Shown: positions 1 through 64,000 of the stretch, one piece after another
Layout of the letters: each line of letters starts with the position of its first letter
Numbering within the stretch: the stretch's first letter is position 1
DNA from: a virus
Direction: 5' to 3' (one strand)
DNA length: 64,000 nt
IMG/VR virus record: IMGVR_UViG_3300038441_000458
Span: 4,199 to 68,198 of that record
Made by a program: the position numbers and the translations under genes
The notes under the pieces: model-generated
What the model was told of the DNA's origin: nothing
Seen by the model: the letters and a program-made list of their open reading frames with translations, nothing else
Database searches by the model: none

Positions 1-69
1 GAGGATCAGGGCGCAGCGGATTCTCGAAGACGACGTGTATCCATCACCTCGTCACAGAGAGGGACTACC

Positions 70-492
70 GTGAAACGACTGGCATTCTGGACGCTCGTGG
101 TCGTCATCGTGCTTCTTGCATTCATGACCACCACCAGCGACGGACTGGACGTAGAGATAACCGCATTCATCGGAGCGATCATGCTCCTCGGCTCGCTGGT
201 CATGCTGGCGTTCACGCGGGTTTGGACGGAGCGCGGCATCGGCCTGTTGTACGTCCTGTTGGGCGGCGCGATCCTCGAGCTCGGAAGCGTGATCCTGCTG
301 AAGCGACCAGCGCTGATCGTGGATTGGGCAGAGCCGACCAGGGACTCGGTGAGGGCGCTGTGGCTGGTCGGAGGACCGCTGATGCTGTACGGGTTTATCC
401 GGTACGGATGGGACATGTGGAAGACGCGGCACGGACAGCGACCGGACTGGACCGGAACCACGGAGCGCAGAGGAGAACCAGACAATGAGTGA
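70..492 (+). CDS. Multi-pass membrane protein, putative holin/lysis accessory
   Basis: Several hydrophobic segments; overlaps the endolysin start. Confidence 0.55.
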   Translation: MKRLAFWTLVVVIVLLAFMTTTSDGLDVEITAFIGAIMLLGSLVMLAFTRVWTERGIGLLYVLLGGAILELGSVILLKRPALIVDWAEPTRDSVRALWLVGGPLMLYGFIRYGWDMWKTRHGQRPDWTGTTERRGEPDNE

Positions 493-1459
493 CGTAATCA
501 TCAACATGAAGGCGCACCGCTTCCCCGGCATGGACAAGGATGTTTGGCTGCCAGACGACATTGAGGTGGTCTATCGTCCGATTCCGGCGAGCATGATCGG
601 GTGGGTCCGGTCCGGCGTGAAGTCGACACGCCAGAACAAAACGCTGTTCCACGAAACCGGGAACCGCAAGCGAGGAGCGAACGCACTCGCGGAGGCGAAC
701 TACCTACTCGGAGGACCGGAGGACGAAGACGGCAACCGCAGGCAAGTCGGCTACAACTTCGCGGTGGACGACGTTCGGATTGTCTTCCTGTGCCCGCTGA
801 ACGAAGTGACGTGGCACGCAGGGCGGGCAGAGTGGAACGCGACCTCATGGGGCATCGAGCAGTGCGTCGGGCTCGACGTGAACCTGGCGAAGGCGCGGCG
901 CAACGCGGCGGCGTTGCACGCAGGGCTGTTGCAGGCAATCGGCACGACACCAGCGAAGGCGATGTGGCAGCACTGGGTTGTGTACCAGAAGAACTGTCCC
1001 GCGATCATCCGGGCGAACTCGCTGTGGGATGAGATTGAGGGCATGGCAGCGGAGGCGTCGGCGCTGGCGTATGCGGCCGCAGCCGGAGGCGGCGTGGTCA
1101 AGCCAGGCGAGCCGACCCTTGCGAAACCATCGGCGATCAAGGAACTGCAGTACACCGGCGATCCGCCGTCGTGGGCAGTGGTGAACCAGAGCGATGGCAC
1201 GAAGTTGACCTACTTCTACGTGGGCGACATGGTGCAGGCGACGAAGACCACGAAGCGTTACCAGTACGCGAACCGCGACGGCGCGGTGGTTGGACCAGAC
1301 ATTACGACGAAGGACGCACCGTTCCGGGTGGAGTGGGCGACGCAGTTGCCGAACGGCGAGCGGTGGTTCATCACCCCGTTCTGGACCCGCATCTTCATGG
1401 ACGACACGAAGCGCGTGTCGGACACGTACACGATCCCGGAAGGCGTCGAGACCGATTAG
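485..1459 (+). CDS. Endolysin, N-acetylmuramoyl-L-alanine amidase (Amidase_2-like) with C-terminal putative cell-wall-binding region
   Basis: HETGN, YNFAVD, E.TWHAG, GIEQC, QH...KNCP zinc-amidase motifs; AGGAGA RBS. Confidence 0.85.
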   Translation: MSDVIINMKAHRFPGMDKDVWLPDDIEVVYRPIPASMIGWVRSGVKSTRQNKTLFHETGNRKRGANALAEANYLLGGPEDEDGNRRQVGYNFAVDDVRIVFLCPLNEVTWHAGRAEWNATSWGIEQCVGLDVNLAKARRNAAALHAGLLQAIGTTPAKAMWQHWVVYQKNCPAIIRANSLWDEIEGMAAEASALAYAAAAGGGVVKPGEPTLAKPSAIKELQYTGDPPSWAVVNQSDGTKLTYFYVGDMVQATKTTKRYQYANRDGAVVGPDITTKDAPFRVEWATQLPNGERWFITPFWTRIFMDDTKRVSDTYTIPEGVETD

Positions 1460-1483
1460 GAACCGGAGCAGAGGAGGAGCGAC

Positions 1484-1903
1484 ATGCAAGAGCCGACACC
1501 ACTGGTCGTCGTACCAGAGAACCAGCAGTTGGCAACGGAGCCCGCGAGGACCGTTGCCGTGGAGACGAAGCAGGCGTTCGCCGGGAAGGACGACCTGAAG
1601 TTGGCCCTTGCGGCCGTCTTCGGGCTCCTCGCGGCCGCAGGAATCAATGTGGCACCCAGTGTCCCATCGAACATCGAAACGCTTGTGACGGTCCTTGTGC
1701 CGTTCCTGGTGGCCGGTTACGCCAGGTGGCAGACCGAACGCACGAAGCGCGACCAGGCGGCGACGCAGGGCGAAGCGACCAGGGAGGCGGTGTACGCACC
1801 GGCGAGCGTGGCGCAGATCGTGCAGGACGTGAAGGCGCAGGAGCCCGTACCGGCCGTGACGATCCCAGGACCAGGCGTTGTGCCGGTTCGGCCGGGGACT
1901 TGA
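1484..1903 (+). CDS. Putative holin (two TM segments)
   Basis: Two hydrophobic helices, directly after the endolysin, GAGGAGG RBS. Confidence 0.65.
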   Translation: MQEPTPLVVVPENQQLATEPARTVAVETKQAFAGKDDLKLALAAVFGLLAAAGINVAPSVPSNIETLVTVLVPFLVAGYARWQTERTKRDQAATQGEATREAVYAPASVAQIVQDVKAQEPVPAVTIPGPGVVPVRPGT

Positions 1904-1928
1904 CAACCGGCGCAGGCGAGCATAGGAT
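1900..1928 (+). promoter_or_regulatory. Sigma70-type promoter for tRNA-Met
   Basis: TTGACA-N17-TAGGAT. Confidence 0.7.
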
Positions 1929-2022
1929 AGTGCCGTTGGAGAACGGAGCGGTTAAGACCACCGAACTTCACCGGCGATTGACCAGCGCAGGCAATCGCCG
2001 CGCGGGTGGGAAACCACCCTGT

Positions 2023-2099
2023 CGCGGGTTAGCTCAGTCCGGCAGAGCAGCGGGCTCATAACCCGATTGTCACAGGTTCAAATCCTGTACCCGCCACCA
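2023..2099 (+). tRNA. tRNA-Met(CAT), initiator (fMet)-type
   Basis: Cloverleaf, CTCATAA loop, three G-C pairs in anticodon stem, unpaired C1/C72, GGTTCAAATCC T-arm, encoded CCA. Confidence 0.92.
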
Positions 2100-2187
2100 C
2101 CATCCCACTCCACACCACGCCAGACGAACGCGCCAGGGAGCAATCCACTGGCGCGTTCGCATATCCGGCGAAAACAAAACACAAGAG

Positions 2188-2285
2188 AACACTTGACAAC
2201 GCAACAGATAGGCCCCATACTTCAGTTATGAGGTTGAGGCGAGACGGAAGGACCGGAACGCCAGGAACCACGAAGGGCAAGCGAC
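2188..2285 (+). promoter_or_regulatory. Repeated promoter-leader cassette 1
   Basis: AACACTTGACAAC, TTGACA-N17-CATACT, AGGTTGAGG, cgg-AAGGA-ccg hairpin, GAAGGGCAA before ATG. Confidence 0.85.
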
Positions 2286-2489
2286 ATGGAATGGTTCACC
2301 GCAGAGTACGTCAACACCGCAGGCGAGACCGTCCGATCACTCGAAGCGCAGGCGAAGAACCTGAAGGGTGCGGTTGCGAAGGCGCGCAACAGCCACAACT
2401 TCCTCCTGACACACGGCGAGGACACCGAAGCGGTCACCTGCAAGATCACGATGGAGACCAGCGGCGAGACGAAGACGATCACGCTCTAA
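2286..2489 (+). CDS. Hypothetical protein (cassette gene)
   Basis: ORF directly behind the cassette leader. Confidence 0.75.
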   Translation: MEWFTAEYVNTAGETVRSLEAQAKNLKGAVAKARNSHNFLLTHGEDTEAVTCKITMETSGETKTITL

Positions 2490-2497
2490 CAGACAAC

Positions 2498-2539
2498 GGG
2501 AGCCGGGAAACCGGCTCCCACCACGAAGGGCAAGCGATC
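2498..2539 (+). repeat. Internal hairpin-leader repeat
   Basis: GGGAGCCGG-GAAA-CCGGCTCCC-ACCAC-GAAGGGCAA-ATG. Confidence 0.85.
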
Positions 2540-2785
2540 ATGGCGACACTTCCCGATTACGCAGGCATCCGGCAGTACAACCGATCACGCGCGACTGGCA
2601 CGATGGTTGGCGTGTACCACGCAGAGGAGGCAGGACTCGACCCATACGACGGACCGTGGGCCGTCATTTGCGAAGACCACGGCGCGATCATCAACGTGGC
2701 GACGCTGGCAGCAGCGAAGCACCACGCACCGGCACCACACGGCTGGTGCGACGAATGCCGCGAGGCGGCAGAGGAGACCACATGA
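2540..2785 (+). CDS. Hypothetical protein, possible Zn-binding (C/H rich)
   Basis: ATG after GAAGGGCAA; CEDH...CDEC. Confidence 0.7.
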   Translation: MATLPDYAGIRQYNRSRATGTMVGVYHAEEAGLDPYDGPWAVICEDHGAIINVATLAAAKHHAPAPHGWCDECREAAEETT

Positions 2786-3069
2786 GCCAGCGACCAGGAC
2801 CAGTGAACCAGCGACACGTCGAGCTCAGTCGATTCGTCCACCGGGCGAAGACGGTCGAGAACCAGCGAGGATCGTTCAGCACGGTAGACATCATCACCCA
2901 GGAGGAGATTGCAACGCTCAGGGAAGCGAGCGACATCATCATGGCACTGGCGACGCTGGCAGAGGCGCAGATACCACGCAAGGTGCTGATCGCCCTAGTG
3001 GGCAACGCGAGCGGCGTGCTGGCGATTGCCGACGAATTGGACAATCCAGACCAGAATTGGAAGGGCTAG
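2782..3069 (+). CDS. Hypothetical protein
   Basis: GAGGAG RBS, ATGA overlap. Confidence 0.65.
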   Translation: MSQRPGPVNQRHVELSRFVHRAKTVENQRGSFSTVDIITQEEIATLREASDIIMALATLAEAQIPRKVLIALVGNASGVLAIADELDNPDQNWKG

Positions 3070-3071
3070 AC

Positions 3072-3812
3072 ATGGAGAGCATCATTCGGGGATGCGGGAC
3101 CAGGATCAAAGGCGGCGTGTATATCGAAGTCGGATTCGCAGAGGACGGCATCGGGGAGCCGTTGGAGCACTTCCTGATCTGCCCGCCAGTCCCGGTTGAC
3201 AAGGAGCGCCAGGGCATCTCCCCCATCGGCGTGACCATCCTGCACGATGAGCGCAGCGGCGTGAACCACGTGCTCGACTGGATAGGGAAGGAGAACTACC
3301 CGAACGTCGCAGATTTCATCGAGGAGGCGCGGCGCTACGGCATCAGCAGGCGCGCCAGCAAGCAACTCCCATTCGAGTTGCTGACGCCAGGGAGCAGGCT
3401 GATCCTTGCCCACGAACGGGCGATCATCCTGAACCCGGAAGACTATCGGACCGCGATCATGCAGGAGGCGGAGGACTATCTGCTGGTCGGCATCCCGGAA
3501 CCTTGCCCGAACTCGAAGCACAACGCGCTCGGCAAGCACGGCACCGCGACGATGTGCCAGGCGCTCTACTACGAAGACGTGGAAGGCGAGTTGTCGCTGG
3601 ACCCGACCGATGCACCACGAAGCGTCGTGCGACGAATCGGGAGCACGGCGTACAACGCGAGGACGCGACCGCATGGCGTGACGCCGAAGTACGGGCTCGG
3701 CATCTTCGCGAGTTTCCCGATCACGAACATTGCGGTGATCGCAGGCGACCATGAAGCGGCAGAACAGGCGGCGCGCAAGAGCACGCTGGACGTTCGCATC
3801 GAAAACGAATAG
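3072..3812 (+). CDS. Hypothetical protein
   Basis: Long ORF, typical codon usage, starts MESIIRGCG. Confidence 0.75.
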   Translation: MESIIRGCGTRIKGGVYIEVGFAEDGIGEPLEHFLICPPVPVDKERQGISPIGVTILHDERSGVNHVLDWIGKENYPNVADFIEEARRYGISRRASKQLPFELLTPGSRLILAHERAIILNPEDYRTAIMQEAEDYLLVGIPEPCPNSKHNALGKHGTATMCQALYYEDVEGELSLDPTDAPRSVVRRIGSTAYNARTRPHGVTPKYGLGIFASFPITNIAVIAGDHEAAEQAARKSTLDVRIENE

Positions 3813-3820
3813 AGGAGCAC

Positions 3821-4087
3821 GTGGAAGGAACAGAAGGCAAGGTGGAGACGAAGACCACCACGAAGCGCATCCCGGCTGAGGTCCAGATTCGGGAGTTCCA
3901 CGGACGGGCATTCTCGTCGTTCTACACGGAGGCGGCAACGATTGACGACTGCCCGATCAATAAGATCGGCAGGAGCGAGACCAGCCCGTTCATCTTCTAC
4001 CTGTTCAACAGCGGGAAGTTGGTTGCGGAAGTGGACGTCCAGCGGGCGATTATGGCGGCAGTGGCCGACCAGGAAGGGCGAGCGTAG
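3821..4087 (+). CDS. Hypothetical protein
   Basis: GAGGAG RBS, GTG start. Confidence 0.65.
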   Translation: MEGTEGKVETKTTTKRIPAEVQIREFHGRAFSSFYTEAATIDDCPINKIGRSETSPFIFYLFNSGKLVAEVDVQRAIMAAVADQEGRA

Positions 4088-4091
4088 CACC

Positions 4092-4991
4092 ATGACAGAC
4101 ACGACACAGCGAGACCTTGCAGACCTGTACGGCGACACCGAAGGCATGGATCGCCAGGAGACGGCAGACGTCCTCCTGCAACTGATCGAGGACCTTCCAG
4201 CGGCCGTGCCGGCCGATCTGAAGCGGAGCATCCAGACACGCGGGCAGATGGTGCCAGTGATCCTCAACGCCAGCGAGGACCGCGAGACCTACACGATCAT
4301 CGACGGGCGGCGACGCATCCGGGCGATGCGCGACCTTGGGATGGTGGCAGTGAGCGCGGTCGTGTACAACGCGCCAGACATGGTGGGGTGGGCTATGGCG
4401 GCGACCGCGAACGCGGTCCGGGGAGACAACCCGGAGAATGAGCTAGAGGCGATTGAGGCACTGACCGGCGAAGGCTACACGGAGAGCCAGATTGCGCAGG
4501 CAACCGGCATGAGCGTCCAGACGATCAGGAAGCGCGAGCGGTTGCTGGTGCTGGCCCCGATCCTTCGGGAAGGATTGAAGACCGGCAAGCTGGCCATTGG
4601 CGTGGCAGAGCAGATCGCGAAGCTGCCAGAGGAGGCGCGAGCGCGAGCGGCCGCGATCTTTGCGGAGGACGGGAAGATCACCGGACACCAGGTGCGGGAG
4701 TTGCTGGCCGTGGAGCGCGACGAAGCGACCGCGAGCCTGTCCGAGGCGATCTTCGGGGAGCCGGTTGACGAAGCGACCCGCTGGCGCACGACCTTGCGCC
4801 AGGCGAAGGAGCGCATGGACACGGCCGCATTCGACGCGGCGATGAAGGAGTTGGGGTATGTCCGGGCAGAAGTTGCGACCAGCGAAGCGGATCAAGGTGC
4901 AGCACCGGGAGGCGAGCCCGCAGGGACGCCAGTGGCCGGTAAGCGTAAAGTTGGGCGTCCCCGAAAGAATGCTCCAGCCACAACCGGATGA
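4092..4991 (+). CDS. ParB/Spo0J-family protein (ParB-N, HTH, C-terminal AT-hook-like motif)
   Basis: YTIIDGRRRIRA arginine patch; ESQIAQATGMSVQTI HTH; KRKVGRPRK. Confidence 0.85.
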   Translation: MTDTTQRDLADLYGDTEGMDRQETADVLLQLIEDLPAAVPADLKRSIQTRGQMVPVILNASEDRETYTIIDGRRRIRAMRDLGMVAVSAVVYNAPDMVGWAMAATANAVRGDNPENELEAIEALTGEGYTESQIAQATGMSVQTIRKRERLLVLAPILREGLKTGKLAIGVAEQIAKLPEEARARAAAIFAEDGKITGHQVRELLAVERDEATASLSEAIFGEPVDEATRWRTTLRQAKERMDTAAFDAAMKELGYVRAEVATSEADQGAAPGGEPAGTPVAGKRKVGRPRKNAPATTG

Positions 4992-5421
4992 TCTGGACTT
5001 CGGCGACGGCGTGGCCTACAACGCAGGCGAGGATGTGTTCATCCTTGCCTGCGGCACCGGAGCGCAGGCGGTGATTATGGGCGCGAAGGAATTGGCGACG
5101 ATCATCGCTCGAGGATTCGCCGGGATGCAGGACCAGGAGGAGCAGGAGACCGCTTCCGAAGCGGTGAAGTGCCCCGGCTGCGGCCGCTACATTCTCTGGG
5201 TGAAGATCGACAACAGCGAGCACCGCTGGCTTGCGCTCGACTCGATTCCGAGCCCGAACGGCACGCTGGTATTGACGGCAGACCGGACGCACGCCAGGGC
5301 GCTCATGCCAGGCACGGAGCCGACCGGTCCGACCTACAACGCACACGTGGGGTGGTGCGACTGGATGCGACAGGGAGAGCGTCGTTGGGCAGGACCAGGA
5401 GCAGAAGCGGAGGACTCGTGA
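4969..5421 (+). CDS. Hypothetical protein with Zn-ribbon
   Basis: KCPGCG...HVGWC. Confidence 0.6.
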   Translation: MLQPQPDDLDFGDGVAYNAGEDVFILACGTGAQAVIMGAKELATIIARGFAGMQDQEEQETASEAVKCPGCGRYILWVKIDNSEHRWLALDSIPSPNGTLVLTADRTHARALMPGTEPTGPTYNAHVGWCDWMRQGERRWAGPGAEAEDS

Positions 5422-5924
5422 TCGACGAAAGCGATGAGAAGCGCGAGAAGCGCATAGCGTTCCGGGAGGCGGTCAGGGAGGAGCGTATCAACAGGCGAGC
5501 CAGGATCATCGGAATGACTGAGGGACGATGCTGGTACTGCGGCATCACGCCAGAGCAGGAACTCCTGACGCTGGACCACATGTTCCCGAAGTCGAAAGGC
5601 GGTAGCAGCGGAGACGGCAACCTCGTACCCGCGTGCGTCTACTGCAACAGCAAGAAGGGTGACATGCTGGTGGAGGAGTTCCGCCAGCGGTTCCACTTCA
5701 CGGAGTTTTACGGAGAGGCGTTGGCGAAGGGAGCCAGACATGCAGACACCATCAGCACCGACATTGCTGCGCGTCGGCGACGCGGCGAAGCAAGCAAGCG
5801 TGAGAACGGACACGATGTATCGCTGGATTCGGGAAGGCTACCTACCGAAGGACGCGGTCGTTCGGATCGGGACCAGGACCGTCCGGCTCAACCAGGAGAA
5901 GTTCAACGCATGGCTGCGGAATAA
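5418..5924 (+). CDS. HNH endonuclease
   Basis: CWYCG...TLDHMFPKSKGG...NLVPACVYCNSKKG. Confidence 0.85.
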   Translation: MIDESDEKREKRIAFREAVREERINRRARIIGMTEGRCWYCGITPEQELLTLDHMFPKSKGGSSGDGNLVPACVYCNSKKGDMLVEEFRQRFHFTEFYGEALAKGARHADTISTDIAARRRRGEASKRENGHDVSLDSGRLPTEGRGRSDRDQDRPAQPGEVQRMAAE

Positions 5925-5970
5925 CCCGACCGGCGCAACGCTTGACAACGGAACACAACAAAACGCATAA
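5740..5970 (+). CDS. Excisionase-like (MerR/HTH_17) DNA-binding protein
   Basis: LLRVGDAAKQASVRTDTMYRWIREG...VRIGTRTVRL; GGGAG RBS. Confidence 0.75.
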   Translation: MQTPSAPTLLRVGDAAKQASVRTDTMYRWIREGYLPKDAVVRIGTRTVRLNQEKFNAWLRNNPTGATLDNGTQQNA

Positions 5971-5971
5971 T
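5942..5971 (+). promoter_or_regulatory. Promoter upstream of the SSAP gene
   Basis: TTGACA-N18-CATAAT. Confidence 0.6.
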
Positions 5972-6014
5972 TCAATCAGACGGCGGAAGACCGCCAGCAC
6001 GAAGGAGCACGACG

Positions 6015-6659
6015 ATGGAAGGGCAAAAGGCGTTCGAGCCAGCGAAGCACCTGTCGCTGGTGAGTGGGAACGAATACCTCGAGGTGAAGTGGCGGCTGGT
6101 GTGGCTCCGCAGCGAGCACCCGGACGCCAGCATCGAGACGGAACTGGTGAAGCACGCGAACGGCGAAGCGATCTTCCGGGCGAATGTGTCGATCCCAGGA
6201 GGCGGGTCGTCAACCGGCTACGGAAGCGAAGACACGCAGTCGTTCGGGGACTACATCGAGAAGGCGGAGACGAAGGCTATCGGACGGGCGCTTGCTGCCC
6301 TCGGGTTCGGGACACAGTTCTGCATGGACTTCGACTTCGGCGCGAGTCACGGCAAGGTCGTTGACGCACCGGTCAACACCAGAGGCGGAGGCGGGTACAG
6401 TGTTTCACGTGAAACACCCGCGAGCGGAGGCGGGTACAACGGTCCGGCACCGTCGAGTACGGACCGGGCGACCGCGAAACAGATGGGCGCGATCTGGGGC
6501 GCGAAGAAACGCAACGGCATCAGCGACCAGGACTTCGGCGACCTGTGCTACGACACGGTGGGCGTTCGGGACATTGGCGACCATGACGACCGGTCCGGCG
6601 AAGTGCCGAACATTAGCAAGGCTGACGCGAGCGCGATCATCCAGGCGCTGATGGGCTAG
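6015..6659 (+). CDS. Rad52/Sak-like single-strand annealing protein
   Basis: YLEVKWRL...IEKAETKAIGRALAALGFG core; C-terminal ATAKQ...ASAII helical module. Confidence 0.75.
   Translation: MEGQKAFEPAKHLSLVSGNEYLEVKWRLVWLRSEHPDASIETELVKHANGEAIFRANVSIPGGGSSTGYGSEDTQSFGDYIEKAETKAIGRALAALGFGTQFCMDFDFGASHGKVVDAPVNTRGGGGYSVSRETPASGGGYNGPAPSSTDRATAKQMGAIWGAKKRNGISDQDFGDLCYDTVGVRDIGDHDDRSGEVPNISKADASAIIQALMG
6401..6416. promoter_or_regulatory. parS site (chromosomal ParB consensus)
   Basis: Perfect 16-bp palindrome TGTTTCACGTGAAACA. Confidence 0.85.
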
Positions 6660-6703
6660 GAGTTGGGGAGCCACAACCAGGCTCCCCAATATCCGGTCTA
6701 CAT

Positions 6704-6800
6704 AACACTTGACAACAGGCGCAGAATACCCCATGATTCACTCAGCGGTTGAGGGTGGCCGGATGGACCGGGCAGCCGAAGACCACGAAGGGCAATCTCC
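6704..6800 (+). promoter_or_regulatory. Repeated promoter-leader cassette 2
   Basis: TTGACA-N17-CATGAT, ccgg-ATGGA-ccgg, GAAGGGCAA. Confidence 0.85.
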
Positions 6801-7382
6801 ATGAACCAGCACATCACCATCGGGTACGACGTCTTCCTGCTGGCCGACAAGTACGCGGCGCAGGATGCGAGCCGACCGGCGCTCTACACGGTCAACGTCA
6901 ACGCGCGGCAGCACCGGCTGGAAGCGGCTGACGGGTTCGTGCTCGGCACGATGCCGTTCTACCTCGGCGAGGAGGACAGCATCGACCACTCGATTCTGAT
7001 CCCGGTCCCGGCGCTGAAGAAGGTCCAGAAGCTCACGGACAAGGGCGAGTCGGTCCACGTCTGGGAAGTGGACGGAAAGTGGCACCTCGGGAAACCAGAG
7101 GACTACAGCATCGTCTTCAAGCCGGTTGACGCGATCTTCGCGAACGTGGACGAAATCATGGACCGGGCGAAGGATCACAAGGACCGGTTCGCAATCGGAC
7201 CGAAGTACCTGAAACGGCTGGCAGAGACCGCGATTGCGGAAGGCTCACCGGTCGTGTGGTTCCAGTCGAACGGTCCGACCAGCGGCATCCGGTTCGCAAT
7301 CGGAGCCGACAACGAATCGAAGCTCATCAGCGGCATGGTGATGCCGGTCGTGACACGCGGCGACATTACCCCGTTCGACTAG
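6801..7382 (+). CDS. Sliding-clamp (DnaN)-like protein
   Basis: DASRPALYTV...EAADGFVL...MVMPV resembles beta-clamp domains II-III. Confidence 0.6.
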   Translation: MNQHITIGYDVFLLADKYAAQDASRPALYTVNVNARQHRLEAADGFVLGTMPFYLGEEDSIDHSILIPVPALKKVQKLTDKGESVHVWEVDGKWHLGKPEDYSIVFKPVDAIFANVDEIMDRAKDHKDRFAIGPKYLKRLAETAIAEGSPVVWFQSNGPTSGIRFAIGADNESKLISGMVMPVVTRGDITPFD

Positions 7383-7433
7383 CACGCGAGGCGGGATCGG
7401 GCACAACCCGATCCCGCCAGCGAGGAGTGAGAC

Positions 7434-7982
7434 ATGGCGACCTGGGATGACTTGCGCAAGCAGGAGACGACGAAGCGGGTGATGGACAAGCACGGCACTG
7501 TCCCGCCAGCGGAGCGACGCGAGCAGGAAGTTCACGGCGCGATGCGACACCACTTGCACGAAGGGAGCGCCAGCCACCGGCCACTGAGCACCGGCTACGA
7601 GCAGGTGGGCATCGCAGGCGAGCAGGCGTTCGCCAGGGAGTTCGGCATCGAGTGGGACAGGGAACTGCGACCAGGTGGCAACGGCGGATCGAACTTCCGG
7701 TATCGCGGGAAGCGGGTCAACGTCTACACCGCACGCAAGCCACTGAACCTGATCGTCGAGAAGGGCAAGGCGACCGCAGACATTTACGTGTTGGCCGGCT
7801 ACCGTGACGGGAGCGCCAGGCTGATCGGTTGGGCGACGAAGCGCATGGTGCTGGACGCACCAGTGAAGGACGTTGGAGGATTCGGGATCATGAGTCACGC
7901 GATCCCGTTCGAGGACCTGTTCGCGATGAGCGAACTGGACAAGGCGCTGGCACCAGAGCCAGTGCAGGAGACGTTGCTATGA
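7434..7982 (+). CDS. Hypothetical protein (possibly degenerate PD-(D/E)XK fold)
   Basis: GAGGAG RBS; GIAGEQAFA...ADIYVLA...IGWA. Confidence 0.65.
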   Translation: MATWDDLRKQETTKRVMDKHGTVPPAERREQEVHGAMRHHLHEGSASHRPLSTGYEQVGIAGEQAFAREFGIEWDRELRPGGNGGSNFRYRGKRVNVYTARKPLNLIVEKGKATADIYVLAGYRDGSARLIGWATKRMVLDAPVKDVGGFGIMSHAIPFEDLFAMSELDKALAPEPVQETLL

Positions 7983-8272
7983 CGGAACCACGGACATCGA
8001 CAAAACTCAGCGTCGCGATGCATCTGATGAACGCGAAGCGAGAGTTGCGACTGGCACGAAGGGAGGCGCACGAAGGGCTCGACCACGAAGGTGGTCCGGA
8101 AACCTGCACCAGCGTGGCCTGCGTGGCCCTCAGCGCGTTGATAACGGCTACCCCGAACGCTGACACCTTATTCACGGATTTGGCACTCAGAGAGGCGCAG
8201 GGCGCGCGAGAGCGCGAGCGGCAAAACAAAACGGACACTGCCAGCGTGCGGAGACCGGCAGTGTCCGTCTAA
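7979..8272 (+). CDS. Hypothetical protein
   Basis: ATGA overlap with the upstream gene. Confidence 0.55.
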   Translation: MTEPRTSTKLSVAMHLMNAKRELRLARREAHEGLDHEGGPETCTSVACVALSALITATPNADTLFTDLALREAQGARERERQNKTDTASVRRPAVSV

Positions 8273-8530
8273 AAGGGCTGGCGCGCCAGCCGCCAGGAGC
8301 GGGTCCAAGGAACAGAAACCCGACTCCCATCACGATGGTAGACCGGCGAGGAGGAGCCGACAACATCGGCGGGACAAAACGACGGCGAAGGCGCATACTT
8401 GAGAAACGGAAACCGCTCCCTGTTGGCACGTGGGAGCGGTTACCTGTTTACATTTCCACCGGCGTCTCACGACCGGGTTACTGCGTCCAGTATACCACTG
8501 ATGGTATTGGATGCACAGGAGCACTACCCC

Positions 8531-8845
8531 ATGTGGCCGTTCCGCAGGAATCGACCAGCACCCGTCCGGTACGACACGCAGCAGGTTTACCTCATGCACT
8601 GCGCTGCGACCGGGCTCTACAAAATCGGCATCAGCCAGCACCCAACGAAGCGCAAGCGCCAGGTTGAGCTCAACAGCGGGCACCTTGTCACCATCATCCA
8701 GACGTGGCTTGCCGAGGACGCGCGAGCCATTGAGGCGGCACTCCACAAGAACTTTGCAGAGAAGCGCCAGGAAGGCGAGTGGTTCGCCCTGACCCCGGAG
8801 GACGTCTTCGCGATGGAGGCGGTTCTGGGAGGAGCGCAGGAGTGA
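8531..8845 (+). CDS. GIY-YIG / T5orf172-domain protein
   Basis: VYLM...LYKIGIS...E..LH..F...GEWF. Confidence 0.8.
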   Translation: MWPFRRNRPAPVRYDTQQVYLMHCAATGLYKIGISQHPTKRKRQVELNSGHLVTIIQTWLAEDARAIEAALHKNFAEKRQEGEWFALTPEDVFAMEAVLGGAQE

Positions 8846-9759
8846 GCCTGAAACTGCTGGACGTGATCGCAGACCTGACCGGCGAGAACCGGACCGTGAC
8901 GTTCCCGCGCACCTACGTGGAGTGGCTGGAAGGCGACTACGTTGCGGCCGTGGTCCTGAACGAAGTCGTGTGGTGGACGAACTGGTCCCACCAGAACGGC
9001 AAGGACGGGTGGTTCTACCGCACCGAAGGCGAGTGGGTGGAGCGCACCAGGCTGACCAGGAAGCAGGTGGTCCGGGCGATCACGACGATCAACGACCGGG
9101 CAGGTAGGGCCCTGATCGAGCGCATGACGAAGCGCGCTGAGGGGAGCCCAACCATGCACTTCCGGCTGGACGACCGGGCGTTCGCCGACCTTGTCAAGGG
9201 CGAATGGAAACTGCCCAAAGGGCAAAATAGAAACGTCCCAAAGGGAACAATCCAAACAGCCGAAACGGCAAGTTCCTTAACAGATAAGACAACAGATAAG
9301 ACAACAGAGACCGGTCCTACGGACGGCGTAAACGCCGCACCTTCTCCTTCCGTTCCGGAATCGGCTCAACCCATCCCACCTGTCCGGCGCGGCGCACCGC
9401 TGCCGAACGGCCGCGAGCCAGGCCATGTCTACGCGCTGGTGGACGCCTACGCAGCGGCGAAGGGCATGAAGGCGAGCGACATTGCCGACCGCCAGCGACG
9501 CGAGGCGTTCAACGCATTCAAGAGCCTGCCCGCGTGGGTGGGACCAGAGGAGGTACGCGGGTGCGTCTCCTACCTGCGAACCGATCCATGGTGGCGCGAG
9601 CCAGGACGGCTGACCACGAAGAAACTGGTGGAGACGATAGGCGACTGGAACGCGAGCGGCAGACCGCAGGCGATAGCACCGAAACCGGGCAAGGAAGGGA
9701 GGCTCGACCTCGGGCAGATTCTCAACCAGGTGGCGGAGTACGAGAGGAGAGGCGAATGA
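8842..9759 (+). CDS. Replication initiator (replisome organiser, wHTH)
   Basis: DGWFYRTEGEW...LTRKQVVRA; position before loader and DnaB; internal repeats. Confidence 0.75.
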   Translation: MSLKLLDVIADLTGENRTVTFPRTYVEWLEGDYVAAVVLNEVVWWTNWSHQNGKDGWFYRTEGEWVERTRLTRKQVVRAITTINDRAGRALIERMTKRAEGSPTMHFRLDDRAFADLVKGEWKLPKGQNRNVPKGTIQTAETASSLTDKTTDKTTETGPTDGVNAAPSPSVPESAQPIPPVRRGAPLPNGREPGHVYALVDAYAAAKGMKASDIADRQRREAFNAFKSLPAWVGPEEVRGCVSYLRTDPWWREPGRLTTKKLVETIGDWNASGRPQAIAPKPGKEGRLDLGQILNQVAEYERRGE

Positions 9760-9962
9760 AACCCGTTGCGTTCACGACGGAGACGATGGCGGTCATGTCG
9801 CACGACACCGGGAACCAGATCGGGAAGGCGATTGCAGACGGCGTGGCTGACGGCATGGAGCCGAAGACACCACCGATGAACCGGCACGAACGGCGCAAGC
9901 ACGAAAAGCTCGAGCGTCAGCGGGCGAAGCGCGAGCAGACGAAGGGCACGAAGGATGAATAA
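9756..9962 (+). CDS. Hypothetical protein
   Basis: GAGGAGAGG RBS; MNRHERR motif. Confidence 0.55.
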   Translation: MKPVAFTTETMAVMSHDTGNQIGKAIADGVADGMEPKTPPMNRHERRKHEKLERQRAKREQTKGTKDE

Positions 9963-10512
9963 GGCAGAGACCGGAAAGATCATCGCGATCCTGGTTGGCG
10001 CAGGAGGACGGTCGGACGTCACGGAAATGACGATCCCCGTCTGGCAGCAGGCGTTGGTTGACCTGCCCTACCACCTGGTCGAGCAGGCGGCGATGGAGTG
10101 GACCAGAGACCGGAAGTACTGGCCCTACCCGGCAGAGTTGCGGGAGATAGTGGCCCGGAACCTGATCGGCCTGCCAGCGGATGCAGGCGAGGCGTGGGAG
10201 CGCATTCTGACGATGTTGCGGGAGCGGCGCGGCACGACCGCGTTGGACCCGGCGACGAAGGTGGCACTCGACCGGATCGGCGGCTACGCAGCGGTCCACC
10301 AGGCTGATGACCTGACGTGGTTGCGGAAGGAGTTCAGCCAGACGTTCGCAACGGCGAAGATCATGGCGTCGCAGCCGGAGGCGCTGGCGGAACACGCGAG
10401 GAGCCTCGGCATCGAGTGGGACATGCAGTTGACCACGCTCGGGAACGGCAAGATGAAGATGGTCGGCACCATGACGACCCGCGACCAGCGCGAGAAGGGC
10501 AAGAACCAATGA
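9955..10512 (+). CDS. Helicase loader/inhibitor (G39P-like)
   Basis: W...L.DLPY..VEQA...W.YPAELR...AGEAW; lies between initiator and DnaB. Confidence 0.7.
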   Translation: MNKAETGKIIAILVGAGGRSDVTEMTIPVWQQALVDLPYHLVEQAAMEWTRDRKYWPYPAELREIVARNLIGLPADAGEAWERILTMLRERRGTTALDPATKVALDRIGGYAAVHQADDLTWLRKEFSQTFATAKIMASQPEALAEHARSLGIEWDMQLTTLGNGKMKMVGTMTTRDQREKGKNQ

Positions 10513-11921
10513 CCAGGACAGCCGACCCGGTTGACGCGTTCAGCAGCGTCGAGACAGAGAACATGCTGATCGGCGCACTCCTATTCGACCGCGACGCGAT
10601 TGTGACTGTCGTGGACACGTTGACACCGGAGGACTTCACCTCACCAGGAGCGCGAGCAGCCTACGAGGCGGCGCTGCGATTGTGGAACCGGCCGCAGAAG
10701 GAAGCGCCAGACATTCTCAGCATCTCCGAGGAGTTGCGCGCAGCCGGGAAGGACTACCCCGACATTGACACGCTCATGTCGTGGATGACCGGACTGAACG
10801 GCGTCGGCTACGCGATCCACGCACCCTTCTACGCAGCCCGCATCGCCCGGTTGGCAAAGCGTCGACGGTTCGTCTCGGCGATGGGCGAGCAGATCATGGC
10901 GATGCACCAGGACCCTGACCTCGACCCGATGGACGCGCTCGGGAAGGTTGCCGAACAGATCGCAGGCGACCAGGTGGGCACGACCGATGGACCGCGATCA
11001 TTCGCCGACCTTGTCCCGGAGACCGTGCAGCGGATCGAGGACGAACGGCACGGACTGATCGAGCGGCTGGTGACACCGCTCGGGTTCCATGAGATTGACG
11101 ACATTCTGGGAGGAGGACTATCGGCGCAGGACCTGTGCATTCTGGCGGCACGGAGCAGCATGGGGAAGACGGCGCTGGCGTCAGCCATGATGTACCACGC
11201 AGCGGAGACCGGGAACGTCCTGATGTTCTCGCTGGAAATGGGGGCGGATGCCGTCGTCCGGCGCACCATCGGCCGCGAAGGCGGCGTGTCCATGACGACG
11301 ATCAAGCAAGGCACGCTGAGCCCGGAGGAGTTCGATCGGTTCATGGTTGCCAGCGAGGAGGCGAGCCGAAAGACGATCTGGATCGACGACACGCCAGGAC
11401 TGACCACGGAGCGGATGATTGCGCGAGCGCAGCGGTTGAAGGCGGCAGGGAAGTTGAGCCTTGTCGTGATCGACTACATGGAGTTGATCGGCGACGGCAA
11501 CAACAGCGACCGGGAGGTGAACCAGCAGGCGAGAATCAGCAAGATCGTGGGACAACTGAAGTTCATGGCGAGGATTTGCAACGTGCCAGTGATCGTCCTC
11601 TGCCAGGTGAGCAGGGATGTTGACTTGCGCCAGGACAAGATGCCGACCCTTGCGCACCTGCGGTGGAGCGCGATGATCGAGCAGACCGCAGACGAAGTGT
11701 TCTTCCTGACGGCGCACGACCGCTACGTGGACCTCGGCATGGAGGAGCCAGACGAAGCGAAACGCGGCGTGGTGGACGTGTTGCTGGCGAAGCACCGTAA
11801 TGGGAAGATCGGGCGCTTCGAACTTTACGTAGACGCCGAAACCATGAAGTACCAGAGCGCGAGACCGGCCCAACAGTGGACCGGCAAGGCATACGACGGG
11901 TTCACTGACGACCCGTTCTAG
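10509..11921 (+). CDS. dnaB: DnaB-like replicative helicase
   Basis: AARSSMGKT Walker A, FSLEM, VIDYMEL, IEQTAD, AKHRNG. Confidence 0.95.
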   Translation: MTRTADPVDAFSSVETENMLIGALLFDRDAIVTVVDTLTPEDFTSPGARAAYEAALRLWNRPQKEAPDILSISEELRAAGKDYPDIDTLMSWMTGLNGVGYAIHAPFYAARIARLAKRRRFVSAMGEQIMAMHQDPDLDPMDALGKVAEQIAGDQVGTTDGPRSFADLVPETVQRIEDERHGLIERLVTPLGFHEIDDILGGGLSAQDLCILAARSSMGKTALASAMMYHAAETGNVLMFSLEMGADAVVRRTIGREGGVSMTTIKQGTLSPEEFDRFMVASEEASRKTIWIDDTPGLTTERMIARAQRLKAAGKLSLVVIDYMELIGDGNNSDREVNQQARISKIVGQLKFMARICNVPVIVLCQVSRDVDLRQDKMPTLAHLRWSAMIEQTADEVFFLTAHDRYVDLGMEEPDEAKRGVVDVLLAKHRNGKIGRFELYVDAETMKYQSARPAQQWTGKAYDGFTDDPF

Positions 11922-11930
11922 GAGCAGTAC

Positions 11931-12137
11931 ATGGACCAGCGACCAGACCTCAACATCAACATCGGCGGCAGCGGGAACATCGGACCAGCCCTCATCTTCA
12001 GCGGATCGCTGATGATCACGACCGCGTTCGTTCTGGGTGCGGTGTTCGAGACCAGCCCGCACTCGGTGGCGCTCTCGATCTTCGGGGTAATCCTGATCCT
12101 GAGCGGATTCGGGCAGGCGAGCGGAGGAACGAAATGA
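11931..12137 (+). CDS. Small membrane protein
   Basis: Two hydrophobic helices, AGGAG RBS. Confidence 0.6.
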   Translation: MDQRPDLNINIGGSGNIGPALIFSGSLMITTAFVLGAVFETSPHSVALSIFGVILILSGFGQASGGTK

Positions 12138-12445
12138 GCAACAGTTGGAAGGGACCATTCAGGGACAAGTATCACCAGACGCCAGCGGAGCGCCAGGCGG
12201 AGAAGGACGAAGCAGCCCGCGTCGAGCGGATCAGGAAGGAGGACCGCGAGAACCAGTTGACGCCAGGGAGCGACGAACACCTGCGGAACGTTCAGCAGCG
12301 AAACATCAGGATCGTGAGCCAGGTGATCTACGACGCGGCGCACAAAGGAAACTTCGACCTCGAGACTGAAGTCGAAGCGTTGCTCGGGATGGTGCGAACA
12401 CACAAGCGGATCGAGCAGCGCATCGCCGGGAAGGACCAGGCATGA
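12134..12445 (+). CDS. Hypothetical protein
   Basis: Translationally coupled ORF. Confidence 0.6.
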   Translation: MSNSWKGPFRDKYHQTPAERQAEKDEAARVERIRKEDRENQLTPGSDEHLRNVQQRNIRIVSQVIYDAAHKGNFDLETEVEALLGMVRTHKRIEQRIAGKDQA

Positions 12446-13284
12446 AGGCATGGATGGTGACGTCGGACGGCGACGAAGGCGCAGACGTTGTCCACGCAGA
12501 GACCAGAGGACAGGCGAAGCAGAAGACCAGCCTGAACGGCGACTACCTCGACTTCCACGCGACGCGCTACCCGGAGTTCGACAACCGCGAGGCGACGCAA
12601 TGGGCGCTGTTGCAGGAAGGGTGGAACTCCTTCTGCCATGGATGCAGCCAGGAAATCGGCTACGGCGGCTGGTGGTACGACGAAGACGGCGAGGAGCACG
12701 AAGCGGTGAAAGGACCACGCGAGACGGTGTACTGCTCGGAGGAGTGCATCGCCGACACGGAGCGACGCCAGCAGCATTCGTGCACGATCAGCTACCGTCC
12801 GGTGCTCGACCCGGCGACGCTGGAAATGACCATGATCGTCTACCCGCTGGCCGGAGCAGACCAGGAGGAGTGGGAGAAGGTGTGGTCGTTGATCCCGCTG
12901 AACGAACACGGATTCAACCAGTTGCGGATTCGACGCGGCGAAGGAACGCGGGTGGTTCACGTCAACGACCAGATCGAGGACGCGGTGTACATCGGTCGGC
13001 CGATGCCGAGGCGGAAGATACGCGCGAGCCCGTTCGCCAATCCGTTCAAGATCGAGCCCGGAACGACCAGGAGCCAGGCGATCAAGCAGTACCGCGAGCG
13101 GATCATGGGACAGCCGTACTTGATGCACCGATTGCCGGAGTTGCGCGGGAAGGCGCTGGCCTGCTGGTGTCGGCACGACGGCGAAGCGTGGACCAGGGAG
13201 AACTCCTGTCACGGAGACGTGCTCCACCACTTACTGACGGTCCTTACAGACCAGCAGTTGCAGGCATGGGGAGAAGCGGAATAG
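12442..13284 (+). CDS. DUF4326-domain protein with N-terminal Zn-binding region
   Basis: VYIGR...SPFANPF...LRGKALACWC...CHGDVL. Confidence 0.75.
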   Translation: MKAWMVTSDGDEGADVVHAETRGQAKQKTSLNGDYLDFHATRYPEFDNREATQWALLQEGWNSFCHGCSQEIGYGGWWYDEDGEEHEAVKGPRETVYCSEECIADTERRQQHSCTISYRPVLDPATLEMTMIVYPLAGADQEEWEKVWSLIPLNEHGFNQLRIRRGEGTRVVHVNDQIEDAVYIGRPMPRRKIRASPFANPFKIEPGTTRSQAIKQYRERIMGQPYLMHRLPELRGKALACWCRHDGEAWTRENSCHGDVLHHLLTVLTDQQLQAWGEAE

Positions 13285-13661
13285 TGAGGTACGACGGCAT
13301 CCCAGGGAACATACGGAACGACCAGACCACGGAGGCGGAGTGGCAGGCGTCGATTGTGGAAATGGCGACGGCGCTCGGGTGGCTGACCTATCACACGCAC
13401 GACAGCCGGAGGAGCGACAAAGGCTACCCGGACCTGACGTGCAGCCACCCGTTGCACGGCGTGGTCTGGTTTGAGTGCAAGCGCCAGGCGAAACCAAAGA
13501 TCACCCGCGAGCAGCGCGACTGGATTCGGACGTTGCAGCAGAGCGGGAACCTTGCCGCGATTGTTCGACCGTCTGACGCAGATTGGGTCGAGTCGGTGTT
13601 GCGCGGCACCGAACGGTACGAGCCCATACCTCACAAGTTCATCGTCCCGGAGGATCAATAA
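13284..13661 (+). CDS. VRR-NUC nuclease
   Basis: YHTHDSRRSDKGYPDL...FECK...EQRDW. Confidence 0.85.
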   Translation: MRYDGIPGNIRNDQTTEAEWQASIVEMATALGWLTYHTHDSRRSDKGYPDLTCSHPLHGVVWFECKRQAKPKITREQRDWIRTLQQSGNLAAIVRPSDADWVESVLRGTERYEPIPHKFIVPEDQ

Positions 13662-13675
13662 AACCCGTTCTTGAA

Positions 13676-13771
13676 AACACTTGACAACGGGATAGACAGG
13701 CCCCATGATTCATCTATCAGGCAGAGGCGACCGGATGGACCGGGAGCCAACAGCCGGAAGGGCAAACTCCA
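13676..13771 (+). promoter_or_regulatory. Repeated promoter-leader cassette 3
   Basis: TTGACA-N17-CATGAT, ccgg-ATGGA-ccgg, GAAGGGCAA. Confidence 0.85.
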
Positions 13772-14014
13772 ATGACCGCACGCATGATCCCATCCGTCAC
13801 CCGCAACTATCGCACCGGCGTCTGGGTCGGTCAGGTTACTGATTCGGTGACCGGCAAGGTGGTGCTGACCACGCACTACCCGACCCGCGAGCGGTGCTGG
13901 ATCGCCGCTGATGTTGCCGCCGAATGCGCGAACGAATCCGCTGACCCGGCAGACTTCATCACCTCACTGGTCGAGGGGGCGGAGCGAGACCAGTACGACG
14001 TCTCCCCGGAGTAG
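13772..14014 (+). CDS. Hypothetical protein (cassette gene)
   Basis: ORF behind the cassette leader. Confidence 0.75.
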   Translation: MTARMIPSVTRNYRTGVWVGQVTDSVTGKVVLTTHYPTRERCWIAADVAAECANESADPADFITSLVEGAERDQYDVSPE

Positions 14015-14025
14015 GGAAGCACGAA

Positions 14026-14047
14026 GGGAGCCCGGAAACGGGCTCCC
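14026..14047 (+). repeat. Internal hairpin repeat
   Basis: GGGAGCCCG-GAAA-CGGGCTCCC. Confidence 0.8.
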
Positions 14048-14067
14048 AACAGGAAGGAACACAGGAC

Positions 14068-14478
14068 ATGGACACGAACCAGGGAATCGACCACAGCATC
14101 CCCATCGGGACACCGGCGACCATCATCGGCGGCGACGGAACGCTCATGGCGGCGACCGTCACGAACGACATTGTGAACGCACGCGGCTATCGCCAGATCA
14201 CCATCCAGTTGTGCCAGGCGACCTTCGTCGGTGTGACACCAGAAGGCGTCCAGGCGTGGGACATTCAGCCGAACACGAACGAATACATCTTCACCCTGCA
14301 CTTCCGGCCGTGGCGACAATCGGACTCGCTGACGGCGCAGGAGAGCGGCAACCCGGAGGAGGCGCACTGGCGAACGCTCGACGGATTCCCGGTCCACTTC
14401 GGAACGGCCGTCGAATACAACCCGGACTTCAGCGGCCGTGCTTCCAACCAGGAGCCAGCAGAGGCGACCGCCAAATGA
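14068..14478 (+). CDS. Hypothetical protein
   Basis: ORF after hairpin, AGGA RBS. Confidence 0.7.
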   Translation: MDTNQGIDHSIPIGTPATIIGGDGTLMAATVTNDIVNARGYRQITIQLCQATFVGVTPEGVQAWDIQPNTNEYIFTLHFRPWRQSDSLTAQESGNPEEAHWRTLDGFPVHFGTAVEYNPDFSGRASNQEPAEATAK

Positions 14479-14810
14479 TGAAGGGCAAGAAGAAGGGCAC
14501 TGGCCCGCTGAGTCGGGGCATCACGAATCCGACCACCATCGAGGAGGCAATCGCTGCGGTCGAGAACCGCAAGCACGACCGGATATCCAGCACGGAACTG
14601 AAGCGCCAGGCGAAGGCGATCAAGCAGAGAGGAGACCAGGTTATCGAGGACGGGCGCGAGTTGATGCGCCAGCGAGACGACATTCCCACGGACGCCTACG
14701 TTCGCATGTCGAGCGAACTGCACCGCGCGAGCAGCGCGTTGCGACGGTTCGCGGAGACCATGGCGAAGACAGACTTCGCCCTCGGAGAGGAGCCAGACGA
14801 CGATGAATAA
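14475..14810 (+). CDS. Hypothetical protein
   Basis: Coupled ORF. Confidence 0.6.
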   Translation: MMKGKKKGTGPLSRGITNPTTIEEAIAAVENRKHDRISSTELKRQAKAIKQRGDQVIEDGRELMRQRDDIPTDAYVRMSSELHRASSALRRFAETMAKTDFALGEEPDDDE

Positions 14811-15033
14811 GGTCGAAGTCAAGATCAAGGCGCTGAACGGCGCGCATAAGGCGACCGCGACCTACACCGGCGAGGACGGCCGCAAGCTGGCATCCACCCG
14901 GAAAGCGGAGACCGCACGCAAGGCGTACGGCACCGCGAAGCACGACGTGCTCGACGCGCTCGAAGCACTCGGCTGGGACCAGGCGTACGTCGATTCGAGC
15001 CGGATGCTGCTGGCACCGCGAGACCAGTTATGA
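14803..15033 (+). CDS. Hypothetical protein
   Basis: Coupled ORF. Confidence 0.6.
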   Translation: MNKVEVKIKALNGAHKATATYTGEDGRKLASTRKAETARKAYGTAKHDVLDALEALGWDQAYVDSSRMLLAPRDQL

Positions 15034-15263
15034 GCGACTACCTGAACACGGAGAACGTGCTGATCGTGGCCGTCGTGTTCCTGATCGTGAGCCTCCTGTT
15101 TCCCGACAGCCGCCAGGAGTTGCGGAACCTGACGCGGGAAATGGCCGGCATCAGGAATGAGTTGCGGATACTGAACAGCCACCAGCGCGCGGCAGCGGAG
15201 CGGAGACGCAAGCGGGAAGACCAGCCACCAGGCGAGTTCCCGGACAACGAAGCGGATTACTAG
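15030..15263 (+). CDS. Small membrane-anchored protein
   Basis: N-terminal TM helix plus coiled coil. Confidence 0.6.
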   Translation: MSDYLNTENVLIVAVVFLIVSLLFPDSRQELRNLTREMAGIRNELRILNSHQRAAAERRRKREDQPPGEFPDNEADY

Positions 15264-15305
15264 CCACCATCCCGGAAACGGGAGCAACCAGACAAGGAAC
15301 ACACC

Positions 15306-15824
15306 ATGACCCGAATCATCACCAGCATCATCGCCCTCCTGATCGCCCTTGCCGTGGTGACCCCGGCCGCAGCGCAGATCGGAGGACCGGAGTCAGCCGA
15401 CTGGCCGACCATCTCCTACGCGAACACCAGGAGCGGGCAACAGATCGTCGTGTCGGAATACGCGCACCCGAATACCACCGCAGCGAACCTCAGCCTTGCC
15501 GTGATGGACGGCGCAATGGTGCAGGAGAGTTCGGACGGGTTCGCGACCATCACCGAAGAAATGATGCTCAACAGCGGAGCGCGAGCAGACCTTGGCGTGG
15601 ACGACGGGCGGATGATGTTCTTCGTCACGAACGACACGTACACACCAGGCGTAATCCTGATCCTTCAGGACCAGGCGACCCTCTACATCATCTTCTTCGT
15701 TGGAGACGGGAGCACCGGCGACGCCGAAACCTTCGTGGAGTACGCGGCAGACGTGGTCCGTTACGGCGTGGAGACACCACCGCCAGCCGGGTTCGTCCAG
15801 ACCGGGAGCCGGAACCTCGACTAG
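15306..15824 (+). CDS. Secreted protein (Sec signal peptide)
   Basis: MTRIITSIIALLIALAVVTPAAA|Q. Confidence 0.7.
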   Translation: MTRIITSIIALLIALAVVTPAAAQIGGPESADWPTISYANTRSGQQIVVSEYAHPNTTAANLSLAVMDGAMVQESSDGFATITEEMMLNSGARADLGVDDGRMMFFVTNDTYTPGVILILQDQATLYIIFFVGDGSTGDAETFVEYAADVVRYGVETPPPAGFVQTGSRNLD

Positions 15825-15863
15825 CACCAGGACGCGAGCGACACGACCAGCGAGGAGCGATCA

Positions 15864-16325
15864 ATGACCAACACGGAGCCGACACAACTGGTGCTGCTGG
15901 AAGACGATAACGGCAAGGCGAAGCTGACCCTGCGGCAAACGAACCGCAACGGCACCGTCGATGAGGCGGTGTTCAGCGGATACCTCGGGTCGATTGACCA
16001 GCACATTCAGACCAGGGACAACACGGACGGCACGAAGGACGGCGTGATCGATCTGGCGATCACCTTCCTCGGACTTCACCGGGTCGAGCCGGAGCCGGAG
16101 CCAGAGCCAGAGCCGCAGGGTCCGTCGGTGTGGACCATCGGCGACCGGGTGCGAGTGCAGGACGAACGGTTCCCGGATTACCACGGCATCCCAGGGAAGA
16201 TCAAGAACGTGATCGAGCGAGCCGATAACGTCTTCGCCTACACCGTCGAGTTCGAGTACACGACAGAGGACACGGCGCAAACGTGCTGCTTCCTCGGCTC
16301 GGAACTGAAGGGAGAAGGGTCGTGA
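15864..16325 (+). CDS. Hypothetical protein with C-terminal SH3/KOW-like domain
   Basis: EPEPEP linker then IGDRVRV...G.I..V. Confidence 0.6.
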   Translation: MTNTEPTQLVLLEDDNGKAKLTLRQTNRNGTVDEAVFSGYLGSIDQHIQTRDNTDGTKDGVIDLAITFLGLHRVEPEPEPEPEPQGPSVWTIGDRVRVQDERFPDYHGIPGKIKNVIERADNVFAYTVEFEYTTEDTAQTCCFLGSELKGEGS

Positions 16326-17914
16326 GCGAGCGAAGCGCGATCCACCTTCGCCCCTACCAGGAGGATTGCCTGAAGGCGATCACGACCGCATTCATCGGTG
16401 GCAAGCAGCGCGTGCTTGCCACCATGCCAACCGGAGGCGGGAAGACCATCGTATTCGCCAACCTGATCGACCGGATGAAGACCGGACGCGCACTGGTGCT
16501 GGCGCACCGCGACGAACTGATCCACCAGACGGTCCAGAAGATCAAGATGGTGACACCGGATGCAGACGTTGGCGTGGTGAAGGCGAGCGAGAACCAGTAC
16601 TGGACCAGGATCGTCGTCGCCAGCGTGCAGACGGTCCAGCGCGAGGCGCGACTGAGCCAACTCGGGCAATTCGACCTGATCGTGGTGGACGAAGCGCACC
16701 ATGCCGCAGCAGAGACGTGGACCGAAATACTGGTCCAACTCGGCGCGTTCCGGGACGGAGGACCGATGGTCTGCGGATTCACCGCGACGCCAGACCGGGC
16801 AGACAAGGTCGGTCTGGACGTGGTGTTCGAGGAAATCGTCTTCGAAATGCCGACCCTCGACCTGATTCGCCAGAACTACCTGTGCGACATTGTGCCGTTG
16901 CAGGTGAAGGTTGAGGGCATGGACCTGAGCCGCGTCAAAAAGGTGGCCGGAGACTTCGCGGCGAACGCGAGCGGCAAGGCGTTGCTCGACGCAGACGCAC
17001 CAGGCTACGTGGCGCGAGCCCTTCAGGAGTACGCGCCAGGGAGGAGGAGCATCGTCTTCACGCCGACCGTTGCCACCGCAGCGGCCATGGCAGAAGCGAT
17101 CAACGCAGCCGGGATACCAGCGGCATCGCTCGATGCGAAGACGAAGACGGAGGACCGGCGACGCATCATTGCTGACCTGCACAGCGGGAAGATTATGAGC
17201 GTTGCCAATTGCGCGGTGCTGACGGAAGGCACGGACATTCCCCCGGTCGATTGCATCGTGATCGCCAGGCCTACCATGAGCCGGAGCCTGTACCAGCAGA
17301 TGGTAGGCAGAGGACTCCGGCCCTACCCCGGTAAGGAAGATTGCGTTGTGCTGGACATGGTGGGCGTGACCGGGAGGCATAAGCTCCAGACGGCCGCGAC
17401 CCTGTTCGGGATCAGACCGCAATTCCTGAAAAAAGGCGAAGGCATCCTTCAGGCGGCAACGGAACAGGCGCGCCAGGAGGCGATTGCGGCAGAGGCGACC
17501 GGGAAGCTGGTGGCCGTTGGCGTCATGGCATTCGAGGGAGCGCGAGCGCATTGGGTGGCGAGCGGCACCGGGAAGTTCCTGCTGAGCACCGGCGACGGCA
17601 TGATTATGTTGCAGCCCTCGGAAGACGACGCGGCGTTCTGGGATGCTATCGAGCGACCATCGAACGGCTGGGAGCCACACAAGATCATCGCCAGGAAGCT
17701 ATCGCTGGAATACGCACAGGGCGTTGCAGAGGACCGCGCACGCGAAAAGGGAGCGGGAGCCCTTATCGACCCGAACGCTCCGTGGCGAGCCCGTGACGCG
17801 TCCGAGAAGCAGATTGCGTTGTTGCGGCGGCTGAACGTTGACACGACACACATCATCACCGCAGGCCAGGCAAGCGACGCGATCAGCGCGGCGAAGGCGG
17901 GAAGGCACGCATGA
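16322..17914 (+). CDS. Superfamily 2 DEAH helicase
   Basis: LRPYQ, MPTGGGKT, VVDEAHH, GFTATP, LTEGTD, QMVGRGLR. Confidence 0.92.
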   Translation: MSERSAIHLRPYQEDCLKAITTAFIGGKQRVLATMPTGGGKTIVFANLIDRMKTGRALVLAHRDELIHQTVQKIKMVTPDADVGVVKASENQYWTRIVVASVQTVQREARLSQLGQFDLIVVDEAHHAAAETWTEILVQLGAFRDGGPMVCGFTATPDRADKVGLDVVFEEIVFEMPTLDLIRQNYLCDIVPLQVKVEGMDLSRVKKVAGDFAANASGKALLDADAPGYVARALQEYAPGRRSIVFTPTVATAAAMAEAINAAGIPAASLDAKTKTEDRRRIIADLHSGKIMSVANCAVLTEGTDIPPVDCIVIARPTMSRSLYQQMVGRGLRPYPGKEDCVVLDMVGVTGRHKLQTAATLFGIRPQFLKKGEGILQAATEQARQEAIAAEATGKLVAVGVMAFEGARAHWVASGTGKFLLSTGDGMIMLQPSEDDAAFWDAIERPSNGWEPHKIIARKLSLEYAQGVAEDRAREKGAGALIDPNAPWRARDASEKQIALLRRLNVDTTHIITAGQASDAISAAKAGRHA

Positions 17915-18465
17915 CCTACGATCCACACGACTACCTGAGCCAGGCTGACCGGCGAGCCCGCGAGCACCCAACGTTGGAGGAGATACGCCAGCGAGCGGCA
18001 GCGGCGACGCCAGGACCGTGGTATTGGGCAGGGAATACGGACATTCAGAGCCTGTTCCTTGCGACCAGGCTACCAGGAGCCGGACGCTGCACCATCATGG
18101 ACTTCGCCAGGTGGGGTATGCAGCGAGCGAGACCGCGATTCGCGCACCGCGAGCGCAGGAACAATGCCTACCAGGGCGGGCTGATGGAGAACGGCGACGC
18201 CGAAGTGATCTACGAAGTCGCACCGGAGGCGCAGGACCGCGACGATCCGCGCGTGTACCGGGGAGACGTGATCGGCATTCGCAACCCGGATGCGGCGTTC
18301 ATCGCGCACGCACGCCAGGACATAGCGTTCTTGCTATCGCTGGTCTGGGAGCAACAGGAGACCATCGAGCGATACCAGGCGGCACACGACCGGATGGTGG
18401 CACACGACGAATGGGTGCGGTCCGAGCATTTCGGACCGCCAGAGGAGGACCAGGACAATGGTTAA
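17911..18465 (+). CDS. Ead/Ea22-like protein
   Basis: AAATPGPW...DAAFIAHARQDI. Confidence 0.7.
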   Translation: MTYDPHDYLSQADRRAREHPTLEEIRQRAAAATPGPWYWAGNTDIQSLFLATRLPGAGRCTIMDFARWGMQRARPRFAHRERRNNAYQGGLMENGDAEVIYEVAPEAQDRDDPRVYRGDVIGIRNPDAAFIAHARQDIAFLLSLVWEQQETIERYQAAHDRMVAHDEWVRSEHFGPPEEDQDNG

Positions 18466-18901
18466 GGCATGGATTCTGACGGCAGAGGATAACGAGAGCG
18501 ACTACCTGTACACGCAGGCGGTGTTCACGGACACGGAGGAGCGCACCGGCGAGCACGCGGCGAAGGAAATGGCGGATGAGATACGGGCACGGTTCCCGGC
18601 GACCGTCGTGTACACCATCGCGTTCGAGCTCAACCCGGAACCACTCGAGCCCGCAGACGGGCGGCGCTGGTACGGCGTGGAGTTCGACCTGGACGGCGGT
18701 GCCGAAGCATCCATCCTGCACCTGAGCGACTGGGGCGATGAGGCGGTGTACGACGTGCGAATGTTACGCATCGCCAGGACCGGCGAGGACGGCGTCGGTT
18801 TGCCGTGGAGAGCAGACGTGGTGGTCTTCGCGACCAGCGCAGAGGAGGCGGTAGTAGCGGCACGGACCAGGTTGGAGGCGCGCGGTGAAGAAACATCTTG
18901 A
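18458..18901 (+). CDS. Hypothetical protein
   Basis: Coupled ORF with RBS. Confidence 0.6.
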   Translation: MVKAWILTAEDNESDYLYTQAVFTDTEERTGEHAAKEMADEIRARFPATVVYTIAFELNPEPLEPADGRRWYGVEFDLDGGAEASILHLSDWGDEAVYDVRMLRIARTGEDGVGLPWRADVVVFATSAEEAVVAARTRLEARGEETS

Positions 18902-19091
18902 CCGGACGCGGTACATCCATCACCGGGAGTACGCAGCCGGATACGACCACGGCGTTGAGGACGGGTTCGACCTTGGCTGGCTGGCGCACGAAGCGAGCAT
19001 TGCCGACCAGGCGAGACCGTCGTGGCTGGTGGCATCCATCATCCGGCGCGCGCACCTTGTCCTGACGTGGATCAGGCGAGAACTCCTATAG
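18885..19091 (+). CDS. Hypothetical protein
   Basis: GGAGG RBS, GTG start. Confidence 0.5.
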   Translation: MKKHLDRTRYIHHREYAAGYDHGVEDGFDLGWLAHEASIADQARPSWLVASIIRRAHLVLTWIRRELL

Positions 19092-19143
19092 CAAACACTT
19101 GACGAAGGCGGTACACTTGACAACAGAAACGGAGGACCCATGA

Positions 19144-19629
19144 ATGGCGACAATCACACCAGCAGGCAAGGCGCGAGCGACCCCGGAACTTCGGGACAGG
19201 GCTCGGGCACTCGCCGACCAGGGACACACGAAGAAAGAGATTCTGGAAGAACTGAACGTTCACGAATCGACGCTGGCACGGTGGCTACCGGCGACCAGGG
19301 ATGAGAAGCGGCGCGAGGCGATGGAGGCGCTGCGCGACCAGGGAGCGACCTACGAGACCATCGGCGCGCGGTTTGGGATCACGCGCCAGGCGGTGGCACA
19401 GATACTCGGACCACGGCGCAAGGCGGAGCGCGGCATCCGGCGCAACATCAACCTCGGGGCGGATCGGTGGGACGGGTTGCGAGCGGCAGCGAAGGCGCTC
19501 GGGCTGATCTACGCAGACGGCACGAAGGAAGGACGCGGCAGCATCATCCTGTTGCTGGACGCTATCGGCAGAGGCGACGCAAGGGTGGAGTGGAACGGAG
19601 GAGCGCGAGGACTTGGGGAGCCCGAATAA
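19144..19629 (+). CDS. Tandem-HTH DNA-binding protein, candidate repressor
   Basis: HTH1 TKKEILEELNVHESTLARW; HTH2 TYETIGARFGITRQAVAQIL; GGAGG RBS. Confidence 0.8.
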   Translation: MATITPAGKARATPELRDRARALADQGHTKKEILEELNVHESTLARWLPATRDEKRREAMEALRDQGATYETIGARFGITRQAVAQILGPRRKAERGIRRNINLGADRWDGLRAAAKALGLIYADGTKEGRGSIILLLDAIGRGDARVEWNGGARGLGEPE

Positions 19630-19653
19630 GGCTCCCCAAAATTGGCCCTTACA

Positions 19654-19749
19654 AACGCTTGACAACAGGCGCGCCAGGCCCCATGATTCAGCCATGAGGT
19701 TGAGGGAGCCGGAAGGACCGGAGCCCGAAGACCGGAAGGGCAATCGACC
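19654..19749 (+). promoter_or_regulatory. Repeated promoter-leader cassette 4
   Basis: TTGACA-N17-CATGAT, AGGTTGAGG, ccgg-AAGGA-ccgg, GAAGGGCAA. Confidence 0.85.
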
Positions 19750-20016
19750 ATGACGACATGTACCCGATGCGACGGAACCGGCAAGACGATCTATCGCAAT
19801 CGCGGCGGCGTCTGCTTCAAGTGCTGGGGCACCGGCGACAGCGCGCATCCGGGTACGCCAGACGTTATCACCAGCCGGTTCGAGTACGCCGTCTCGCAGG
19901 ACCTCATTGACCGGCACTCGGCACAGAAGGCGGAGGCAACCGCGACACTGGGATACGAGCCGAAGACCGTTGGAGAAATCGAGGCGGCGACCGGCCGGGA
20001 AATGGACTGGTTCTAG
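19750..20016 (+). CDS. Zn-finger (CxxCxGxG) protein (cassette gene)
   Basis: CTRCDGTG...CFKCWGTG. Confidence 0.75.
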   Translation: MTTCTRCDGTGKTIYRNRGGVCFKCWGTGDSAHPGTPDVITSRFEYAVSQDLIDRHSAQKAEATATLGYEPKTVGEIEAATGREMDWF

Positions 20017-20071
20017 AGAACGGGAGCCCGGTTCCGGGCTCCCACCACCACGCAGGAGAGGAGCGGGATCG

Positions 20072-20332
20072 GTGACCGGACGCCAGGAAATCATCTACCT
20101 TCACGAAAGGCTATTCAGGATGCAGAAGGAAGCGCAGCACAACGGCGTTTCGCCGCATACGCTGGAAGGCTACGTCGAGACCAGGAACGCGGCGAACGCA
20201 GCCCTCAGCAACGCGGTTGAGAGCGGCACCTTCGACTTCGAGAAGTTCAGCCAGCACATGACGACGCTGCGCCAGGACGTCTTCTCGGACGGGCGGGAGC
20301 CGGACACGAACGACGAAGGAAGCGACAACTAG
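20072..20332 (+). CDS. Hypothetical protein
   Basis: GTG start after hairpin 20022-20043 and GAGGAG. Confidence 0.55.
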   Translation: MTGRQEIIYLHERLFRMQKEAQHNGVSPHTLEGYVETRNAANAALSNAVESGTFDFEKFSQHMTTLRQDVFSDGREPDTNDEGSDN

Positions 20333-20396
20333 CCGGAAGGTTGCTACCATTGCGCTACGACAACTTGTAGCGCAATGTGGCATCAGGGAGCATGAC

Positions 20397-21035
20397 GTGG
20401 CAGAGAGCAGTTGGCAGAACAGGATCACCAGGACCGGCGAGGAGGACCCGCGAGACCTCCAGGCAAACCCGGCGAACTGGCGCACGCATGGCCAGGAGCA
20501 GCGAGACATTGCCGTGGCGATGATCGGCTCGACCGGGTGGGTGCGAGACGTGATCGTCAATGAGACGACCGGGCACCTGCTGGACGGGCACATGCGCGTC
20601 GCCCTTGCCGTGGAGCGCAGGATGCCAACGGTGCCCGTCTCATACGTGGCACTGACAGAGGAGGAGGAGGCGCTGGCACTGGCGACCTTCGACCCGCTGG
20701 CAGAGTTGGCGCTCACGGACACCGGGAAGCTGAGCCAGGCGATGCGGAACGGCAACGTCGAGGATTGGGCAAGCGCCTTGCTCGGCGCGATGCGCGAGCG
20801 CGCGGGAGCACCGGACGAACTGCCGACCGGAGCGGTAGCGTTCCGCGAGGAAGCGATGGACTCCTACCTGAACGGCGACCAGCGGCAGATACACGTCCCG
20901 ATGCTGGTCGAGGAGTACGTCGTGGCAGACATGGCGATGGGCGCGATCAAGACGGCGCTCGACTTCGGGCGCAACACGGACGTGCTGCTGTGGCTGATCG
21001 AGCAGGACCAGGAAGCGCAGGCGACAACGGTATGA
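20397..21035 (+). CDS. ParB-N-terminal-domain protein, paralog 1
   Basis: NPANWRTH...VIVNETTGHLLDGHMR. Confidence 0.8.
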   Translation: MAESSWQNRITRTGEEDPRDLQANPANWRTHGQEQRDIAVAMIGSTGWVRDVIVNETTGHLLDGHMRVALAVERRMPTVPVSYVALTEEEEALALATFDPLAELALTDTGKLSQAMRNGNVEDWASALLGAMRERAGAPDELPTGAVAFREEAMDSYLNGDQRQIHVPMLVEEYVVADMAMGAIKTALDFGRNTDVLLWLIEQDQEAQATTV

Positions 21036-21718
21036 CAGAGACATGGGAGCAGCGGATTGTCGGACACGCCGAAGTTGACCCGGCGACCCTGAAGGCGCAT
21101 CCGGGGAACTGGCGCGTCCACCCGACGAAGCAGCGCAGCGCGATGGGAGACGTTCTCGGTGATCTGGGGTGGATTCAGGGCATCCTGGTCAACCAGCGAA
21201 GCGGCTACGTGCTGGACGGGCACATGCGGTTGGACATGGCGGTACGCACCGGCCAGGCGACCGTGCCAGTGACCTACGTGGACCTCAGCGATGAGGAGGA
21301 AATGCGGGTGCTGGCGACCCTGAATCCGCTCGGGGCGTTGGCCGGCACGGATGAAGGCAAGCGGGCGGCGTTGCGGGAACTGATGCACACGGAGCGCGAG
21401 AGCCTGCGGCTGTTGGCCGGGTTCGCAGCGGAGAGCCAGGAGCCAGCAGAGGACGATGACCGGGCGGCGCTGGTTCACGATCACACGGCGGCAATCGTGG
21501 CGGGCGACGATGAAGACGGCGAGGACCTTGCCGAAGACTACGGCTCATTCGAGGACCAGTACAGCGGCACGTCGATCAAGCTCATCAACTTCGTTATGAC
21601 GAAGGAGGAGTTCGAGACGATCATCACGGCGCTGGAAGTAATCGGCGAGCGCGAGAATCTGGCGAGCAACGCAGACGTGGTCCTGTGGCTGTTGGAAGAA
21701 TACGAAGTCGAACGCTGA
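21032..21718 (+). CDS. ParB-N-terminal-domain protein, paralog 2
   Basis: HPGNWRVH...ILVNQRSGYVLDGHMR. Confidence 0.8.
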   Translation: MTETWEQRIVGHAEVDPATLKAHPGNWRVHPTKQRSAMGDVLGDLGWIQGILVNQRSGYVLDGHMRLDMAVRTGQATVPVTYVDLSDEEEMRVLATLNPLGALAGTDEGKRAALRELMHTERESLRLLAGFAAESQEPAEDDDRAALVHDHTAAIVAGDDEDGEDLAEDYGSFEDQYSGTSIKLINFVMTKEEFETIITALEVIGERENLASNADVVLWLLEEYEVER

Positions 21719-21733
21719 ATATTCGTCGACGAA

Positions 21734-21829
21734 AACACTTGACAACGGACGCGCCTACCCCCATACTTCACTCATCAGGTTGAGGGAGGCGGGAAGGACC
21801 CGCCACCCGACACCGGAAGGGCAAGCACA
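21734..21829 (+). promoter_or_regulatory. Repeated promoter-leader cassette 5
   Basis: TTGACA-N17-CATACT, ggcggg-AAGGA-cccgcc, GAAGGGCAA. Confidence 0.85.
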
Positions 21830-22123
21830 ATGTTCATGGCGCAGTTCCGATCCACCGGCGAGACCGAGTTCAAGACCTTCTACGGACCAGTCTTCACCCG
21901 CACTCGGGCGCAGGAAGCAATCGACGACGCGGCACCATGCGGCCGCGAGTACCGGATCGTGGAGACACCGGAGTTGTTCAACATCGACATTCTCCCGGAG
22001 ACCATTCGCCACTACTACCCGGCAGAGCGACCGTGGGTCGTGGACCTTGGGCAAGAGAACAACTGGAACACCTTCGCCACCCGCGAAGCAGCCGAACAGT
22101 TCATGGCGGAGGAGCGATCATGA
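21830..22123 (+). CDS. Hypothetical protein (cassette gene)
   Basis: ORF behind the cassette leader. Confidence 0.75.
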   Translation: MFMAQFRSTGETEFKTFYGPVFTRTRAQEAIDDAAPCGREYRIVETPELFNIDILPETIRHYYPAERPWVVDLGQENNWNTFATREAAEQFMAEERS

Positions 22124-22800
22124 GACTGCTCGACCTCTTCTGCGGAGCCGGAGGAGCCGGAGAAGGCTACCGGCGAGCGGGATTCGATGTGACCGGCGTG
22201 GACCTGAGTGCCATGCCGGAGAACCCGCACACGTTCATCCAGGCGGATGCGCTCGACTACCTGCGCGAGCACGGACACGAATACGACGCGATCCACGCCA
22301 GCCCGCCATGTCAGGCGCACAGCATCACCCGGAACATCTGGAAGGACAACGTCGCGTGGCAGGAGGCGCACACGGACATGATCGGCGCGACGCGTGACCT
22401 GTTGGAGGCGAGCGGCAAGCCCTACGTGATCGAGAACGTTCCCGGCGCACCGCTCCGCAACCCGATCACGCTGTGCGGAAACAGCTTCGGGCTCCGCGTC
22501 TACCGGCACCGGCTGTTCGAGGCGAACTGGATGCTCATGGCGGCACCGCACGTGAAGCACGTCCATCGCGCAAGCTATGGCCGGATTCCGGTTGGCGAGG
22601 AGTTCTACACGATCAGCGGCCACTACGGCGACTTCGCCGGAGCGAGCGCGGCAATGGGCATCGACTGGATGACACATAAGCAACTGGCGCAGGCGATCCC
22701 GCCAGCCTACACGGAGCACATCGGTTTACAGTTACGGGAGTTGCTGGTAAACTTGCAAGATGAACACAAAGACATGCTCCCTGACGGGATGCGACCGTGA
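22120..22800 (+). CDS. Compact C5-cytosine DNA methyltransferase
   Basis: LDLFCGAGG (I), ASPPCQ (IV), IENV (VI), RHRLF (VIII), QAIPP (X). Confidence 0.85.
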
Positions 22801-23290
22801 ACATTACGCGAGAGGATACTGTGCCCTTCACTATCAGCGGTGGCGCACGAAAGGCGACCCCGAACACAAAGGTGATGGACGATTCAGGCCAGGTCCCGAC
22901 CCGCGTCGCCGATCAGAGCGAATGCGTTGCAGCGTTGACGAATGCGATCGAAATGTTGCAAGCAACGGCATGTGTCGGATGCATTGGGGAAGACAACAGC
23001 GCAGGGAAGCAGGAGTACCCGAGCGAAAAAAGTTCTTCGAACCAAGGAACCTCAAGAGCGGATACGTTCAGGTCCACGTTGACGGAAAATGGAAAATGGA
23101 GCACCGGGTTGTCATGGAGAGGCACCTTGGGAGACCCCTCACACCCGAGGAGACAGTTCACCACAAAAACGGACATCGAGCCGACAACAAAATTACCAAC
23201 CTCGAACTGTGGACATCAAAGCACCCTGCCGGACAACGCGCCGAGGACCTACTCGAATTCGCGCGCGAGATCATCAAGTTGTACGGATGA
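22760..23290 (+). CDS. HNH homing-type endonuclease
   Basis: Two CxxxxC...CxxH repeats; EHRVVME...[11 protein letters not shown]...NLELW; more A/T-rich than neighbours. Confidence 0.85.
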
Positions 23291-23344
23291 CGATAAGCAC
23301 ATCGGGAACCAACTGATGCGCATTCTGACCGAAGGAGCAAACGA

Positions 23345-24556
23345 ATGAGCAAGGAACTCAGCAAGGTTGGCGACCAGATCACCGTGGTCGATAGCGACGT
23401 TGCCGAAATGAAGGTGACGCTTCACCTCATGGACGGTTGGCTGTCGGTGACAGCAGAGCGTCCACACCACATCTTCCAGGTGCCAGTGCGGGCACCAGCG
23501 CTGATGCAGGCGAGCCCGGAGGAGTCCACGCTACGCCGGATTGCCGACCTCGAGAAGGCGGTGAAGGCGAACGCTGAGATGTGCGACGCGCGATCAACAT
23601 GGGCGCACGAAGCGAATACGCAACTCATGGCAAAGATCAATGCGTTGCAGCCGGAGGCATCAGCGGAGGACCAGGAGTGGACCTGCACGGCGTGTTACGG
23701 ACGCGGCGACGCCAGAGGCGAGAACGATGAAGGGTGGGAGTGCAGCGTGTGCGACGGCACCGGCGAGCAGGAGCCGGAGCCGGAGCCGATCACGGCGCGA
23801 GGACCGAAGGCGCACTCGCTGAAGACGCTGCGGCCGTTCTTCGAGGCGATCAAGCTGCGAGAGAAGACCTTCGAGATACGGAAGAACGACCGCGACTACC
23901 GGGTGGGAGACACGCTGATACTGTGCGAGTGGACCGGCGAGGCGTATACCGGGCGAATGCTGGACACCGAAGTGACCTACATCACGGACTACGACCAGCA
24001 GCCAGGCTACGTCGTGATGGGACTTCGCCTGTTGGAGCGAGGCGTTGACGACCAGGAAGCGTGGGAGGTGATTGCAGAGCGGGCGTGTGATGAATACTTC
24101 GAGCAGCCAATTTGGCATGCCCTCTCTTCGGCCGGGAAGGACTCTTGGCGGCAGGTGGCGCGCGCGGTCGTTGCAGAGGCGGTCAGGCGAGACATTGTGG
24201 TGTCGCACCCGCAACTGAAGCGCGAGCGCGAGAACGTTGCAGCGATCACCCGCGAGAAGACCATCGGCGAGTTCAAGCAGGCACCGTCCCAGCACGTTCC
24301 ACCCGAGGATCAGCCTGCGATGAATGCCGATGAGGCGGCAGACCTCCCCTCGCTGACGTGGGGGCACCTCACGGCCGCACACAATGCGTTCAAGGCGCAT
24401 CGCCAGCAGTATCCAGACGAGAACGCAGAGTGGGGCGCGATGGGCACGGCGATCCTTGCCGCCAGGCGGTACGAGCGCAACCGGAAGACCAGCGACTACC
24501 CGATCCCGGCCGTGTTCGCTGGCCCGTTCCGCAACCGGAAGGAGCCGACCGAATGA
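23345..24556 (+). CDS. Multidomain protein with CxxCxGxG Zn-finger and DUF3850/ASCH domain
   Basis: HSLKTLRPFFEAIKLREKTFEIRKNDRDYRVGDTLIL. Confidence 0.75.
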   Translation: MSKELSKVGDQITVVDSDVAEMKVTLHLMDGWLSVTAERPHHIFQVPVRAPALMQASPEESTLRRIADLEKAVKANAEMCDARSTWAHEANTQLMAKINALQPEASAEDQEWTCTACYGRGDARGENDEGWECSVCDGTGEQEPEPEPITARGPKAHSLKTLRPFFEAIKLREKTFEIRKNDRDYRVGDTLILCEWTGEAYTGRMLDTEVTYITDYDQQPGYVVMGLRLLERGVDDQEAWEVIAERACDEYFEQPIWHALSSAGKDSWRQVARAVVAEAVRRDIVVSHPQLKRERENVAAITREKTIGEFKQAPSQHVPPEDQPAMNADEAADLPSLTWGHLTAAHNAFKAHRQQYPDENAEWGAMGTAILAARRYERNRKTSDYPIPAVFAGPFRNRKEPTE

Positions 24557-25023
24557 GCGACCAGAGCAGCGGCATCATCGGATTCATCAAGGCACGCGAG
24601 CAGGCGCTCGACAACAGCAGGGCGCACACGGAGAGCCCGCTGACCAGCCACCGCGTCGACAAAATCCTTCAGGACTGCCGCATCCGGGAAGGCGAGGACG
24701 AACTGACGATGATCGTCGTCGAAGGCATCCAGCGCGTCTACGGATTCCACCCGCAGCGGTTGGCCGCGCACCGCGAGGACATTCGGCTGATGCTCGGCGA
24801 ACTGGACGATACGTTCCAGGAGGAGAAGGGCGGCTGGTCGTTCCTGAACGCCTGCATGGACCGGCGCGGCGACCAGTGGACAGACCTGCACCCGACGATG
24901 GAGGCGCTGCTGGTGATGGGCCAGGCGCTCGACCTTGGCGCGTTCATGCCAGGACGCGAGTTGTGGCCGATCCTGCCAGGCGGGATGCCGTACTACGTTT
25001 GCGCGAAGGAATGCCGACCATGA
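24553..25023 (+). CDS. Hypothetical phage protein
   Basis: Coupled ORF; GGWSFLNACMDRRGDQW. Confidence 0.7.
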   Translation: MSDQSSGIIGFIKAREQALDNSRAHTESPLTSHRVDKILQDCRIREGEDELTMIVVEGIQRVYGFHPQRLAAHREDIRLMLGELDDTFQEEKGGWSFLNACMDRRGDQWTDLHPTMEALLVMGQALDLGAFMPGRELWPILPGGMPYYVCAKECRP

Positions 25024-25892
25024 GCCAGGCACCATCAGCCGTTCGCGAGCGGGTGCTGACGAAGCGCACGCTGAACCTGAAGGACTACAAGCACCGGAGT
25101 CCGGCAGAGGAGGACTACAGCGAACTCATCACGGAGCCCTCGCTGATCTTCGATGCCGAAACCAACAATCTGGAAATCGTGTATCTGGTGCTGGACGACG
25201 ACACCACGCAGATTGCGGAGGCGTTGCAGCGCATCCGGTTCGGGAAGACGGTGAGGACCAGCGGCCTGGTGACGACCAGCCGGGTGATCGGGAACCAGCC
25301 GCGCAACCTGCCGCAGCGCGACCACTGCACGGCGAGCAGCCTTGCCACGGAGGACCCGGAGGCGCATCACGTGATCGCGTCGTATGCGGAGAAGATCAGC
25401 CAGTACTATCACGACTACAACCCGGCGCTCTACGACCGGCACCAGGAGGCGACGCAGAAGGTGCTCGACGACTGGCGGATGGAAGGGAGCGTCTTCACCA
25501 GCGGCATCATCAACCGGAACAACCCGCTGAGCTACCACTTCGACGCAGGCAACTTCAAGAACGTTTGGAGCAACATGCTGGTGCTGAAGCACGACGTGAC
25601 CGGAGGCTACCTGAGCGTCCCGGAGTACGACGTTGCGTTCGCCTTGCCGAACAACAGCCTACTGATGTTCGACGGGCAGAGCCTCCTGCACGGCGTGACG
25701 CCTATCGGACGGCACAGCGAGGACGCCTACCGCTACAGCATCGTGTTCTACAGCCTGAAGCAGATGTGGCAGTGCCTTCCGGTCACGGACGAATTGATCC
25801 GCATTCGGAAGCGGAGGACAGACCGCGAGCGAGCCCGCGCCAGGGGAGAAGTGGACCAGACGATCATCGACCAGAAGGACCGCAAGCAGTGA
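25020..25892 (+). CDS. TET/JBP-like 2-oxoglutarate Fe(II) dioxygenase
   Basis: FTSGIINRN..YHFDAGN (HxD), LLHGVTP (distal His), RYSIVFY (2OG-binding Arg). Confidence 0.8.
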   Translation: MSQAPSAVRERVLTKRTLNLKDYKHRSPAEEDYSELITEPSLIFDAETNNLEIVYLVLDDDTTQIAEALQRIRFGKTVRTSGLVTTSRVIGNQPRNLPQRDHCTASSLATEDPEAHHVIASYAEKISQYYHDYNPALYDRHQEATQKVLDDWRMEGSVFTSGIINRNNPLSYHFDAGNFKNVWSNMLVLKHDVTGGYLSVPEYDVAFALPNNSLLMFDGQSLLHGVTPIGRHSEDAYRYSIVFYSLKQMWQCLPVTDELIRIRKRRTDRERARARGEVDQTIIDQKDRKQ

Positions 25893-26773
25893 GGACGATA
25901 GACCGGGTAGAACCGGCGTTCGCCGCATTCGCCCGACACCATGTCGAGACGGGCGACATCGACCCGGCGTACCCCGTCCTTCGCTCCCTGATGGATCGTT
26001 GGGGACTTGACACGGAGGAGCGGCTGTGGCTCCTGACGCTGCACCTTGCCTACTACCAGATCGGCAGCGCGATAGTGGCGTTCGACCTGACCGGAGGACG
26101 CGCACGACGGCGCTACCCAGAGGCAATGCGCGACCTTCCCTGCAACACGGAGCGGCGCGGGCTACGCGGCGGGAAGGCGGTGGACTACATCGACATTGTG
26201 AGCCAGGCGACCAGAAACCAGGAGGCGTACTGGTTCACGGACCTTCCCGGCACACCAGAGGCGGCGTTCGACCTGACGTGGGCGAGAGCAGTAGCCTTGC
26301 CGTACAACGGGCGATGGGCGGCGTTCAAGTGGATAGACCTGCTGATGCACACGATGGACGCGCCAATCGCGATGCCGGACATGCGACTCGACCAATGCAC
26401 CGGACCGCGAGAAGGGCTCTCATGGCTCTACGACGATCCGACCGCAAGCACCAGCACGCTCACGCGACACGCTGAGGACGCGCGCGTACGGTTGAAGCAC
26501 CACGGCATCGACGTGCCGTGGGACCAGTTGGAGACCGTTCTGTGCGACTGGAACAGCCTCCGAAAGGGACGGTATTACGTCGGGCACGACATAGATAGCC
26601 AGTTGCACGACCTACGGATTGCGGCAGAGCACACCGGGCTCTACCTGGACAGCATGGAGGCGCGAGCAGAGACCTTCCCGGACGCCTATCTCGGCGAGCG
26701 GCACGGATGGGACGGTCCTGACCGGGAGCGACGCCGCACCTACCGCGACACCGGAGAGGTTGTGCTGCGATGA
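25889..26773 (+). CDS. Amino acid:DNA transferase (aGPT-PPlase clade 2-like)
   Basis: GDIDPAY, TERRGLRG, GRWAAFK..D, ETVLCDWNS..KGRYYVGHDID. Confidence 0.75.
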   Translation: MRTIDRVEPAFAAFARHHVETGDIDPAYPVLRSLMDRWGLDTEERLWLLTLHLAYYQIGSAIVAFDLTGGRARRRYPEAMRDLPCNTERRGLRGGKAVDYIDIVSQATRNQEAYWFTDLPGTPEAAFDLTWARAVALPYNGRWAAFKWIDLLMHTMDAPIAMPDMRLDQCTGPREGLSWLYDDPTASTSTLTRHAEDARVRLKHHGIDVPWDQLETVLCDWNSLRKGRYYVGHDIDSQLHDLRIAAEHTGLYLDSMEARAETFPDAYLGERHGWDGPDRERRRTYRDTGEVVLR

Positions 26774-27672
26774 ACTTGCTGGTGGTGGGAGCCGGATTCT
26801 GGGGAAGCACGGCGGCGATCATTGCCCGCGCGCACGGTCACGCGGTGACGGTGCTGGACGACGGCAACCCGCGAGGCGCGAGCCGAAACGCAGCCGGGAT
26901 GGTGCATCCAGAGTGGTACAAGCACGCCAGCGGTGCAAGCTACCGGATTCCCACGCGCTGGACACCGGCACACATCTCCGAGAGCATCGGGTGGCTAGAG
27001 ACGACATGGGGCGCAACCAGTCGAGGCGAACTGTTCAGCAGTTACCATAACCCGGAAGCGTGGAGACATAAGCCAGGACTCCGCACCCTGCACAACCCGC
27101 TGGCGATCCTGGAGTCGGCAGAGCCGGAGCGGGCGAGGATTACGCACGTCGAGCCCGCGCACCAGGGATGGGCTGCAGTGGCAGAGGACGGCCGCACGTG
27201 GGAGGCACGCACGCTCCTGCTGGCGACCGGCGCATGGACCGATGCCATACTCGAGACCAGCGGGCTTCCACCAGTCGGCGTCGTGCCCTTGCGAGGACAC
27301 GCGCTCATCATCACCGGAGACCTTGTAAGCGACTTGCCCATGACGCGGTATGTCGCACCGTATAGGCACTACACGATCCGGCCATGGTTGAAGCGTGGCC
27401 AGTGGCGAGCAGGCGACACCGTCGAGCGCACCATCAGCACCGAACGCGCAGCGGCAACACTCGGAACCTTGCGCGACTATTGCAAGACCATGATCCCGGA
27501 ACACCAGGAACAGGACGTGCTCGACGGCTATCGACCGATCCGACCAGATCACGGCATGGACGTCGAGACCATCGCCCCAGGATTGCTGGTAGCCACCGGA
27601 GGACACCGCATCGGACTCGGCGTTGCCGCTGTGGCAGCGCACGACGTACTACGACGAATGGAGACACCATGA
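26770..27672 (+). CDS. FAD-dependent oxidoreductase (DAO/glycine-oxidase fold)
   Basis: VVGAGFWG, ASRNAAG, LATGAW, GYRP, ATGGHRIG. Confidence 0.85.
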   Translation: MNLLVVGAGFWGSTAAIIARAHGHAVTVLDDGNPRGASRNAAGMVHPEWYKHASGASYRIPTRWTPAHISESIGWLETTWGATSRGELFSSYHNPEAWRHKPGLRTLHNPLAILESAEPERARITHVEPAHQGWAAVAEDGRTWEARTLLLATGAWTDAILETSGLPPVGVVPLRGHALIITGDLVSDLPMTRYVAPYRHYTIRPWLKRGQWRAGDTVERTISTERAAATLGTLRDYCKTMIPEHQEQDVLDGYRPIRPDHGMDVETIAPGLLVATGGHRIGLGVAAVAAHDVLRRMETP

Positions 27673-28214
27673 CCAGGCGACCACTCCTCTACGTGATCGG
27701 TCCCAGCGGGAGCGGCAAGAGCACGCTGGTACGACACCTGCTCGGCGACCTGACCAGGGCAGAACTGAAGGACCCCATAGGCCATATCCTCTACCGCAGC
27801 GGAGCGATCCAGTTGGGAACCAATCGCACGACCTTCAGCGGCACGGACGCCTTGCCCCTGAACGTCAACCCAAAGGCGATCCGGTTCATCCAGGAGACCA
27901 GCGCACCCGCAGTGATCGCAGAAGGCGACCGGCTGGCTAATGACAAGTTCTTCGACGCAGCGATCAAAGCCGGTTGGGACCTGACCATCGTGTACCTGAG
28001 CATCACCGACGATGAGTGCGCCAGACGGCGCTCAGAGCGTCACCACGCCATGAGCCCGTCGTTTGTGAAGGGCAGGGCAACGAAGTCCGTAAACCTCTAC
28101 AGGCGCTGGCAGGCGAGCGCCAACGTCCTCATCCTCAACGCCAACCGCGCACCAGAGGACATCGCCCGCGAACTCACCAGCCACCCGGCAGTTCGTATAG
28201 CCCGTGGAGGCTAG
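27669..28214 (+). CDS. P-loop nucleotide kinase (5-hydroxymethylpyrimidine DNA kinase-like)
   Basis: GPSGSGKST, FSGTDAL, AEGDRL. Confidence 0.75.
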   Translation: MTRRPLLYVIGPSGSGKSTLVRHLLGDLTRAELKDPIGHILYRSGAIQLGTNRTTFSGTDALPLNVNPKAIRFIQETSAPAVIAEGDRLANDKFFDAAIKAGWDLTIVYLSITDDECARRRSERHHAMSPSFVKGRATKSVNLYRRWQASANVLILNANRAPEDIARELTSHPAVRIARGG

Positions 28215-28222
28215 TCAGGCCG

Positions 28223-28265
28223 TTGACATAACCAGCAGAGGCGGGTAGCATAAACACTTGACAAC
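28223..28265 (+). promoter_or_regulatory. Promoter of the packaging genes with overlapping AACACTTGACAAC box
   Basis: TTGACA-N17-TAGCAT followed by AAACACTTGACAAC at about +1. Confidence 0.65.
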
Positions 28266-28284
28266 AGATAAGGGAGCCAGAGTT

Positions 28285-28959
28285 ATGGCACGCACCAGGG
28301 GCATGGGCCCGATCTACGATGAGGACGGAAAGCAGGTATGCGGCGGCAAGTTGCGGCACCGCGAAGGCACCTGCCGCAACCCGCCAGTGCCAGGACGGAA
28401 CCGTTGCAAGTGGCACGGCGGGAAGACACCGGTAGGCATCGCCAGCCCGCATTTCAAGCACGGCAGGACCAGCACGTACATGGACGCCTTGCCGGACAGG
28501 ATGCGCGGCGACTTCACCGCAGCGATGCTCGACCCGGACTTGCTGAGGCTCACGGAGCAGGTGGCCGTCGTGGACACCAGGCTACTGGACCTTATGCGCA
28601 CGGCGAACGTCGGCGTGACGACGCAGTTGTGGCGCGACCTGCGAGCACAGTGGCGCGCGTTCAAGGTAGCGCAGGGAGGAGGAGACGTTCCCGGCATGAA
28701 CGCGGCGATCACGGCGATGGACAGCCTGATCCAGCACGGAGCCAGCGAGGCGGCGGCATGGGACGAAATCGGGAAGCAGATCGACCGCAGCGTACGCGTC
28801 CGGGAAGCGGAGCAGAAGCGCAGGATCGCGATGGAACTCATGGTAGACATGAATAAGCTCGACAACCTGAAAGGGCAGATTCTCGGAGCGATCAAGGCTG
28901 AGGTGACAGACCGCGAGACGCTGGTGCGACTCGCCGAACGATTGTCGCAGGTGATGTGA
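28285..28959 (+). CDS. terS: Terminase small subunit (HGGxSTG-type)
   Basis: CGGK...CRNPPVPGRNRCKWHGGKT; upstream of TerL. Confidence 0.7.
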   Translation: MARTRGMGPIYDEDGKQVCGGKLRHREGTCRNPPVPGRNRCKWHGGKTPVGIASPHFKHGRTSTYMDALPDRMRGDFTAAMLDPDLLRLTEQVAVVDTRLLDLMRTANVGVTTQLWRDLRAQWRAFKVAQGGGDVPGMNAAITAMDSLIQHGASEAAAWDEIGKQIDRSVRVREAEQKRRIAMELMVDMNKLDNLKGQILGAIKAEVTDRETLVRLAERLSQVM

Positions 28960-29171
28960 TGGACCAGGACGGCGAAGACACGGAGAGTTGGCAGGTGGTC
29001 TTGCACCATCGACCCGTCTGGGAGGCGCGGGTGGAGAGCCCGTTCGACCAGAGCACGCTGAGAGGCTACGGCGAGACGAAGGAAGACGCTGAGCGGCAAG
29101 TGATGCTGAAGCTGTTCGGGAACGCAGCAGAGCACGATATTGAGCTCAGCAGGTATACGGCAGGCGAATGA
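28956..29171 (+). CDS. Hypothetical protein
   Basis: Coupled small ORF between the terminase genes. Confidence 0.5.
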   Translation: MMDQDGEDTESWQVVLHHRPVWEARVESPFDQSTLRGYGETKEDAERQVMLKLFGNAAEHDIELSRYTAGE

Positions 29172-30733
29172 GCGTCCAGTACACCGGCCTGTCGGCCGCA
29201 GAACGATTCTTGCAGGACATTGCGACCGGGCTCCTCGGCGAGGTAGACCCGAAGACCACGGCGCGCGAGCGGTTCCCGCGAGAAGTGCCCGCGTTCATCC
29301 GAACGGCGCTCGGCTTCGACATGTGGCCGATCCAGGAGGAGATCGCGCAGGCGATTGAGGACCACAGCAGCATCGCCGTCCGTTCGTGCCACGCCGCAGG
29401 CAAGAGCGCGATCAGCGCACGCATTTGCCTTGCCTTCCTGCACACCAGACCGAACAGCATCGTGGTGACGACCGCTCCCACTGCACGCCAGGTGCAGAAC
29501 ATTCTCTGGCGCTACATCAACACCAGCGCGAGGAGGAGCAGCATTCCGCTGATGGGACGCGCCTTGCAGACACGCTACGAAATCGAGTCGGACTGGTACG
29601 CACTCGGGTTCAAAGGGAGCGACGACAACAGCGACGCCTTCCAGGGCTTCCACGCTGAGGACATTCTGGTGATCGCCGACGAATCGGCAGGCGTGTCGGA
29701 GAGCGTGTTCGAGGGCATGGACAGCATCCTCACCGGCGCAGGCGCGAAGCAACTCCTGATCGGCAACCCAACCAGCGTGAGCGGCACCTTCCGGCGTGCA
29801 TTCCACGAAGCGCGAGCGGTCTACCACGGCATCAAGATCAGCGCCTACGACACGCCGAACTTCACGACCTTCGGCATCACCAGGGAGGACATGCTCAGCG
29901 GCGAGTGGAAGCAGAAGATCGCCGGGAAGACCTTGCCCTACCCGGCGCTGATCGACCCGCGTTGGGTGGCGAAACAGATCATCACGCACGGAGCGGAGAG
30001 CCCATACGTCAGGAGCCGGGTGGATGCGGAGTTCCCGGAAGACGACGGCACGACCCTCATCCCGCTGTCGTGGATCGAGCGAGCAGAGAACAACGTCGGC
30101 ACCTTGCACCAGGAGGACGCCGAACGGTTCGTAGGGATCGACGCGGCGCGCTTCGGCGACGATGAGACCAGCGTGCTGTTGCGGCACGGCATGGAGAGCG
30201 GCCCGCACGATAGCTGGAACGGGCTGGACACGATGGAGAGCGTCGGACGGGTGGTTGCCTTCCTGGACAAGTACGGGTACACGAAGGAGAACACCACTGA
30301 GGTTCGGGTGGACGACGTTGGCGTTGGCGCAGGCATTGCCGACCGGATGAAAGAACTCGGCTGGAAGGTGCGGCGCGTCAACGTGGGCGGCAAGAGCAGC
30401 GACAAGGAGAAGTGGCCGAACCTTCGACACGAACTGTGGTGGCAGTTGCGGATGCGCTACCAGGAGGACCGGATTGCCCCCATGGCCGCAGGGCGATGGA
30501 ACGCATGGCAGGGCAAGTTCGACGATGAGATGAAGGGACAATTGAGCGACATCAAGTTCCGCTACGACAGCAACCACACCAGGCCACTGATCGAGCGGAA
30601 GGAGGAGGCGAAGAAACGCGGCGTCAAGAGCCCGGATAGAGCGGAGGCGCAGATGCTGGCGTTCGGGAACTACCCGCGCGGCGAAGGCGTCCCAGGCGTC
30701 ATGGCATTCGGCACGACGAAAAGTCGACGGTAG
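29168..30733 (+). CDS. terL: Terminase large subunit
   Basis: SCHAAGKS Walker A, VIADES Walker B, IGNP, GIDAARFGDD and SPDRAEA nuclease motifs. Confidence 0.92.
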   Translation: MSVQYTGLSAAERFLQDIATGLLGEVDPKTTARERFPREVPAFIRTALGFDMWPIQEEIAQAIEDHSSIAVRSCHAAGKSAISARICLAFLHTRPNSIVVTTAPTARQVQNILWRYINTSARRSSIPLMGRALQTRYEIESDWYALGFKGSDDNSDAFQGFHAEDILVIADESAGVSESVFEGMDSILTGAGAKQLLIGNPTSVSGTFRRAFHEARAVYHGIKISAYDTPNFTTFGITREDMLSGEWKQKIAGKTLPYPALIDPRWVAKQIITHGAESPYVRSRVDAEFPEDDGTTLIPLSWIERAENNVGTLHQEDAERFVGIDAARFGDDETSVLLRHGMESGPHDSWNGLDTMESVGRVVAFLDKYGYTKENTTEVRVDDVGVGAGIADRMKELGWKVRRVNVGGKSSDKEKWPNLRHELWWQLRMRYQEDRIAPMAAGRWNAWQGKFDDEMKGQLSDIKFRYDSNHTRPLIERKEEAKKRGVKSPDRAEAQMLAFGNYPRGEGVPGVMAFGTTKSRR

Positions 30734-30750
30734 CAGCGAGGAGCGGAGAC

Positions 30751-31353
30751 ATGCTGGCACCAGGAACAGAGTGGCAGGACATTGCGATTGCGGTAGGAGC
30801 GTACATCGTGGCCATTGCGGCGGTGACGGTGATCGGCTACACGGCAGCGGTCAGGCGCAACCAGCGAGCGGAGCGCGAGCGGGAAGCGCGCAACCGGCTC
30901 GGCACCGCGAGTCCGTCGAAGCTGCTGCTGCAGAACGCACGGCGAGACCGCGAGCGTGGCTACCAGACGCACACGGTAGACGGGCAGGAGTACGCGACCT
31001 TCCCGGACGGGCACACCACGCCGATTGGACCAGCGATGAAGCGACTGGTGGCGACCATCGACAGCGAGATACAGAGCATTGACGCCGTGTCCACCCGGTT
31101 GCGCCAGGAGGAGGACGCAGCGCGAGCGGCGCGCAAGGCGGAACTGGTTGCGTCGATCCGGGTCATGAGCAGGGATGGGAGCCTGATGCGGCTAGAGGAC
31201 TACATGTGGGCACGCAGCAAGGGTGTCCTGAAGCGACCAGAACTCTACCGGTTGACCTTCGACCCGGCACCCGGATACGACGAAGACGAAGCGGAACTCC
31301 TCACGGAAGTTCTCAGCGAGACACGCAAGCACATAGGGGACATAGGAGCATGA
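30751..31353 (+). CDS. Membrane-anchored hypothetical protein
   Basis: N-terminal TM helix; GAGGAG/GGAG RBS. Confidence 0.65.
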   Translation: MLAPGTEWQDIAIAVGAYIVAIAAVTVIGYTAAVRRNQRAEREREARNRLGTASPSKLLLQNARRDRERGYQTHTVDGQEYATFPDGHTTPIGPAMKRLVATIDSEIQSIDAVSTRLRQEEDAARAARKAELVASIRVMSRDGSLMRLEDYMWARSKGVLKRPELYRLTFDPAPGYDEDEAELLTEVLSETRKHIGDIGA

Positions 31354-31664
31354 GCCGAACCATGATCCTCTCACCACGGAGGCGGAACGTGCTCTGCCTT
31401 CGTGCAGCCGGATTCAGCCAGGAGCAGATTGCGGCGACGCTCGGCATCACCGAAGGGTTGGTGCGGAAGGACGTTGTGGCGATCAGCAAGCTCCTCATTC
31501 CCGGCGTGACCGATGGACTCCCCGGCGAGGCGAAGGCGTACCGGCTGGTGTACGTGCTCGGGCTGCTGGACGCAGGCGTGCCCGCAGAGGAGGTAGGCGA
31601 CTACATGCGCGCCTTGGTGGACCGGGTGATGATGCGCCAGGCGCAGGAGACCGCTGAAGCGTAG
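31350..31664 (+). CDS. LuxR/sigma-region-4-like HTH regulator
   Basis: LSPRRRNVL..RAAGFSQEQIAATLGITEGLVR. Confidence 0.75.
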   Translation: MSRTMILSPRRRNVLCLRAAGFSQEQIAATLGITEGLVRKDVVAISKLLIPGVTDGLPGEAKAYRLVYVLGLLDAGVPAEEVGDYMRALVDRVMMRQAQETAEA

Positions 31665-31759
31665 TCGGGACGGAACGCACCCTGCCATGCCACATTGCGC
31701 TACGACAACGTGCATAATCGTGGCACAATGGCGCATCGGCTACGAAGGCGGGGAGTGAC

Positions 31760-33517
31760 ATGACACGACGGACACCAGGCGAGCGGCAGGCAACAGTCGA
31801 GAAGTTGATCGCACGGCGCGCGGCGCATCCAGAGGAGACGCACCAGCAGACGGCGACCGCACTCGGCGTGTCGCGGCAGTGGGTGTCGAAAGAGTTGCGA
31901 GCGCGCGAGGACGTTCCGGCCGCGAGCCACCGCGAGGTAGCCATACCCGCGCACAACACCAGCAGAGCGGTCGTGGGCGTCGCACAGCGAGGCGGAGGAC
32001 GCAAGACCAGCACAAACCAGTTTGGCCCGCAGGGCGGGCTCCTGACGATCCTGCCACCACCAGACGAATACAGCCGGTGGGCAGAGTTCGGGCTGGACAT
32101 GAAGGATTGGGACCGCATCGGCACGGCGAAGCTGATGCGCGTGCTGCGGAACATGTCGCCCGACATGAGCAGGGCGATCTGGGACTACATGCGTCTCCTC
32201 AACAACGGCTACGAAATCACGGCGTACAAGCCAGGCGGCACCGATCCCGACACGCGAGCGCAGGCGAGAGTTGACGAACTGACCAGCCTGATCGAGGACC
32301 TGTACGGGAGCGCGAAGGTGCAGTTCGGTCGGATGTTCATGAATAAGCTGATGCGCGGCGCGATGCTGGTCGAGCTTGTCCTGGACGACGCAGGACGGCG
32401 AGCGGTGGACCTTGTGGTTCCCGACCCGGCGACCGTCCGGTTCCGGCGCGTGGAAGACCCGGTACGCGGCATGATCTGGCAGATGGGGCAATGGCAGAAC
32501 GGCACCTTCGTGATCCTCGACCAGCCGACCATTCGCTACATTGCGACCGATCCCGACCCGGACAACCCGTATGGCCAGCCGATGCTGACCAGCGCGATAT
32601 TCCCGATCCTGTTCCTGATCGGCCTGTTGCAGGACCTGCGGCGCGTCGTGGCGCAGCAGGGCTACCCGCGCACGGACATTGTGGTCAAGATGGAGCAACT
32701 GCGCGACGCATTCGAGACCACCAGCGACGCAGACCTGCGCGAACTCGCTCGCGCTACGGTGCGGGAAATCACGGAATACTACGGACAACTGGAACCAGAC
32801 GATGCGTTCGCCCACACGGACTTCGTAGAGGTGAGCACGAACGGCGGCGCTATCGGGACGCAGGTGCTGGCGAGCATCCAGCCGCTGATCGAGGTGTTGG
32901 AGCGCCAGGCGATGCGGGCGCTGAAGAGCACACCGCTGATGATGGGGATGGTGTCGCAGACCAGCGAGGCGAACGCAAACCGGCAGTGGGAAATCTTCGC
33001 AGCCGGAATCAAGAGCATCCAGCAGGACGCCGAAACCTTGCTCGGGCAACTCTACGAATTGAACCTCGAAATCCAGGGCATCCAGGCGACCGTCGAAGTG
33101 CGCTTCGCAGAACTGCGAGCGGCAGAGGAGGCGCGCGACGAACAGACGTTCAAGGCGAAGCTCGAGAATGCGATTGTCGCCCGCGACCAGGGATTCTGGG
33201 ACCAGGAGCAGGCGAGCATGCACGCCATTGGCGAGCCGCCAGCGTTGGCTGAGGCACCCGCACCAGCGGCCGTCCCGACCACGGACGATGAGGACCAGAC
33301 AGAGGACCAGGCGGAGCAGGAAGACGGAGACGACAGCGAGCGGCGCACGGAGATACGACGGCGCATGGCGCTGATGGGCGTGACGCGAGCGGTGGACATT
33401 AGCGACGTGGACGACGCGGCGATCATGGACGCAGCGGCGACATGGGAGGACGTGTTCGCCGACACGCGGTACGAGGACCTGATCTACGCCGACCTGATCG
33501 GAGCGACCGATGCCTAG
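31760..33517 (+). CDS. Portal protein (with N-terminal HTH-like extension)
   Basis: Size and position between TerL and MuF; DPDNPYGQP motif; acidic tail. Confidence 0.75.
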   Translation: MTRRTPGERQATVEKLIARRAAHPEETHQQTATALGVSRQWVSKELRAREDVPAASHREVAIPAHNTSRAVVGVAQRGGGRKTSTNQFGPQGGLLTILPPPDEYSRWAEFGLDMKDWDRIGTAKLMRVLRNMSPDMSRAIWDYMRLLNNGYEITAYKPGGTDPDTRAQARVDELTSLIEDLYGSAKVQFGRMFMNKLMRGAMLVELVLDDAGRRAVDLVVPDPATVRFRRVEDPVRGMIWQMGQWQNGTFVILDQPTIRYIATDPDPDNPYGQPMLTSAIFPILFLIGLLQDLRRVVAQQGYPRTDIVVKMEQLRDAFETTSDADLRELARATVREITEYYGQLEPDDAFAHTDFVEVSTNGGAIGTQVLASIQPLIEVLERQAMRALKSTPLMMGMVSQTSEANANRQWEIFAAGIKSIQQDAETLLGQLYELNLEIQGIQATVEVRFAELRAAEEARDEQTFKAKLENAIVARDQGFWDQEQASMHAIGEPPALAEAPAPAAVPTTDDEDQTEDQAEQEDGDDSERRTEIRRRMALMGVTRAVDISDVDDAAIMDAAATWEDVFADTRYEDLIYADLIGATDA

Positions 33518-34187
33518 GGAGGATAGCAGTTGGGACTGGGACCGGAAGTCGCGGCGCTATCGCGGGAAGGACACCGGCCGCTACATGAGTCACGGCCAGG
33601 TGACGAACCTGCGAGACAAATACACGGACGCGCGGCGCACGACGATCCGCAGCCTTGTCCGGGAGACCTTGCCGCTGAACGCGAAGGCTGACCCGCTGTC
33701 GTGGAACGTTGGCGTCCGGGTACTGAGGGAGAAGGGCTGGCGGGAAGTCGAGCGGAGCATGATCGCGCAGTACACGTTCGGCAGAGGCGGCACGAACGCC
33801 ATGACCAGCGCAGACCGCGTGATCGTGCAGCAGATGTTGCGCGACCAGAAGGGCTATTGGGATCGGTTCATGATGGAGGCGTTGCAGAGCCCGGACATGA
33901 GCATGGAGTACGCGGCGAACAGGGCGACGATGTATGCCGATGCCAGCACCGCGTTCTACGAGCGAGGACGCGAGACGGCGTTCGACATTCGGTTGCCAGG
34001 GCATCCGGGAGACGGTGGCACCGAATGCCTCAGCCGATGCCGATGCAGTTGGGAAATCGTGGAACGGAAGACGAAGGTTGAGGCGATCTGGCACGCCAAC
34101 GGCGGCGACAACGTGTGCGACGGATGCCGTGGCAGAGCGGCACAATGGAGCCTGCTCACGTTCGAGCGGGTGACGGAAGGAACGTAG
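33510..34187 (+). CDS. Minor head / MuF-like morphogenesis protein
   Basis: PGDGGTECLSRCRC, VCDGC; follows the portal. Confidence 0.7.
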   Translation: MPREDSSWDWDRKSRRYRGKDTGRYMSHGQVTNLRDKYTDARRTTIRSLVRETLPLNAKADPLSWNVGVRVLREKGWREVERSMIAQYTFGRGGTNAMTSADRVIVQQMLRDQKGYWDRFMMEALQSPDMSMEYAANRATMYADASTAFYERGRETAFDIRLPGHPGDGGTECLSRCRCSWEIVERKTKVEAIWHANGGDNVCDGCRGRAAQWSLLTFERVTEGT

Positions 34188-34360
34188 ACGATGTGCAGGA
34201 ACTGTTCAGGAGCCGCAGGAGCGGCAGAAGACGATCAGACGGCAGAAGATACCCGGAAGGCGGAGGAGGACGCACAGCGACCCGCTCAGACGGCCAGGCG
34301 ACCGGTTCCAGCCGACCCTCGCCAGAAGCGACCGGTTGGGAGCCGGATGCAGAAACCGCA

Positions 34361-34603
34361 ATGAGCGCGAGCGCGAGCGACCTTGGCATCCGGGAAGTGG
34401 AGATTCGGGAGGAGTGGCGAGCCCGGATTACGACGCACCCGATGCGGGCGACGGTGTACCTTCCGTGGCGCGAGGACCAGGCGACGGTGACGATGGAGGC
34501 GCGCAACCGGAAGGCGAACCATCCAGACTGGCGCGTCGAAATCGAGCGGAGGACGGTAAAGGTCTACGTGCTTGCCAGCCACCAGACCGTCACGGTAGAA
34601 TGA
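34361..34603 (+). CDS. Hypothetical protein
   Basis: ORF ending before the terminator. Confidence 0.45.
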   Translation: MSASASDLGIREVEIREEWRARITTHPMRATVYLPWREDQATVTMEARNRKANHPDWRVEIERRTVKVYVLASHQTVTVE

Positions 34604-34621
34604 CCACGGACTGAGAGACCC

Positions 34622-34671
34622 ATGACCATTGGCCGGCTGCCCCGAATGCACCGGCCAATGGTCATTTTTGT
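34622..34671 (+). terminator. Intrinsic terminator
   Basis: ATGACCATTGGCCGG...CCGGCCAATGGTCAT followed by TTTTGT. Confidence 0.75.
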
Positions 34672-34693
34672 GCCTGCAAAATTGGTTCTTGAA

Positions 34694-34788
34694 AACACTT
34701 GACAACAGGCGCAGCGACCCCCATACTTCAGTCAAGAGGTTGAGGCGACGGGATGGACCCGGAGCCGGAAACCAAAGGAGACTCCCAA
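34694..34788 (+). promoter_or_regulatory. Repeated promoter-leader cassette 6
   Basis: TTGACA-N17-CATACT, AGGTTGAGG, cggg-ATGGA-cccg; AAAGGAG RBS variant. Confidence 0.85.
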
Positions 34789-34974
34789 ATGTTCACAGTC
34801 CTGCTTCGATACAACTACTCGACCAACCCGAACGGTGGAGTCGTCCTCGGACGATACTCCAACCGGGAGGAGGCCGCTGAAAAGGCGGCTGAGGTCCAGA
34901 AGGACCTCACCTCCGAGTACTCGGCCGTCGTGGTCGAGAACTCGGAGGTCCTCTGGCCAGTCCACTGGCTATAG
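34789..34974 (+). CDS. Hypothetical protein (cassette gene)
   Basis: ORF behind the leader. Confidence 0.7.
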   Translation: MFTVLLRYNYSTNPNGGVVLGRYSNREEAAEKAAEVQKDLTSEYSAVVVENSEVLWPVHWL

Positions 34975-35017
34975 GGCTCCGGTCCACCGGGAGTAGCGAC
35001 CCCGGTGGACAACCGCA

Positions 35018-35090
35018 AGCGACCAGCGACCAGCGACCAGCGACCAGCGACCAGCGACCAGCGACCAGCGACCAGCGACCAGCGACCAGC
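35018..35090. repeat. Tandem heptamer repeat (AGCGACC) x10
   Basis: Ten perfect copies plus AGC, intergenic. Confidence 0.95.
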
Positions 35091-35107
35091 ACAGAAGGGC
35101 AAACACC

Positions 35108-35362
35108 ATGACCAGCACGACCCGCAAGACGTGGAGCATTCGACCTACCTGCGGCCACGAAGCACTCCACAACTACACCAGCCCGCGCCTTGCGAAGGCG
35201 CACGCGCAAGCGCACGCAGACCGCAGCGGGTGCCCGGTCCACCTGACCTTCACGGACGTTGACGGATCGCCCGTCGCCGTCAAGACCTTGCGACCACGCT
35301 TCCACGGTCCGTGGCTCCCCTGCCAGACCGCGAGGAGCGAGCGCCAGGCGTTCGACGACTAG
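35108..35362 (+). CDS. Hypothetical protein (cassette gene)
   Basis: ATG after GAAGGGCAA. Confidence 0.65.
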   Translation: MTSTTRKTWSIRPTCGHEALHNYTSPRLAKAHAQAHADRSGCPVHLTFTDVDGSPVAVKTLRPRFHGPWLPCQTARSERQAFDD

Positions 35363-35382
35363 CCCGAATATCCGTTCCCCGG

Positions 35383-35476
35383 AACGCTTGACAACGGGAG
35401 CGGCAACCCGCATGATTCACTCAACAGGCGAAGGGGAGCGGATGGACCGCTTCCCGGAGCCGGAAGGGCAAGCACC
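35383..35476 (+). promoter_or_regulatory. Repeated promoter-leader cassette 7
   Basis: TTGACA-N17-CATGAT, ggggagcgg-ATGGA-ccgcttccc, GAAGGGCAA. Confidence 0.85.
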
Positions 35477-35791
35477 ATGTTCTACGTACACCAGCGCTGG
35501 GACGGGCTCTCGGCACGACGCACACAGAGCCACCGCTCGTTGTTCGCAGCCATGAACCACGCTGACGAAATCGCGGCGCTGGTGAAGTCGGAACGGAATA
35601 AGGGCATCTTCGATGCGAACATCCAGCCAGACTACGTGGTCGTCGAGACCGATTCCGGCGCTGAGGTGAAGCGGGTGCGGATCGCGATTGACCCGACCTT
35701 GGAGCCGTGGTGCGGATGGGAGCCGGGTCGGCCGTGGCACGGATGCGGCAAGTGCGACCGCTGCCGGGAGCACGCAGCACGGACGGCGTAG
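35477..35791 (+). CDS. Hypothetical protein with C-terminal Cys cluster (cassette gene)
   Basis: ORF behind the leader; CGKCDRC. Confidence 0.7.
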   Translation: MFYVHQRWDGLSARRTQSHRSLFAAMNHADEIAALVKSERNKGIFDANIQPDYVVVETDSGAEVKRVRIAIDPTLEPWCGWEPGRPWHGCGKCDRCREHAARTA

Positions 35792-35845
35792 GACACACGA
35801 CCAGGAGCCCGGAAACGGGCTCCACCACACTGAAGGGCAAGCACG

Positions 35846-36028
35846 ATGAACATTCTGGAAACGCGGGTGAAGCTGACGTGGATCAGCCCGGAAGGCAAGC
35901 TCCTCACGATCCTGTACTTCTCCAGCGTGGAGAGCGCGAACCACTGGACACGGCAGAAGATCGGAACCTTCATCTTCGACGCGGTGCCCTACCGGACGGA
36001 ACGCCAGCGCGAGGAGTACCAGGCATGA
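35846..36028 (+). CDS. Hypothetical protein (cassette gene)
   Basis: Behind internal hairpin 35804 and GAAGGGCAA. Confidence 0.7.
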   Translation: MNILETRVKLTWISPEGKLLTILYFSSVESANHWTRQKIGTFIFDAVPYRTERQREEYQA

Positions 36029-36101
36029 TCGACGTGCGACGCGGGTAGGATTCATCTACCACCAGGAGCCCGCCTACCGTCCCTGAAAATTGCCCTCGGA
36101 A

Positions 36102-36196
36102 AACGCTTGACAACGGGATACGGAGCCCCCATACTTCAGTTATCAGGTTGAGGGAGCCGGATGGACCGGCTCCCAGAAACCGGAAGGGCAAACACG
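36102..36196 (+). promoter_or_regulatory. Repeated promoter-leader cassette 8
   Basis: TTGACA-N17-CATACT, gggagccgg-ATGGA-ccggctccc, GAAGGGCAA. Confidence 0.85.
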
Positions 36197-36442
36197 ATGA
36201 AGGCTTCCGAACTCCAGATCACCGCCACCATGATCCACAACCGCAAGCTCGACCTCGCCGAAATGACGAACCGCGCGAGCGACCTCTACAACAATGGGAA
36301 GTTCGAACAGGCCGACGAACTCCGACCGCAGATGAACTGCGTTGGCAGCGAAATCGCCGGAATCCTCAGCCTCTGCACCCGGCTCGGCGTCCTCCAGGAC
36401 GTATGTGCCCTGCTTCCGGCGCACACGGAGCGCATCGGCTAG
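36197..36442 (+). CDS. Hypothetical protein (cassette gene)
   Basis: ORF behind the leader. Confidence 0.7.
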   Translation: MKASELQITATMIHNRKLDLAEMTNRASDLYNNGKFEQADELRPQMNCVGSEIAGILSLCTRLGVLQDVCALLPAHTERIG

Positions 36443-36495
36443 AGTACGCAGGGAGCCCGGCGACGGGCTCCCACCACACTGAAGGGCAAGCTCCA

Positions 36496-36702
36496 ATGAC
36501 CACGCAGAAGACCATCACCATCCGCCAGTACTTCCACCCGGTGCTTCGCCGCACGATGCAGTTGCGGGAGATCGGCAACGGACTCGCTGAGGTGTACGAC
36601 AGTGGCGGCTGGACCGGAGCGACGCAGCCGATCCCGGAAGCGGAGAAGAACCTGTACGGGATGGGCTACAAGCTCGACCGGCTGTTTGAGGCAACGCTCT
36701 AG
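36496..36702 (+). CDS. Hypothetical protein (cassette gene)
   Basis: Behind hairpin 36451 and GAAGGGCAA. Confidence 0.7.
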   Translation: MTTQKTITIRQYFHPVLRRTMQLREIGNGLAEVYDSGGWTGATQPIPEAEKNLYGMGYKLDRLFEATL

Positions 36703-36753
36703 GACACGCAGGGAGCCCGGAGACGGGCTCCCACAACGGAGAGGACCAGCACC

Positions 36754-36993
36754 ATGGCATTGCACGCACAACCGTCCCAGGAGCCCGCAGACTGCGGCCA
36801 CCACTACCCGGAGTACATCGGCACGAACGACCTCGGCGAGCCCGTTCACGTTCGGAACGTGTACGTCCACCCGGAGGACCTGACCACCACGCTGTGCCCG
36901 CACTGCTTCGACGATGCGATGTACGCCAGGGTCCCGAAGATGAGCCAGGACCAGATCGCGGCCGCGTTCGGCGCGAACGGCATCGCCAAATAA
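36754..36993 (+). CDS. Hypothetical protein, possible Zn-binding (cassette gene)
   Basis: Behind hairpin 36711; CGH...CPHC. Confidence 0.7.
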   Translation: MALHAQPSQEPADCGHHYPEYIGTNDLGEPVHVRNVYVHPEDLTTTLCPHCFDDAMYARVPKMSQDQIAAAFGANGIAK

Positions 36994-37004
36994 TCGTTCG
37001 CCGG

Positions 37005-37098
37005 AACACTTGACAACGCGAGCGCCAGGCCCCATGATTCAGTCAACGGGTTAGGGAACCGGATGGACCGGCTCCCGACACCACGAAGGGCAAGCAGC
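37005..37098 (+). promoter_or_regulatory. Repeated promoter-leader cassette 9
   Basis: TTGACA-N17-CATGAT, ccgg-ATGGA-ccgg, GAAGGGCAA. Confidence 0.85.
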
Positions 37099-37335
37099 AT
37101 GTATCAGGTTGCAGCATACGGGTACAACCGAATCACCAGCATCGCACACGGCGCAAGCATGGAGGAGGCGCGATCGGTTGCCAGGGAGTACGTGGCGAAG
37201 GAAGACGTTGGACACGTGGCGATCATCGGCGACAGCGGCATCACCGCTGAGTACTGGAAGTGCATCGACGGGAAACCGCGATCATTCGACGCTCGGGCGA
37301 ATCACATGGCCTACCGCGACATGATGTCGGCGTAG
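37099..37335 (+). CDS. Hypothetical protein (cassette gene)
   Basis: ORF behind the leader. Confidence 0.7.
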   Translation: MYQVAAYGYNRITSIAHGASMEEARSVAREYVAKEDVGHVAIIGDSGITAEYWKCIDGKPRSFDARANHMAYRDMMSA

Positions 37336-37387
37336 GAGACGCAGGGAGCCCGGAGACGGGCTCCCGACACCACGAAGGGCAAGTGAC

Positions 37388-37639
37388 ATGCGAAGCTACA
37401 CCATTACCTACCGCGAGAAGGTCAACGGCACCTTCACCGTCACGCACGACCTTCACAACTGGCGACACGTCCAGAACGCAAGCGACCAGGCGAAGGCGTA
37501 CATGGAGGACACGGCGAACCACGGACCGGTTGCTTGGGCGAGGATCACGAACGATGATACCGGTGTCGTCGCCAGAGTCCTGGAATGGGACGGAGGACGC
37601 GTCCGATCCCGGAAGTGGAGCCCAACCTTCGACGCGTAG
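37388..37639 (+). CDS. Hypothetical protein (cassette gene)
   Basis: Behind hairpin 37344 and GAAGGGCAA. Confidence 0.7.
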   Translation: MRSYTITYREKVNGTFTVTHDLHNWRHVQNASDQAKAYMEDTANHGPVAWARITNDDTGVVARVLEWDGGRVRSRKWSPTFDA

Positions 37640-37698
37640 GGATCGACCAGCACGGAGCCCGGAGACGGGCTCCACCACCGACACGGAAGGGTAAGACC

Positions 37699-37857
37699 AT
37701 GAAGCGAGCCACGAAGCAGGAAATCGACGCGCTCTGGGAGAAGTTGCAACGGGTCCAGATACTCCAGGAGCCGAAGGGTCTGACTCCGAGCACCTATCGC
37801 CGGTTGCACCGGCTCGAAATGGCACTGAGCGAGAAGTTCCTCTCGCTCAACATCTAG
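37699..37857 (+). CDS. Hypothetical protein (cassette gene)
   Basis: Behind hairpin 37654 and GAAGGGTAA. Confidence 0.65.
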   Translation: MKRATKQEIDALWEKLQRVQILQEPKGLTPSTYRRLHRLEMALSEKFLSLNI

Positions 37858-37869
37858 CAGGAGACCAGG

Positions 37870-38307
37870 ATGGAGAAGGACCCATACACCGAACTCGGCG
37901 AGGACGCGCTTGAACTGATCCTCTTTGCTGAGAATCATGGACCACTGAACGCAGACCGCGAGCGCATCCTGCGGCTGCTGATGGGCGACTACGAACGCGG
38001 CAACTACAGCACCTACCGCGCGAGCCTGTTGTGGAAGCAGCACCTGAACCGCCAGCGCCAGGCCTACCGCCACACCATGAAGGCTCCGATGTTCTTCGTC
38101 GCCTTGTCGGCAGAGGACCAGGAGCCGACCAGGATCGAGTTCGCGGAACTGGTCGAGTGGTTGGAGAAGCACGAACGCATCCTTATCGAAAACGGTGAGT
38201 ACGACCACCTGCGCAAGCAGCGCGGGTTCAGTGGGAGGAGGATCAAGCTACGTGCGGAGGCGCGCAAGCGCCAGGAGAAGATTCGCTGGCAACCAGTACG
38301 CACCTGA
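37870..38307 (+). CDS. Hypothetical protein
   Basis: AGGAG RBS. Confidence 0.65.
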   Translation: MEKDPYTELGEDALELILFAENHGPLNADRERILRLLMGDYERGNYSTYRASLLWKQHLNRQRQAYRHTMKAPMFFVALSAEDQEPTRIEFAELVEWLEKHERILIENGEYDHLRKQRGFSGRRIKLRAEARKRQEKIRWQPVRT

Positions 38308-38320
38308 AAGGAACACACGA

Positions 38321-38683
38321 ATGGGCAAGCAGGCACGCACACTCATCCTCGCGACGATCATCACCATCACGGCCGTCTTCGGAGGATTCCAGCCCGGAGC
38401 GCCAGCCCTTGCGGCAAGCTGTAGCGGAACGCCAGTGGCCGGGAGCGGTGTGGCGATTGCGAACGTCGCCTGCACCAGCACGACCAGCGTTCGCGTCTGT
38501 CTCCACCAGGACGGCTACCTCGTCGGCTGCACCTACCGCAGCGTGATCGGATTCAAGACCGTCTCCATCGCGCCAGGCTGTTGGGCGACCAGCGCGAGTC
38601 ACCGGTTCCAATCGACCCTTGCGTTCAACGGCGTTCACTACGCGAGCAGCGGGTACAAGTACGCAGCGATGAGTTGCCGCTAG
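38321..38683 (+). CDS. Secreted Cys-rich protein
   Basis: Signal peptide ending PALA; six Cys in the mature part. Confidence 0.7.
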   Translation: MGKQARTLILATIITITAVFGGFQPGAPALAASCSGTPVAGSGVAIANVACTSTTSVRVCLHQDGYLVGCTYRSVIGFKTVSIAPGCWATSASHRFQSTLAFNGVHYASSGYKYAAMSCR

Positions 38684-38709
38684 ACCGCGAGAACCAGGAC
38701 CAGAGGACC

Positions 38710-38744
38710 AGCCCGGAAGCACAACGCTTCCGGGCTCTCTTGTG
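38710..38744 (+). terminator. Putative intrinsic terminator
   Basis: AGCCCGGAAGC-N5-GCTTCCGGGCT then CTCTTGTG; near-identical to the 44484 hairpin. Confidence 0.6.
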
Positions 38745-38763
38745 CCCAAAACCCGTCGACGAA

Positions 38764-38858
38764 AACACTTGACAACAGGATACGCTACCCCCATACTTCA
38801 CTCATTGGAACTGGGGAGCGGGAAGGACCTGCTGGCCGGAACCGGAAGGGCAAACACC
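38764..38858 (+). promoter_or_regulatory. Repeated promoter-leader cassette 10
   Basis: TTGACA-N17-CATACT, agcggg-AAGGA-cctgct, GAAGGGCAA. Confidence 0.85.
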
Positions 38859-39173
38859 ATGAGCGAGCACCGCGATCAGGCTGAGGACCAGGACGGCGTT
38901 CGGACCGGAAGCTACCGCTGCACCTGCATGGGCGTCCTCGGCGAGTGCGAGCGATGCGGCGGCTGCGGCTACCGCACGATCACGATCCACGCCAGCGACC
39001 CGGTGAGCATCGTCGTCACCTTCCCGGATGATTCGTTCATCTCCGAGGACGTTCCGGCTGGCCGGGTACGCACGACGATCACCCGCTGGCTGGCGGAGAC
39101 GAACGCGATCCGGGCGACATGGTTCGTCGGCGACCACGGTCGAGCGGTCTACCCGGAGTGGGTCGGCCGCTAA
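38859..39173 (+). CDS. Hypothetical Zn-finger protein (cassette gene)
   Basis: CTC...CERCGGCG. Confidence 0.7.
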   Translation: MSEHRDQAEDQDGVRTGSYRCTCMGVLGECERCGGCGYRTITIHASDPVSIVVTFPDDSFISEDVPAGRVRTTITRWLAETNAIRATWFVGDHGRAVYPEWVGR

Positions 39174-39228
39174 CACGCAACGGAGCCGGTCAGCGTTGGC
39201 CGGCTCACCACACAGAAGGGCAAGCACG

Positions 39229-39561
39229 ATGACGACCAGGATTCAGCGACACGCACCGAAGCGCTCTGAGACGCCGCAGGATCGCCCACAGCACGTCGGA
39301 ATGAGCATGGGCAGCACATTACCCACACCAGGCGGCACGCAGGGCATCACGGTCTGCCTGCGAGACGACAACGGCGCTATGCGAACTAGTTGGTACACGG
39401 TGCCGCAGGACGAAGGCGATCAGATGCACGAAGACTTCACCCGGTGGCAGGAGGCGAACGGAGAGCACGAACCAGGCTACGGCTACATGGTGCCGATGAG
39501 CGCGGCGCAGGCATGGTTCCGCGAGCGGTTGCGGAGCGTCACGGATAAGGAGCGGTTGTGA
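39229..39561 (+). CDS. Hypothetical protein (cassette gene)
   Basis: Behind hairpin 39183 and GAAGGGCAA. Confidence 0.7.
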   Translation: MTTRIQRHAPKRSETPQDRPQHVGMSMGSTLPTPGGTQGITVCLRDDNGAMRTSWYTVPQDEGDQMHEDFTRWQEANGEHEPGYGYMVPMSAAQAWFRERLRSVTDKERL

Positions 39562-39824
39562 TCGAGTTACGGATGAAGCGCCAGGTGAAGGGTGGCGAGC
39601 CCGTCGAGGAGACGGTGGAGACCTTGCGACACACGTGGGCGGCTGCGGCCGTCTTGACCAGGATTCAGACAGCGTTCACGATCATGGAGTACCAGACGAT
39701 GCTCGACACGGAGGACATGCTCATCATGGCGAGCGAGCACGAAGTTGTCGTCGTGACCAGGAACGGAGCAGGCGACGAAACCACGCTGGAACCAGCCGAA
39801 ATATCCGTTCTTGAAAACACTTGA
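39558..39824 (+). CDS. Hypothetical protein
   Basis: TAAGGAG RBS, GTGA overlap; stop lies in the next -35 box. Confidence 0.65.
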   Translation: MIELRMKRQVKGGEPVEETVETLRHTWAAAAVLTRIQTAFTIMEYQTMLDTEDMLIMASEHEVVVVTRNGAGDETTLEPAEISVLENT

Positions 39825-39952
39825 CAACTAGTACGTTAGGCCCCATGATTCATTCAACAAGTTCAGGGTGGCCGGATGGACCGGCTCCCAACACCACGCT
39901 GGCGGCGACCTTGCCGCCAGCACCACTCACTCCCGGAAAGGGGATCACCACC
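39816..39952 (+). promoter_or_regulatory. Repeated promoter-leader cassette 11 (with an extra hairpin)
   Basis: TTGACA-N17-CATGAT, gccgg-ATGGA-ccggc, extra GCTGGCGGC..GCCGCCAGC stem. Confidence 0.8.
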
Positions 39953-40255
39953 ATGATCACGCTCACCATCACCACCGCCAACGGCCACCAGTCCACCCGT
40001 ATGTACGGTGACGACCTCGACCAGGCGGAGGAGGCGTATGCCGAATTCCTGTGCCAGCGAGCGGCTGGCGCAACGGTCCTCGACCTTCGCGATGCCGAAG
40101 GCGACAAGATCGCCGGGTACGATGCCCAGAGCGGCATCCTGTCCTCTCACGAATCGTGGGAATACTTCCTGCGCAAGTGGGACCGCGAGTCCTTGGAGGC
40201 GCGCCAGAAGGTGCGCCAGGAGTTCGGGCGAGCGGTGGCCGTAGCCACCGCATAG
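39953..40255 (+). CDS. Hypothetical protein (cassette gene)
   Basis: ORF behind the leader. Confidence 0.7.
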   Translation: MITLTITTANGHQSTRMYGDDLDQAEEAYAEFLCQRAAGATVLDLRDAEGDKIAGYDAQSGILSSHESWEYFLRKWDRESLEARQKVRQEFGRAVAVATA

Positions 40256-40296
40256 CGCGCCAGCGAGCGCCAGCGAGCGCCAGGAAGGAAACGATC

Positions 40297-40857
40297 ATGG
40301 GCTTGTGCCAGGTGACAGAAGTTCGGGCGGCGAAGAAGGATCAGGGCAAGTGCGGGAAGTGCGGCCAGGCGTTGCCAGCAGGAAGCTCGTACCGCTGGTG
40401 GAAGGGTCGGTTCGGCCCGAAGCACGTGCGGTGCGTCGGGTGCAAGGTCGAGGACTGGGAGCGCGAGACCAACCCGCTGCGAGCCGAACATATGCAGGCG
40501 GATGAGACGCTCGGGCTGGTGGAGCGAGACGTGGACGTGGCCGATCCGAGCGGTGCGGCCGTTCACCTGCGAGACGCGATCAGCGCAACGGAGAGCATCG
40601 TTGACACGCTGACCGAACGACTGGATGGGTGGAGCGGAACCGGGCTCGAGAACAGCGAGCAGTACAGCGCAACGGAGACCACGCGCGACGAACTGCAACA
40701 GTGGATCGACGACGCAGAGAGCGCAGCCGATGAGCTCGAAGGGATGGAGCAGCCAGACAGCGCAGACGATGAGGAGGCGTGGGAGGAGTGGGAGAAGGAA
40801 ATCCGGGACGCCTACGACGCGCTGCCGGAGTATCCACCGCTGGACCTTGGCGCATGA
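40297..40857 (+). CDS. Zn-ribbon plus acidic helical protein
   Basis: CGKCG...CVGC then a highly acidic C-terminal half. Confidence 0.7.
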   Translation: MGLCQVTEVRAAKKDQGKCGKCGQALPAGSSYRWWKGRFGPKHVRCVGCKVEDWERETNPLRAEHMQADETLGLVERDVDVADPSGAAVHLRDAISATESIVDTLTERLDGWSGTGLENSEQYSATETTRDELQQWIDDAESAADELEGMEQPDSADDEEAWEEWEKEIRDAYDALPEYPPLDLGA

Positions 40858-41186
40858 ACCTGCACGACAGAGTCGCCTTGCAGCGGATCGTCGGGGAGTG
40901 GGCGGCTGAGACCTTCCCTGACGACACCAGAGACACCATCAGCGCGAGCATCCGCCAGGAGTCCCAGAATCTCCGCCAGGCGGTGTTGAACGCCAGGACG
41001 GCACCAGCACCCATCGACCCGCCATTCAACACGGAGATAGCCCGCAGCGTGAGCACGATGTACCTGCTGCTGCTGCGCCTTGCCGATAAGGAAGGATTCA
41101 GCCTCCACCACGAAGCGATCCTGCGGCACGCGCTACACACAATGACGACGCCGAAACCGGCGACCACGGAGGACCAGGCGACATGA
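40854..41186 (+). CDS. MazG-like (dNTP pyrophosphatase fold) protein, degenerate
   Basis: LQRIVGEWAAETFP...LLLLRLADKEGFSL. Confidence 0.5.
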   Translation: MNLHDRVALQRIVGEWAAETFPDDTRDTISASIRQESQNLRQAVLNARTAPAPIDPPFNTEIARSVSTMYLLLLRLADKEGFSLHHEAILRHALHTMTTPKPATTEDQAT

Positions 41187-41419
41187 ACATCATCCTGCGA
41201 GGAGCGAAACCACCGAAGTATTCGTGGATCGGGAAGTGGCAGATCACGGACTGCCACACGGTCGTCGAGTTGACCGAAGACGACGTTGACGCGGTGAAGG
41301 AAATCGATGGTGGCTACAACCAGCGACCAGACATGAAGATCATGTGCCCGGTCTGCGAGGAGTGGCAGTACGCCAAACGCTACTACCCGCCAGAATATGA
41401 GGACCAGTACGGCCGCTAA
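41183..41419 (+). CDS. Hypothetical Zn-ribbon protein
   Basis: DCH...CPVC. Confidence 0.6.
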   Translation: MNIILRGAKPPKYSWIGKWQITDCHTVVELTEDDVDAVKEIDGGYNQRPDMKIMCPVCEEWQYAKRYYPPEYEDQYGR

Positions 41420-41434
41420 ATATTCGTCGACGAA

Positions 41435-41532
41435 AACACTTGACAACGGACGCGCCAGGCCCCATGATTAAGGAGTTGAAGCGAGTCGGGCCGGATGGAC
41501 CGGGCGACGAAGCTCACGAAGGGCAAGCGACC
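41435..41532 (+). promoter_or_regulatory. Repeated promoter-leader cassette 12
   Basis: TTGACA-N17-CATGAT, ccgg-ATGGA-ccgg, GAAGGGCAA. Confidence 0.85.
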
Positions 41533-41775
41533 ATGACACTCATCAACAATCACATCGACAGCGAAGCGGCGAAGGCGAAGATCGAGGAACTGAAGGTTGA
41601 GCTTCAGGCGATCTACAACGCGGCAGACCGCGACTACGACATGATCTGGGCGAAGATGAGCGCCAACACGGACATGGACCCGGTCGAATGGACTGCGCTT
41701 CAGGAGCAGATGAACGCAGCGATCCAGATCATGCTCTTGGCGCAGGCGGCAGGAGCGAAGCGGTTTACGGTCTAG
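41533..41775 (+). CDS. Hypothetical protein (cassette gene)
   Basis: ORF behind the leader. Confidence 0.7.
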   Translation: MTLINNHIDSEAAKAKIEELKVELQAIYNAADRDYDMIWAKMSANTDMDPVEWTALQEQMNAAIQIMLLAQAAGAKRFTV

Positions 41776-41829
41776 AGACCACGAAGGGGAGCCCGGAGAC
41801 GGGCTCCCTCACCACGAAGGGCAAACGAC

Positions 41830-42201
41830 ATGTGGCACAAAAATCGGCAGTGGAACATCACGGACGCGCTGAACAGCGCGACGCTGGCATTCGACATGAC
41901 CCGGATTGACTGGACGCTCTGCACGGCATGGAGGCTCCCAACGAAGGAAGGCAACCTCCTGTTCCTGAACGACAGCCTGAGCGAGGACGGCGCGGTGGAG
42001 TACGGCGTGGTCCATGAGGAGACGCTAATCCAGATCGAGAGCCTGACCATTCGCGACCAGGAGCAGGCGGCGCGGCTGATCCAGCAGACGGTCGAGACGT
42101 TCGAGGAGAAGGGTCCACTCGGCAGCATCGTCACGGACGTTCCGCAAGTGGCACAGTGGCAACTGACGACACACGGCGAACGCTGCTACTTCTGCGCGTA
42201 G
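41830..42201 (+). CDS. Hypothetical protein (cassette gene)
   Basis: Behind hairpin 41787 and GAAGGGCAA; LFLNDSLSEDGAVEYGV. Confidence 0.75.
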   Translation: MWHKNRQWNITDALNSATLAFDMTRIDWTLCTAWRLPTKEGNLLFLNDSLSEDGAVEYGVVHEETLIQIESLTIRDQEQAARLIQQTVETFEEKGPLGSIVTDVPQVAQWQLTTHGERCYFCA

Positions 42202-42252
42202 GACACGACCAGAGCCGGTCACGTTGGCCGGCTCACCACGAAGGGCAAGAAC

Positions 42253-42465
42253 ATGGGAGCATTAAATCGCCGGTCGGAGGAGTTGACTGACGTTCACGTT
42301 GAGTGGATCGCACCAGAGGAGCGGGATCATCCGGCCGATGAATTCCGGGTGGCGAAGGAGAGCGGAGCCATATACCTTGCGACCAGGAAGGAAGTCGAGA
42401 CGTTCGCGGATTCGCTTCAGGCGTTGCTCGACATGACGAAGGACACGACCAATGGCAAGCGTTGA
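42253..42465 (+). CDS. Hypothetical protein (cassette gene)
   Basis: Behind hairpin 42212 and GAAGGGCAA. Confidence 0.65.
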   Translation: MGALNRRSEELTDVHVEWIAPEERDHPADEFRVAKESGAIYLATRKEVETFADSLQALLDMTKDTTNGKR

Positions 42466-42829
42466 CCTGCGGCAGACCATCGAGCGCGCGTGCGTCCTCC
42501 TGGTCCGGGAAGTGGACGCGCGAGGAGAGCCGACCAGCGACCGCGAGGCGTACGCGACCAGGCACCTGCACTACCTCCTCGACGAAGGGCTCAGCTTCCT
42601 TGCCCTTGCGGAACGCGGCGCAACGAACGACACCATCATCGAGCGCGGCTGGCGCGACACGGAGGCGCACCGTATGGCATACCAGGATCGGAGCCAGGCG
42701 ACACCAGCGGAGCGCGAGCGCGTGCGAATCATGGCCCGCAACCTGTTCCGAGCCCAACCGGTCGTCATGAAAATTGGTCCCCGTAAACACTTGACAACGC
42801 GAACCGCAGGCCCCATACTTCGATCATAA
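42452..42829 (+). CDS. Hypothetical protein
   Basis: AAGGA RBS; C-terminus reads through the next promoter. Confidence 0.55.
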   Translation: MASVDLRQTIERACVLLVREVDARGEPTSDREAYATRHLHYLLDEGLSFLALAERGATNDTIIERGWRDTEAHRMAYQDRSQATPAERERVRIMARNLFRAQPVVMKIGPRKHLTTRTAGPILRS

Positions 42830-42881
42830 GGTTGAGGCGGGAGGAGGGACCTTCCACCGAAGACCACGAAGGGCAAGCGAC
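42786..42881 (+). promoter_or_regulatory. Repeated promoter-leader cassette 13
   Basis: TTGACA-N17-CATACT, AGGTTGAGG, gggagg-AGGGA-ccttcc, GAAGGGCAA. Confidence 0.85.
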
Positions 42882-43067
42882 ATGAGCAACCAGACAGTCA
42901 CCTGCGGCAAGTGCGAAGACGAAGGCATCATCGTTTGGGTCGTCCCGACCACGCTGGAGAATCCAGAAGGCATCGACTACCGCTACTGCGATTGCAAGAT
43001 CGGCGAGGAGCGAGACTCGGTGGACCAGAATGACGGGTTCGACGCGTGGGACCGCACGCAGGACTAG
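42882..43067 (+). CDS. Small Zn-binding protein (cassette gene)
   Basis: CGKC...CDC. Confidence 0.7.
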   Translation: MSNQTVTCGKCEDEGIIVWVVPTTLENPEGIDYRYCDCKIGEERDSVDQNDGFDAWDRTQD

Positions 43068-43116
43068 CAGCAACGGGAGCCGGGAAACCGGCTCCCTCAC
43101 CAGAAGGGCAAGCGAT

Positions 43117-43611
43117 ATGACCAGAAGGGCACCAGAGGACGTTATCACCTACGCGATAGCGCGCCAGGCGGCACAACGGATGCGCGACGAATGCGAATCA
43201 GGCTCGGAGAAGCTACACGAAGACTGGCTCACCGATCTGGTGTTCCTCGGAGCGTTGACCGTCCAGACGATCATCGACGAAACGAAGCAGCGCATGGCGG
43301 AGGAGCAGGATGAGTACATGAAGGCGCTGGTCGGCGACCGCCAGATAGTCGCGAAGCTCTTCCCGCCGATGAAGGACGGCGAGACCATCGAAGGCTACGA
43401 CTGGTATCACGGTACGATGCAGCCAGGCGACCGGTTCAAACCGCGAGCGATCTACGTCGAGCAGAATGTGTGGGGTGGAGACGGCGTGGCAGGCATCCAG
43501 AAGCGATGCGCCTATCGAAGCAGCGGCACATGGAAGCTGTTGCCCATAGAGGACGATCCGAACGCGTACGACGCCTACCGGCACGGCAACGGACCAGGCC
43601 AGAACGCTTGA
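43117..43611 (+). CDS. Hypothetical protein (cassette gene)
   Basis: Behind hairpin 43075 and GAAGGGCAA. Confidence 0.7.
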   Translation: MTRRAPEDVITYAIARQAAQRMRDECESGSEKLHEDWLTDLVFLGALTVQTIIDETKQRMAEEQDEYMKALVGDRQIVAKLFPPMKDGETIEGYDWYHGTMQPGDRFKPRAIYVEQNVWGGDGVAGIQKRCAYRSSGTWKLLPIEDDPNAYDAYRHGNGPGQNA

Positions 43612-43637
43612 CAACGGAGCCACCCGGAGGCGAGAAT
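43608..43637 (+). promoter_or_regulatory. Promoter of the tRNA cluster
   Basis: TTGACA-N18-GAGAAT immediately before tRNA-Leu. Confidence 0.55.
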
Positions 43638-43646
43638 GTCCGGGAT

Positions 43647-43723
43647 GCGTCTTTAGCCCAATTGGCAGAGGCGACCGCTTCAAAGGCGGTAGGTTCCAGG
43701 TTCGAATCCTGGAAGACGCACCA
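43647..43723 (+). tRNA. tRNA-Leu(CAA), short variable loop
   Basis: GCGTCTT/AAGACGC acceptor, ACCGC-TTCAAAG-GCGGT, GGTTCGAATCC, ACCA end. Confidence 0.85.
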
Positions 43724-43794
43724 GGTGGTTGTAGTCGGAAACGATTCCCACCGAAGACCAGCGGGGAGTTGTTTGCCCTTCGACCCGCTGGCAT

Positions 43795-43877
43795 GGATGG
43801 TGACTGGCAGGACGAAGACACCCGCTTGAAACGGGCTGGCCCACCAGGGCTCCAGGGTTCGATTCCCTGACCATCCT
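43795..43877 (+). tRNA. tRNA-Ser(TGA), long variable arm, atypical D-arm
   Basis: GGATGGT/ACCATCC acceptor, CCCG-CTTGAAA-CGGG, GCCC-ACCA-GGGC variable arm, CAGGG-TTCGATT-CCCTG. Confidence 0.75.
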
Positions 43878-43895
43878 CCGCTGACGAATAGGCGA

Positions 43896-43969
43896 AGTCC
43901 CGTAGCTCAACAGGGAGAGCACTGGTTGAAAGACACCAGAGGCACCAGGCTCAACACCTGGCGGGTGAT
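43896..43969 (+). pseudogene. Degenerate tRNA-like element
   Basis: TAGCTC..GAGC D-arm, CTGGT/ACCAG stem with 8-nt loop, CCAGG-CTCAACA-CCTGG; only 4 acceptor pairs. Confidence 0.55.
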
Positions 43970-44011
43970 GCAAGTACGTCAATCCTGAATCAGCCAGGAT
44001 AGTCGGCGACA

Positions 44012-44084
44012 CGGTGTCTGGCCCAATTGGCAGGGCACCCGGTTTGGGACCGGGAGATTGCAGGTTCGAGCCCTGCGACGCCGA
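44012..44084 (+). tRNA. tRNA-Pro(TGG)
   Basis: CGGTGTC/GACGCCG acceptor, CCCGG-TTTGGGA-CCGGG, GCAGG-TTCGAGC-CCTGC. Confidence 0.85.
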
Positions 44085-44190
44085 CCGGGAAGGGTTCCAT
44101 CCTCCCTTCCCACACCGCAGGCGGAACCAAGCGCCATCTGCGGCGAGCCCGGAACAGGGTAACTTGACCCTTCCCCCGGTCCGGGCTCAT

Positions 44191-44263
44191 GCCAGTGAAG
44201 CTCATGAGGATGAGCGGCTGTTTTGTAAACAGCAGGTAGCGGGTTCGATTCCTGCGACTGGCT
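44191..44263 (+). tRNA. tRNA-Thr(TGT)
   Basis: GCCAGT/ACTGGC acceptor, GCTGT-TTTGTAA-ACAGC, GCGGG-TTCGATT-CCTGC. Confidence 0.85.
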
Positions 44264-44395
44264 CCGGCGATGCGCGAGGATTAGATTCGACCCTGCCTCG
44301 CGAGCAGCCGAACGGGAGCGGCAGGGATTGTTGTCATGACTTTATTTGCAGAGTTCATGGTGGGCGGCGATCCCTGCTCAACCCGTTACCCGCGA

Positions 44396-44481
44396 GGACC
44401 GGCACACTCATTGGCGAGAGTAGCTGGCTGTAAACCAGTGGCGCACGCGCTTTGGCGGTTCGATTCCGTCCCGATCCACCA
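44396..44481 (+). tRNA. tRNA-Tyr(GTA)
   Basis: GCTGG-CTGTAAA-CCAGT, long variable arm, GGCGG-TTCGATT-CCGTC, ACCA end; one acceptor mismatch. Confidence 0.8.
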
Positions 44482-44483
44482 CC

Positions 44484-44517
44484 GAGCCCGGAAGCATTGC
44501 TTCCGGGCTCTTTGCTT
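44484..44517 (+). terminator. Intrinsic terminator after the tRNA cluster
   Basis: GAGCCCGGAAGCA-T-TGCTTCCGGGCTC then TTTGCTT. Confidence 0.75.
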
Positions 44518-44696
44518 GCCCGCCAGCGAGCGGAACCACCGCACCCTACCCAACCACCCCAAAACAGCCGAACAAACGCACCCTGGACCGCTCAGCGCGT
44601 TCAGGGTCATTACGTCCCGCACCTTGCCCGAACGCTAGACGGCAGGGTGCGACCGCTTATACGCTCATGGCACGTTAGCAGCGAGGAGCGGAGGCT

Positions 44697-46022
44697 ATGG
44701 GCGAAACCTACCAAATGACAGCACGGCCGCTGGAGCGGGTGAAGTTCGACCCGAACGCCGCACTCGACCGGGATGCCTTGTTGACATTGGCCCGCGAGCG
44801 GGCAGCGGATGAAACCGTTTTCGAGACGCAGAACGCCGCGTTCTGGCGCGTGGCCGCGAGCAATAACATGCTCGACTTCTACTACACGATCATGGACCAG
44901 AGCACCCTGAAGAACTTCGCCGCAGACCTGAACGACGGCGTGAGTTACCAGGACTCGCACGACGCCAGGAAGAATGGCTGGGGGCAGAGCATTCGCGGCG
45001 TGGTGGCAACACACGACGGCGCGACCGTGCCGGAGACCGGCGAGAAGTTGCTGTCGGTGGAGGGCACGTTCTTCACCCTCGAAGACCAGCAACTCGGCGC
45101 ACAGAACACGACCGCATTCCTGAACATGATCCGCGCAGGCGTCTGGAAGGACGTGTCCGTTGGCTTCTACGCCAGCGACTTCCGCTGCTCGATCTGCGGT
45201 CAGCAGAGTTTTGAGTGGTGGAAGGAAGACGGGTGTATGCACATCCCCGGATTCACCTACACCGCAGAGGAGACAGGCGGGAAGGCGACCGTTGCGTTCG
45301 CGAAGATTCACGACGGGCGGCTGTTGGAAGTCAGCCAGGTGTACGACGGCGCGACGCCAGGAGCGAGCGTGCTGAAGGCAACCCAACTGAGTGACAACGG
45401 GCGGCTGAAGGACGTGGAGCGCGCGGCAATCGAGCGACGCTACAACATTCGGCTGGCCGACCGCCAGCAGACATTTTCGATCCCGGAACTCACCAGGGCG
45501 GCGAGTGTCGCACCGGAGCCGGACACGACCAGGAGTGAAGATATGGGCATACTGGACGGCGTGACACCAGAGGACTACGAGCGGTTGACCGCACGCAGCG
45601 CGATGCTGGACACGATCACATCGTTGTTCGGCGAGACCGCAGCAGCCGACCCGGTAGCAACGATCCGCACGACCCTTACCGACCTCGAGACCGCGAAGGC
45701 GGAAGTCGAGCGCCTGACCCCGCTGGCCGCAACCGGCGAGCGCTACCGCGAGGACCTGATCGAGGAGACGCTGAAGTCCGGCGTCCGGGCAGAGTCCGAT
45801 GCATTCAAGACAGACCGCTACAAGGCGATGCTGGAACGGCTGGACGTGGACGACATTCGGCTGATGAAGGAGGACCTGGACCGGCGAGGAGACGAACGCC
45901 TGAAGGGTTCCGGCACAACAGTCGGTGGCCGTCGCACCAGCGATACGGCAGAGCCCGAAGGTCCGAAGACCGAAGGCGACCAGAAGCGACGCCGTAGGGG
46001 AACCAATTCGTTCAAGGCGTAG
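44697..46022 (+). CDS. Prohead protease with scaffold-like C-terminus
   Basis: DSH, DVSVGF, CSICG..GCMHIPG, EVSQVYDGATPGA; coiled-coil tail. Confidence 0.8.
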   Translation: MGETYQMTARPLERVKFDPNAALDRDALLTLARERAADETVFETQNAAFWRVAASNNMLDFYYTIMDQSTLKNFAADLNDGVSYQDSHDARKNGWGQSIRGVVATHDGATVPETGEKLLSVEGTFFTLEDQQLGAQNTTAFLNMIRAGVWKDVSVGFYASDFRCSICGQQSFEWWKEDGCMHIPGFTYTAEETGGKATVAFAKIHDGRLLEVSQVYDGATPGASVLKATQLSDNGRLKDVERAAIERRYNIRLADRQQTFSIPELTRAASVAPEPDTTRSEDMGILDGVTPEDYERLTARSAMLDTITSLFGETAAADPVATIRTTLTDLETAKAEVERLTPLAATGERYREDLIEETLKSGVRAESDAFKTDRYKAMLERLDVDDIRLMKEDLDRRGDERLKGSGTTVGGRRTSDTAEPEGPKTEGDQKRRRRGTNSFKA

Positions 46023-46066
46023 AGTCGGGAACCAGGAAGCGCAGAGCCGCAGAGGAGTAGAGGCAC

Positions 46067-46447
46067 ATGGCAAATCCACGAATGATCCAGAAGTTCGATG
46101 AGATTGCTGCTCACCGGACAACGTTTGAAGCAGACGGTACGTCGCTGGTGTTCGACCGCAACCAGCCGTTCGGCACCGCACACCGCCACAAGCCCGTAAA
46201 GGTGACGGCGAACGGCACGGTCGGTTTGGCCGGCAACGATGAGAAGGTCTTCGGTTCGCTCGATCACATCGAGCCGGACGGGAGCGTCGTCGTGGTCGAT
46301 GGTGGCTACGTTCGCTTCAGCGGCGCAGGCACCGTGAACCTCGGCGTGGTCGGCAACACCGGCAACATCGTGAAGGCGGCGAGCACCGGCGCGAGCACCG
46401 GCGCAGTGGTCTACGTCGGCTCCGGCTACGTGATCGCGAAGATTTAG
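46067..46447 (+). CDS. Head decoration/cement protein
   Basis: Small Gly/Val-rich protein between protease and capsid. Confidence 0.65.
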   Translation: MANPRMIQKFDEIAAHRTTFEADGTSLVFDRNQPFGTAHRHKPVKVTANGTVGLAGNDEKVFGSLDHIEPDGSVVVVDGGYVRFSGAGTVNLGVVGNTGNIVKAASTGASTGAVVYVGSGYVIAKI

Positions 46448-46486
46448 CACACTTAGGCGGCGACCAGGCCGAACGGAGGACCGAAC

Positions 46487-47734
46487 ATGGCAGAGCTCAC
46501 AGGATTCCGACCGCGCGTCAAGGACCTGAACGAACAGATCAATTGGCGCATGATGGAGAAGGCGTACAACGACGGCATGTCGCTGGAGCGTTTTCTCGAA
46601 TTGGAAGACCCAACGTCCGACTGGTCGGCAGATGACGACGAAGGCAAGCTGACCGCATTCGAGCGGCAGTTGGCGTTCATGAACATCGCGACCAATGACG
46701 ACCCGGAGAGCGGCGCGTACGCCGATCAGTTCCGCGCATTCGAGGACCACGGCGAAGCAGGACGCGTCCTGCAAGCAGAGTGGATGGCCCATCACTACCG
46801 GAAGGTGAGCCAGTCCACCCGCAAGGGCGGAGGACGCTCGATCCTCACCAGCGACTGGGGCACCCTCGGGAGCGCGCTGCGACCGTACGTTGAGGCGGCA
46901 CAGCTTCGCACAGAGGAGATTGTCCCCGCGATCCCGCTGAACGAACTTGTCGCGTTCACGACACCGATTGATAGCAACGCCTACCGCGCGCTGTACCTGA
47001 ACGACACGACCGCAGACAACTACCGCATGGTGCGCGTTGGTGAAGCGGCTGAGATTCCGGGCAGCACGTTGACCGCAGGCGAGCGACCGGTTGACCTGTA
47101 CAAGTACGGTCGTCGGTTGGACGTCTCCTACGAGATTCTTCGCCGGGCACCGATCCCCGTCGTGGCGTTCTTCATCGCCAGGCTGGCGGTCCAGGCGGAA
47201 GTCGATAAGGTATCGACCGTGATCGACGTGCTGGTCAACGGCGACGGCAACGCGGGCACCGCAGCCACCGTCGTCCCGCTGATCGAACTCGACCCGGCCG
47301 CGACCGTGGCGAACGTGCTGACCCTGAAGGCGTGGCTTGCGTTCAAGCTGAAGTTCCGCAACCCGTACACGCTCACCACCGAGTTGGTGCGCGAGGACGT
47401 GCTGTTGCAGCAGATGTTGCTGAACACCGGAAGCGCCAACGTCCCATTGCTGATGATCCAGGGAACCGGCTTCGGCGGGTTCACGCCGATCAACCCGGCA
47501 CTGGCCGACAACGTGCGCTACGGCATCAGCGACGAAGCGCCAGCCAACAAGATTCTTGCCTTCGACCGCCAGTTCGCCATTGAGCGCGTGACCGAAATCG
47601 GCGCGAACATCAATGAGACGCAGCGGTGGATCAAGAACCAGACCGAAATCATGACCTTCACCGAAGTCGAAGGCTACGCCGTGATCGATTCCAAGGCGGC
47701 GAAGATTCTCGACCTCACGGACGTTACCCCGTAA
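46487..47734 (+). CDS. Major capsid protein (HK97 fold)
   Basis: RVGEAAEIP, KYGRRLDVSYE, LVNGDGN; size and position. Confidence 0.9.
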   Translation: MAELTGFRPRVKDLNEQINWRMMEKAYNDGMSLERFLELEDPTSDWSADDDEGKLTAFERQLAFMNIATNDDPESGAYADQFRAFEDHGEAGRVLQAEWMAHHYRKVSQSTRKGGGRSILTSDWGTLGSALRPYVEAAQLRTEEIVPAIPLNELVAFTTPIDSNAYRALYLNDTTADNYRMVRVGEAAEIPGSTLTAGERPVDLYKYGRRLDVSYEILRRAPIPVVAFFIARLAVQAEVDKVSTVIDVLVNGDGNAGTAATVVPLIELDPAATVANVLTLKAWLAFKLKFRNPYTLTTELVREDVLLQQMLLNTGSANVPLLMIQGTGFGGFTPINPALADNVRYGISDEAPANKILAFDRQFAIERVTEIGANINETQRWIKNQTEIMTFTEVEGYAVIDSKAAKILDLTDVTP

Positions 47735-47822
47735 CAACCAGCCAGGGGATAAGGGATAGGGAAGGAGAGAGGCGTAGGCAATAGCGCCTATGCCTCTCTC
47801 CATTCACAGAAGGAGCAGCACC

Positions 47823-48284
47823 ATGAGCGAGGCACAGAAGACACCGGACCAGATGAACCGCGAGGAGTTGAACGCCTACGCAGACGGGCTCGGCATTGCG
47901 TCGGCTGACTACAGCCGCAAGGAAGACCTCCTCAACGCGGTGATGGAGCAGGAGGACCTTGCGCCAGGCGCAGACCAGGACCTGCCGAACGATCCAGCCG
48001 ACCCGGCACCGGACGCAGGCGCACCAGACCAGGACCCGTCTGCAAACGTCGTGGTGGCGAACGACAGCGCACCGATGGACCCCGAAGGCGACACCGATTC
48101 CGGGCGATCCTACATCACGGTCAAGAGCGCGAAGGAAGACGGCCGCACCGCATTCTGGGAGCGCAGCGAGGAGCAGCCGAACGGCGAAGTCTTCGTGTCC
48201 GGGAACGGGCGACCAGTGAAGGTTGCGGCGACGAATGCCGTGTACGCGGCGATCACCAGCGGGCGGCTGGTAGAGGCGAAGTAG
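47823..48284 (+). CDS. Head-associated protein with Rho-N/HeH-like motif
   Basis: MNREELNAYADGLGI...RKEDLLNAV; follows the capsid gene. Confidence 0.6.
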   Translation: MSEAQKTPDQMNREELNAYADGLGIASADYSRKEDLLNAVMEQEDLAPGADQDLPNDPADPAPDAGAPDQDPSANVVVANDSAPMDPEGDTDSGRSYITVKSAKEDGRTAFWERSEEQPNGEVFVSGNGRPVKVAATNAVYAAITSGRLVEAK

Positions 48285-48285
48285 C

Positions 48286-48714
48286 ATGGTGACGATCCTC
48301 GACGAAGGCGTGATGGACAGCGCGAGACTCCTGCTCGGGGTAACAGCAGAGCAGGTGCCGAACAGCGTCCTCGAGAATCCATTGATCGGAGGAGCCGCAG
48401 AGGCAAGCATCCGCGCATACGTCGAGCCGCCAACGTTCGAGGATCGTCCACCCGCTGAGCAGGCAATGATGGAGAACGCGGTTGCCTACCAGACGGCCGC
48501 GAACTACCTTGCGACGCAGCGCGGGAGCATGTCGTACACCAGCGAGCAGTTCAGCCAGCAGTACCGGTACACCAGGGAGTCGGTGAACACGGACGGCTGG
48601 ATTGCGGAACTGACCAGGAAGGCGTACGAGGCGATAGCCGGGCTGATCGTGCCACCACCAGCACCCGTCACAACCGGATTCTTCATGCTGGCGAGCGGGC
48701 GACGCGGGGAGTAA
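48286..48714 (+). CDS. Head-tail adaptor
   Basis: Size and position. Confidence 0.55.
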   Translation: MVTILDEGVMDSARLLLGVTAEQVPNSVLENPLIGGAAEASIRAYVEPPTFEDRPPAEQAMMENAVAYQTAANYLATQRGSMSYTSEQFSQQYRYTRESVNTDGWIAELTRKAYEAIAGLIVPPPAPVTTGFFMLASGRRGE

Positions 48715-48720
48715 GCAGAC

Positions 48721-49176
48721 ATGGCAGCGGTCACAATGGAGTGGTTCACCAGTGGACCAGCGAACATCGTTGGAGGCGAGACCGGAGGCGAGGCGCATAC
48801 GCTCGACTGGATCACGGACACCGTGAAGGTTGCGCTGCTGAACGCCTTGCCGAACAAGGATACTGCTGAGTTTTGGAGCGACATTTCCAGCACGGAAGTG
48901 ACCGGCACCGGATGGGCAGCCGGAGGCGTGGCCCTCACGTCGAAGGCGATCCTGCGAGACAACGCGTCGAACCGCATCGGGCTCGACGCGGCAGACGTGT
49001 CCGTGCCGACCGTGACGGTGACAGGCGTGACACACATCGCCGTCTACAAGGACACCGGCACCGCAGCGACCAGCGCGCTCCTCGGGTTCGGCACGCTGGA
49101 CGTGACCAGCGGGAGCAGCGGTGGCACGTTGAGCATCCCCTGGAACACGCTCGGCATCCTCACCTTCACCTCATAG
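48721..49176 (+). CDS. Virion structural protein
   Basis: DTVKVALL...GTGWAAGG..L...DAADV...YKDTG. Confidence 0.65.
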   Translation: MAAVTMEWFTSGPANIVGGETGGEAHTLDWITDTVKVALLNALPNKDTAEFWSDISSTEVTGTGWAAGGVALTSKAILRDNASNRIGLDAADVSVPTVTVTGVTHIAVYKDTGTAATSALLGFGTLDVTSGSSGGTLSIPWNTLGILTFTS

Positions 49177-49191
49177 AGCCGGAGGCGACCA

Positions 49192-50568
49192 ATGGCTATA
49201 GCGGTCGTTGGCACGCCATACAAGGCGCAGAACGCCAGCGCAGACCCGCAGGTATTCAGCGGCATCCCAGCCACCACCGCAGGCAATGCGCTGGTGGCTG
49301 CGTTTTCGATGCGCATCGGCGCGAGCGGTAGCGTCGCCTCCGTCACGGACAGCGCAGGAAACACGTGGGTCCACCAGACCGCAGGATTCGTCAGCGGTTC
49401 CAACAATCGCGCCGAAATATGGACGTGCGCGAACGCGGCGAGCATCACCAGCCTGACCGCAGACCTGACCGGAGCCTACGCCGTCTCGCTCATCCTCTAC
49501 GAAATCAGCGGAGCCGACCCGGCCGCGTTGGTGGACACGAAGACCACAACCGGAGCGACCAGCAGCGACGCAGTGAGCGACACCGCGTGGGGCATCGGCA
49601 CGCTTACGCCAACCGCAGGCGGCAACTACGTCCTGATCCACGTCGTCTCGACCTCCAACACGCTCAGCGTCACCACCTGGACACCGCCAGCCGGATACAG
49701 CACCGGAGGACACACCAGCGGCACGGCAACCTTGCAGATGCAGGGCAGCGTCTACCAGGCGGTGACGGCCGCGAGCGGTTCCTACGGTGGGAGCGTGACG
49801 ACGAATCGCGCGACCACGAACGGCTACGCGGCGGTGGCGATCACGGAGTTGGCAGGCGGCGCGACCGGGCTCACGATCACCGCGAGCAACGCAGGCGACA
49901 CCACCACCGCAGGCCAGGCGGCGACCTTCACCGGAGGACTGACGGCGAGCGCGAGCAACGCAGGAAACACCGTTGCAGCCGGACAACCCGCGACCTTCAC
50001 CACCACCAGTGGATTGACGATCACCGCGAGCAACGCAGGCAACACGACCGCGAGCGGCCAGGCGGCAACGCTCCGAGGCGGGTTCACGGCCGTTGCAGGA
50101 GGCGCAGGCAACACCACAGCCGCAGGACAACCCGCAACGCTGCGCGGAGGATTCACGGCCGCAGCCGGGAACGCAGGGAACGTCACCGCAGCCGGTCAGC
50201 CAGCGACGCTCCGAGGAGGATTCACGGCGACCGCGACCGCAGGCAACGCGACCGCGAGCGGTTGGCCCGCGACCTTCACCAGCGGCGAATTGATCCCCGT
50301 CGTTCCGGTCAAGAGCGCGACCAGGATCAGGCGACCGCAGCCGACCGCGACCAGGACGCAGCGAGCCCTGCCAACGGCGACCAGGACACCACGCGAGACA
50401 CCGGTAGCCCTCACCCGCGTCCAATGGGACAGAGGTGCCCAGGCAACGCGCGTTGCCCGCGAACACCCGATTACACTGGAACGCATCGAGCGACCAGGAC
50501 CAGTAGCGGCGACCAGGATCGAGCGCGAACCACCCGTCGCCCTCACCAGGACACTGAAGGAGGACTAG
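49192..50568 (+). CDS. Ala/Thr/Gly-rich virion protein with internal repeats
   Basis: Six TASNAGNTTAAGQPATF-like repeats, Arg-rich repeated tail. Confidence 0.7.
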   Translation: MAIAVVGTPYKAQNASADPQVFSGIPATTAGNALVAAFSMRIGASGSVASVTDSAGNTWVHQTAGFVSGSNNRAEIWTCANAASITSLTADLTGAYAVSLILYEISGADPAALVDTKTTTGATSSDAVSDTAWGIGTLTPTAGGNYVLIHVVSTSNTLSVTTWTPPAGYSTGGHTSGTATLQMQGSVYQAVTAASGSYGGSVTTNRATTNGYAAVAITELAGGATGLTITASNAGDTTTAGQAATFTGGLTASASNAGNTVAAGQPATFTTTSGLTITASNAGNTTASGQAATLRGGFTAVAGGAGNTTAAGQPATLRGGFTAAAGNAGNVTAAGQPATLRGGFTATATAGNATASGWPATFTSGELIPVVPVKSATRIRRPQPTATRTQRALPTATRTPRETPVALTRVQWDRGAQATRVAREHPITLERIERPGPVAATRIEREPPVALTRTLKED

Positions 50569-50569
50569 C

Positions 50570-50974
50570 ATGGCAGAAGTGATACGCGGCGACACGACGA
50601 TGTGGGACATTGCGATTGTGGGCGCAGACGACTTGCCACTGAACCTAACCGGGTGCTCGGTGTGGGTCACGGTGAAGACCAGCGCAGACCAGCCAGACAG
50701 CGAGGCGTTGTACCAGCACACGTTGACGGTCAGCGGCGCAGGAGCGACCACACACACGGACGGGCTCTCGGTTGGCACCGGAGGCGTGACCGCAGGGATC
50801 GTGGTCGAGGAGTTGACACCAGCAGAGAGCGCGCTGTTCGCCACCGGCGACTACGTGTACGACATTCAGGTGATGCTGGCGAACGGCCGCATCTACACAC
50901 CGGTTCTCGGCGGCGAGGAGACCGTTGTAGCCGACCTGACCAGGGACATAACGAAACCTGAGGTGATCCCATGA
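50570..50974 (+). CDS. BppU-N-like structural protein
   Basis: IRGDT...PLNLTG...GDYVYDIQV. Confidence 0.6.
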   Translation: MAEVIRGDTTMWDIAIVGADDLPLNLTGCSVWVTVKTSADQPDSEALYQHTLTVSGAGATTHTDGLSVGTGGVTAGIVVEELTPAESALFATGDYVYDIQVMLANGRIYTPVLGGEETVVADLTRDITKPEVIP

Positions 50975-51204
50975 TCCGCATCGCGAAGATGACCGGCCGC
51001 AGGACCACCCTTCAGGCGACCCGCGAGGAGTGGGAGGAGACGCTGAAGACCATGAAGCGGAAGGGCAGCACGGAGGACCGGCAACGCGCGATACGCCAGG
51101 ACGATGCGATAGCGAAGGCGATTGCAGGCGCGAACCGCGTGATCCGGGTGACGCTCACGGCAGAGGACGCGAAGAACCTCCTCGACCAGCACGAAGGGCA
51201 GTGA
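50971..51204 (+). CDS. Hypothetical protein
   Basis: GAGGTG RBS, coupled ORF. Confidence 0.55.
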   Translation: MIRIAKMTGRRTTLQATREEWEETLKTMKRKGSTEDRQRAIRQDDAIAKAIAGANRVIRVTLTAEDAKNLLDQHEGQ

Positions 51205-51206
51205 CC

Positions 51207-51863
51207 ATGTGGACAGGGACGATAGCAACCGCGAGGAGCCGGGCGACCGCGTTCCTTGCGGCGACCGCGAGCGTGGAGCGGAAGGTTGACGATCTGTGGG
51301 TCGAAGTGGCCGCAGCGTTGCCGTGTGCCGTCGAGAACCAGAACGCAGGGAGCAACCTGCCAGGCGAGCCCATCAATCGCCAGATCACGGAGACGTTGGC
51401 GTGGAAGGTGAGCTTCGCCTACGGCGCAGACGTGCGCACCGGCGACCGGATTCAGGTGGCAGGCGGAGACGGCGAGCAGGCGTTCCCGGTCATGATCGTC
51501 GGGAAGCAGATTGCCGAGAGCATGGCCGTGTTGGCGCAGGTGATCGCGACAGCAGAGGACAGCGCTGTGGAGCGGTACACCATCACGTTGGAGCGATGGA
51601 ACGATGCGACAGAGAGCAACGACGTTTCCGGTCCGTACACGATTCAGGCCGTTCTTCAGTGGGGAAGCAACAGCACCACAGTCGAGGAGAACGGAGGCGA
51701 AGCGGCGATACGCACTGGCACGATGTTCTTTGGCACCACGGAAGACGTGCAGGCGGGCGACTGGATCATGGGATTGCCGTGGGGATACGGGCGGGTGACG
51801 GCCGTGTTCCAGCCAGTCGGGAGCAGGCGAGACGTGCAGTTCCGCCTGACGACGGGAGCGTAG
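51207..51863 (+). CDS. Head closure protein (possibly two tandem domains)
   Basis: DVRTGDRI and DVQAGDWI motifs; position. Confidence 0.55.
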   Translation: MWTGTIATARSRATAFLAATASVERKVDDLWVEVAAALPCAVENQNAGSNLPGEPINRQITETLAWKVSFAYGADVRTGDRIQVAGGDGEQAFPVMIVGKQIAESMAVLAQVIATAEDSAVERYTITLERWNDATESNDVSGPYTIQAVLQWGSNSTTVEENGGEAAIRTGTMFFGTTEDVQAGDWIMGLPWGYGRVTAVFQPVGSRRDVQFRLTTGA

Positions 51864-51864
51864 C

Positions 51865-52281
51865 ATGGCACGGCGACAGACCACCGGGCACGCCAGGACC
51901 ACCGGCAAGGGATTCACCGCGAGCGGCATGGGCATGAGCCTGAAGTGGCGGGTGAGCCCGACCACCATGGCGTCGTCCTACGCAGGGTGGTGGCAGTACA
52001 CCAGGCTGCGACTCTCGACCGCGTTGCGCCAGGTGGGCGACCAGGCGGTGGTGTTCATGCGCATGGCCCATCCGTGGACGAACCGCACCGGCGACGCCGA
52101 AGCGGGATTGCGGGCGGAGGTGAGCGACAACGGCAACACCCTCACGCTGGTCCTGTCGCACAGCGTGTACTACGGCGTGTACCTCGAAAACCGATGGGGC
52201 GGGAAGTGGGGCGTGTTGCCAATGACCGTCGAGCGGTTTGCCAACCAGGCAATGACGGCGATGCAAGGAGTGTTGACCTGA
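51865..52281 (+). CDS. Tail completion protein (HK97 gp10-like)
   Basis: PWTNRTGDA...HSVYYGVYLE. Confidence 0.7.
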   Translation: MARRQTTGHARTTGKGFTASGMGMSLKWRVSPTTMASSYAGWWQYTRLRLSTALRQVGDQAVVFMRMAHPWTNRTGDAEAGLRAEVSDNGNTLTLVLSHSVYYGVYLENRWGGKWGVLPMTVERFANQAMTAMQGVLT

Positions 52282-52751
52282 TGGGCACGGATATTCTGAC
52301 AGGAATCAAGAACCTGATCGAGGCGAGACCGGAGGCAATGGCACTGTTGCCAGGACTGGTCTGGACACGGTCGATCAAGCCGAATGCGCCAGGCGAGACG
52401 AACACGCCAGGCGCGACACCGGAGGCGTTCCTGAACGGACGCATCCAGGTGTGCGCCAGCATCCAGCCATCGGCAGGATCGCAGGCGCAATTGGCCGGTC
52501 CGAAGAATGCCTACTGGATCACCCCGGAGATTGTGGTGCGGTGTATGCCGCACGCGAGCGAGAAGCTGAAGGCGGAGTACGCCTGCATCGAGATTATGAA
52601 GGCGCTCGACGATCAGGTGATTACCGGGCTCAGCGGCGAAGGATTGTGCCTCTCGCTGGCGGGACACATCGGCCCGTTTGACGACCCGATTATTGAGCCA
52701 GCGGTGCTATACATGGTGAGAGTCCAGGTTGATAGCATTTGGAAAACGTAG
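52281..52751 (+). CDS. Tail terminator-like protein
   Basis: Size and position. Confidence 0.55.
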   Translation: MGTDILTGIKNLIEARPEAMALLPGLVWTRSIKPNAPGETNTPGATPEAFLNGRIQVCASIQPSAGSQAQLAGPKNAYWITPEIVVRCMPHASEKLKAEYACIEIMKALDDQVITGLSGEGLCLSLAGHIGPFDDPIIEPAVLYMVRVQVDSIWKT

Positions 52752-52769
52752 CCACAGAGGAGGACCAGC

Positions 52770-52973
52770 ATGGCAAAGGACCTGACGAAGACCGAAGCGG
52801 ATAAGGTGCTTGCGGAGTTGAAGGAGACCGGCACGGTGCCAACCGGGTACGCCGTTGACTGGTTCGCCAACCCGGTCGTGTCCCGCGTCGAGACCATGGC
52901 CGTTGCGCCAGATGCCGAGCCACCGATGAACACCACCGTTGAGGTCAAGACCGATGAAGCGCCAGCCACTTGA
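52770..52973 (+). CDS. Hypothetical protein
   Basis: GAGGAGG RBS. Confidence 0.55.
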   Translation: MAKDLTKTEADKVLAELKETGTVPTGYAVDWFANPVVSRVETMAVAPDAEPPMNTTVEVKTDEAPAT

Positions 52974-53538
52974 ACCAGACCTTCCATCGTGGGCGAATAG
53001 CGGCAAGCCGTTGTTCGCAGAGCCGGACATGCCGGAGCCACCGAAGGGACACGTCTGGGTAGAGTGGGTTGGCGAGGTGAGCCCGCTCGACAACCCGGTT
53101 GTCGAGTACAAGCTGGTGACGAACCAGCTTGACGCCGAAACCGCAGACATACTCCGCTCGATTGCACAGCACCGGGTGGCGCGGGTCGAAGGATTCAGTT
53201 GGCGCTCACTGCACACCGGGAACGGGCTCGGGGAAATCAACCACCTGCAAGAGCCAATCATCGTGTGGGGACCCAACGGCAGAGCCAGGCCAGGCGAAAT
53301 CGGAAGCTATATCCAGGCGGTCAAGTTCGCCGACGCAGACAAGATCAAGAGCACGGAAGTTGCCCATCAATTCCGCATTTGGTGGGAGCGCGACGGACTA
53401 GCGGCGATGAACTTCTCGCTCCCCTCGCAGACCATCCTTCTTGGGAAGGAAGAACTGTTCGAGGACCTGACGAGTTTCAGGAGGGCGATGGGCTGGAACG
53501 TGAACCAGCAGCGCGCGAGCGGCGAGTTCATTCGGTAA
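52954..53538 (+). CDS. Hypothetical protein
   Basis: ORF in the tail module. Confidence 0.6.
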   Translation: MKRQPLEPDLPSWANSGKPLFAEPDMPEPPKGHVWVEWVGEVSPLDNPVVEYKLVTNQLDAETADILRSIAQHRVARVEGFSWRSLHTGNGLGEINHLQEPIIVWGPNGRARPGEIGSYIQAVKFADADKIKSTEVAHQFRIWWERDGLAAMNFSLPSQTILLGKEELFEDLTSFRRAMGWNVNQQRASGEFIR

Positions 53539-53625
53539 ACGAATGGTGAACCACGGCAGGCACGTAGCCTGTCGGATCACAGCAGAGACCAGACGGGCGC
53601 GTGATTCGCCCTAAGGAGCAGCACA

Positions 53626-54156
53626 ATGCCATACGGTGAGATTCCTCGCGGCCTAGCCGACCTGAAGGTGTACCCGATTACGGGCGTCTCCACGGTCGGC
53701 ACTTCTGTTGACGTGCCAGGCGCACGCAGCCTCGCGTTCAACATCGACAGCACCAGCGATGAACTGGAAGGCGACAACCAGATCATCGCGAAGGCACCAG
53801 GCTCCAAGTCCATGACCGGCTCGATGGAGTTCGGCCGCATCAACCTTGCGGCGCTGGCCGTGATCTTCGGCGGCACGGTGGGCACGACCGGCACGACCCC
53901 ATCCCAGATATCGTCCCTCGATCACGACTCCGCGACCACGTTCCGGTTCTTCCAGATCGTCGGGCAGGCACCCGATGCGGAGAGTTCCACCAGCGCCTAC
54001 CGCGTCACGATCTACAAGGCGAGCGCGACCGCAGGCCTCGACGAAACACTCGAGACCGGCGCATGGAACACGCCAGGCGTGAACTTCGACGGCATCGCCA
54101 TTGGCGGGAACCTGCTGAAGCGCCAGCAGTACGAGACGCAGATCGCTATCGTCTAA
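53626..54156 (+). CDS. Major tail tube protein
   Basis: GLADLKVYP...ELEGDN; TAAGGAG RBS; precedes chaperones and tape measure. Confidence 0.8.
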   Translation: MPYGEIPRGLADLKVYPITGVSTVGTSVDVPGARSLAFNIDSTSDELEGDNQIIAKAPGSKSMTGSMEFGRINLAALAVIFGGTVGTTGTTPSQISSLDHDSATTFRFFQIVGQAPDAESSTSAYRVTIYKASATAGLDETLETGAWNTPGVNFDGIAIGGNLLKRQQYETQIAIV

Positions 54157-54269
54157 GCCACTCAGTTGGCCCAGGACGCGCGAAACGTCGGCGCATGACC
54201 CAATACACCGCTGCGGAGCGAACGGCTCCGCAGCGGCCCCCTCAACGATCCACACAAAGGAACAATTCA

Positions 54270-54875
54270 ATGGCAACGCGAACTCCAACGAAGTTCACCC
54301 GCGAGGCGGCACAGCGGCGGCGCGTGAAGCAGGACGAAGGATTCGAGTTCATCCTGGAAAACACGCTCGACGAAGACGGCAACCCGTTCAGCGTCCGAGC
54401 CCGGATTCCCAGCCCGCACAACCCGGACGATCTGATGCGGGCACCAGCCGACCTGCAGCGGTACATCTTTGACGTGATGAGCAAGGCGGAGAAGGCTGGA
54501 CCGGAGGCGATGAACGCGCCAGGCATTGACCCGGACGACTTTGAAGCGAACATCGAGAAGATTAACGAAGCGGAAGACGCGATCCGGTTCTACATCGTCA
54601 TGGGATTCGTGGAACCGCGAGCGTACAGCACGGTCGAGGAGGCGGAGGAGCAGGGCGGCATCTGGTGGAAGGACGTTGAGTACTTCGACCGGGTAGCGTT
54701 CGTGGCGCACTGCACCAGCCAGACGAAGGCGGTGGCCGCTGCGGTGAAACCGTTTCGTGCAGGACAGGATGGAGTTGTACACAATCCACCTGCTGGCAAA
54801 GACGTATCCGGGGATGGGCGGTCCAAGCGAAATCGCCGGACTGCGACCGTTCTTGCGAACGAAGCACCTGCCTAA
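54270..54875 (+). CDS. Tail assembly chaperone (gpG-like)
   Basis: Position between tail tube and tape measure; AAAGGA RBS. Confidence 0.7.
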   Translation: MATRTPTKFTREAAQRRRVKQDEGFEFILENTLDEDGNPFSVRARIPSPHNPDDLMRAPADLQRYIFDVMSKAEKAGPEAMNAPGIDPDDFEANIEKINEAEDAIRFYIVMGFVEPRAYSTVEEAEEQGGIWWKDVEYFDRVAFVAHCTSQTKAVAAAVKPFRAGQDGVVHNPPAGKDVSGDGRSKRNRRTATVLANEAPA

Positions 54876-55194
54876 CGACTTCATCGAGTTGATTTGCCGC
54901 GACTACGACCGGGCGTGCATGTGGCACGGACGGTGGGCAGAGGCGAGAGACGACGCGACGAAGACCGTCAATGCACCACGGAGGAGTAAGAACTCTCCAC
55001 CGCAGATGCAAGTCAAGAAATACACCACCCTCTCAGACGTTTTGGCACTCGGAACAGAGAAGGAGCCGGAGCCGGGAGCGGAGCCCGCGACACCGAAACC
55101 ACCGAAGCTCACGAAAGCAGAACGCAAGGCGAAGGAACTCCTCAGCAACCCGGACGCCATGAACGACTTTATTCAGGGAATTGTGACGGGATAG
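54754..55194 (+). CDS. Tail assembly chaperone extension (gpT-like), probably frameshift-expressed
   Basis: Overlaps the previous ORF in the +1 frame, opening just upstream of TTT CGT. Confidence 0.6.
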   Translation, partial: FVQDRMELYTIHLLAKTYPGMGGPSEIAGLRPFLRTKHLPNDFIELICRDYDRACMWHGRWAEARDDATKTVNAPRRSKNSPPQMQVKKYTTLSDVLALGTEKEPEPGAEPATPKPPKLTKAERKAKELLSNPDAMNDFIQGIVTG

Positions 55195-55198
55195 CACC

Positions 55199-58100
55199 AT
55201 GGCAGGCATTCGCTCCGCATCCGGCGACATCAACATCAACGTGGCCCAGGCGGCAGCGGCCGTCTCCCAATTGCAGGGAGGACTGGTCGGGCTCGGGAAC
55301 ACACAGATCGGTGCGCCGAATGCGGGCGGATTCAACAGTGCCATGACGAACGCGCAGAACGTGACGCGAGGATTCGGCGACCAGGTGATGGGACTCGAGC
55401 GCGAGTTGAACGTCGCCGGAGCCGGACTCATCGGGTTCGGCGGCGTGATCACCGGCGCGTTCGTTCTCGGCGGCAAGAGCGCGGCAGACTTCGAGGAGCA
55501 GATGAGCGGGCTCGAAGCGATCATGGGCTCTGAGCAGTGGGGATCGTTCGGCGGCGAGATGCGCGACCTTGCGTTGACGCTCGGCAAGGAGACGTCGTTC
55601 GGCGCAAACGATGCAGCGCTGGCGATCACGGAATTGAGCAAGGCGGGCATCAGCGCTGAGAACATTATGAACGGCGCAGCGGAAGGCGTCGTCCTGTTGG
55701 CAGAGGCGAGCGGCACGGACCTGGTGACGGCCGCAGGAATCGCCAGTGTGGCGATGAACCAGTTCGGACTCGCTGGCGAGGACATGGGGCGGATTGCCGA
55801 CATTCTCACGAACGGTGCGAACAAATCCAGCGCGAGCGTCGAGAGTTTGGGGCAGGGACTCACCTACGTTGGTGCGACCGCGAACACGCTCGGCATCCCG
55901 TTGGAGGACACGATTGCAGCCCTGTCGGCCCTGACCGATAGAGGACTCGACGCCAGCACCGCAGGCACCAGCCTGAACCACGCACTGACCAGCATCATCA
56001 ATCCGACCGGCCAGGCGAAGACCGCCATGGACGAACTCGGGCTGAGCATGGGCCAGGCGAACTCGCTCATCAACGAAGACGGGTCATTCAAGAGCCTGAC
56101 CGAGATTATCGAAAACGTCGACGCGGCGACGAAGGACCTGACCGAGACCGAACGCCAGCGGTACATCGACCAGATATTCGGCATCCAGGGCGGGCGGGCG
56201 ATCAACGCCTTGCTGGACACGCAGAGCGAGGCATCGAAGGAGGCTGGTAAAAGCTGGCAGGACTACATGGATGCGATCTATGAGACCGGCACAGCGCAGG
56301 AGCAGGCAAAGGTTCGGATGGACAACCTGAAAGGCTCCATCGAGGAGTTGAAGGGCACCATCGAAGTTATCGCGATTGAAGTCATGAGCAGGCTCCTTCC
56401 GGCACTGAAGGCGATGACAGACTTCCTCGGCGCGGCACTCGGCGTCTTCCTCGACCTTCCGGCACCGATCCAGACCACCATCGCGGCGCTGGTCGGGTTG
56501 ACCGGCGCGAGCAGCCTCCTCCTCGGCGCGTTCCTACTGGCGTTGCCGAAGATGGTGGAGTTCAGCCGAGCCCTTCGCATCCTTGCGGCCCAGGGAGGGC
56601 TGTTGGGCGCGTTCGGCAAGAGCGCGGCAGGACTGGCCCGGTTCGTGCGCATCGGCATGTTGGCGCTCACCGGATTCGGACTTGCGGCCGTCGCCTTCTA
56701 CGCGGTGTACAAGACGAACCTGTTCGGCATCGGCGACATAACCAGGGACTTCGTTGACGGGTTTACGGCGAGTTGGAACACGCTGCGCGCCAACGGCATG
56801 AACCCGGTCAGCGCAGGACTGCACAGCATCGAGCGCGCGTTGCTCACGGTGTCCCTGCGAGGAGGAGCGGTTGGCAAGGCGGCGAAGCGGCTGAGCGCAG
56901 GATTCCGGGACGTTGCGAACGCAGCCGACTGGGTTGGCGACACCTTCGGGACGATCTGGCGCACCGGCGAGATTGTGCAGGGAACGTTCGACTTCCTTCC
57001 AGGACCGTTGGAGGACGTGGCGCACGGATTCGCGCTGGTGTTCGACTCGGTTGGCGACCTGACCAGGGCATTCCAGGCGGGAGGATTGAGAGGCGCGCTG
57101 GCGGCGCTGCCAGGCGAGTTCAGCATCATCAAGACCGGATTGCAGGAAATGGCATCCGGCCTGCTGGAAGGCGCAAAGATCGCCGCAGGCTGGATTCTGG
57201 ACGTTGGCGCGCCAGCGGTTGCGGGATGGATTGCCGACCACGCAGGAGACGCATGGGAGGCGATCAAGACAGCCGCAGGTTGGGCGCTGGAAATGGCCGG
57301 CAACCTCGGAGCGTGGGCGCTGGACACGGCGGCACCGGCAATCGGCGGCTGGATCGCGACGGCCGCAGGCAACGTCTGGGAAGCGATCAAGACCGCAGCC
57401 GGATGGGCATGGGGAGGACTCGCCAACCTCGGCTCGTGGATCATGAACACCGCAGCACCGAAGGTTGCTGGCTGGATCAAGACGGCGGCGAGCGGCGCGT
57501 GGGATGCGATCAAGACGGCCGCAGGCTGGTCCGGCACGATGCTGGCGAACCTCGGAAGCTGGCTGCTGAACACGGCCGCACCGAAGGTGACAGGATGGAT
57601 CGCAACCGCAGCGGGCGGCGTTTGGGAAGCGCTGAAGACGATTACCGGTTGGACCTTCGACCTGTGGGTGAACGCAGGCGATTGGGCGATGAACACCACA
57701 GAGCCAGACATGATTACCGGCTGGCTCTCGGACACCGCAGGCGATACGTGGGAGGCGCTGAAGACCGCGACCGGCTGGAACTTCGACGGCACGGTGCCAC
57801 TCGGAGCGTTGACCGTCACGGTGGACAGCATCGACTGGTCAGACCTGAGCACGAAGCTGGTCAGCGGCGTGCAGGCGGTGTTCGAGGGAGCGTTCAACCT
57901 CGGCGAGGGCGTCGGATCGTTGCCAGACTTCGCAGCCGACATCATGGAGTGGGTAGCCAGGGAGATTGACGACGTTGAGTGGGACGAAGTCGGCAAGGCG
58001 GTGCCGAAGCTGTTCGCCGCAGGAGTGGTCGGCGCATTCGCCGCATTGACGGCGATCCCAGGACTCGCGATTGCGTTCGGCGCAGGCGTCTTCCAGGGAC

Positions 58101-59647
58101 TTGTTGACGTGGACTGGCCGAGAGTTGGCCGGGCGTTCGTGAATCTGCTGGATTCCGGGATCGGCGCAGCCAACGAACTGATCGGCGGCATCTTCGAGGG
58201 CATCTGGGAAATGCTACCCGAAGGACTCAGCGAGGCGATTGCCAGAGTCATGGCCCAAATCCGGCAGATGGTCAACGACATCATCGTCAACCTGAACCTT
58301 GTCATATCGGGCATCAACGCCTTGTCGCCAGGAACAGCGGCAGACATTCCGCTGATCCCGTTGCTGGAAGGCGTCGGGAACAAGCTGAAGGACGTGACGG
58401 TCGGCGCGCAAGCGGCGGGGCGGGCGCTGAAGGATGCGTTCAGCTTGAAGCCGACCGTGCCGGAAACGGAGAACGGCGACGCGGGCGCACCGCGAGGCGA
58501 CAACGGCGGAGGCGGCGGCGGCGGCGGCGGGATGTTCGAGCTCGAACAGTTCATGAGCCCGACGATCTTCGAGCCATACATCGCCGGGCTGGCGAACGTG
58601 ACGACGGCCATTGGCGGTGCGAAGAACGCGCTGGTTGACCTCGGCAGCGGAGCCGGACGCGAGGCGATGGGCGCGCTGAAGGCGGCATACGACGCGAACG
58701 TGCCAGCGATCAGCCTCGGGTTCCAGCAGACACCGGCGACCTGGTCGGCTCCGAGCATCGCGGCACTGACGGCGATCAAGACGGGATTCACGACGGTCCT
58801 GCCGTCATTGGCCGCGACGGTGAGCACGCAGTTCAACGCACTGAAGACCGCAGGCGTCAGCAGCATCAACGCGCTGAAGACAGACGTCGTGACGCACACC
58901 GGCACCATGGCGAGCGGGAGCATCAAGAACGCGTCGAACATGAACAGCCAGTCGTCCCAGCAGGCGGCGGCGATGAAGACGGCGGTTGCCAATTCGTTCA
59001 TGACGATGAACACCACTGTTGCCACGCAGATGAGCATCATGAAGATCATCACGACGGCGGCGTTCACGGAAATGGCGAGCAGCAGCAGGAACGCCGCGAC
59101 GGCGATCAGCAGCGCGATGCAGCAGGGAGCGGCGCGAGCGGCCGCAGGCGTACGCAGCGGGCTCTCACCGATCCCAGGCATCGTCGCCAGCGTCGGCAAC
59201 TCGGCAGCGGGCGTGGCGCGAGGCATCGGCGCGAATATCGGCAACGCCTTCGCCGCAGGAATGCGGAGCGCGCTTGGCTCGATTGCCGCAGCCGCGAACG
59301 CGATGGTGGCCGCAGCTCAGAAGGCGCTCATGGCGAAGGCGATGATCAGCAGCCCGTCGCGGCTGTTCATGGAACTCGGCATGTACACCGGCCAGGGCTA
59401 CGAGCAGGGCATCCTCTCGACCGTGCCAGACGTGGCCGCAGCGGGCGCGGCGCTGGTGCAGCCGCCAACACCACCGGAGTTCTTCGGCGGGATGCGAGCA
59501 GGGTACGGAGGAGCCGGAAGCGTGACGATCATCCACGACAACCGGTCGTTCGACATTGACGTGAACGAATCGGCCACACCAGCGGCGACCACGGACGAAA
59601 TCTATGACCGGCTGTACCAGGACTATGACAGCGTAGGCGGAGTGTAA
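55199..59647 (+). CDS. Tape measure protein
   Basis: 1482 aa, Ala/Gly-rich; TP901-like core (ASTAGTSL, IFG..G, MDNLKG); Trp-periodic repeats. Confidence 0.93.
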   Translation: MAGIRSASGDININVAQAAAAVSQLQGGLVGLGNTQIGAPNAGGFNSAMTNAQNVTRGFGDQVMGLERELNVAGAGLIGFGGVITGAFVLGGKSAADFEEQMSGLEAIMGSEQWGSFGGEMRDLALTLGKETSFGANDAALAITELSKAGISAENIMNGAAEGVVLLAEASGTDLVTAAGIASVAMNQFGLAGEDMGRIADILTNGANKSSASVESLGQGLTYVGATANTLGIPLEDTIAALSALTDRGLDASTAGTSLNHALTSIINPTGQAKTAMDELGLSMGQANSLINEDGSFKSLTEIIENVDAATKDLTETERQRYIDQIFGIQGGRAINALLDTQSEASKEAGKSWQDYMDAIYETGTAQEQAKVRMDNLKGSIEELKGTIEVIAIEVMSRLLPALKAMTDFLGAALGVFLDLPAPIQTTIAALVGLTGASSLLLGAFLLALPKMVEFSRALRILAAQGGLLGAFGKSAAGLARFVRIGMLALTGFGLAAVAFYAVYKTNLFGIGDITRDFVDGFTASWNTLRANGMNPVSAGLHSIERALLTVSLRGGAVGKAAKRLSAGFRDVANAADWVGDTFGTIWRTGEIVQGTFDFLPGPLEDVAHGFALVFDSVGDLTRAFQAGGLRGALAALPGEFSIIKTGLQEMASGLLEGAKIAAGWILDVGAPAVAGWIADHAGDAWEAIKTAAGWALEMAGNLGAWALDTAAPAIGGWIATAAGNVWEAIKTAAGWAWGGLANLGSWIMNTAAPKVAGWIKTAASGAWDAIKTAAGWSGTMLANLGSWLLNTAAPKVTGWIATAAGGVWEALKTITGWTFDLWVNAGDWAMNTTEPDMITGWLSDTAGDTWEALKTATGWNFDGTVPLGALTVTVDSIDWSDLSTKLVSGVQAVFEGAFNLGEGVGSLPDFAADIMEWVAREIDDVEWDEVGKAVPKLFAAGVVGAFAALTAIPGLAIAFGAGVFQGLVDVDWPRVGRAFVNLLDSGIGAANELIGGIFEGIWEMLPEGLSEAIARVMAQIRQMVNDIIVNLNLVISGINALSPGTAADIPLIPLLEGVGNKLKDVTVGAQAAGRALKDAFSLKPTVPETENGDAGAPRGDNGGGGGGGGGMFELEQFMSPTIFEPYIAGLANVTTAIGGAKNALVDLGSGAGREAMGALKAAYDANVPAISLGFQQTPATWSAPSIAALTAIKTGFTTVLPSLAATVSTQFNALKTAGVSSINALKTDVVTHTGTMASGSIKNASNMNSQSSQQAAAMKTAVANSFMTMNTTVATQMSIMKIITTAAFTEMASSSRNAATAISSAMQQGAARAAAGVRSGLSPIPGIVASVGNSAAGVARGIGANIGNAFAAGMRSALGSIAAAANAMVAAAQKALMAKAMISSPSRLFMELGMYTGQGYEQGILSTVPDVAAAGAALVQPPTPPEFFGGMRAGYGGAGSVTIIHDNRSFDIDVNESATPAATTDEIYDRLYQDYDSVGGV

Positions 59648-59648
59648 G

Positions 59649-62207
59649 ATGCCAACCCTCGGACGCAAGCCCGCACTGAATAACGATGCCGGAGTCGGCG
59701 AGATGGGGAGCGGCACGATCCGCGCGAGCATCATGGGCTCCCTCTCGGCGGCAGGATGGGCGACGCGCATCGGTGGCCGGATGGGGAGGAGCACCGGCGC
59801 GAACGCGACCGCAGCCCTTGCCCTCTACAAGGCGACCAGCACGGCGATCACGAACCGCGTCGCGCAGACCAGCACCTTCGCCGTGTCGGTGTACATGGAC
59901 CCGAGCGACCGCACGACCGGCACGGACTACACGCAGGCGTTGACCGGCGTTCCCATCTCGCCAGGGCAAATCTACGCAATCGCGTTGCGGTGCGCGAGCC
60001 AGAGCATCAGTCACGGCCAGGACAACAGCGGCCACCCGATGCATTTCAAGACCGCAGGGAGTTTCCCCGATCCGTACGCAGCCGGGAGCGTCAGCGCGCA
60101 AGGCAAGATGAGCCTGTGGGTCGAGGTGACGACGAACCGCAAGCCGAACACGCCAACGGTTCCGAGCCCGGCGAGCGGCGCGGTGACGGTCAACGTGCGG
60201 CCACCGATCACGGTCCGGCACTCGGACCCGGATACGGTCTACGGCGACTACATGAAGCAGTACAAGGTTGAAATCTGGAACGAAGCGAACACCACGCTCA
60301 TCATGACCAGCGGCGTGTTGACGGCGACCGGACCGCAGCAGACCGCAGGCGAAGCGATCTGGACACCAGGAGCCGACCTCGTCGCCGGTTCGACCTACAC
60401 GATCCGGGCGAACACCTACGACTACCACGGCGTGGCGAGCGACCCGCGAACGCAGAAGGTGACGATCCAGAGCGGCGGCGCATTCTCGGACGTGGCGATG
60501 CACCCGGACGACATTGCCGGGAGCCGGAGCGGGAACGTCATAACCAACACGACCAGCCCGCGATTCGTTGGGACGTGGGAACACGAAGACAGCGTGGACG
60601 CAGACAGCGTCACGATGCGCATTCGCAACATGGACACGAACACCGTGTACCGGGCAGACAAGACCAGCACGGTGAACATCATCGACGGCGGCACCTTCAC
60701 CTACGGATTCGCAGACGGCGCTCCGACCTGGTCGGCAATGGCGCGAGGAGCGACCCGCTACCGGTTCGAGGTGTACGCGACAGACGCGCTCGGCGGAATC
60801 TCGCCGGTTGCGCAGAGCCCAACCTTCGTGGTCAATGCGACGCCAGGCACGCCAACCGCGTTGACCCCGGCGAGCGGGAGCGTCACGGAGTTGCCGACCT
60901 TGCGCAGCACGAACAGCGACGCGAACGATGGACCGGAGAACCTGAGCGTTTCCCATGAGATTCGGGTGAGCCCGGCAGGGACACCGGTTGCCGTGACCGC
61001 GACCTACGAAGGCGCAGGCGTCTTCAGGAGCGTCGCAACACCGGCACAGATGCCAGGATACGGAACCTACGACTTCCGCGCTGTGGCGAGCGACGGGTGG
61101 GGCGGAGTGGGCACCAGCAGTTGGGTGACGTTCACGTACACCAGTCCACCGGTTATCACGAACCTCTATCCGGCCGTTGGCGAGGTGATCGTGACAGCCG
61201 CACCGAACATCAGCTACACGCTGGACCGGACGCAGGCGAAGCACCAGATCACCATTACGGCGCAGGGAGGATCGCAGGTGTACTACCAGAGCACGGTGAT
61301 GCCAACCTCGAGCACGGCGCACGCGGTTCCTTCCGGGAAGTTGCGCAACAACATCAACTACGACCTGACGATCTGGATTGAGGCGGCAGACGGGCTCACC
61401 ACGCAGAAGACCATCCCGTTCCGGGTGCAGTACGAGCAGCCAGACCCGGTCGAGGACGCAACCATCGAGAACGTCCAGTCGTCGGTGTACGACTCACCGA
61501 GTGGCACCTTCCCCGGCCAGGAGCCCAACGTTCGGTTGGGATGGACACCGGTCAGCGAGGCGACCGTCTCGACGACAGATTGGGACAAGTACCTGATCGG
61601 CCGCACCAGGCTTGACCGCGAGGAGCCAGCGCGGTCGTGGGAAATCTTCGACCGCAACCAGGGCGAGTTCGTGGACACGTCGCCGACCGGAGGCGCGCTC
61701 TACGAGTACCGGCTGCAGTACGTCCGGAAGGTGAATGCCGGGTTGGATACGGTGCATTCGGAGCCCGTCACGTTCACGACGGCGGTGGTGATCCGGTACA
61801 CGACGATCACCAGCGAGGAAGCAGACGATCCGGCCGTGACCTTCCACTTCTGGAACCGGCGCGAGAGCGACCTGATTACGGACGTGGTGGTCGTCGAGGG
61901 ATGGGGCGAGAAACCCATCATGTTCCAGGGAGCGATGAATTACGAGAAGCTGAGCGGCACCTTCCAGCTACTCGACGACGACAGCGGGAACGACCTGTAC
62001 TCGGCGCACGACATTGTCGAGTCGGGCAAGCACCTTGCGACACCGATCACCAGCGAGGAGGACGGCAAGCTGCGGCCGCGACTGCTGAACCTTCGCGACC
62101 CAACCGGACGTTCGATCCGGGGAGCACTCACCCGGTTCCGGGTGATAGATAATCATTCGGAGCGGCGAGCGGATATTCAGGTTGAGTTCACGGAGCACGG
62201 CGCGTAG
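59649..62207 (+). CDS. Minor tail protein with Ig/FN3-like domains
   Basis: 852 aa Thr/Ser/Pro-rich beta repeats directly after the tape measure. Confidence 0.7.
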   Translation: MPTLGRKPALNNDAGVGEMGSGTIRASIMGSLSAAGWATRIGGRMGRSTGANATAALALYKATSTAITNRVAQTSTFAVSVYMDPSDRTTGTDYTQALTGVPISPGQIYAIALRCASQSISHGQDNSGHPMHFKTAGSFPDPYAAGSVSAQGKMSLWVEVTTNRKPNTPTVPSPASGAVTVNVRPPITVRHSDPDTVYGDYMKQYKVEIWNEANTTLIMTSGVLTATGPQQTAGEAIWTPGADLVAGSTYTIRANTYDYHGVASDPRTQKVTIQSGGAFSDVAMHPDDIAGSRSGNVITNTTSPRFVGTWEHEDSVDADSVTMRIRNMDTNTVYRADKTSTVNIIDGGTFTYGFADGAPTWSAMARGATRYRFEVYATDALGGISPVAQSPTFVVNATPGTPTALTPASGSVTELPTLRSTNSDANDGPENLSVSHEIRVSPAGTPVAVTATYEGAGVFRSVATPAQMPGYGTYDFRAVASDGWGGVGTSSWVTFTYTSPPVITNLYPAVGEVIVTAAPNISYTLDRTQAKHQITITAQGGSQVYYQSTVMPTSSTAHAVPSGKLRNNINYDLTIWIEAADGLTTQKTIPFRVQYEQPDPVEDATIENVQSSVYDSPSGTFPGQEPNVRLGWTPVSEATVSTTDWDKYLIGRTRLDREEPARSWEIFDRNQGEFVDTSPTGGALYEYRLQYVRKVNAGLDTVHSEPVTFTTAVVIRYTTITSEEADDPAVTFHFWNRRESDLITDVVVVEGWGEKPIMFQGAMNYEKLSGTFQLLDDDSGNDLYSAHDIVESGKHLATPITSEEDGKLRPRLLNLRDPTGRSIRGALTRFRVIDNHSERRADIQVEFTEHGA

Positions 62208-62224
62208 CGCCAGGAGAGCGACGA

Positions 62225-63235
62225 ATGACAGTAGGACAGACGGCATTCCCTACGGAACTGGACACGGCGACAGACCTTCTCACGATGTACGACAACCTCG
62301 GCACGACCCTCAGTGGGAGCGTAGACAGCAGCGTGACGACGATCCCCGTCACGGACACGACCGGCTGGCCGACCGCAGGATTGTTCGTGATCGACGGCGA
62401 GAAGATCACCTACACCGGGAAGACCACCACCACGTTCACCGGCTGCACCAGGGGAGCGTTCATCAGCGAGGGCGGCGCAGGAGCGACCAGCCACATCGCA
62501 GGCGCACCCGTCGAGCAGTTGATTACCGCGCGGCACCTGAACGTCCTCAGCGACGCGATCCGGGCGTTGGAGGCGAAGGTGGGCACCACGGCCGCAGCCC
62601 GCGAGCCGATCAGCACCTACTACGTGAAAGACGACTTCGGTGTTGGGACGGCCGCGACCGGCGCAATCGGTGAGCTCCGCTGGACGCTGGCGTCACCAGC
62701 CACCGGCGCATTGCAGACGGTGATCGTCGGGAACCTCGGGCACTTCCGGGTAGGATCGAGCGCGACCCTGAACGCAATCGGGGCGATCACCCTGCGAGCC
62801 ACCGGAGGCGCGTTGCAGACCACGCCAGACTTCGACATGCGCTGGGTCCTGCGGCTGGGGCAGGCGTCGGACACGGCAACCATCGTTCGCATGGGATCGG
62901 TGGCGACCGCGACCGGCAACCCGCCAACGGACGGCATCTACTTCGAGAAGCTGGCAGCCGACACGGCGTGGTTCGCGGTGTGCCGGAACGCGAGCGCACA
63001 GACCAGGAACGTAACCGGCGTGAATACGGATGCAAACTTCCACCGGTTCGAGATTGTGCGACGCGGCGCAGCGGTGATGTTCTACATCGACGGCGCGTTG
63101 GTCTCGACCATCAGCACGTCAAACGTCCCGAACGCAGCGCAGAGCATCGTCGCCCAGGTGGGCAACAATGTTGCCGTCGAGAAGTTCATCGACATTGACT
63201 TCTTCGATCTTGCGGTCTACGGAATGACCAGGTAA
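62225..63235 (+). CDS. Tail fibre / receptor-binding protein with lectin-like C-terminus
   Basis: IDGEKITYTGKT..FTGCTRG; FHRFEI...FYIDG..V. Confidence 0.65.
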   Translation: MTVGQTAFPTELDTATDLLTMYDNLGTTLSGSVDSSVTTIPVTDTTGWPTAGLFVIDGEKITYTGKTTTTFTGCTRGAFISEGGAGATSHIAGAPVEQLITARHLNVLSDAIRALEAKVGTTAAAREPISTYYVKDDFGVGTAATGAIGELRWTLASPATGALQTVIVGNLGHFRVGSSATLNAIGAITLRATGGALQTTPDFDMRWVLRLGQASDTATIVRMGSVATATGNPPTDGIYFEKLAADTAWFAVCRNASAQTRNVTGVNTDANFHRFEIVRRGAAVMFYIDGALVSTISTSNVPNAAQSIVAQVGNNVAVEKFIDIDFFDLAVYGMTR

Positions 63236-63247
63236 GCAGGAGCATCC

Positions 63248-64000
63248 ATGCCGACACCACGAAGCGCGACCTTCCGGGCGGGCACGACCAGGCCAAATGA
63301 ATACGGCGAGGCTGGTTGGCGCTTGCCCGCGTCGGCATGGCAGCGAGCGCGAGCAGGCGTGTCGCGGGCAATGACGGTGCGACCTTCGGCGACCACGGAG
63401 GCGAGGACCTACCGCGCGCTGGCGATCATCCCGCTGAACTACACACCACCCGTTGGCGTCGGGCTTCCGGCGAGCGTGACGATGGACGCGCCAACGCAGT
63501 CGTTCGCGGAGGCGTGCGCCAGGGACATGGAGCGCCAGATTCTCCGCTACAGCAACGGTCGAGCCCGCGTGCTGGTGCGAACGCTGGTGTACACCGGCAT
63601 GGTCACGGACCAGGAGTACAGCGAGTACAAGGGACAATACTGGATCGATCCAGGGAAGATGACGGCGAAGGTTGCGCCAGACCTCGACTACGACTTCGTG
63701 ATGGTCTACACGGACACGGACGCGACCGGCACCGTCGTCTTCTCGGGACTGACGACCAACGTTGGATTCTGGGTTGATACGAACTTCACGAACGCAGCCA
63801 CCACGGCGCTGGCAGGACCGCACCAGTGGCTCCATTGGATGCAGCAGCAGACCACGGCGCAGGGATACCCGGACGTGTGGCCGGAAGGCGGAGGCGTTGA
63901 CCGGAACGCGCACTACGGCTACGCGAGCGGCTGGCAGGAGGACTGGTACGAGGCGTTGTTGACCGGGAGCCTGCCAGACGGGAAGGGCATGACGCCATAC
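63248..64000 (+). CDS. Partial tail-region protein (runs off the window)
   Basis: AGGAG RBS, ATG at 63248, open to the end (read by hand); contains PHQWLHW. Confidence 0.6.
   Translation, partial: MPTPRSATFRAGTTRPNEYGEAGWRLPASAWQRARAGVSRAMTVRPSATTEARTYRALAIIPLNYTPPVGVGLPASVTMDAPTQSFAEACARDMERQILRYSNGRARVLVRTLVYTGMVTDQEYSEYKGQYWIDPGKMTAKVAPDLDYDFVMVYTDTDATGTVVFSGLTTNVGFWVDTNFTNAATTALAGPHQWLHWMQQQTTAQGYPDVWPEGGGVDRNAHYGYASGWQEDWYEALLTGSLPDGKGMTPY

Follow-up and report, generated by a model that had tools for sequence, protein, structure and literature searches.

In the 68-kb genome of an uncultivated soil phage, of which a stretch of 64,000 nucleotides (the window) gives the positions used below, the same small hairpin opens all mRNAs predicted to start from host-type promoters and looks like a shared control handle. 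Selection on the pairing of the sense-strand RNA is supported and, since the apex bases are also conserved while the neighbouring promoter spacer varies, a shared recognition element is the most economical reading. We tentatively propose that the cassette hairpin may be an RNA operator for a putative trans-acting factor acting on translation or stability, which we consider plausible while stopping short of calling it probable. The original prediction had placed such a shared element on early transcripts: a shared element is favoured as the simplest reading, but "early" had been assumed, and the cassettes also serve terminase and portal genes.

Thirteen promoter cassettes carry a leader hairpin with an ANGGA apex

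The core word GGANGGACC has 14 matches, 14/14 on the + strand, when 4.55 ± 2.25 are expected, and 14 was reached in 0/100 shuffles. Thirteen of these copies sit 25-27 nt 3' of a promoter-like unit, while the 14th, at 12429, lies within a coding sequence without a promoter and was taken as a chance occurrence. The 13 others belong to ~100-nt cassettes in which an extended -35 box, a 17-nt spacer, CATACT or CATGAT, the hairpin, an RBS box and an ATG follow each other, and the joint pattern TTGACA-N14-CCNCAT-N22-30-GGANGGACC was found 13 times against 0.00 expected. The cassettes that were scanned for promoter strength have 10/12 matches to a sigma70-like consensus, with the same arrangement in all 13, and, besides small ORFs, they serve genes for replication, DNA modification, terminase and portal. 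Mean column identity across the cassettes is 58%, with the 12-nt promoter spacer and the stems varying freely.

All cassettes are on the + strand. Cassette 1 (2188..2288) has its -35 box at 2188-2200, its hairpin at 2229-2272 with the loop AAGGA, its RBS box at 2272-2279 and its ATG at 2286. The loop is also AAGGA in cassette 4 (19654..19752; hairpin 19695-19736, ATG 19750), cassette 5 (21734..21832; hairpin 21776-21817, ATG 21830) and cassette 10 (38764..38861; hairpin 38805-38846, ATG 38859), the last with altered but compensated outer helices and four G.U pairs. It is ATGGA in cassette 2 (6704..6803; hairpin 6745-6787, ATG 6801), cassette 3 (13676..13774; hairpin 13717-13758, ATG 13772), where an outer helix GGC/GCC replaces GGUU/RACC, cassette 6 (34694..34791; hairpin 34735-34776, ATG 34789), which uses a different SD, AAAGGAG, cassette 7 (35383..35479; hairpin 35424-35465, ATG 35477), whose 9-bp inner stem includes one G.U, cassette 8 (36102..36199; hairpin 36143-36184, ATG 36197), with the inner stem GGGAGCCGG/CCGGCTCCC, cassette 9 (37005..37101; hairpin 37045-37086, ATG 37099) and cassette 12 (41435..41535; hairpin 41477-41518, ATG 41533). 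Cassette 11 (39816..39955; hairpin 39858-39898, also ATGGA) has a second hairpin at 39898-39921, a different SD and an ATG at 39953, so that its hairpin remains with the promoter although SD and ATG lie 60 nt further on. Cassette 13 (42786..42884; hairpin 42827-42868, ATG 42882) is the one with AGGGA. At the variable loop position, four of the 13 copies thus have A, eight have T and one has G, while loop positions 1, 3, 4 and 5 are constant and both closing pairs of the apex are G-C/G-C in 13/13 copies.

The start codon follows the apex at a distance of 30-35 nt, in one case 71 nt. A GGA at or beside the SD follows ~20-25 nt 3' of the loop in 8/13 cassettes; the other five carry GAAGGG only. 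The hairpin ends 2-4 nt before the RBS box, adjoining the SD without pairing to it, and its base lies ~4-5 nt from the 5' end at the predicted transcription start positions. The 13 cassette hairpins sit in the leader, and none has a T-run after it.

Pairing of the leader RNA is under selection

All stems quoted in the original prediction are present, but the hairpin is larger than had been described: it is a three-tier stem-loop of ~36 nt with two more helices outside the quoted inner stem, whose contiguous pairing covers 3-9 bp. The conserved box before the stem, previously likened to boxA, turned out to be the 5' strand of these outer helices. A covariance model found exactly 13 matches of at least 31.8 bits, each of them on the + strand; the runner-up scored 16.8 bits. 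ANGGA occupies the apical loop in 13/13 minimum-free-energy folds. Fold Z-scores against dinucleotide shuffles range from -1.45 to -4.88 and are at most -2.6 in 11/13 copies.

Using a model-fitted alignment of the 13 copies, we found 79.8% of paired cells against 68.5% in shuffles and a covariation score of 0.272 against 0.101, each reached in 0/500 shuffles, with figures that lean towards structure since the alignment was fitted to it and the copies are paralogues of one genome. Both-sided changes occurred at 7/13 pairs of this alignment (reached in 8/500 shuffles), and slid controls gave covariation scores of at most 0.120. The sense fold beats the antisense fold in 10/13 copies (mean -2.4 kcal/mol, Wilcoxon p = 0.026); a rougher tally from that fitted alignment, 7 G.U against 6 A.C, is without strand bias. 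The claim that compensatory changes reflect selection at the RNA level is therefore borne out by covariation, fold Z-scores and sense-over-antisense folding, and the covariation check that had been suggested is significant among the 13 paralogous copies. No orthologous cassettes were retrieved from other phages, so all covariation comes from these paralogues of one genome. Rfam, also suggested as a check, gave five tRNA matches only at the gathering score, and eight cassettes matched nothing with E up to 5.

The ANGGA apex is specific to promoter-proximal hairpins

Two features absent from the original prediction, an over-represented RBS box and a set of sister hairpins with GNRA loops, change the reading. 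The RBS box GAAGGGCA has 35 copies against 2.55 expected; 23 of them stand 5-7 nt (two outliers 0-1 nt) before the start codon of ORFs of at least 60 aa, and the box also lies 5' of 12 promoter-less genes. Other genes of this phage have the core SD AGGAG/AAGGA.

Twelve intergenic hairpins without a promoter occupy the same position before internal genes as the cassette hairpins do. A single GC-rich stem motif is common to ten of them, in nearly identical, near-perfectly palindromic copies. All are on the + strand. The first, at 2498..2519, reads GGGAGCCGG-GAAA-CCGGCTCCC and is followed by ACCAC, the box GAAGGGCAA and an ATG; the loop GAAA recurs at 14026..14047, at 35804..35823 and at 43075..43096, the last two followed by an RBS box and an ATG. 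The loop is GTTC at 20022..20043 and GCGA at 36451..36472, where an RBS box at 36481 and an ATG follow. GAGA is found at 36711..36732, at 37344..37365 (then GACACCAC, RBS box and ATG), at 37654..37673 and at 41787..41808 (then RBS box and ATG). Two variants lie at 39183..39206 (GAGCCGGTCA..TGGCCGGCTC, then ACCACACA, RBS box and ATG) and at 42212..42234 (then ACCAC, RBS box and ATG). The inner stem of cassette 8 is identical to the stems at 2498 and 43075. Since ANGGA is present in 13/13 promoter-proximal loops and in 0/12 internal ones, of which 9/12 are GNRA tetraloops, the ANGGA apex and the outer helix are marks of the promoter-proximal copies only.

The original prediction spoke of all promoter cassettes: 13 do have the hairpin, but the -35 box occurs 16 times in the genome and three copies lack an ANGGA hairpin. 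One of the three (5937..6017, + strand) has a different -10, a degenerate hairpin GGCGG-AAGA-CCGCC at 5982-5995, the SD GAAGGAG and an ATG at 6015. Another (28253..28265, + strand) is isolated, without -10 or hairpin, and is followed by an SD-like AAGGGAG with an ATG ~8 nt on; it is possibly a recombination remnant. The third belongs to the tRNA-cluster promoter (43603..43637, + strand; -35 box and GAGAAT), and the absence of a leader hairpin there fits an mRNA-specific role. The tRNA cluster ends, before the structural genes, at a hairpin with a T-run (44484..44510, + strand). The genome has no other strong canonical terminator on this strand, where a second hairpin-plus-T-run match (genome 430-446) is weak. 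Reading the sequence directly from the terminator to the first structural gene, we recognised no promoter.

A candidate RNA operator and its alternatives

We infer that the ANGGA apex and outer helix form a recognition site on the 5' leaders of primary transcripts. Each of the 13 host-type promoters of protein-coding genes would give rise to a leader with the ~36-nt stem-loop, whose ANGGA apex would be read by a putative sequence-specific factor, a phage or host protein. By binding, this factor would govern the 13 transcription units together, fixing translation initiation at the first cistron and/or that cistron's stability, possibly as a coordinated shut-off or a timing switch. When 70 ORFs were scanned against Pfam and PHROGs, the matches listed (25 of the 49 PHROG families) contained neither a known translational repressor nor an antiterminator nor an RNA-binding regulator, with the sole exception of an ASCH/DUF3850 domain protein (23345-24556). 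An invariant loop could equally serve a ribosome contact or an RNA-RNA contact.

Several other explanations were weighed. In Gram-positive bacteria, STAB-SD-type stabilisers hold a docked ribosomal subunit that guards the 5' end against decay. The cassette hairpin might likewise work independently of any protein, the loop GGA beside the true SD recruiting or parking a 30S subunit at the first cistron, with ribosomes passed on from upstream to the internal cistrons; the docked subunit together with the 5'-terminal helix would shield the 5' end. The restriction of the ANGGA apex and outer helix, with a stem close to the predicted 5' end, to promoter-proximal copies is consistent with this, as are the GNRA loops of the internal copies and the match of AAGGA to the core SD of other phage genes; a monoderm host, in which 5'-end-dependent decay is important, is weakly suggested by the endolysin architecture and by a DnaD-like loader. 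We nevertheless find such docking unlikely: only 3-5 nt are complementary to a generic anti-SD, and inside a closed pentaloop, AUGGA in 8/13 loops weakens the pairing, and the two invariant closing G-C pairs are left unexplained. CsrA acts as a dimer for which a second GGA at the SD is within reach at a suitable spacing. The original prediction had recognised the CsrA/RsmA motif in the loops. In a CsrA-type reading, a host CsrA/Rsm-type protein would bind them and regulate the phage messages or be titrated by 13 abundant leaders. The GGA is indeed exposed in a hairpin loop in 13/13 folds, upstream of and spaced from the SD as in CsrA/RsmE targets, and AAGGA and AGGGA pentaloops are reported in the available part of PMC4005645 to be an Rsm/CsrA target form of high affinity for RsmE. 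A second GGA lies at or beside the SD ~20-25 nt downstream in 8/13 cassettes, with GAAGGG only in the other five. The RsmZ stem-loops described in that part have an A(N)GGA(X) loop on a C-G closing pair and then U-A (G-C as second pair in one), with contacts to the stem, while the phage hairpins have G-C and G-C in 13/13 copies; their conserved outer helices are a further difference from those targets and are not accounted for by CsrA recognition, and the 8/13 loops with a pyrimidine at N (AUGGA) fall outside the pentaloop result given there. A csrA-type gene occurs in 1/5 MAG genomes with portal relatives, but the other 4/5, which are incomplete, show none, and no such gene was found in the phage. 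We regard binding by CsrA as unlikely.

If the hairpin were structural only, an insulator or stabiliser, its loop would be invariant because the cassette had recently spread or undergone gene conversion. The cassettes are repeated modules, a relative in one soil run is rearranged at their borders, and the internal hairpins are nearly identical copies; the cassettes are, however, otherwise well diverged, and the variation of loop position 2 while positions 1, 3, 4 and 5 never change argues for purifying selection on the bases rather than recent copying, making a purely structural role very unlikely. Lambdoid phages have two nut sites, with a GNRA-like boxB loop. The analogy to such sites, drawn in the original prediction, would have the nascent hairpin load a factor on RNA polymerase, so that transcription passes the downstream hairpins and the 44484 terminator and reaches the structural genes. 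The phage and lambdoid elements are alike small promoter-proximal hairpins of nascent RNA with a 5-nt loop, and the many GC-rich hairpins without T-runs downstream and the lack of a recognisable promoter between terminator and first structural gene would suit antitermination. The analogy is poorly supported: boxA words (8 nt) had 0 matches and their 6-nt core 3, with 0 in the 13 cassettes, the loop is not of the boxB kind, 13 loading sites would be unusual, antiterminator families are absent among the matches listed, and the element is missing from the tRNA promoter nearest to the only strong canonical terminator. The chance that the hairpins serve antitermination seems slim indeed. Finally, a phage HTH protein, several of which are encoded, might bind the DNA itself as an asymmetric stoperator-like operator or a cruciform. 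The GGANGGACC core is invariant, asymmetric and in one orientation only, and the internal hairpins are near-perfect conserved palindromes, but the flanks covary instead of being conserved and the sense fold is the better one in 10/13 copies, so that we consider a DNA-level site extremely improbable.

Resemblance to SAS and PeSL cassettes

The available parts of the reports on Cluster K mycobacteriophages (PMC3203893) and Cluster EF Microbacterium phages (PMC7302621) describe start-associated sequences (SAS), a short and unusually conserved motif that takes the RBS position before non-structural genes, with a single orientation and 10-19 copies, and extended SAS (ESAS), a subset with an extra upstream inverted repeat, whose function is given there as unknown. 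Like SAS, which stand 3-7 nt before start codons, the GAAGGGCA box is asymmetric and mostly 5-7 nt from them, and the SAS words combine a G-run, an SD-like purine core and a C-run, as does the apex GG-ANGGA-CC (PMC3203893, PMC7302621, same parts). The sequences are unrelated, however, the published consensus words differing from the phage words, and 30-35 nt (once 71) separate the ANGGA apex from the start codon, instead of 3-7 nt. The Cluster K authors judged RNA pairing in the ESAS repeats unsupported (PMC3203893, same part), whereas the phage pairs covary and the upstream element is fused to the promoter. By this comparison, the GAAGGGCA box fits the SAS description and the ANGGA apex does not, a resemblance that appears functional and is not sequence membership.

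PeSL cassettes of T4-type phages, in the available part of PMC2839356, are small repeated units of a strong sigma70-like promoter and a stem-loop, concentrated in hyperplastic regions among small accessory ORFs; they act as recombination points for modular shuffling, and each promoter is paired with a stem-loop that terminates transcription. The phage cassettes similarly have a strong sigma70-like promoter (TTGACA, 17 nt, CATACT/CATGAT), but their stem-loop lies in the transcribed leader, without a T-run and with an invariant loop, and is not a terminator. Returning to the proposed RNA operator, the unit of hairpin, ACCAC and RBS box may be a standardised translation-initiation module at which recombination also shuffles genes. 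In relatives the portal and capsid genes are ~4-5 kb from each other; here they are separated by a ~10-kb block that contains eight of the 13 cassettes. Contig joints at cassette, RBS-box and hairpin borders are seen in a relative from one soil run (80% likeness).

Leader hairpins with an ANGGA loop belong to a repeated promoter cassette

GGANGGACC occurs 14 times in the window, on the + strand only, against 4.55 expected; 13 of these copies sit inside a repeated unit of ~100 nt, which we call a cassette (numbered 1 to 13), and the fourteenth (12429) lies within coding sequence. Each cassette starts with an A/T-rich box, followed by AAC[AG]CTTGACAAC, 12 variable nt and CC[CG]CAT(AC/GA)TT, the promoter reading TTGACA, 17 nt, CATACT/CATGAT. 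After ~11 nt come the hairpin, AC(C)/CAC, a ribosome-binding site (RBS) box (GAAGGGCAA in 11 of the 13), 5-6 nt and ATG. A combined promoter-plus-loop pattern matched 13 times against 0.00 expected. The original prediction of a hairpin with an ANGGA loop in 13 cassettes is confirmed and extended, and all the stems quoted there are correct.

That prediction had placed the hairpin in all 13 promoter cassettes, and this holds, but three of the 16 copies of the -35 box, overlooked at the time, lack an ANGGA hairpin. In one (5937), the -10 differs and the leader folds into a degenerate hairpin with an AAGA loop; another (28253-28290) is a bare 13-nt copy with no -10 and no hairpin, directly followed by an SD-like AAGGGAG and ATG, and is possibly a scar of cassette-cassette recombination; the last (43603) is the promoter of the tRNA cluster. 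On the minus strand, weak divergent promoters score at three cassettes (35394-35367, 39827-39800 and 41446-41419; 9/12 matches), owing to the near-palindromic -35 box together with the upstream A/T box.

The hairpin has three tiers and covarying pairs

When folded one by one, 12 of the 13 copies adopted a common three-tier hairpin. Its outer helix is GGUU/RACC, or a variant with compensating changes, and is separated by a purine-rich internal loop from a middle helix of GG(G)/(C)CC; the inner helix varies, with two invariant G-C pairs closing A-N-G-G-A. The stem described originally is present, within a hairpin that its outer and middle helices make larger. The exception is cassette 11, whose outer helix can form but is absent from the optimal fold. 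Fold Z-scores ranged from -1.45 to -4.88 and were -2.6 or lower in 11 of the 13 copies, and a covariance model trained on all 13 recovered just these copies, nothing else in the window scoring above 16.8 bits.

On an alignment fitted to the structure, whose rows are 13 paralogues of one genome, paired cells reached 79.8% against 68.5% after shuffling and the covariation score 0.272 against 0.101, each value being attained by 0 of 500 shuffles; changes on both sides occurred at 7 of the 13 pairs (shuffled mean 4.1, attained by 8 of 500 shuffles). Slid controls gave covariation scores of 0.120 at most. Both the fitting to the structure and the paralogy of the rows qualify these figures. The sense strand outfolded the antisense strand in 10 of the 13 copies (p = 0.026), and the raw count of G.U versus A.C pairs on the fitted alignment (7 versus 6) is uninformative on strand bias. 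The outer helix is exclusive to promoter-proximal copies and, judging from the promoter spacing, would put the stem ~4-5 nt from the predicted +1.

Eight of the 13 loops contain an ATG (6763, 13735, 34753, 35442, 36161, 37063, 39876 and 41495): three share the reading frame of the gene, three open short frames whose end overlaps the main start as ATGA, and the remaining two fit neither pattern. Use of the loop ATG as a start codon was rejected as the function; five loops have no ATG, and the pattern is not significant.

Promoter-less genes share the RBS box and carry hairpins with other loops

GAAGGGCA was found 35 times against 2.55 expected (a ~14-fold excess), with 33 copies on the + strand (window 2272-43110). 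When ORFs of at least 60 aa were considered, 23 copies lay 5-7 nt (two outliers 0-1 nt) 5' of a start codon, 11 in cassettes and 12 at junctions without a promoter. At least 23 ORFs, of which 12 are promoter-less, have GAAGGGCA as a start-associated RBS box. All except one of the ORFs served belong to the genome's non-structural part, and the SD of most other genes is AGGAG or GGAGG.

We also found 12 promoter-less, GC-rich intergenic hairpins with no T-run (2498, 14026, 20022, 35804, 36451, 36711, 37344, 37654, 39183, 41787, 42212 and 43075). Their placement matches that of the cassette hairpins, with the upstream gene's stop codon on the 5' side and ACCAC plus the RBS on the 3' side. Like the GAAGGGCA excess, these had gone unnoticed in the original prediction. 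Ten of their stems are nearly identical, GGGAGCC[CG]G-loop-C[CG]GGCTCCC, with loops GAAA (n = 4), GAGA (n = 4), GCGA (n = 1) and GTTC (n = 1); the other two are variants, and GNRA loops occur in 9 of the 12 overall. Cassette 8 carries the loop ATGGA on a stem identical to those at 2498 and 43075, and the ANGGA cap is found on 13 of 13 promoter-proximal hairpins versus 0 of 12 internal ones.

The hairpin may act as an operator on primary transcripts

Covariation and the better folding of the sense strand uphold the proposed RNA-level selection on pairing; we consider it very likely that the hairpin is real at the RNA level and extremely improbable that it is a DNA site. Its apex is kept base by base and neighbouring non-functional positions drift, a pattern that favors recognition over folding alone, and a solely structural hairpin is very unlikely. 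Furthermore, the hairpin is linked to promoters, missing at the tRNA promoter and in contact with the RBS, all of which points to a post-transcriptional role that is mRNA-specific and exerted on primary transcripts. Considering these pointers together with the evidence for recognition, we tentatively favor the reading that the hairpin is an operator: a trans-acting factor would bind the ANGGA-capped leader and thereby set the translation and/or stability of first cistrons. The original interpretation is supported in part. A shared RNA recognition element, as proposed there, remains the favored reading, but the protein that would read it was not found among the matches listed, where no antiterminator or translational-repressor family appears.

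A need limited to first cistrons would also be accounted for if the loop mediated 30S docking or 5' protection, which we regard as fairly unlikely. That host CsrA binds the loops is unlikely as well: the CsrA/RsmA motif recognized in the original prediction fits in its loop form, purine-N pentaloops are reported high-affinity targets (PMC4005645), and CsrA is present in one of five metagenome-assembled genomes (MAGs) with relatives, but the closing pairs misfit and the phage encodes no CsrA gene. The resemblance to nut-type boxA/boxB sites is weak: the cassettes contain no boxA word, the genome has one strong canonical terminator only, and the promoter nearest to it lacks the hairpin. An antitermination site is highly improbable.

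A broader and speculative extension, which is unlikely to hold as a whole, is a two-letter "loop code" on one scaffold: GNRA caps would flag internal cistrons, and ANGGA caps would flag primary transcripts at their 5' ends. A GGA-loop-binding protein (a new phage-encoded translational operator protein or a host CsrA-type regulator) would recognize the ANGGA caps as the handle of a regulon spanning the phage, and the 13 abundant leaders would also sequester the host regulator. If that was the case, infection would rewire the post-transcriptional control of the host. If a protein reading the loops exists, it would provide a hairpin-based, genome-wide post-transcriptional switch with a role comparable to that of T4 RegA.

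Relatives and known systems

No nucleotide relative was found among isolated phages, whose protein matches (Achromobacter, Caulobacter, Acinetobacter and Bacillus phages) were at most 30% identical; Achromobacter phage JWF has a different layout. A metagenome exact-pattern scan returned 17 loci, 16 of them judged chance and one, a 4.7-kb contig from another metagenome with 99.98% identity, being the same phage. The phage is also present in soil metagenome runs, none of those listed being an RNA data set. Two exact-pattern scans of viral contigs gave 28 and 46 loci with one match each, all chance on inspection.

The portal protein as a lone query found no relative; searching with a portal alignment gave 80 IMG/VR loci (at most 49% identity) plus 17 MAG loci, and nearer portal homologues (55-58% identity) exist in other collections. 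ANGGA hairpins were not enriched in any of these 80 and 17 loci, and the covariance model gave a best score of 20.3 bits (E = 0.066) over 1.2 Mb. Repeats were examined in the loci of four relatives, and the closest in IMG/VR (L083) has its own unrelated, repeated intergenic palindrome of the type GTAGCCA..TGGCTAC (12854, 13806, 15617, 21387; weak at 10228).

The Rfam check suggested with the original prediction gave no family match to the hairpin, and searches of the open-access literature turned up no phage in which every promoter is followed by an ANGGA-capped leader hairpin. The closest published parallels are the start-associated sequences (SAS) of Cluster K mycobacteriophages and Cluster EF Microbacterium phages (PMC3203893, PMC7302621) and the promoter/stem-loop (PeSL) cassettes of T4-type phages (PMC2839356). 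The cassette system works like a fusion of SAS and PeSL and is a member of neither: its sequences differ, its hairpin is in the leader and not a terminator as described for PeSL, and its pairs covary, unlike what is described for extended SAS (ESAS). The repeated start-associated motifs of actinobacteriophages have been unexplained since 2011 (PMC3203893). This phage offers a cleaner case, with one scaffold, two loop types split perfectly by context and covarying pairs, so that a loop swap would directly test whether such motifs are RNA operators.

Genome context and gene shuffling

The virus record, of which the window covers bases 4199-68198, comprises 68,198 bp with a terminal repeat of 69 bp and a G+C content of ~63%, and codon-position G+C places all credible genes on the + strand. 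Recognisable genes encode an Amidase_2 endolysin, DnaB, a second helicase, an ASCH/DUF3850 protein, an amino-acid:DNA transferase (thymidine hypermodification), a terminase-like protein, portal, major capsid protein, ParB and several HTH proteins. Five of the six tRNA genes (Leu, Ser, Pro, Thr, Tyr) form a cluster (43603-44510) with its own hairpin-less promoter, closed by the sole strong hairpin-plus-T-run terminator of the genome (44484-44510); no recognisable promoter lies between this terminator and the first structural gene (44697).

The portal (31760-33517) and capsid (46487-47734) genes are split by a ~10-kb block (34200-44700) containing 8 cassettes, many small ORFs and 5 tRNAs; the portal-to-capsid distance is about 4-5 kb in loci of three relatives (L163, L164 and L083). 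Contigs from one soil metagenome run, taken at 80% likeness, show a ~90-95% identical relative with deletions or rearrangements, whose junction ends fall at RBS boxes, short repeats, and hairpin or promoter borders. In this single run, at low stringency, one joint (36182 to 36481) lies between two GAAGGGCAA boxes with loss of one gene and its hairpin, another (41168 to 41399) lies between two 9-nt repeats, and a third (43096 to 41430) connects the end of a promoter-less hairpin with a point immediately 5' of a promoter; further joints are 39559/39796, 40502/40603 and 39884/42858. These joints resemble the modular shuffling reported for PeSL cassettes (PMC2839356), and the modules illustrate how promoter-plus-RBS cassettes can promote gene shuffling beyond the T4 group.

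The lysis region (70-1903) encodes a 4-TM holin-like protein, a 324-aa amidase with a C-terminal domain and a 139-aa membrane protein, with no spanin with a lipobox seen there; this set hints at a monoderm host. Atlas look-alikes are mainly from Bacillota. A DNA hypermodification cluster is likely at 23345-26773 and neighbouring genes, comprising the ASCH/DUF3850 protein, the amino-acid:DNA transferase with an aGPT-pyrophosphorylase-like region, P-loop nucleotide kinase 3, an FAD oxidoreductase and methyltransferases. A perfect 15-bp hairpin without a T-run (47764-47801) lies immediately 3' of the major capsid gene. Finally, the accessory block contains two intergenic or ORF-end tandem repeats: ~9 copies of the 7-nt unit CAGCGAC (35024-35090) and a short repeat of a GCGCCAGCGA-type unit (~40250-40280).

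What the first reader, a model, noticed from the sequence alone, without database searches (positions are those of the whole stretch)
25020..28214. Four-gene post-replicative DNA hypermodification pathway (TET/JBP dioxygenase, amino-acid:DNA transferase, FAD enzyme, kinase)
Seen: four translationally coupled genes with HxD...H...R dioxygenase motifs, ETVLCD..S..KGRYYVGHDID transferase motifs, a DAO-type FAD fold and a P-loop kinase (GTDAL, EGDRL), placed directly before the terminases. Established: in ViI, M6 and PaMx11, a 5-hmU DNA kinase and an amino-acid:DNA transferase add Gly/Ser to 5hmU; in PaMx11 a flavin enzyme trims it to 5-aminomethyl-U before acetylation. Those phages make 5hmU with a dUMP hydroxymethylase. 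Here no hydroxymethylase, DNA polymerase or acetyltransferase is visible in the window. Inference: the hydroxymethyl handle is made on DNA by the dioxygenase, either T to 5hmU or, given the C5-MTase at 22120, 5mC to 5hmC. The product could be an unacetylated aminomethyl base, possibly an undescribed amino-modified cytosine.
Basis: partly seen in the sequence, partly recalled or inferred. Interest (0 to 1): 0.85.

Follow-up and report, generated by a model that had tools for sequence, protein, structure and literature searches.

The report
Phage thymine hypermodification gene cassette
An uncultured soil phage carries a published type of gene set that chemically decorates thymine in its own DNA after replication, here in a rare combination of known parts, so it is a modest addition rather than a new system.

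Summary
Window 25020-28214 encodes four overlapping genes: a TET/JBP dioxygenase, an amino-acid:DNA transferase (AADT), a PaMx11-gp47-like flavin lyase and a P-loop DNA kinase. They lie just before the terminase genes of a complete 68-kb phage genome that has no dUMP hydroxymethylase, PolA/PolB polymerase or GNAT acetyltransferase.

In the closest relative this pair abuts the dioxygenase directly, with no methyltransferase between. In 66 of 66 evaluable related viral loci a ParB-like gene lies just upstream of the dioxygenase. This fits the published ParB-dependent phage thymine dioxygenases, which are linked to kinases and AADTs (O'Toole 2026; Lee 2022).

The C5-methyltransferase lies in a 3.3-kb inserted segment that relatives lack, so the cytosine route is unlikely (about 6%).

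Most likely pathway: T to 5hmU, then phosphorylation, then an amino-acid adduct, then 5-aminomethyl-dU left unacetylated.

One open point: the transferase has Asp where glycine transferases have a donor-selecting Lys, so the donor may not be glycine.

The same layout occurs in cultured phages (Phelemich, MO526; Kozie, where the locus begins at the dioxygenase and shows no ParB). Verdict: new member of a known kind.

The parts
20397..21035 (+). ParBa: ParB-like protein (212 aa) with an N-terminal ParB domain and no recognisable HTH; candidate activator of the dioxygenase
   Evidence: PHROG ParB-like families (phrog_620 5.1e-12). No Pfam family at E<=0.01. 32% identical to ParBb. 51% identical to the matching gene of L003.
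21035..21718 (+). ParBb: second ParB-like paralogue (227 aa); candidate activator
   Evidence: phrog_620 2.2e-14 and phrog_723 4.8e-9 over residues 11-225. Its C-terminus resembles Rhodococcus phage Tonitrus gp1 'ParB-like' (E 1e-5). 53% identical to the L003 gene whose stop overlaps the L003 dioxygenase start.
21739..21767 (+). Promoter-like site (TTGACA-17-CATACT) at the head of the inserted segment; probable start of the transcript that runs through to the kinase gene
   Evidence: Consensus match only. Genes from 21830 to 28214 are tightly packed or overlapping.
21830..25023 (+). Accessory inserted segment, not core: hypothetical 21830-22123, C5-MTase-like 22120-22800, HNH endonuclease 22760-23290, DUF3850/ASCH protein 23345-24556, hypothetical 24550-25023
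   Evidence: Absent between ParBb and the dioxygenase in L003. MTase: phrog_363 8.7e-40, PF00145 sub-threshold at 20.1 vs 22 bits; motifs FCGAGG, PPCQ, ENV and RHR read. HNH_3 5.8e-9. DUF3850 1.1e-24.
25020..25892 (+). TET/JBP-family Fe(II)/2-oxoglutarate dioxygenase (5mYOX), predicted thymine dioxygenase
   Evidence: PF12851 3.6e-17. H173/D175/H224/R238 invariant. AF2 model pLDDT 75.7; best PDB folds are CcTet, NgTET1, TET2 and CMD1. 38-residue helical tail after conserved Cys252.
25889..26773 (+). Amino-acid:DNA transferase (AADT, formerly aGPT-Pplase2)
   Evidence: PF18724 1.8e-18. Same PHROG 6364 as PaMx11 gp46. BLASTP to gp46 7e-7. PDB 25qc_A 'Amino acid:DNA transferase domain' 1.9e-6. 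Residue maps.
26770..27672 (+). FAD-dependent lyase/oxidase of the PaMx11 gp47 (NGTO, MnmC1-like) type
   Evidence: PF01266 8.4e-25. Same PHROG 16743 as gp47. BLASTP to gp47 8e-15 over the full length. Best PDB sequence hits are 8z2o/8z79 'Flavin-dependent lyase'. W51, P179, Y180, R181 and R242 are kept.
27669..28214 (+). P-loop DNA kinase (5-hmU DNA kinase type)
   Evidence: PF18751 7.8e-26. Same PHROG 800 as PaMx11 gp49. BLASTP to gp49 4e-8.
28223..28251 (+). Promoter-like site (TTGACA-17-TAGCAT) that separates the cassette from the terminase genes
   Evidence: Consensus match only.

Best explanation
This is a post-replicative thymidine hypermodification module made of two published halves.

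Front end (inferred from family and context). The TET/JBP-family dioxygenase oxidises thymine in phage DNA to 5-hydroxymethyluracil. The two ParB-like paralogues at 20397-21718 probably assist it, as in the ParB-dependent T-dioxygenase subclass.

Back end (inferred from homology to reconstituted PaMx11 enzymes). The P-loop kinase phosphorylates 5hmU. The AADT replaces the phosphate with the amino group of a free amino acid; glycine is the default guess. The gp47-like flavoenzyme oxidatively cleaves the adduct and leaves 5-aminomethyl-2'-deoxyuridine. The genome encodes no acetyltransferase or other recognisable tailoring enzyme, so the free aminomethyl base would be the end product.

The phage has no polymerase or hydroxymethylase of its own, so all steps must act on DNA made from ordinary dTTP. 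The module sits just before the terminase genes. The C5-methyltransferase 2.2 kb upstream is an accessory insertion and not part of the pathway.

My odds: thymine route about 0.8, ParB involvement about 0.7, 5-aminomethyl-dU as final base about 0.5. Nothing here was measured chemically.
For: Gene identities.

No pre-replicative route or other tailoring enzyme in the complete genome. PF00303, PF00476, PF00136, PF00583, PF13508, PF04055, PF00291 and PF12224 gave no hit at E<=1. The positive control worked. Twenty early-region proteins show a DnaB-type and an SF2-type helicase but no polymerase.

ParB linkage:
- Closest relative L003 (identity: dioxygenase 73%, AADT 71%, FAD 63%, kinase 51%) has the order ParBa-ParBb-dioxygenase-AADT-FAD-kinase, and the ParBb stop overlaps the dioxygenase start.
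- Of 81 IMG/VR loci with dioxygenase relatives, 66 have at least 700 nt upstream. All 66 carry a ParB-like ORF on the same strand ending within 1.5 kb upstream.
- ParBa and ParBb have no HTH hit, whereas a separate canonical ParB_N+HTH_ParB gene lies at 3942-4991. This matches the published description of 5mYOX-associated ParBs.
- The dioxygenase has the C-terminal extension described for the ParB-dependent subclass.
- Complex prediction of ParBa + ParBb + dioxygenase gave weak support only: score 0.53 (runs 0.53, 0.75, 0.51), best of 3 controls 0.00. The mark was reached by 58 of 80 solved complexes and 2 of 110 mismatched pairs, but scores of 0.60 or under came from only 7 of those 80 and from both mismatches that passed. 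Runs agree in at least 44% of contacts; partner pLDDT at least 82.

Back end:
- The AADT keeps catalytic Cys247 and the Glu243/Thr244 pair, which in the gp46 crystal hold the metal bound to thymine O4. It also keeps D24, E92, R94, R97, W146, K150 and D262 (12 of 22 mapped residues).
- The FAD enzyme keeps Trp51 and Tyr180 (base stacking and wedge) and Arg242 (proposed to bind the adduct carboxylate).
- Gene order AADT-FAD-kinase equals PaMx11 gp46-gp47-(gp48)-gp49.

Literature:
- O'Toole 2026 PMC13229309 (abstract, sections 5, 11-13): the ParB-dependent subclass is 'consistently linked' with P-loop kinases and AADTs.
- Lee 2022 PMC8989533 (passages, section 21): some contigs have TET_JBP in place of the hydroxymethylase.
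- Wen 2024 PMC11472151 (sections 14 and 22, passages): gp46/gp47 structures and reaction scheme.
Against: No chemistry was measured for this phage or for any actinophage relative. My searches found none in print.

In this window the ParB pair lies 3.3 kb from the dioxygenase, not next to it.

The ParB N-domains are also 50% identical to the N-terminal domains of 'DNA methylase' genes in Stenotrophomonas and Xanthomonas phages. A link to the neighbouring methyltransferase therefore cannot be excluded.

I could not place the dioxygenase in the published Clade C1 tree because the reference sequences are in closed supplements. According to the O'Toole abstract, phage T-dioxygenases also oxidise 5mC in vitro.

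The AADT has Asp at the position of YuA Lys248. That is one of two residues shown to decide glycine versus diamine donors (PMC13458397, section 38), so glycine is not secure. Seven other gp46 contact residues differ: Y47H, H95G, R141P, F173C, D175G, K261H and E265S.

In the FAD enzyme Gln182 (contacts thymine O2/N3) is His, and Tyr244 falls in a gap.

PaMx11 gp49 itself does not hit PF18751 at E<=0.001, so the kinase link rests on PHROG 800 and a BLASTP E of 4e-8.

An unrecognised tailoring enzyme among the many orphan genes cannot be excluded.
Confidence: 0.6

Rival explanations
1. Same thymine route, different donor and therefore a different product. The TET-linked AADT clade attaches something other than glycine, such as another amino acid or an amine. 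The flavoenzyme then either trims it to 5-aminomethyl-dU anyway or yields another base.
For: The residue after the catalytic Cys is Lys in 19 of 20 AADT ORFs scored in hydroxymethylase- or FAD-linked loci with no dioxygenase hit (rows not de-duplicated; one further locus showed no motif) and in YuA. It is Asp in 9 of 10 distinct TET-linked AADTs, including the window, and Asn in the tenth. PMC13458397 (sections 36 and 38) shows that this Lys and Tyr257 coordinate the glycine carboxylate. It also shows that changing these two positions re-programs donor choice, and says many donors remain unidentified.
Against: D24, E96, K159, Y257 and D262 of the YuA donor pocket are all kept. The neighbouring His256 is Arg here and could supply the lost charge. 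Arg242 of the lyase, proposed to bind a carboxylate, is kept. Any alpha-amino acid adduct cleaved on the donor side would still give 5-aminomethyl-dU.
Confidence: 0.25
2. Cytosine route. The C5-methyltransferase at 22120 makes 5mC. The dioxygenase makes 5hmC. The kinase, transferase and flavoenzyme then build an amino-modified cytosine.
For: The MTase-like gene has the C5-MTase motifs I, IV (PPCQ), VI (ENV) and VIII. It lies on the same strand, three genes before the dioxygenase. That spacing would meet Burke 2021's screen of no more than five genes apart (section 5). Burke 2021 raised a kinase and aGPT-PPlase acting on TET-made 5hmC as a possibility. The O'Toole abstract reports in vitro 5mC oxidation by phage T-dioxygenases.
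Against: The MTase sits in a segment absent from the closest relative, which has the full ParB-to-kinase module. A window-type MTase was found in 0 of 81 related loci, and a C5-MTase motif in 1 of 81. It was found in 0 of 5 related viral records, two of them at least 97% complete (the query is found in its own genome). Its best homologues (52-54% identity) are in mycobacteriophages such as Jasper; I did not check those records for the cassette. In Burke 2021, clade C TETs gave no 5hmC with cognate or strong heterologous MTases. The AADT keeps the Glu/Thr-metal site that contacts thymine O4. All three downstream enzymes group with thymidine-pathway enzymes.
Confidence: 0.06
3. The ParB-like pair is unrelated to the dioxygenase (for example it serves the methyltransferase, or acts as a nuclease or partition factor), and the dioxygenase works alone.
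For: The pair is separated from the dioxygenase by 3.3 kb and a promoter-like site. Its N-domains resemble the ParB domains fused to DNA methylases. O'Toole 2026 could not trap a dioxygenase-ParB complex (section 13). Some Clade C1 members lack ParB.
Against: ParB lies upstream in 66 of 66 evaluable relatives, and is translationally coupled to the dioxygenase in L003. Cultured relatives Wooper, Phelemich, Tonitrus and MO526 also carry ParB before the dioxygenase. The weak-support complex score is 0.53 against 0.00 in controls.
Confidence: 0.12

Closest known systems
Pseudomonas phage PaMx11 gp46-gp49 pathway to 5-acetylaminomethyl-dU (Lee 2022 PMC8989533; structures in Wen 2024 PMC11472151)
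   Same: AADT, flavin lyase and kinase are full-length homologues in the same order and the same three PHROGs. The catalytic Cys, the metal ligands, the FAD motif and Trp51/Tyr180/Arg242 are kept.
   Different: Here there is no dUMP hydroxymethylase, no phage polymerase and no gp48 acetyltransferase; a TET/JBP dioxygenase plus ParB supplies the 5hmU. Identity is only 21-27%. The donor-pocket Lys248 is Asp and lyase Gln182 is His. Of the 21 viral loci found with the flavin-lyase alignment other than L003's own contig, 0 carry a dioxygenase and 17 carry a hydroxymethylase.
ParB-dependent phage T-dioxygenases, e.g. 5mYOX176/ParB176 (O'Toole et al. 2026, PMC13229309)
   Same: A TET/JBP enzyme with a C-terminal extension. 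The ParB homologue has an N-domain and a C-domain but no HTH. The neighbourhood holds a P-loop kinase, an AADT and terminase genes.
   Different: Two ParB paralogues rather than one. The paper's main text does not contain the terms 'two ParB', 'paralog', 'tandem' or 'heterodimer' (supplements unseen). The ParBs are displaced 3.3 kb by an insertion. A flavin lyase is present; the terms FAD and oxidoreductase do not occur in that main text. Activity is untested here.
ParB/Tet-JBP/aGPT-Pplase2/5-hmU kinase modules at the left end of cultured actinophage genomes: Tonitrus (PMC11955845), Gordonia phage Wooper, Mycobacterium phages Phelemich and Reprobate, Microbacterium phages Kozie and MO526
   Same: Same genes in the same order, directly before the terminase. 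Phelemich, MO526 and Kozie also carry the oxidoreductase between AADT and kinase. All share Asp after the catalytic Cys.
   Different: Only 32-38% identity. Tonitrus and Wooper lack the flavoenzyme and have another hypothetical gene after the kinase. None has the MTase/HNH/ASCH insertion. In Kozie and MO526 these genes are annotated mostly 'hypothetical', and in Phelemich three of the five (gp1-gp3) are.
C5-MT/TET cytosine hypermodification clusters (Burke et al. 2021, PMC8256090)
   Same: A TET-family dioxygenase within five genes of a C5-MTase-like gene on the same strand. The paper also notes a kinase and aGPT-PPlase in some such contigs.
   Different: The proven 5mC clades A and B pair with a conserved adjacent MTase and glycosyltransferases. 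Here the MTase is not conserved with the dioxygenase and the conserved partner is ParB.
JBP1/2 and base J of kinetoplastids
   Same: Post-replicative oxidation of T to 5hmU by a TET/JBP dioxygenase, followed by further decoration.
   Different: Base J is glucosylated, not aminated. It is eukaryotic, with no kinase or AADT step. This comparison is recalled and supported by the introductions of the papers read.

Membership tests
TET/JBP (5mYOX) dioxygenases, Pfam PF12851 | Profile match above the curated cut-off | tested here: met
   62.5 bits against a cut-off of 34.9, E 3.6e-17
TET/JBP (5mYOX) dioxygenases, Pfam PF12851 | HxD...H iron triad and the Arg that binds 2-oxoglutarate | tested here: met
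   H173, D175, H224 and R238 are invariant in 8 of 8 aligned relatives. Their assignment to the triad follows the family motif and is not shown by a structure of this protein.
TET/JBP (5mYOX) dioxygenases, Pfam PF12851 | TET-type jelly-roll fold | tested here: met
   AF2 model pLDDT 75.7, pTM 0.75. The listed Foldseek PDB hits down to rank 26 are all CcTet, NgTET1, TET2 or CMD1; the best is 7vpn_B, E 2.4e-11, TM 0.58. A sequence search of the PDB found nothing at E<=1.
ParB-dependent T-dioxygenase subclass (O'Toole 2026, Clade C1) | Co-localised ParB homologue with N-terminal and C-terminal domains but no DNA-binding domain | tested here: met
   ParBa and ParBb lie 3.3 kb upstream here, directly adjacent in L003, and upstream in 66 of 66 evaluable relatives. 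No HTH family at E<=0.01.
ParB-dependent T-dioxygenase subclass (O'Toole 2026, Clade C1) | C-terminal extension beyond the last conserved Cys | tested here: met
   38 residues follow invariant C252, with predicted helices at 255-274 and 281-287. Not compared with ParB-independent enzymes, whose sequences I did not have.
ParB-dependent T-dioxygenase subclass (O'Toole 2026, Clade C1) | Placement inside Clade C1 with the characterised enzymes; T oxidation that needs ParB | not testable with these tools
   The reference sequences are in closed supplements, and activity needs an experiment. The complex prediction gave weak support only (0.53 against controls at 0.00).
Amino-acid:DNA transferase (AADT / aGPT-Pplase2, PF18724) | Profile match; catalytic Cys247 and metal ligands Glu243/Thr244 (PaMx11 numbering) | tested here: met
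   67.6 bits against 26.2. The ETxLC motif is kept. PDB 25qc_A 1.9e-6.
Glycine-specific AADT (PaMx11 gp46 / YuA gp10 type) | Donor pocket D24, E96, K159, K248, Y257, D262 (YuA numbering), with K248 and Y257 deciding the glycine preference | tested here: not met
   Five of six are kept, but K248 is Asp. Asp occurs in 9 of 10 distinct TET-linked AADTs, against Lys in 19 of 20 AADT ORFs scored in loci with no dioxygenase hit.
PaMx11 gp47-type flavin-dependent lyase (NGTO) | FAD GxGxxG motif; Trp51 and Tyr180 base cage and wedge; Arg242 for the adduct carboxylate | tested here: met
   All are kept. Full-length BLASTP 8e-15. Same PHROG 16743. Best PDB sequence hits are 8z2o/8z79.
PaMx11 gp47-type flavin-dependent lyase (NGTO) | Gln182 (thymine O2/N3 contact), Tyr244, Lys268 | tested here: not met
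   Q182 is His, Y244 falls in an alignment gap and K268 is Arg. The Q182A mutant had only modest effect in Wen 2024.
5-hmU DNA kinase (5-HMUDK) | P-loop kinase homologous to a characterised 5-HMUDK and adjacent to an AADT | tested here: met
   Walker A GPSGSGKST. BLASTP to PaMx11 gp49 4e-8. Same PHROG 800. PF18751 91 bits, although gp49 itself does not hit PF18751. Substrate not testable.
C5-MT/TET 5mC hypermodification clusters (Burke 2021, clades A/B) | A C5-MTase conserved next to the dioxygenase across relatives | tested here: not met
   Window-type MTase in 0 of 81 loci, C5-MTase motif in 1 of 81. In 0 of 5 related records. Absent from L003.

The most novel reading that the evidence does not exclude
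The TET-linked transferases form a separate clade with a charge-reversed donor pocket (Lys248 to Asp). They may attach a donor other than glycine, so that this phage and cultured relatives such as Phelemich, Reprobate, Kozie and MO526 carry a thymine adduct not yet described. Alternatively these phages may carry free, positively charged 5-aminomethyluracil as the terminal base. In PaMx11 that base is only an intermediate, and I found it in 4 papers of the library, all on the known PaMx11-type pathways. Either base would be made wholly after replication and gated by a two-paralogue ParB activator.
Probability: 0.3. Interest if true: 0.6.

Novelty: new member of a known kind. Interest (0 to 1): 0.35.

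Why it matters
The value is practical rather than conceptual.

It joins two separately published halves in one compact operon: ParB-dependent thymine dioxygenases and the PaMx11 glycine/flavin-lyase pathway. The same layout sits under mostly 'hypothetical', 'oxidoreductase' or 'adenylate kinase' labels in cultured phages of Mycobacterium smegmatis and Microbacterium. The end product could therefore be read directly by LC-MS.

If the end product is free 5-aminomethyluracil or a new adduct, that would add a natural DNA base. It would also give a fully post-replicative enzymatic route from plain T to an amine handle in DNA.

The Lys-to-Asp split between hydroxymethylase-linked and TET-linked transferases is a testable lead on donor specificity.

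The analysis also corrects database labels. Homologues of this dioxygenase are annotated 'queuine tRNA-ribosyltransferase', and kinase homologues carry 'terminase small subunit' (PaMx11 gp49, PHROG 800) or 'adenylate kinase' labels.

Tried and rejected
- Megablast of the 3.2-kb region against 50,697 phage records found no match. Relatives are protein-level only.
- A sequence search of the PDB with the dioxygenase and with the methyltransferase found nothing. The kinase gave only generic P-loop hits.
- BLASTP of ParBa against Tonitrus gp1 was not significant. BLASTP of ParBb against the 206-aa gene before the MO526 dioxygenase was also not significant. The MO526 ParB is the gene before that one.
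- Public reads. All 17 runs are contigs of soil metagenomes. Four runs laid on 19000-29500 gave only pieces of 150-600 nt. They show no modification signal and no usable bridge across the insertion. The single joint 21097 to 24915 (one contig, side 21 nt) is too weak to count.
- My first count of 10 loci with two ParB genes included L004, where the second hit is an overlapping frame. The count is 9.
- The hypothetical gene 24550-25023, which overlaps the dioxygenase start, was considered as a pathway member. It was rejected because its homologues are in large proteobacterial phages and it is absent from L003.
- PMC12716707 mentions thymine hypermodification only in connection with nucleotide-metabolism genes and is not relevant.
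- Placing the dioxygenase against the characterised 5mYOX enzymes failed because their sequences are in supplements that are closed. Those supplements (O'Toole Fig. 3, Dataset S10; Burke SI Fig. S2, contigs 72, 80 and 86; Lee Fig. 2) might already show this contig or this gene combination.
- I queried earlier scan notes for this genome only, not for relatives.

Full report
WHAT IS THERE

The window is 64,000 of the 68,198 bases of one viral record. The record has direct terminal repeats and a CheckV completeness of 100%. It is 63% G+C, and by my GC3-based ORF filter nearly all long ORFs are on the + strand.

The finding's coordinates match four ORFs whose starts overlap the preceding stops by 4 nt:
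- 25020-25892: Tet_JBP, PF12851, 62.5 bits against a cut-off of 34.9.
- 25889-26773: ADDT (formerly aGPT-Pplase2), PF18724, 67.6 against 26.2.
- 26770-27672: DAO-type FAD enzyme, PF01266, 88.5 against 27.9.
- 27669-28214: Ploopntkinase3, PF18751, 91.2 against 27.

The iron and 2-oxoglutarate residues of the dioxygenase (H173, D175, H224, R238) are invariant in 8 of 8 aligned relatives. An AlphaFold model (pLDDT 75.7) finds only TET-family structures among the listed hits down to rank 26. A small-terminase-like gene and a terminase-large-like gene follow.

THE BACK END IS THE PaMx11 PATHWAY MINUS THE ACETYLTRANSFERASE

PaMx11 gp46 (glycine:DNA transferase), gp47 (flavin-dependent lyase) and gp49 (5-hmdU DNA kinase) were reconstituted by Lee et al. 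2022 (PMC8989533; passages and section 21 read). gp46 and gp47 were crystallised by Wen et al. 2024 (PMC11472151; outline, passages, sections 14 and 22 read).

The three window proteins align with them over their full lengths: E 7e-7, 8e-15 and 4e-8, at 21-27% identity. They fall in the same three PHROGs, 6364, 16743 and 800. They lie in the same order, with only the gp48 position empty. The best PDB sequence hits of the flavoenzyme are the gp47 entries 8z2o and 8z79.

Mapped on the crystal-defined residues:
- The transferase keeps the catalytic Cys247, the Glu243/Thr244 pair that holds the metal bound to thymine O4, and D24, Y51, E92, R94, R97, G144, W146, K150 and D262. That is 12 of 22 mapped positions.
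- The lyase keeps the FAD motif and W51, P179, Y180, R181 and R242. Q182 is His, K268 is Arg and Y244 falls in a gap.

The complete genome shows none of the following at E<=1: GNAT (PF00583, PF13508), radical SAM, PALP-type PLP enzyme, amidoligase, thymidylate-synthase-family hydroxymethylase, or PolA/PolB polymerase. Controls: PF18724 is found by the same route, and gp48 hits PF00583 at 7.5e-15. The handle must therefore be made on DNA, and the pathway should stop at the gp47 product, 5-aminomethyl-dU. This conclusion is inferred, not measured.

ORFs 20397-21035 and 21035-21718 are paralogues, 32% identical. They match ParB-like PHROGs but no HTH family. A separate canonical ParB_N+HTH_ParB gene lies at 3942-4991.

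The closest relative is L003, an IMG/VR contig. Its identities to the window are: dioxygenase 73%, transferase 71%, flavoenzyme 63%, kinase 51%, ParBa 51%, ParBb 53%. Its gene order is ParBa-ParBb-dioxygenase-transferase-flavoenzyme-kinase, and the ParBb stop overlaps the dioxygenase start.

An alignment-based scan brought the set to 81 IMG/VR loci with dioxygenase relatives of 40% identity or more. I scored them with offline HMMs built from the window and the first relatives. Of the 66 loci with at least 700 nt upstream, all 66 have a ParB-like ORF on the same strand ending within 1.5 kb of the dioxygenase. Nine have a tandem pair; a tenth was a frame artefact.

This matches the ParB-dependent subclass of phage thymine dioxygenases defined by O'Toole et al. 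2026 (PMC13229309; abstract and sections 5, 11, 12 and 13 read). In that subclass the ParB has an N-terminal domain and a C-terminal domain but no obvious DNA-binding domain. The dioxygenase carries a subclass-specific C-terminal extension; here 38 residues follow the conserved Cys252. The neighbourhood is 'consistently linked' with P-loop kinases and AADTs.

A complex prediction of ParBa + ParBb + dioxygenase gave weak support only. The score was 0.53 (runs 0.53, 0.75, 0.51) against a best control of 0.00. The mark is reached by 58 of 80 solved complexes and 2 of 110 mismatches, but a pass at 0.60 or under is shared by only 7 of those 80 and by both mismatches that passed. Runs agree in at least 44% of contacts, and the partner's pLDDT is at least 82.

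THE METHYLTRANSFERASE IS AN INSERTION, SO THE CYTOSINE VERSION IS UNLIKELY

Between ParBb and the dioxygenase the window has 3.3 kb that L003 lacks. It holds a promoter-like site (21739-21767), a small ORF, the C5-MTase-like gene, an HNH endonuclease that overlaps the MTase's end, a DUF3850/ASCH protein and a hypothetical gene.

The MTase has motifs I, IV, VI and VIII and may well be active. However:
- Its type occurs in 0 of 81 related loci, and a generic C5-MTase motif in 1 of 81.
- It is absent from 5 of 5 related viral records, including ones 97% and 100% complete (the query is found in its own genome).
- Its best homologues (52-54% identity) are in mycobacteriophages; I did not check those records for the cassette.

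Burke et al. 2021 (PMC8256090; passages and section 5 read) had already proposed a kinase and aGPT-PPlase acting on TET-made 5hmC. They found no 5hmC for clade C enzymes. Lee 2022 (section 21) had already described contigs in which TET_JBP replaces the hydroxymethylase beside thymidine-hypermodification genes.

HOW RARE IS THIS COMBINATION

Among the 81 dioxygenase-anchored loci, a kinase occurs in 11, an AADT in 5 and the flavoenzyme in 1, which is L003.

A flavoenzyme-anchored scan found 22 loci. One is L003's own contig. Of the other 21, none has a dioxygenase, 17 have a hydroxymethylase and 2 have a gp48-like GNAT.

GenBank isolates do carry the same layout before their terminase:
- Phelemich genes 1-6; its 'oxidoreductase' gp4 hits my flavoenzyme HMM at 1.1e-12.
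- MO526 and Kozie.
- Wooper and Tonitrus, which lack the flavoenzyme.

Wooper and Tonitrus are already annotated as thymidine hypermodification systems (PMC11955845, passages read). I found no paper reporting the chemistry of any of these.

AN OPEN POINT: THE DONOR

The 2026 study of a diamine transferase (PMC13458397; passages and section 38 read) defines the YuA donor pocket as D24, E96, K159, K248, Y257 and D262. It shows that the K248 and Y257 positions decide glycine versus diamine use.

The window's transferase keeps five of the six but has Asp at K248. Across everything fetched, that residue is Lys in 19 of 20 AADT ORFs scored in hydroxymethylase- or FAD-linked loci with no dioxygenase hit (rows not de-duplicated) and in YuA. 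It is Asp in 9 of 10 distinct TET-linked ones. The donor may therefore differ from glycine. The conserved Arg242 of the lyase still suggests an adduct with a carboxylate, and donor-side cleavage of any alpha-amino-acid adduct would still give 5-aminomethyl-dU.

VERDICT

Best reading: a ParB-assisted thymine dioxygenase feeds a PaMx11-type kinase, transferase and flavin-lyase pathway that ends, unacetylated, at 5-aminomethyl-dU.

Odds:
- Thymine route: 0.8
- ParB involvement: 0.7
- 5-aminomethyl-dU as end product: 0.5
- Cytosine route: 0.06

This is a new member of a known kind. It is useful mainly because cultured look-alikes make the chemistry directly testable. Closed supplements of the three key papers might already list this contig or this gene combination.

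Noticed in passing
L004:7926-11599: A relative with 63% dioxygenase identity, from a 97%-complete 59-kb viral record, has ParB then dioxygenase then a 236-aa ORF with a SAM-methyltransferase-like motif (DLGGNIG), then terS-like and TerL genes. It has no kinase, AADT or flavoenzyme. This may be a different way of tailoring 5hmU, such as O-methylation.
   Followed up: no
L006:3900-11400 (and near-identical L007): A 327-kb viral contig with terminal repeats carries two dioxygenase paralogues (52-54% identical to the window's), ParB-like genes, an AADT and a kinase in one neighbourhood.
   Followed up: no
L003, L027, L030, L033, L044, L047, L049, L055, L067 (upstream of the dioxygenase) and window 20397-21718: Tandem pairs of ParB-like genes precede the dioxygenase in 9 of 66 evaluable relatives and in the window. 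This suggests a two-paralogue (possibly heterodimeric) activator. The terms 'two ParB', 'paralog', 'tandem' and 'heterodimer' do not occur in the main text of O'Toole 2026.
   Followed up: partly
window 22760-23290: An HNH endonuclease gene (HNH_3, 5.8e-9) overlaps the last 41 nt of the methyltransferase gene. Together with the cassette-type promoter at 21739, this makes the 21718-25020 segment look like mobile or accessory cargo.
   Followed up: partly
window 23345-24556: A 403-aa protein with a central DUF3850/ASCH (PUA-like) domain and CxxC pairs upstream of it lies between the methyltransferase and the dioxygenase. PUA-like domains often read modified bases (recalled). It is absent from L003.
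   Followed up: no
window 20397-21718 versus Stenotrophomonas/Xanthomonas phages (H100-H103): The first ~115 residues of ParBb are 50% identical to the N-terminal ParB domain of genes annotated 'DNA methylase' in proteobacterial phages. The same ParB module thus appears to be shared between methylase fusions and dioxygenase partners.
   Followed up: no
GenBank and PHROG labels: Likely misannotations. PHROG 6059 and gene 2 of many cluster-B mycobacteriophages are labelled 'queuine tRNA-ribosyltransferase' although they are homologues of this Tet_JBP dioxygenase (PHROG 6059 is also the best hit of Kozie gene 1, which itself has a weak Pfam Tet_JBP hit). PHROG 800 and PaMx11 gp49 are labelled 'terminase small subunit', and several actinophage genes 'adenylate kinase', although they match the 5-hmU DNA kinase.
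   Followed up: partly
L088, L089, L094, L097-L101, L104, L105: In many hydroxymethylase-linked loci 1.3-2.5 kb of unassigned coding sequence lies between the flavin-lyase gene and the kinase gene, and a gp48-like GNAT was found in only 2 of 21 loci. Other tailoring enzymes may act on 5-aminomethyl-dU there.
   Followed up: no
window 3942-4991 and 6801-7382: A canonical ParB (ParB_N + HTH_ParB) and a weak sliding-clamp-like ORF (DNA_pol3_beta_2, 3.3e-4, below cut-off) lie in a genome in which no PolA- or PolB-family polymerase was found. The phage probably relies on the host replisome.
   Followed up: no
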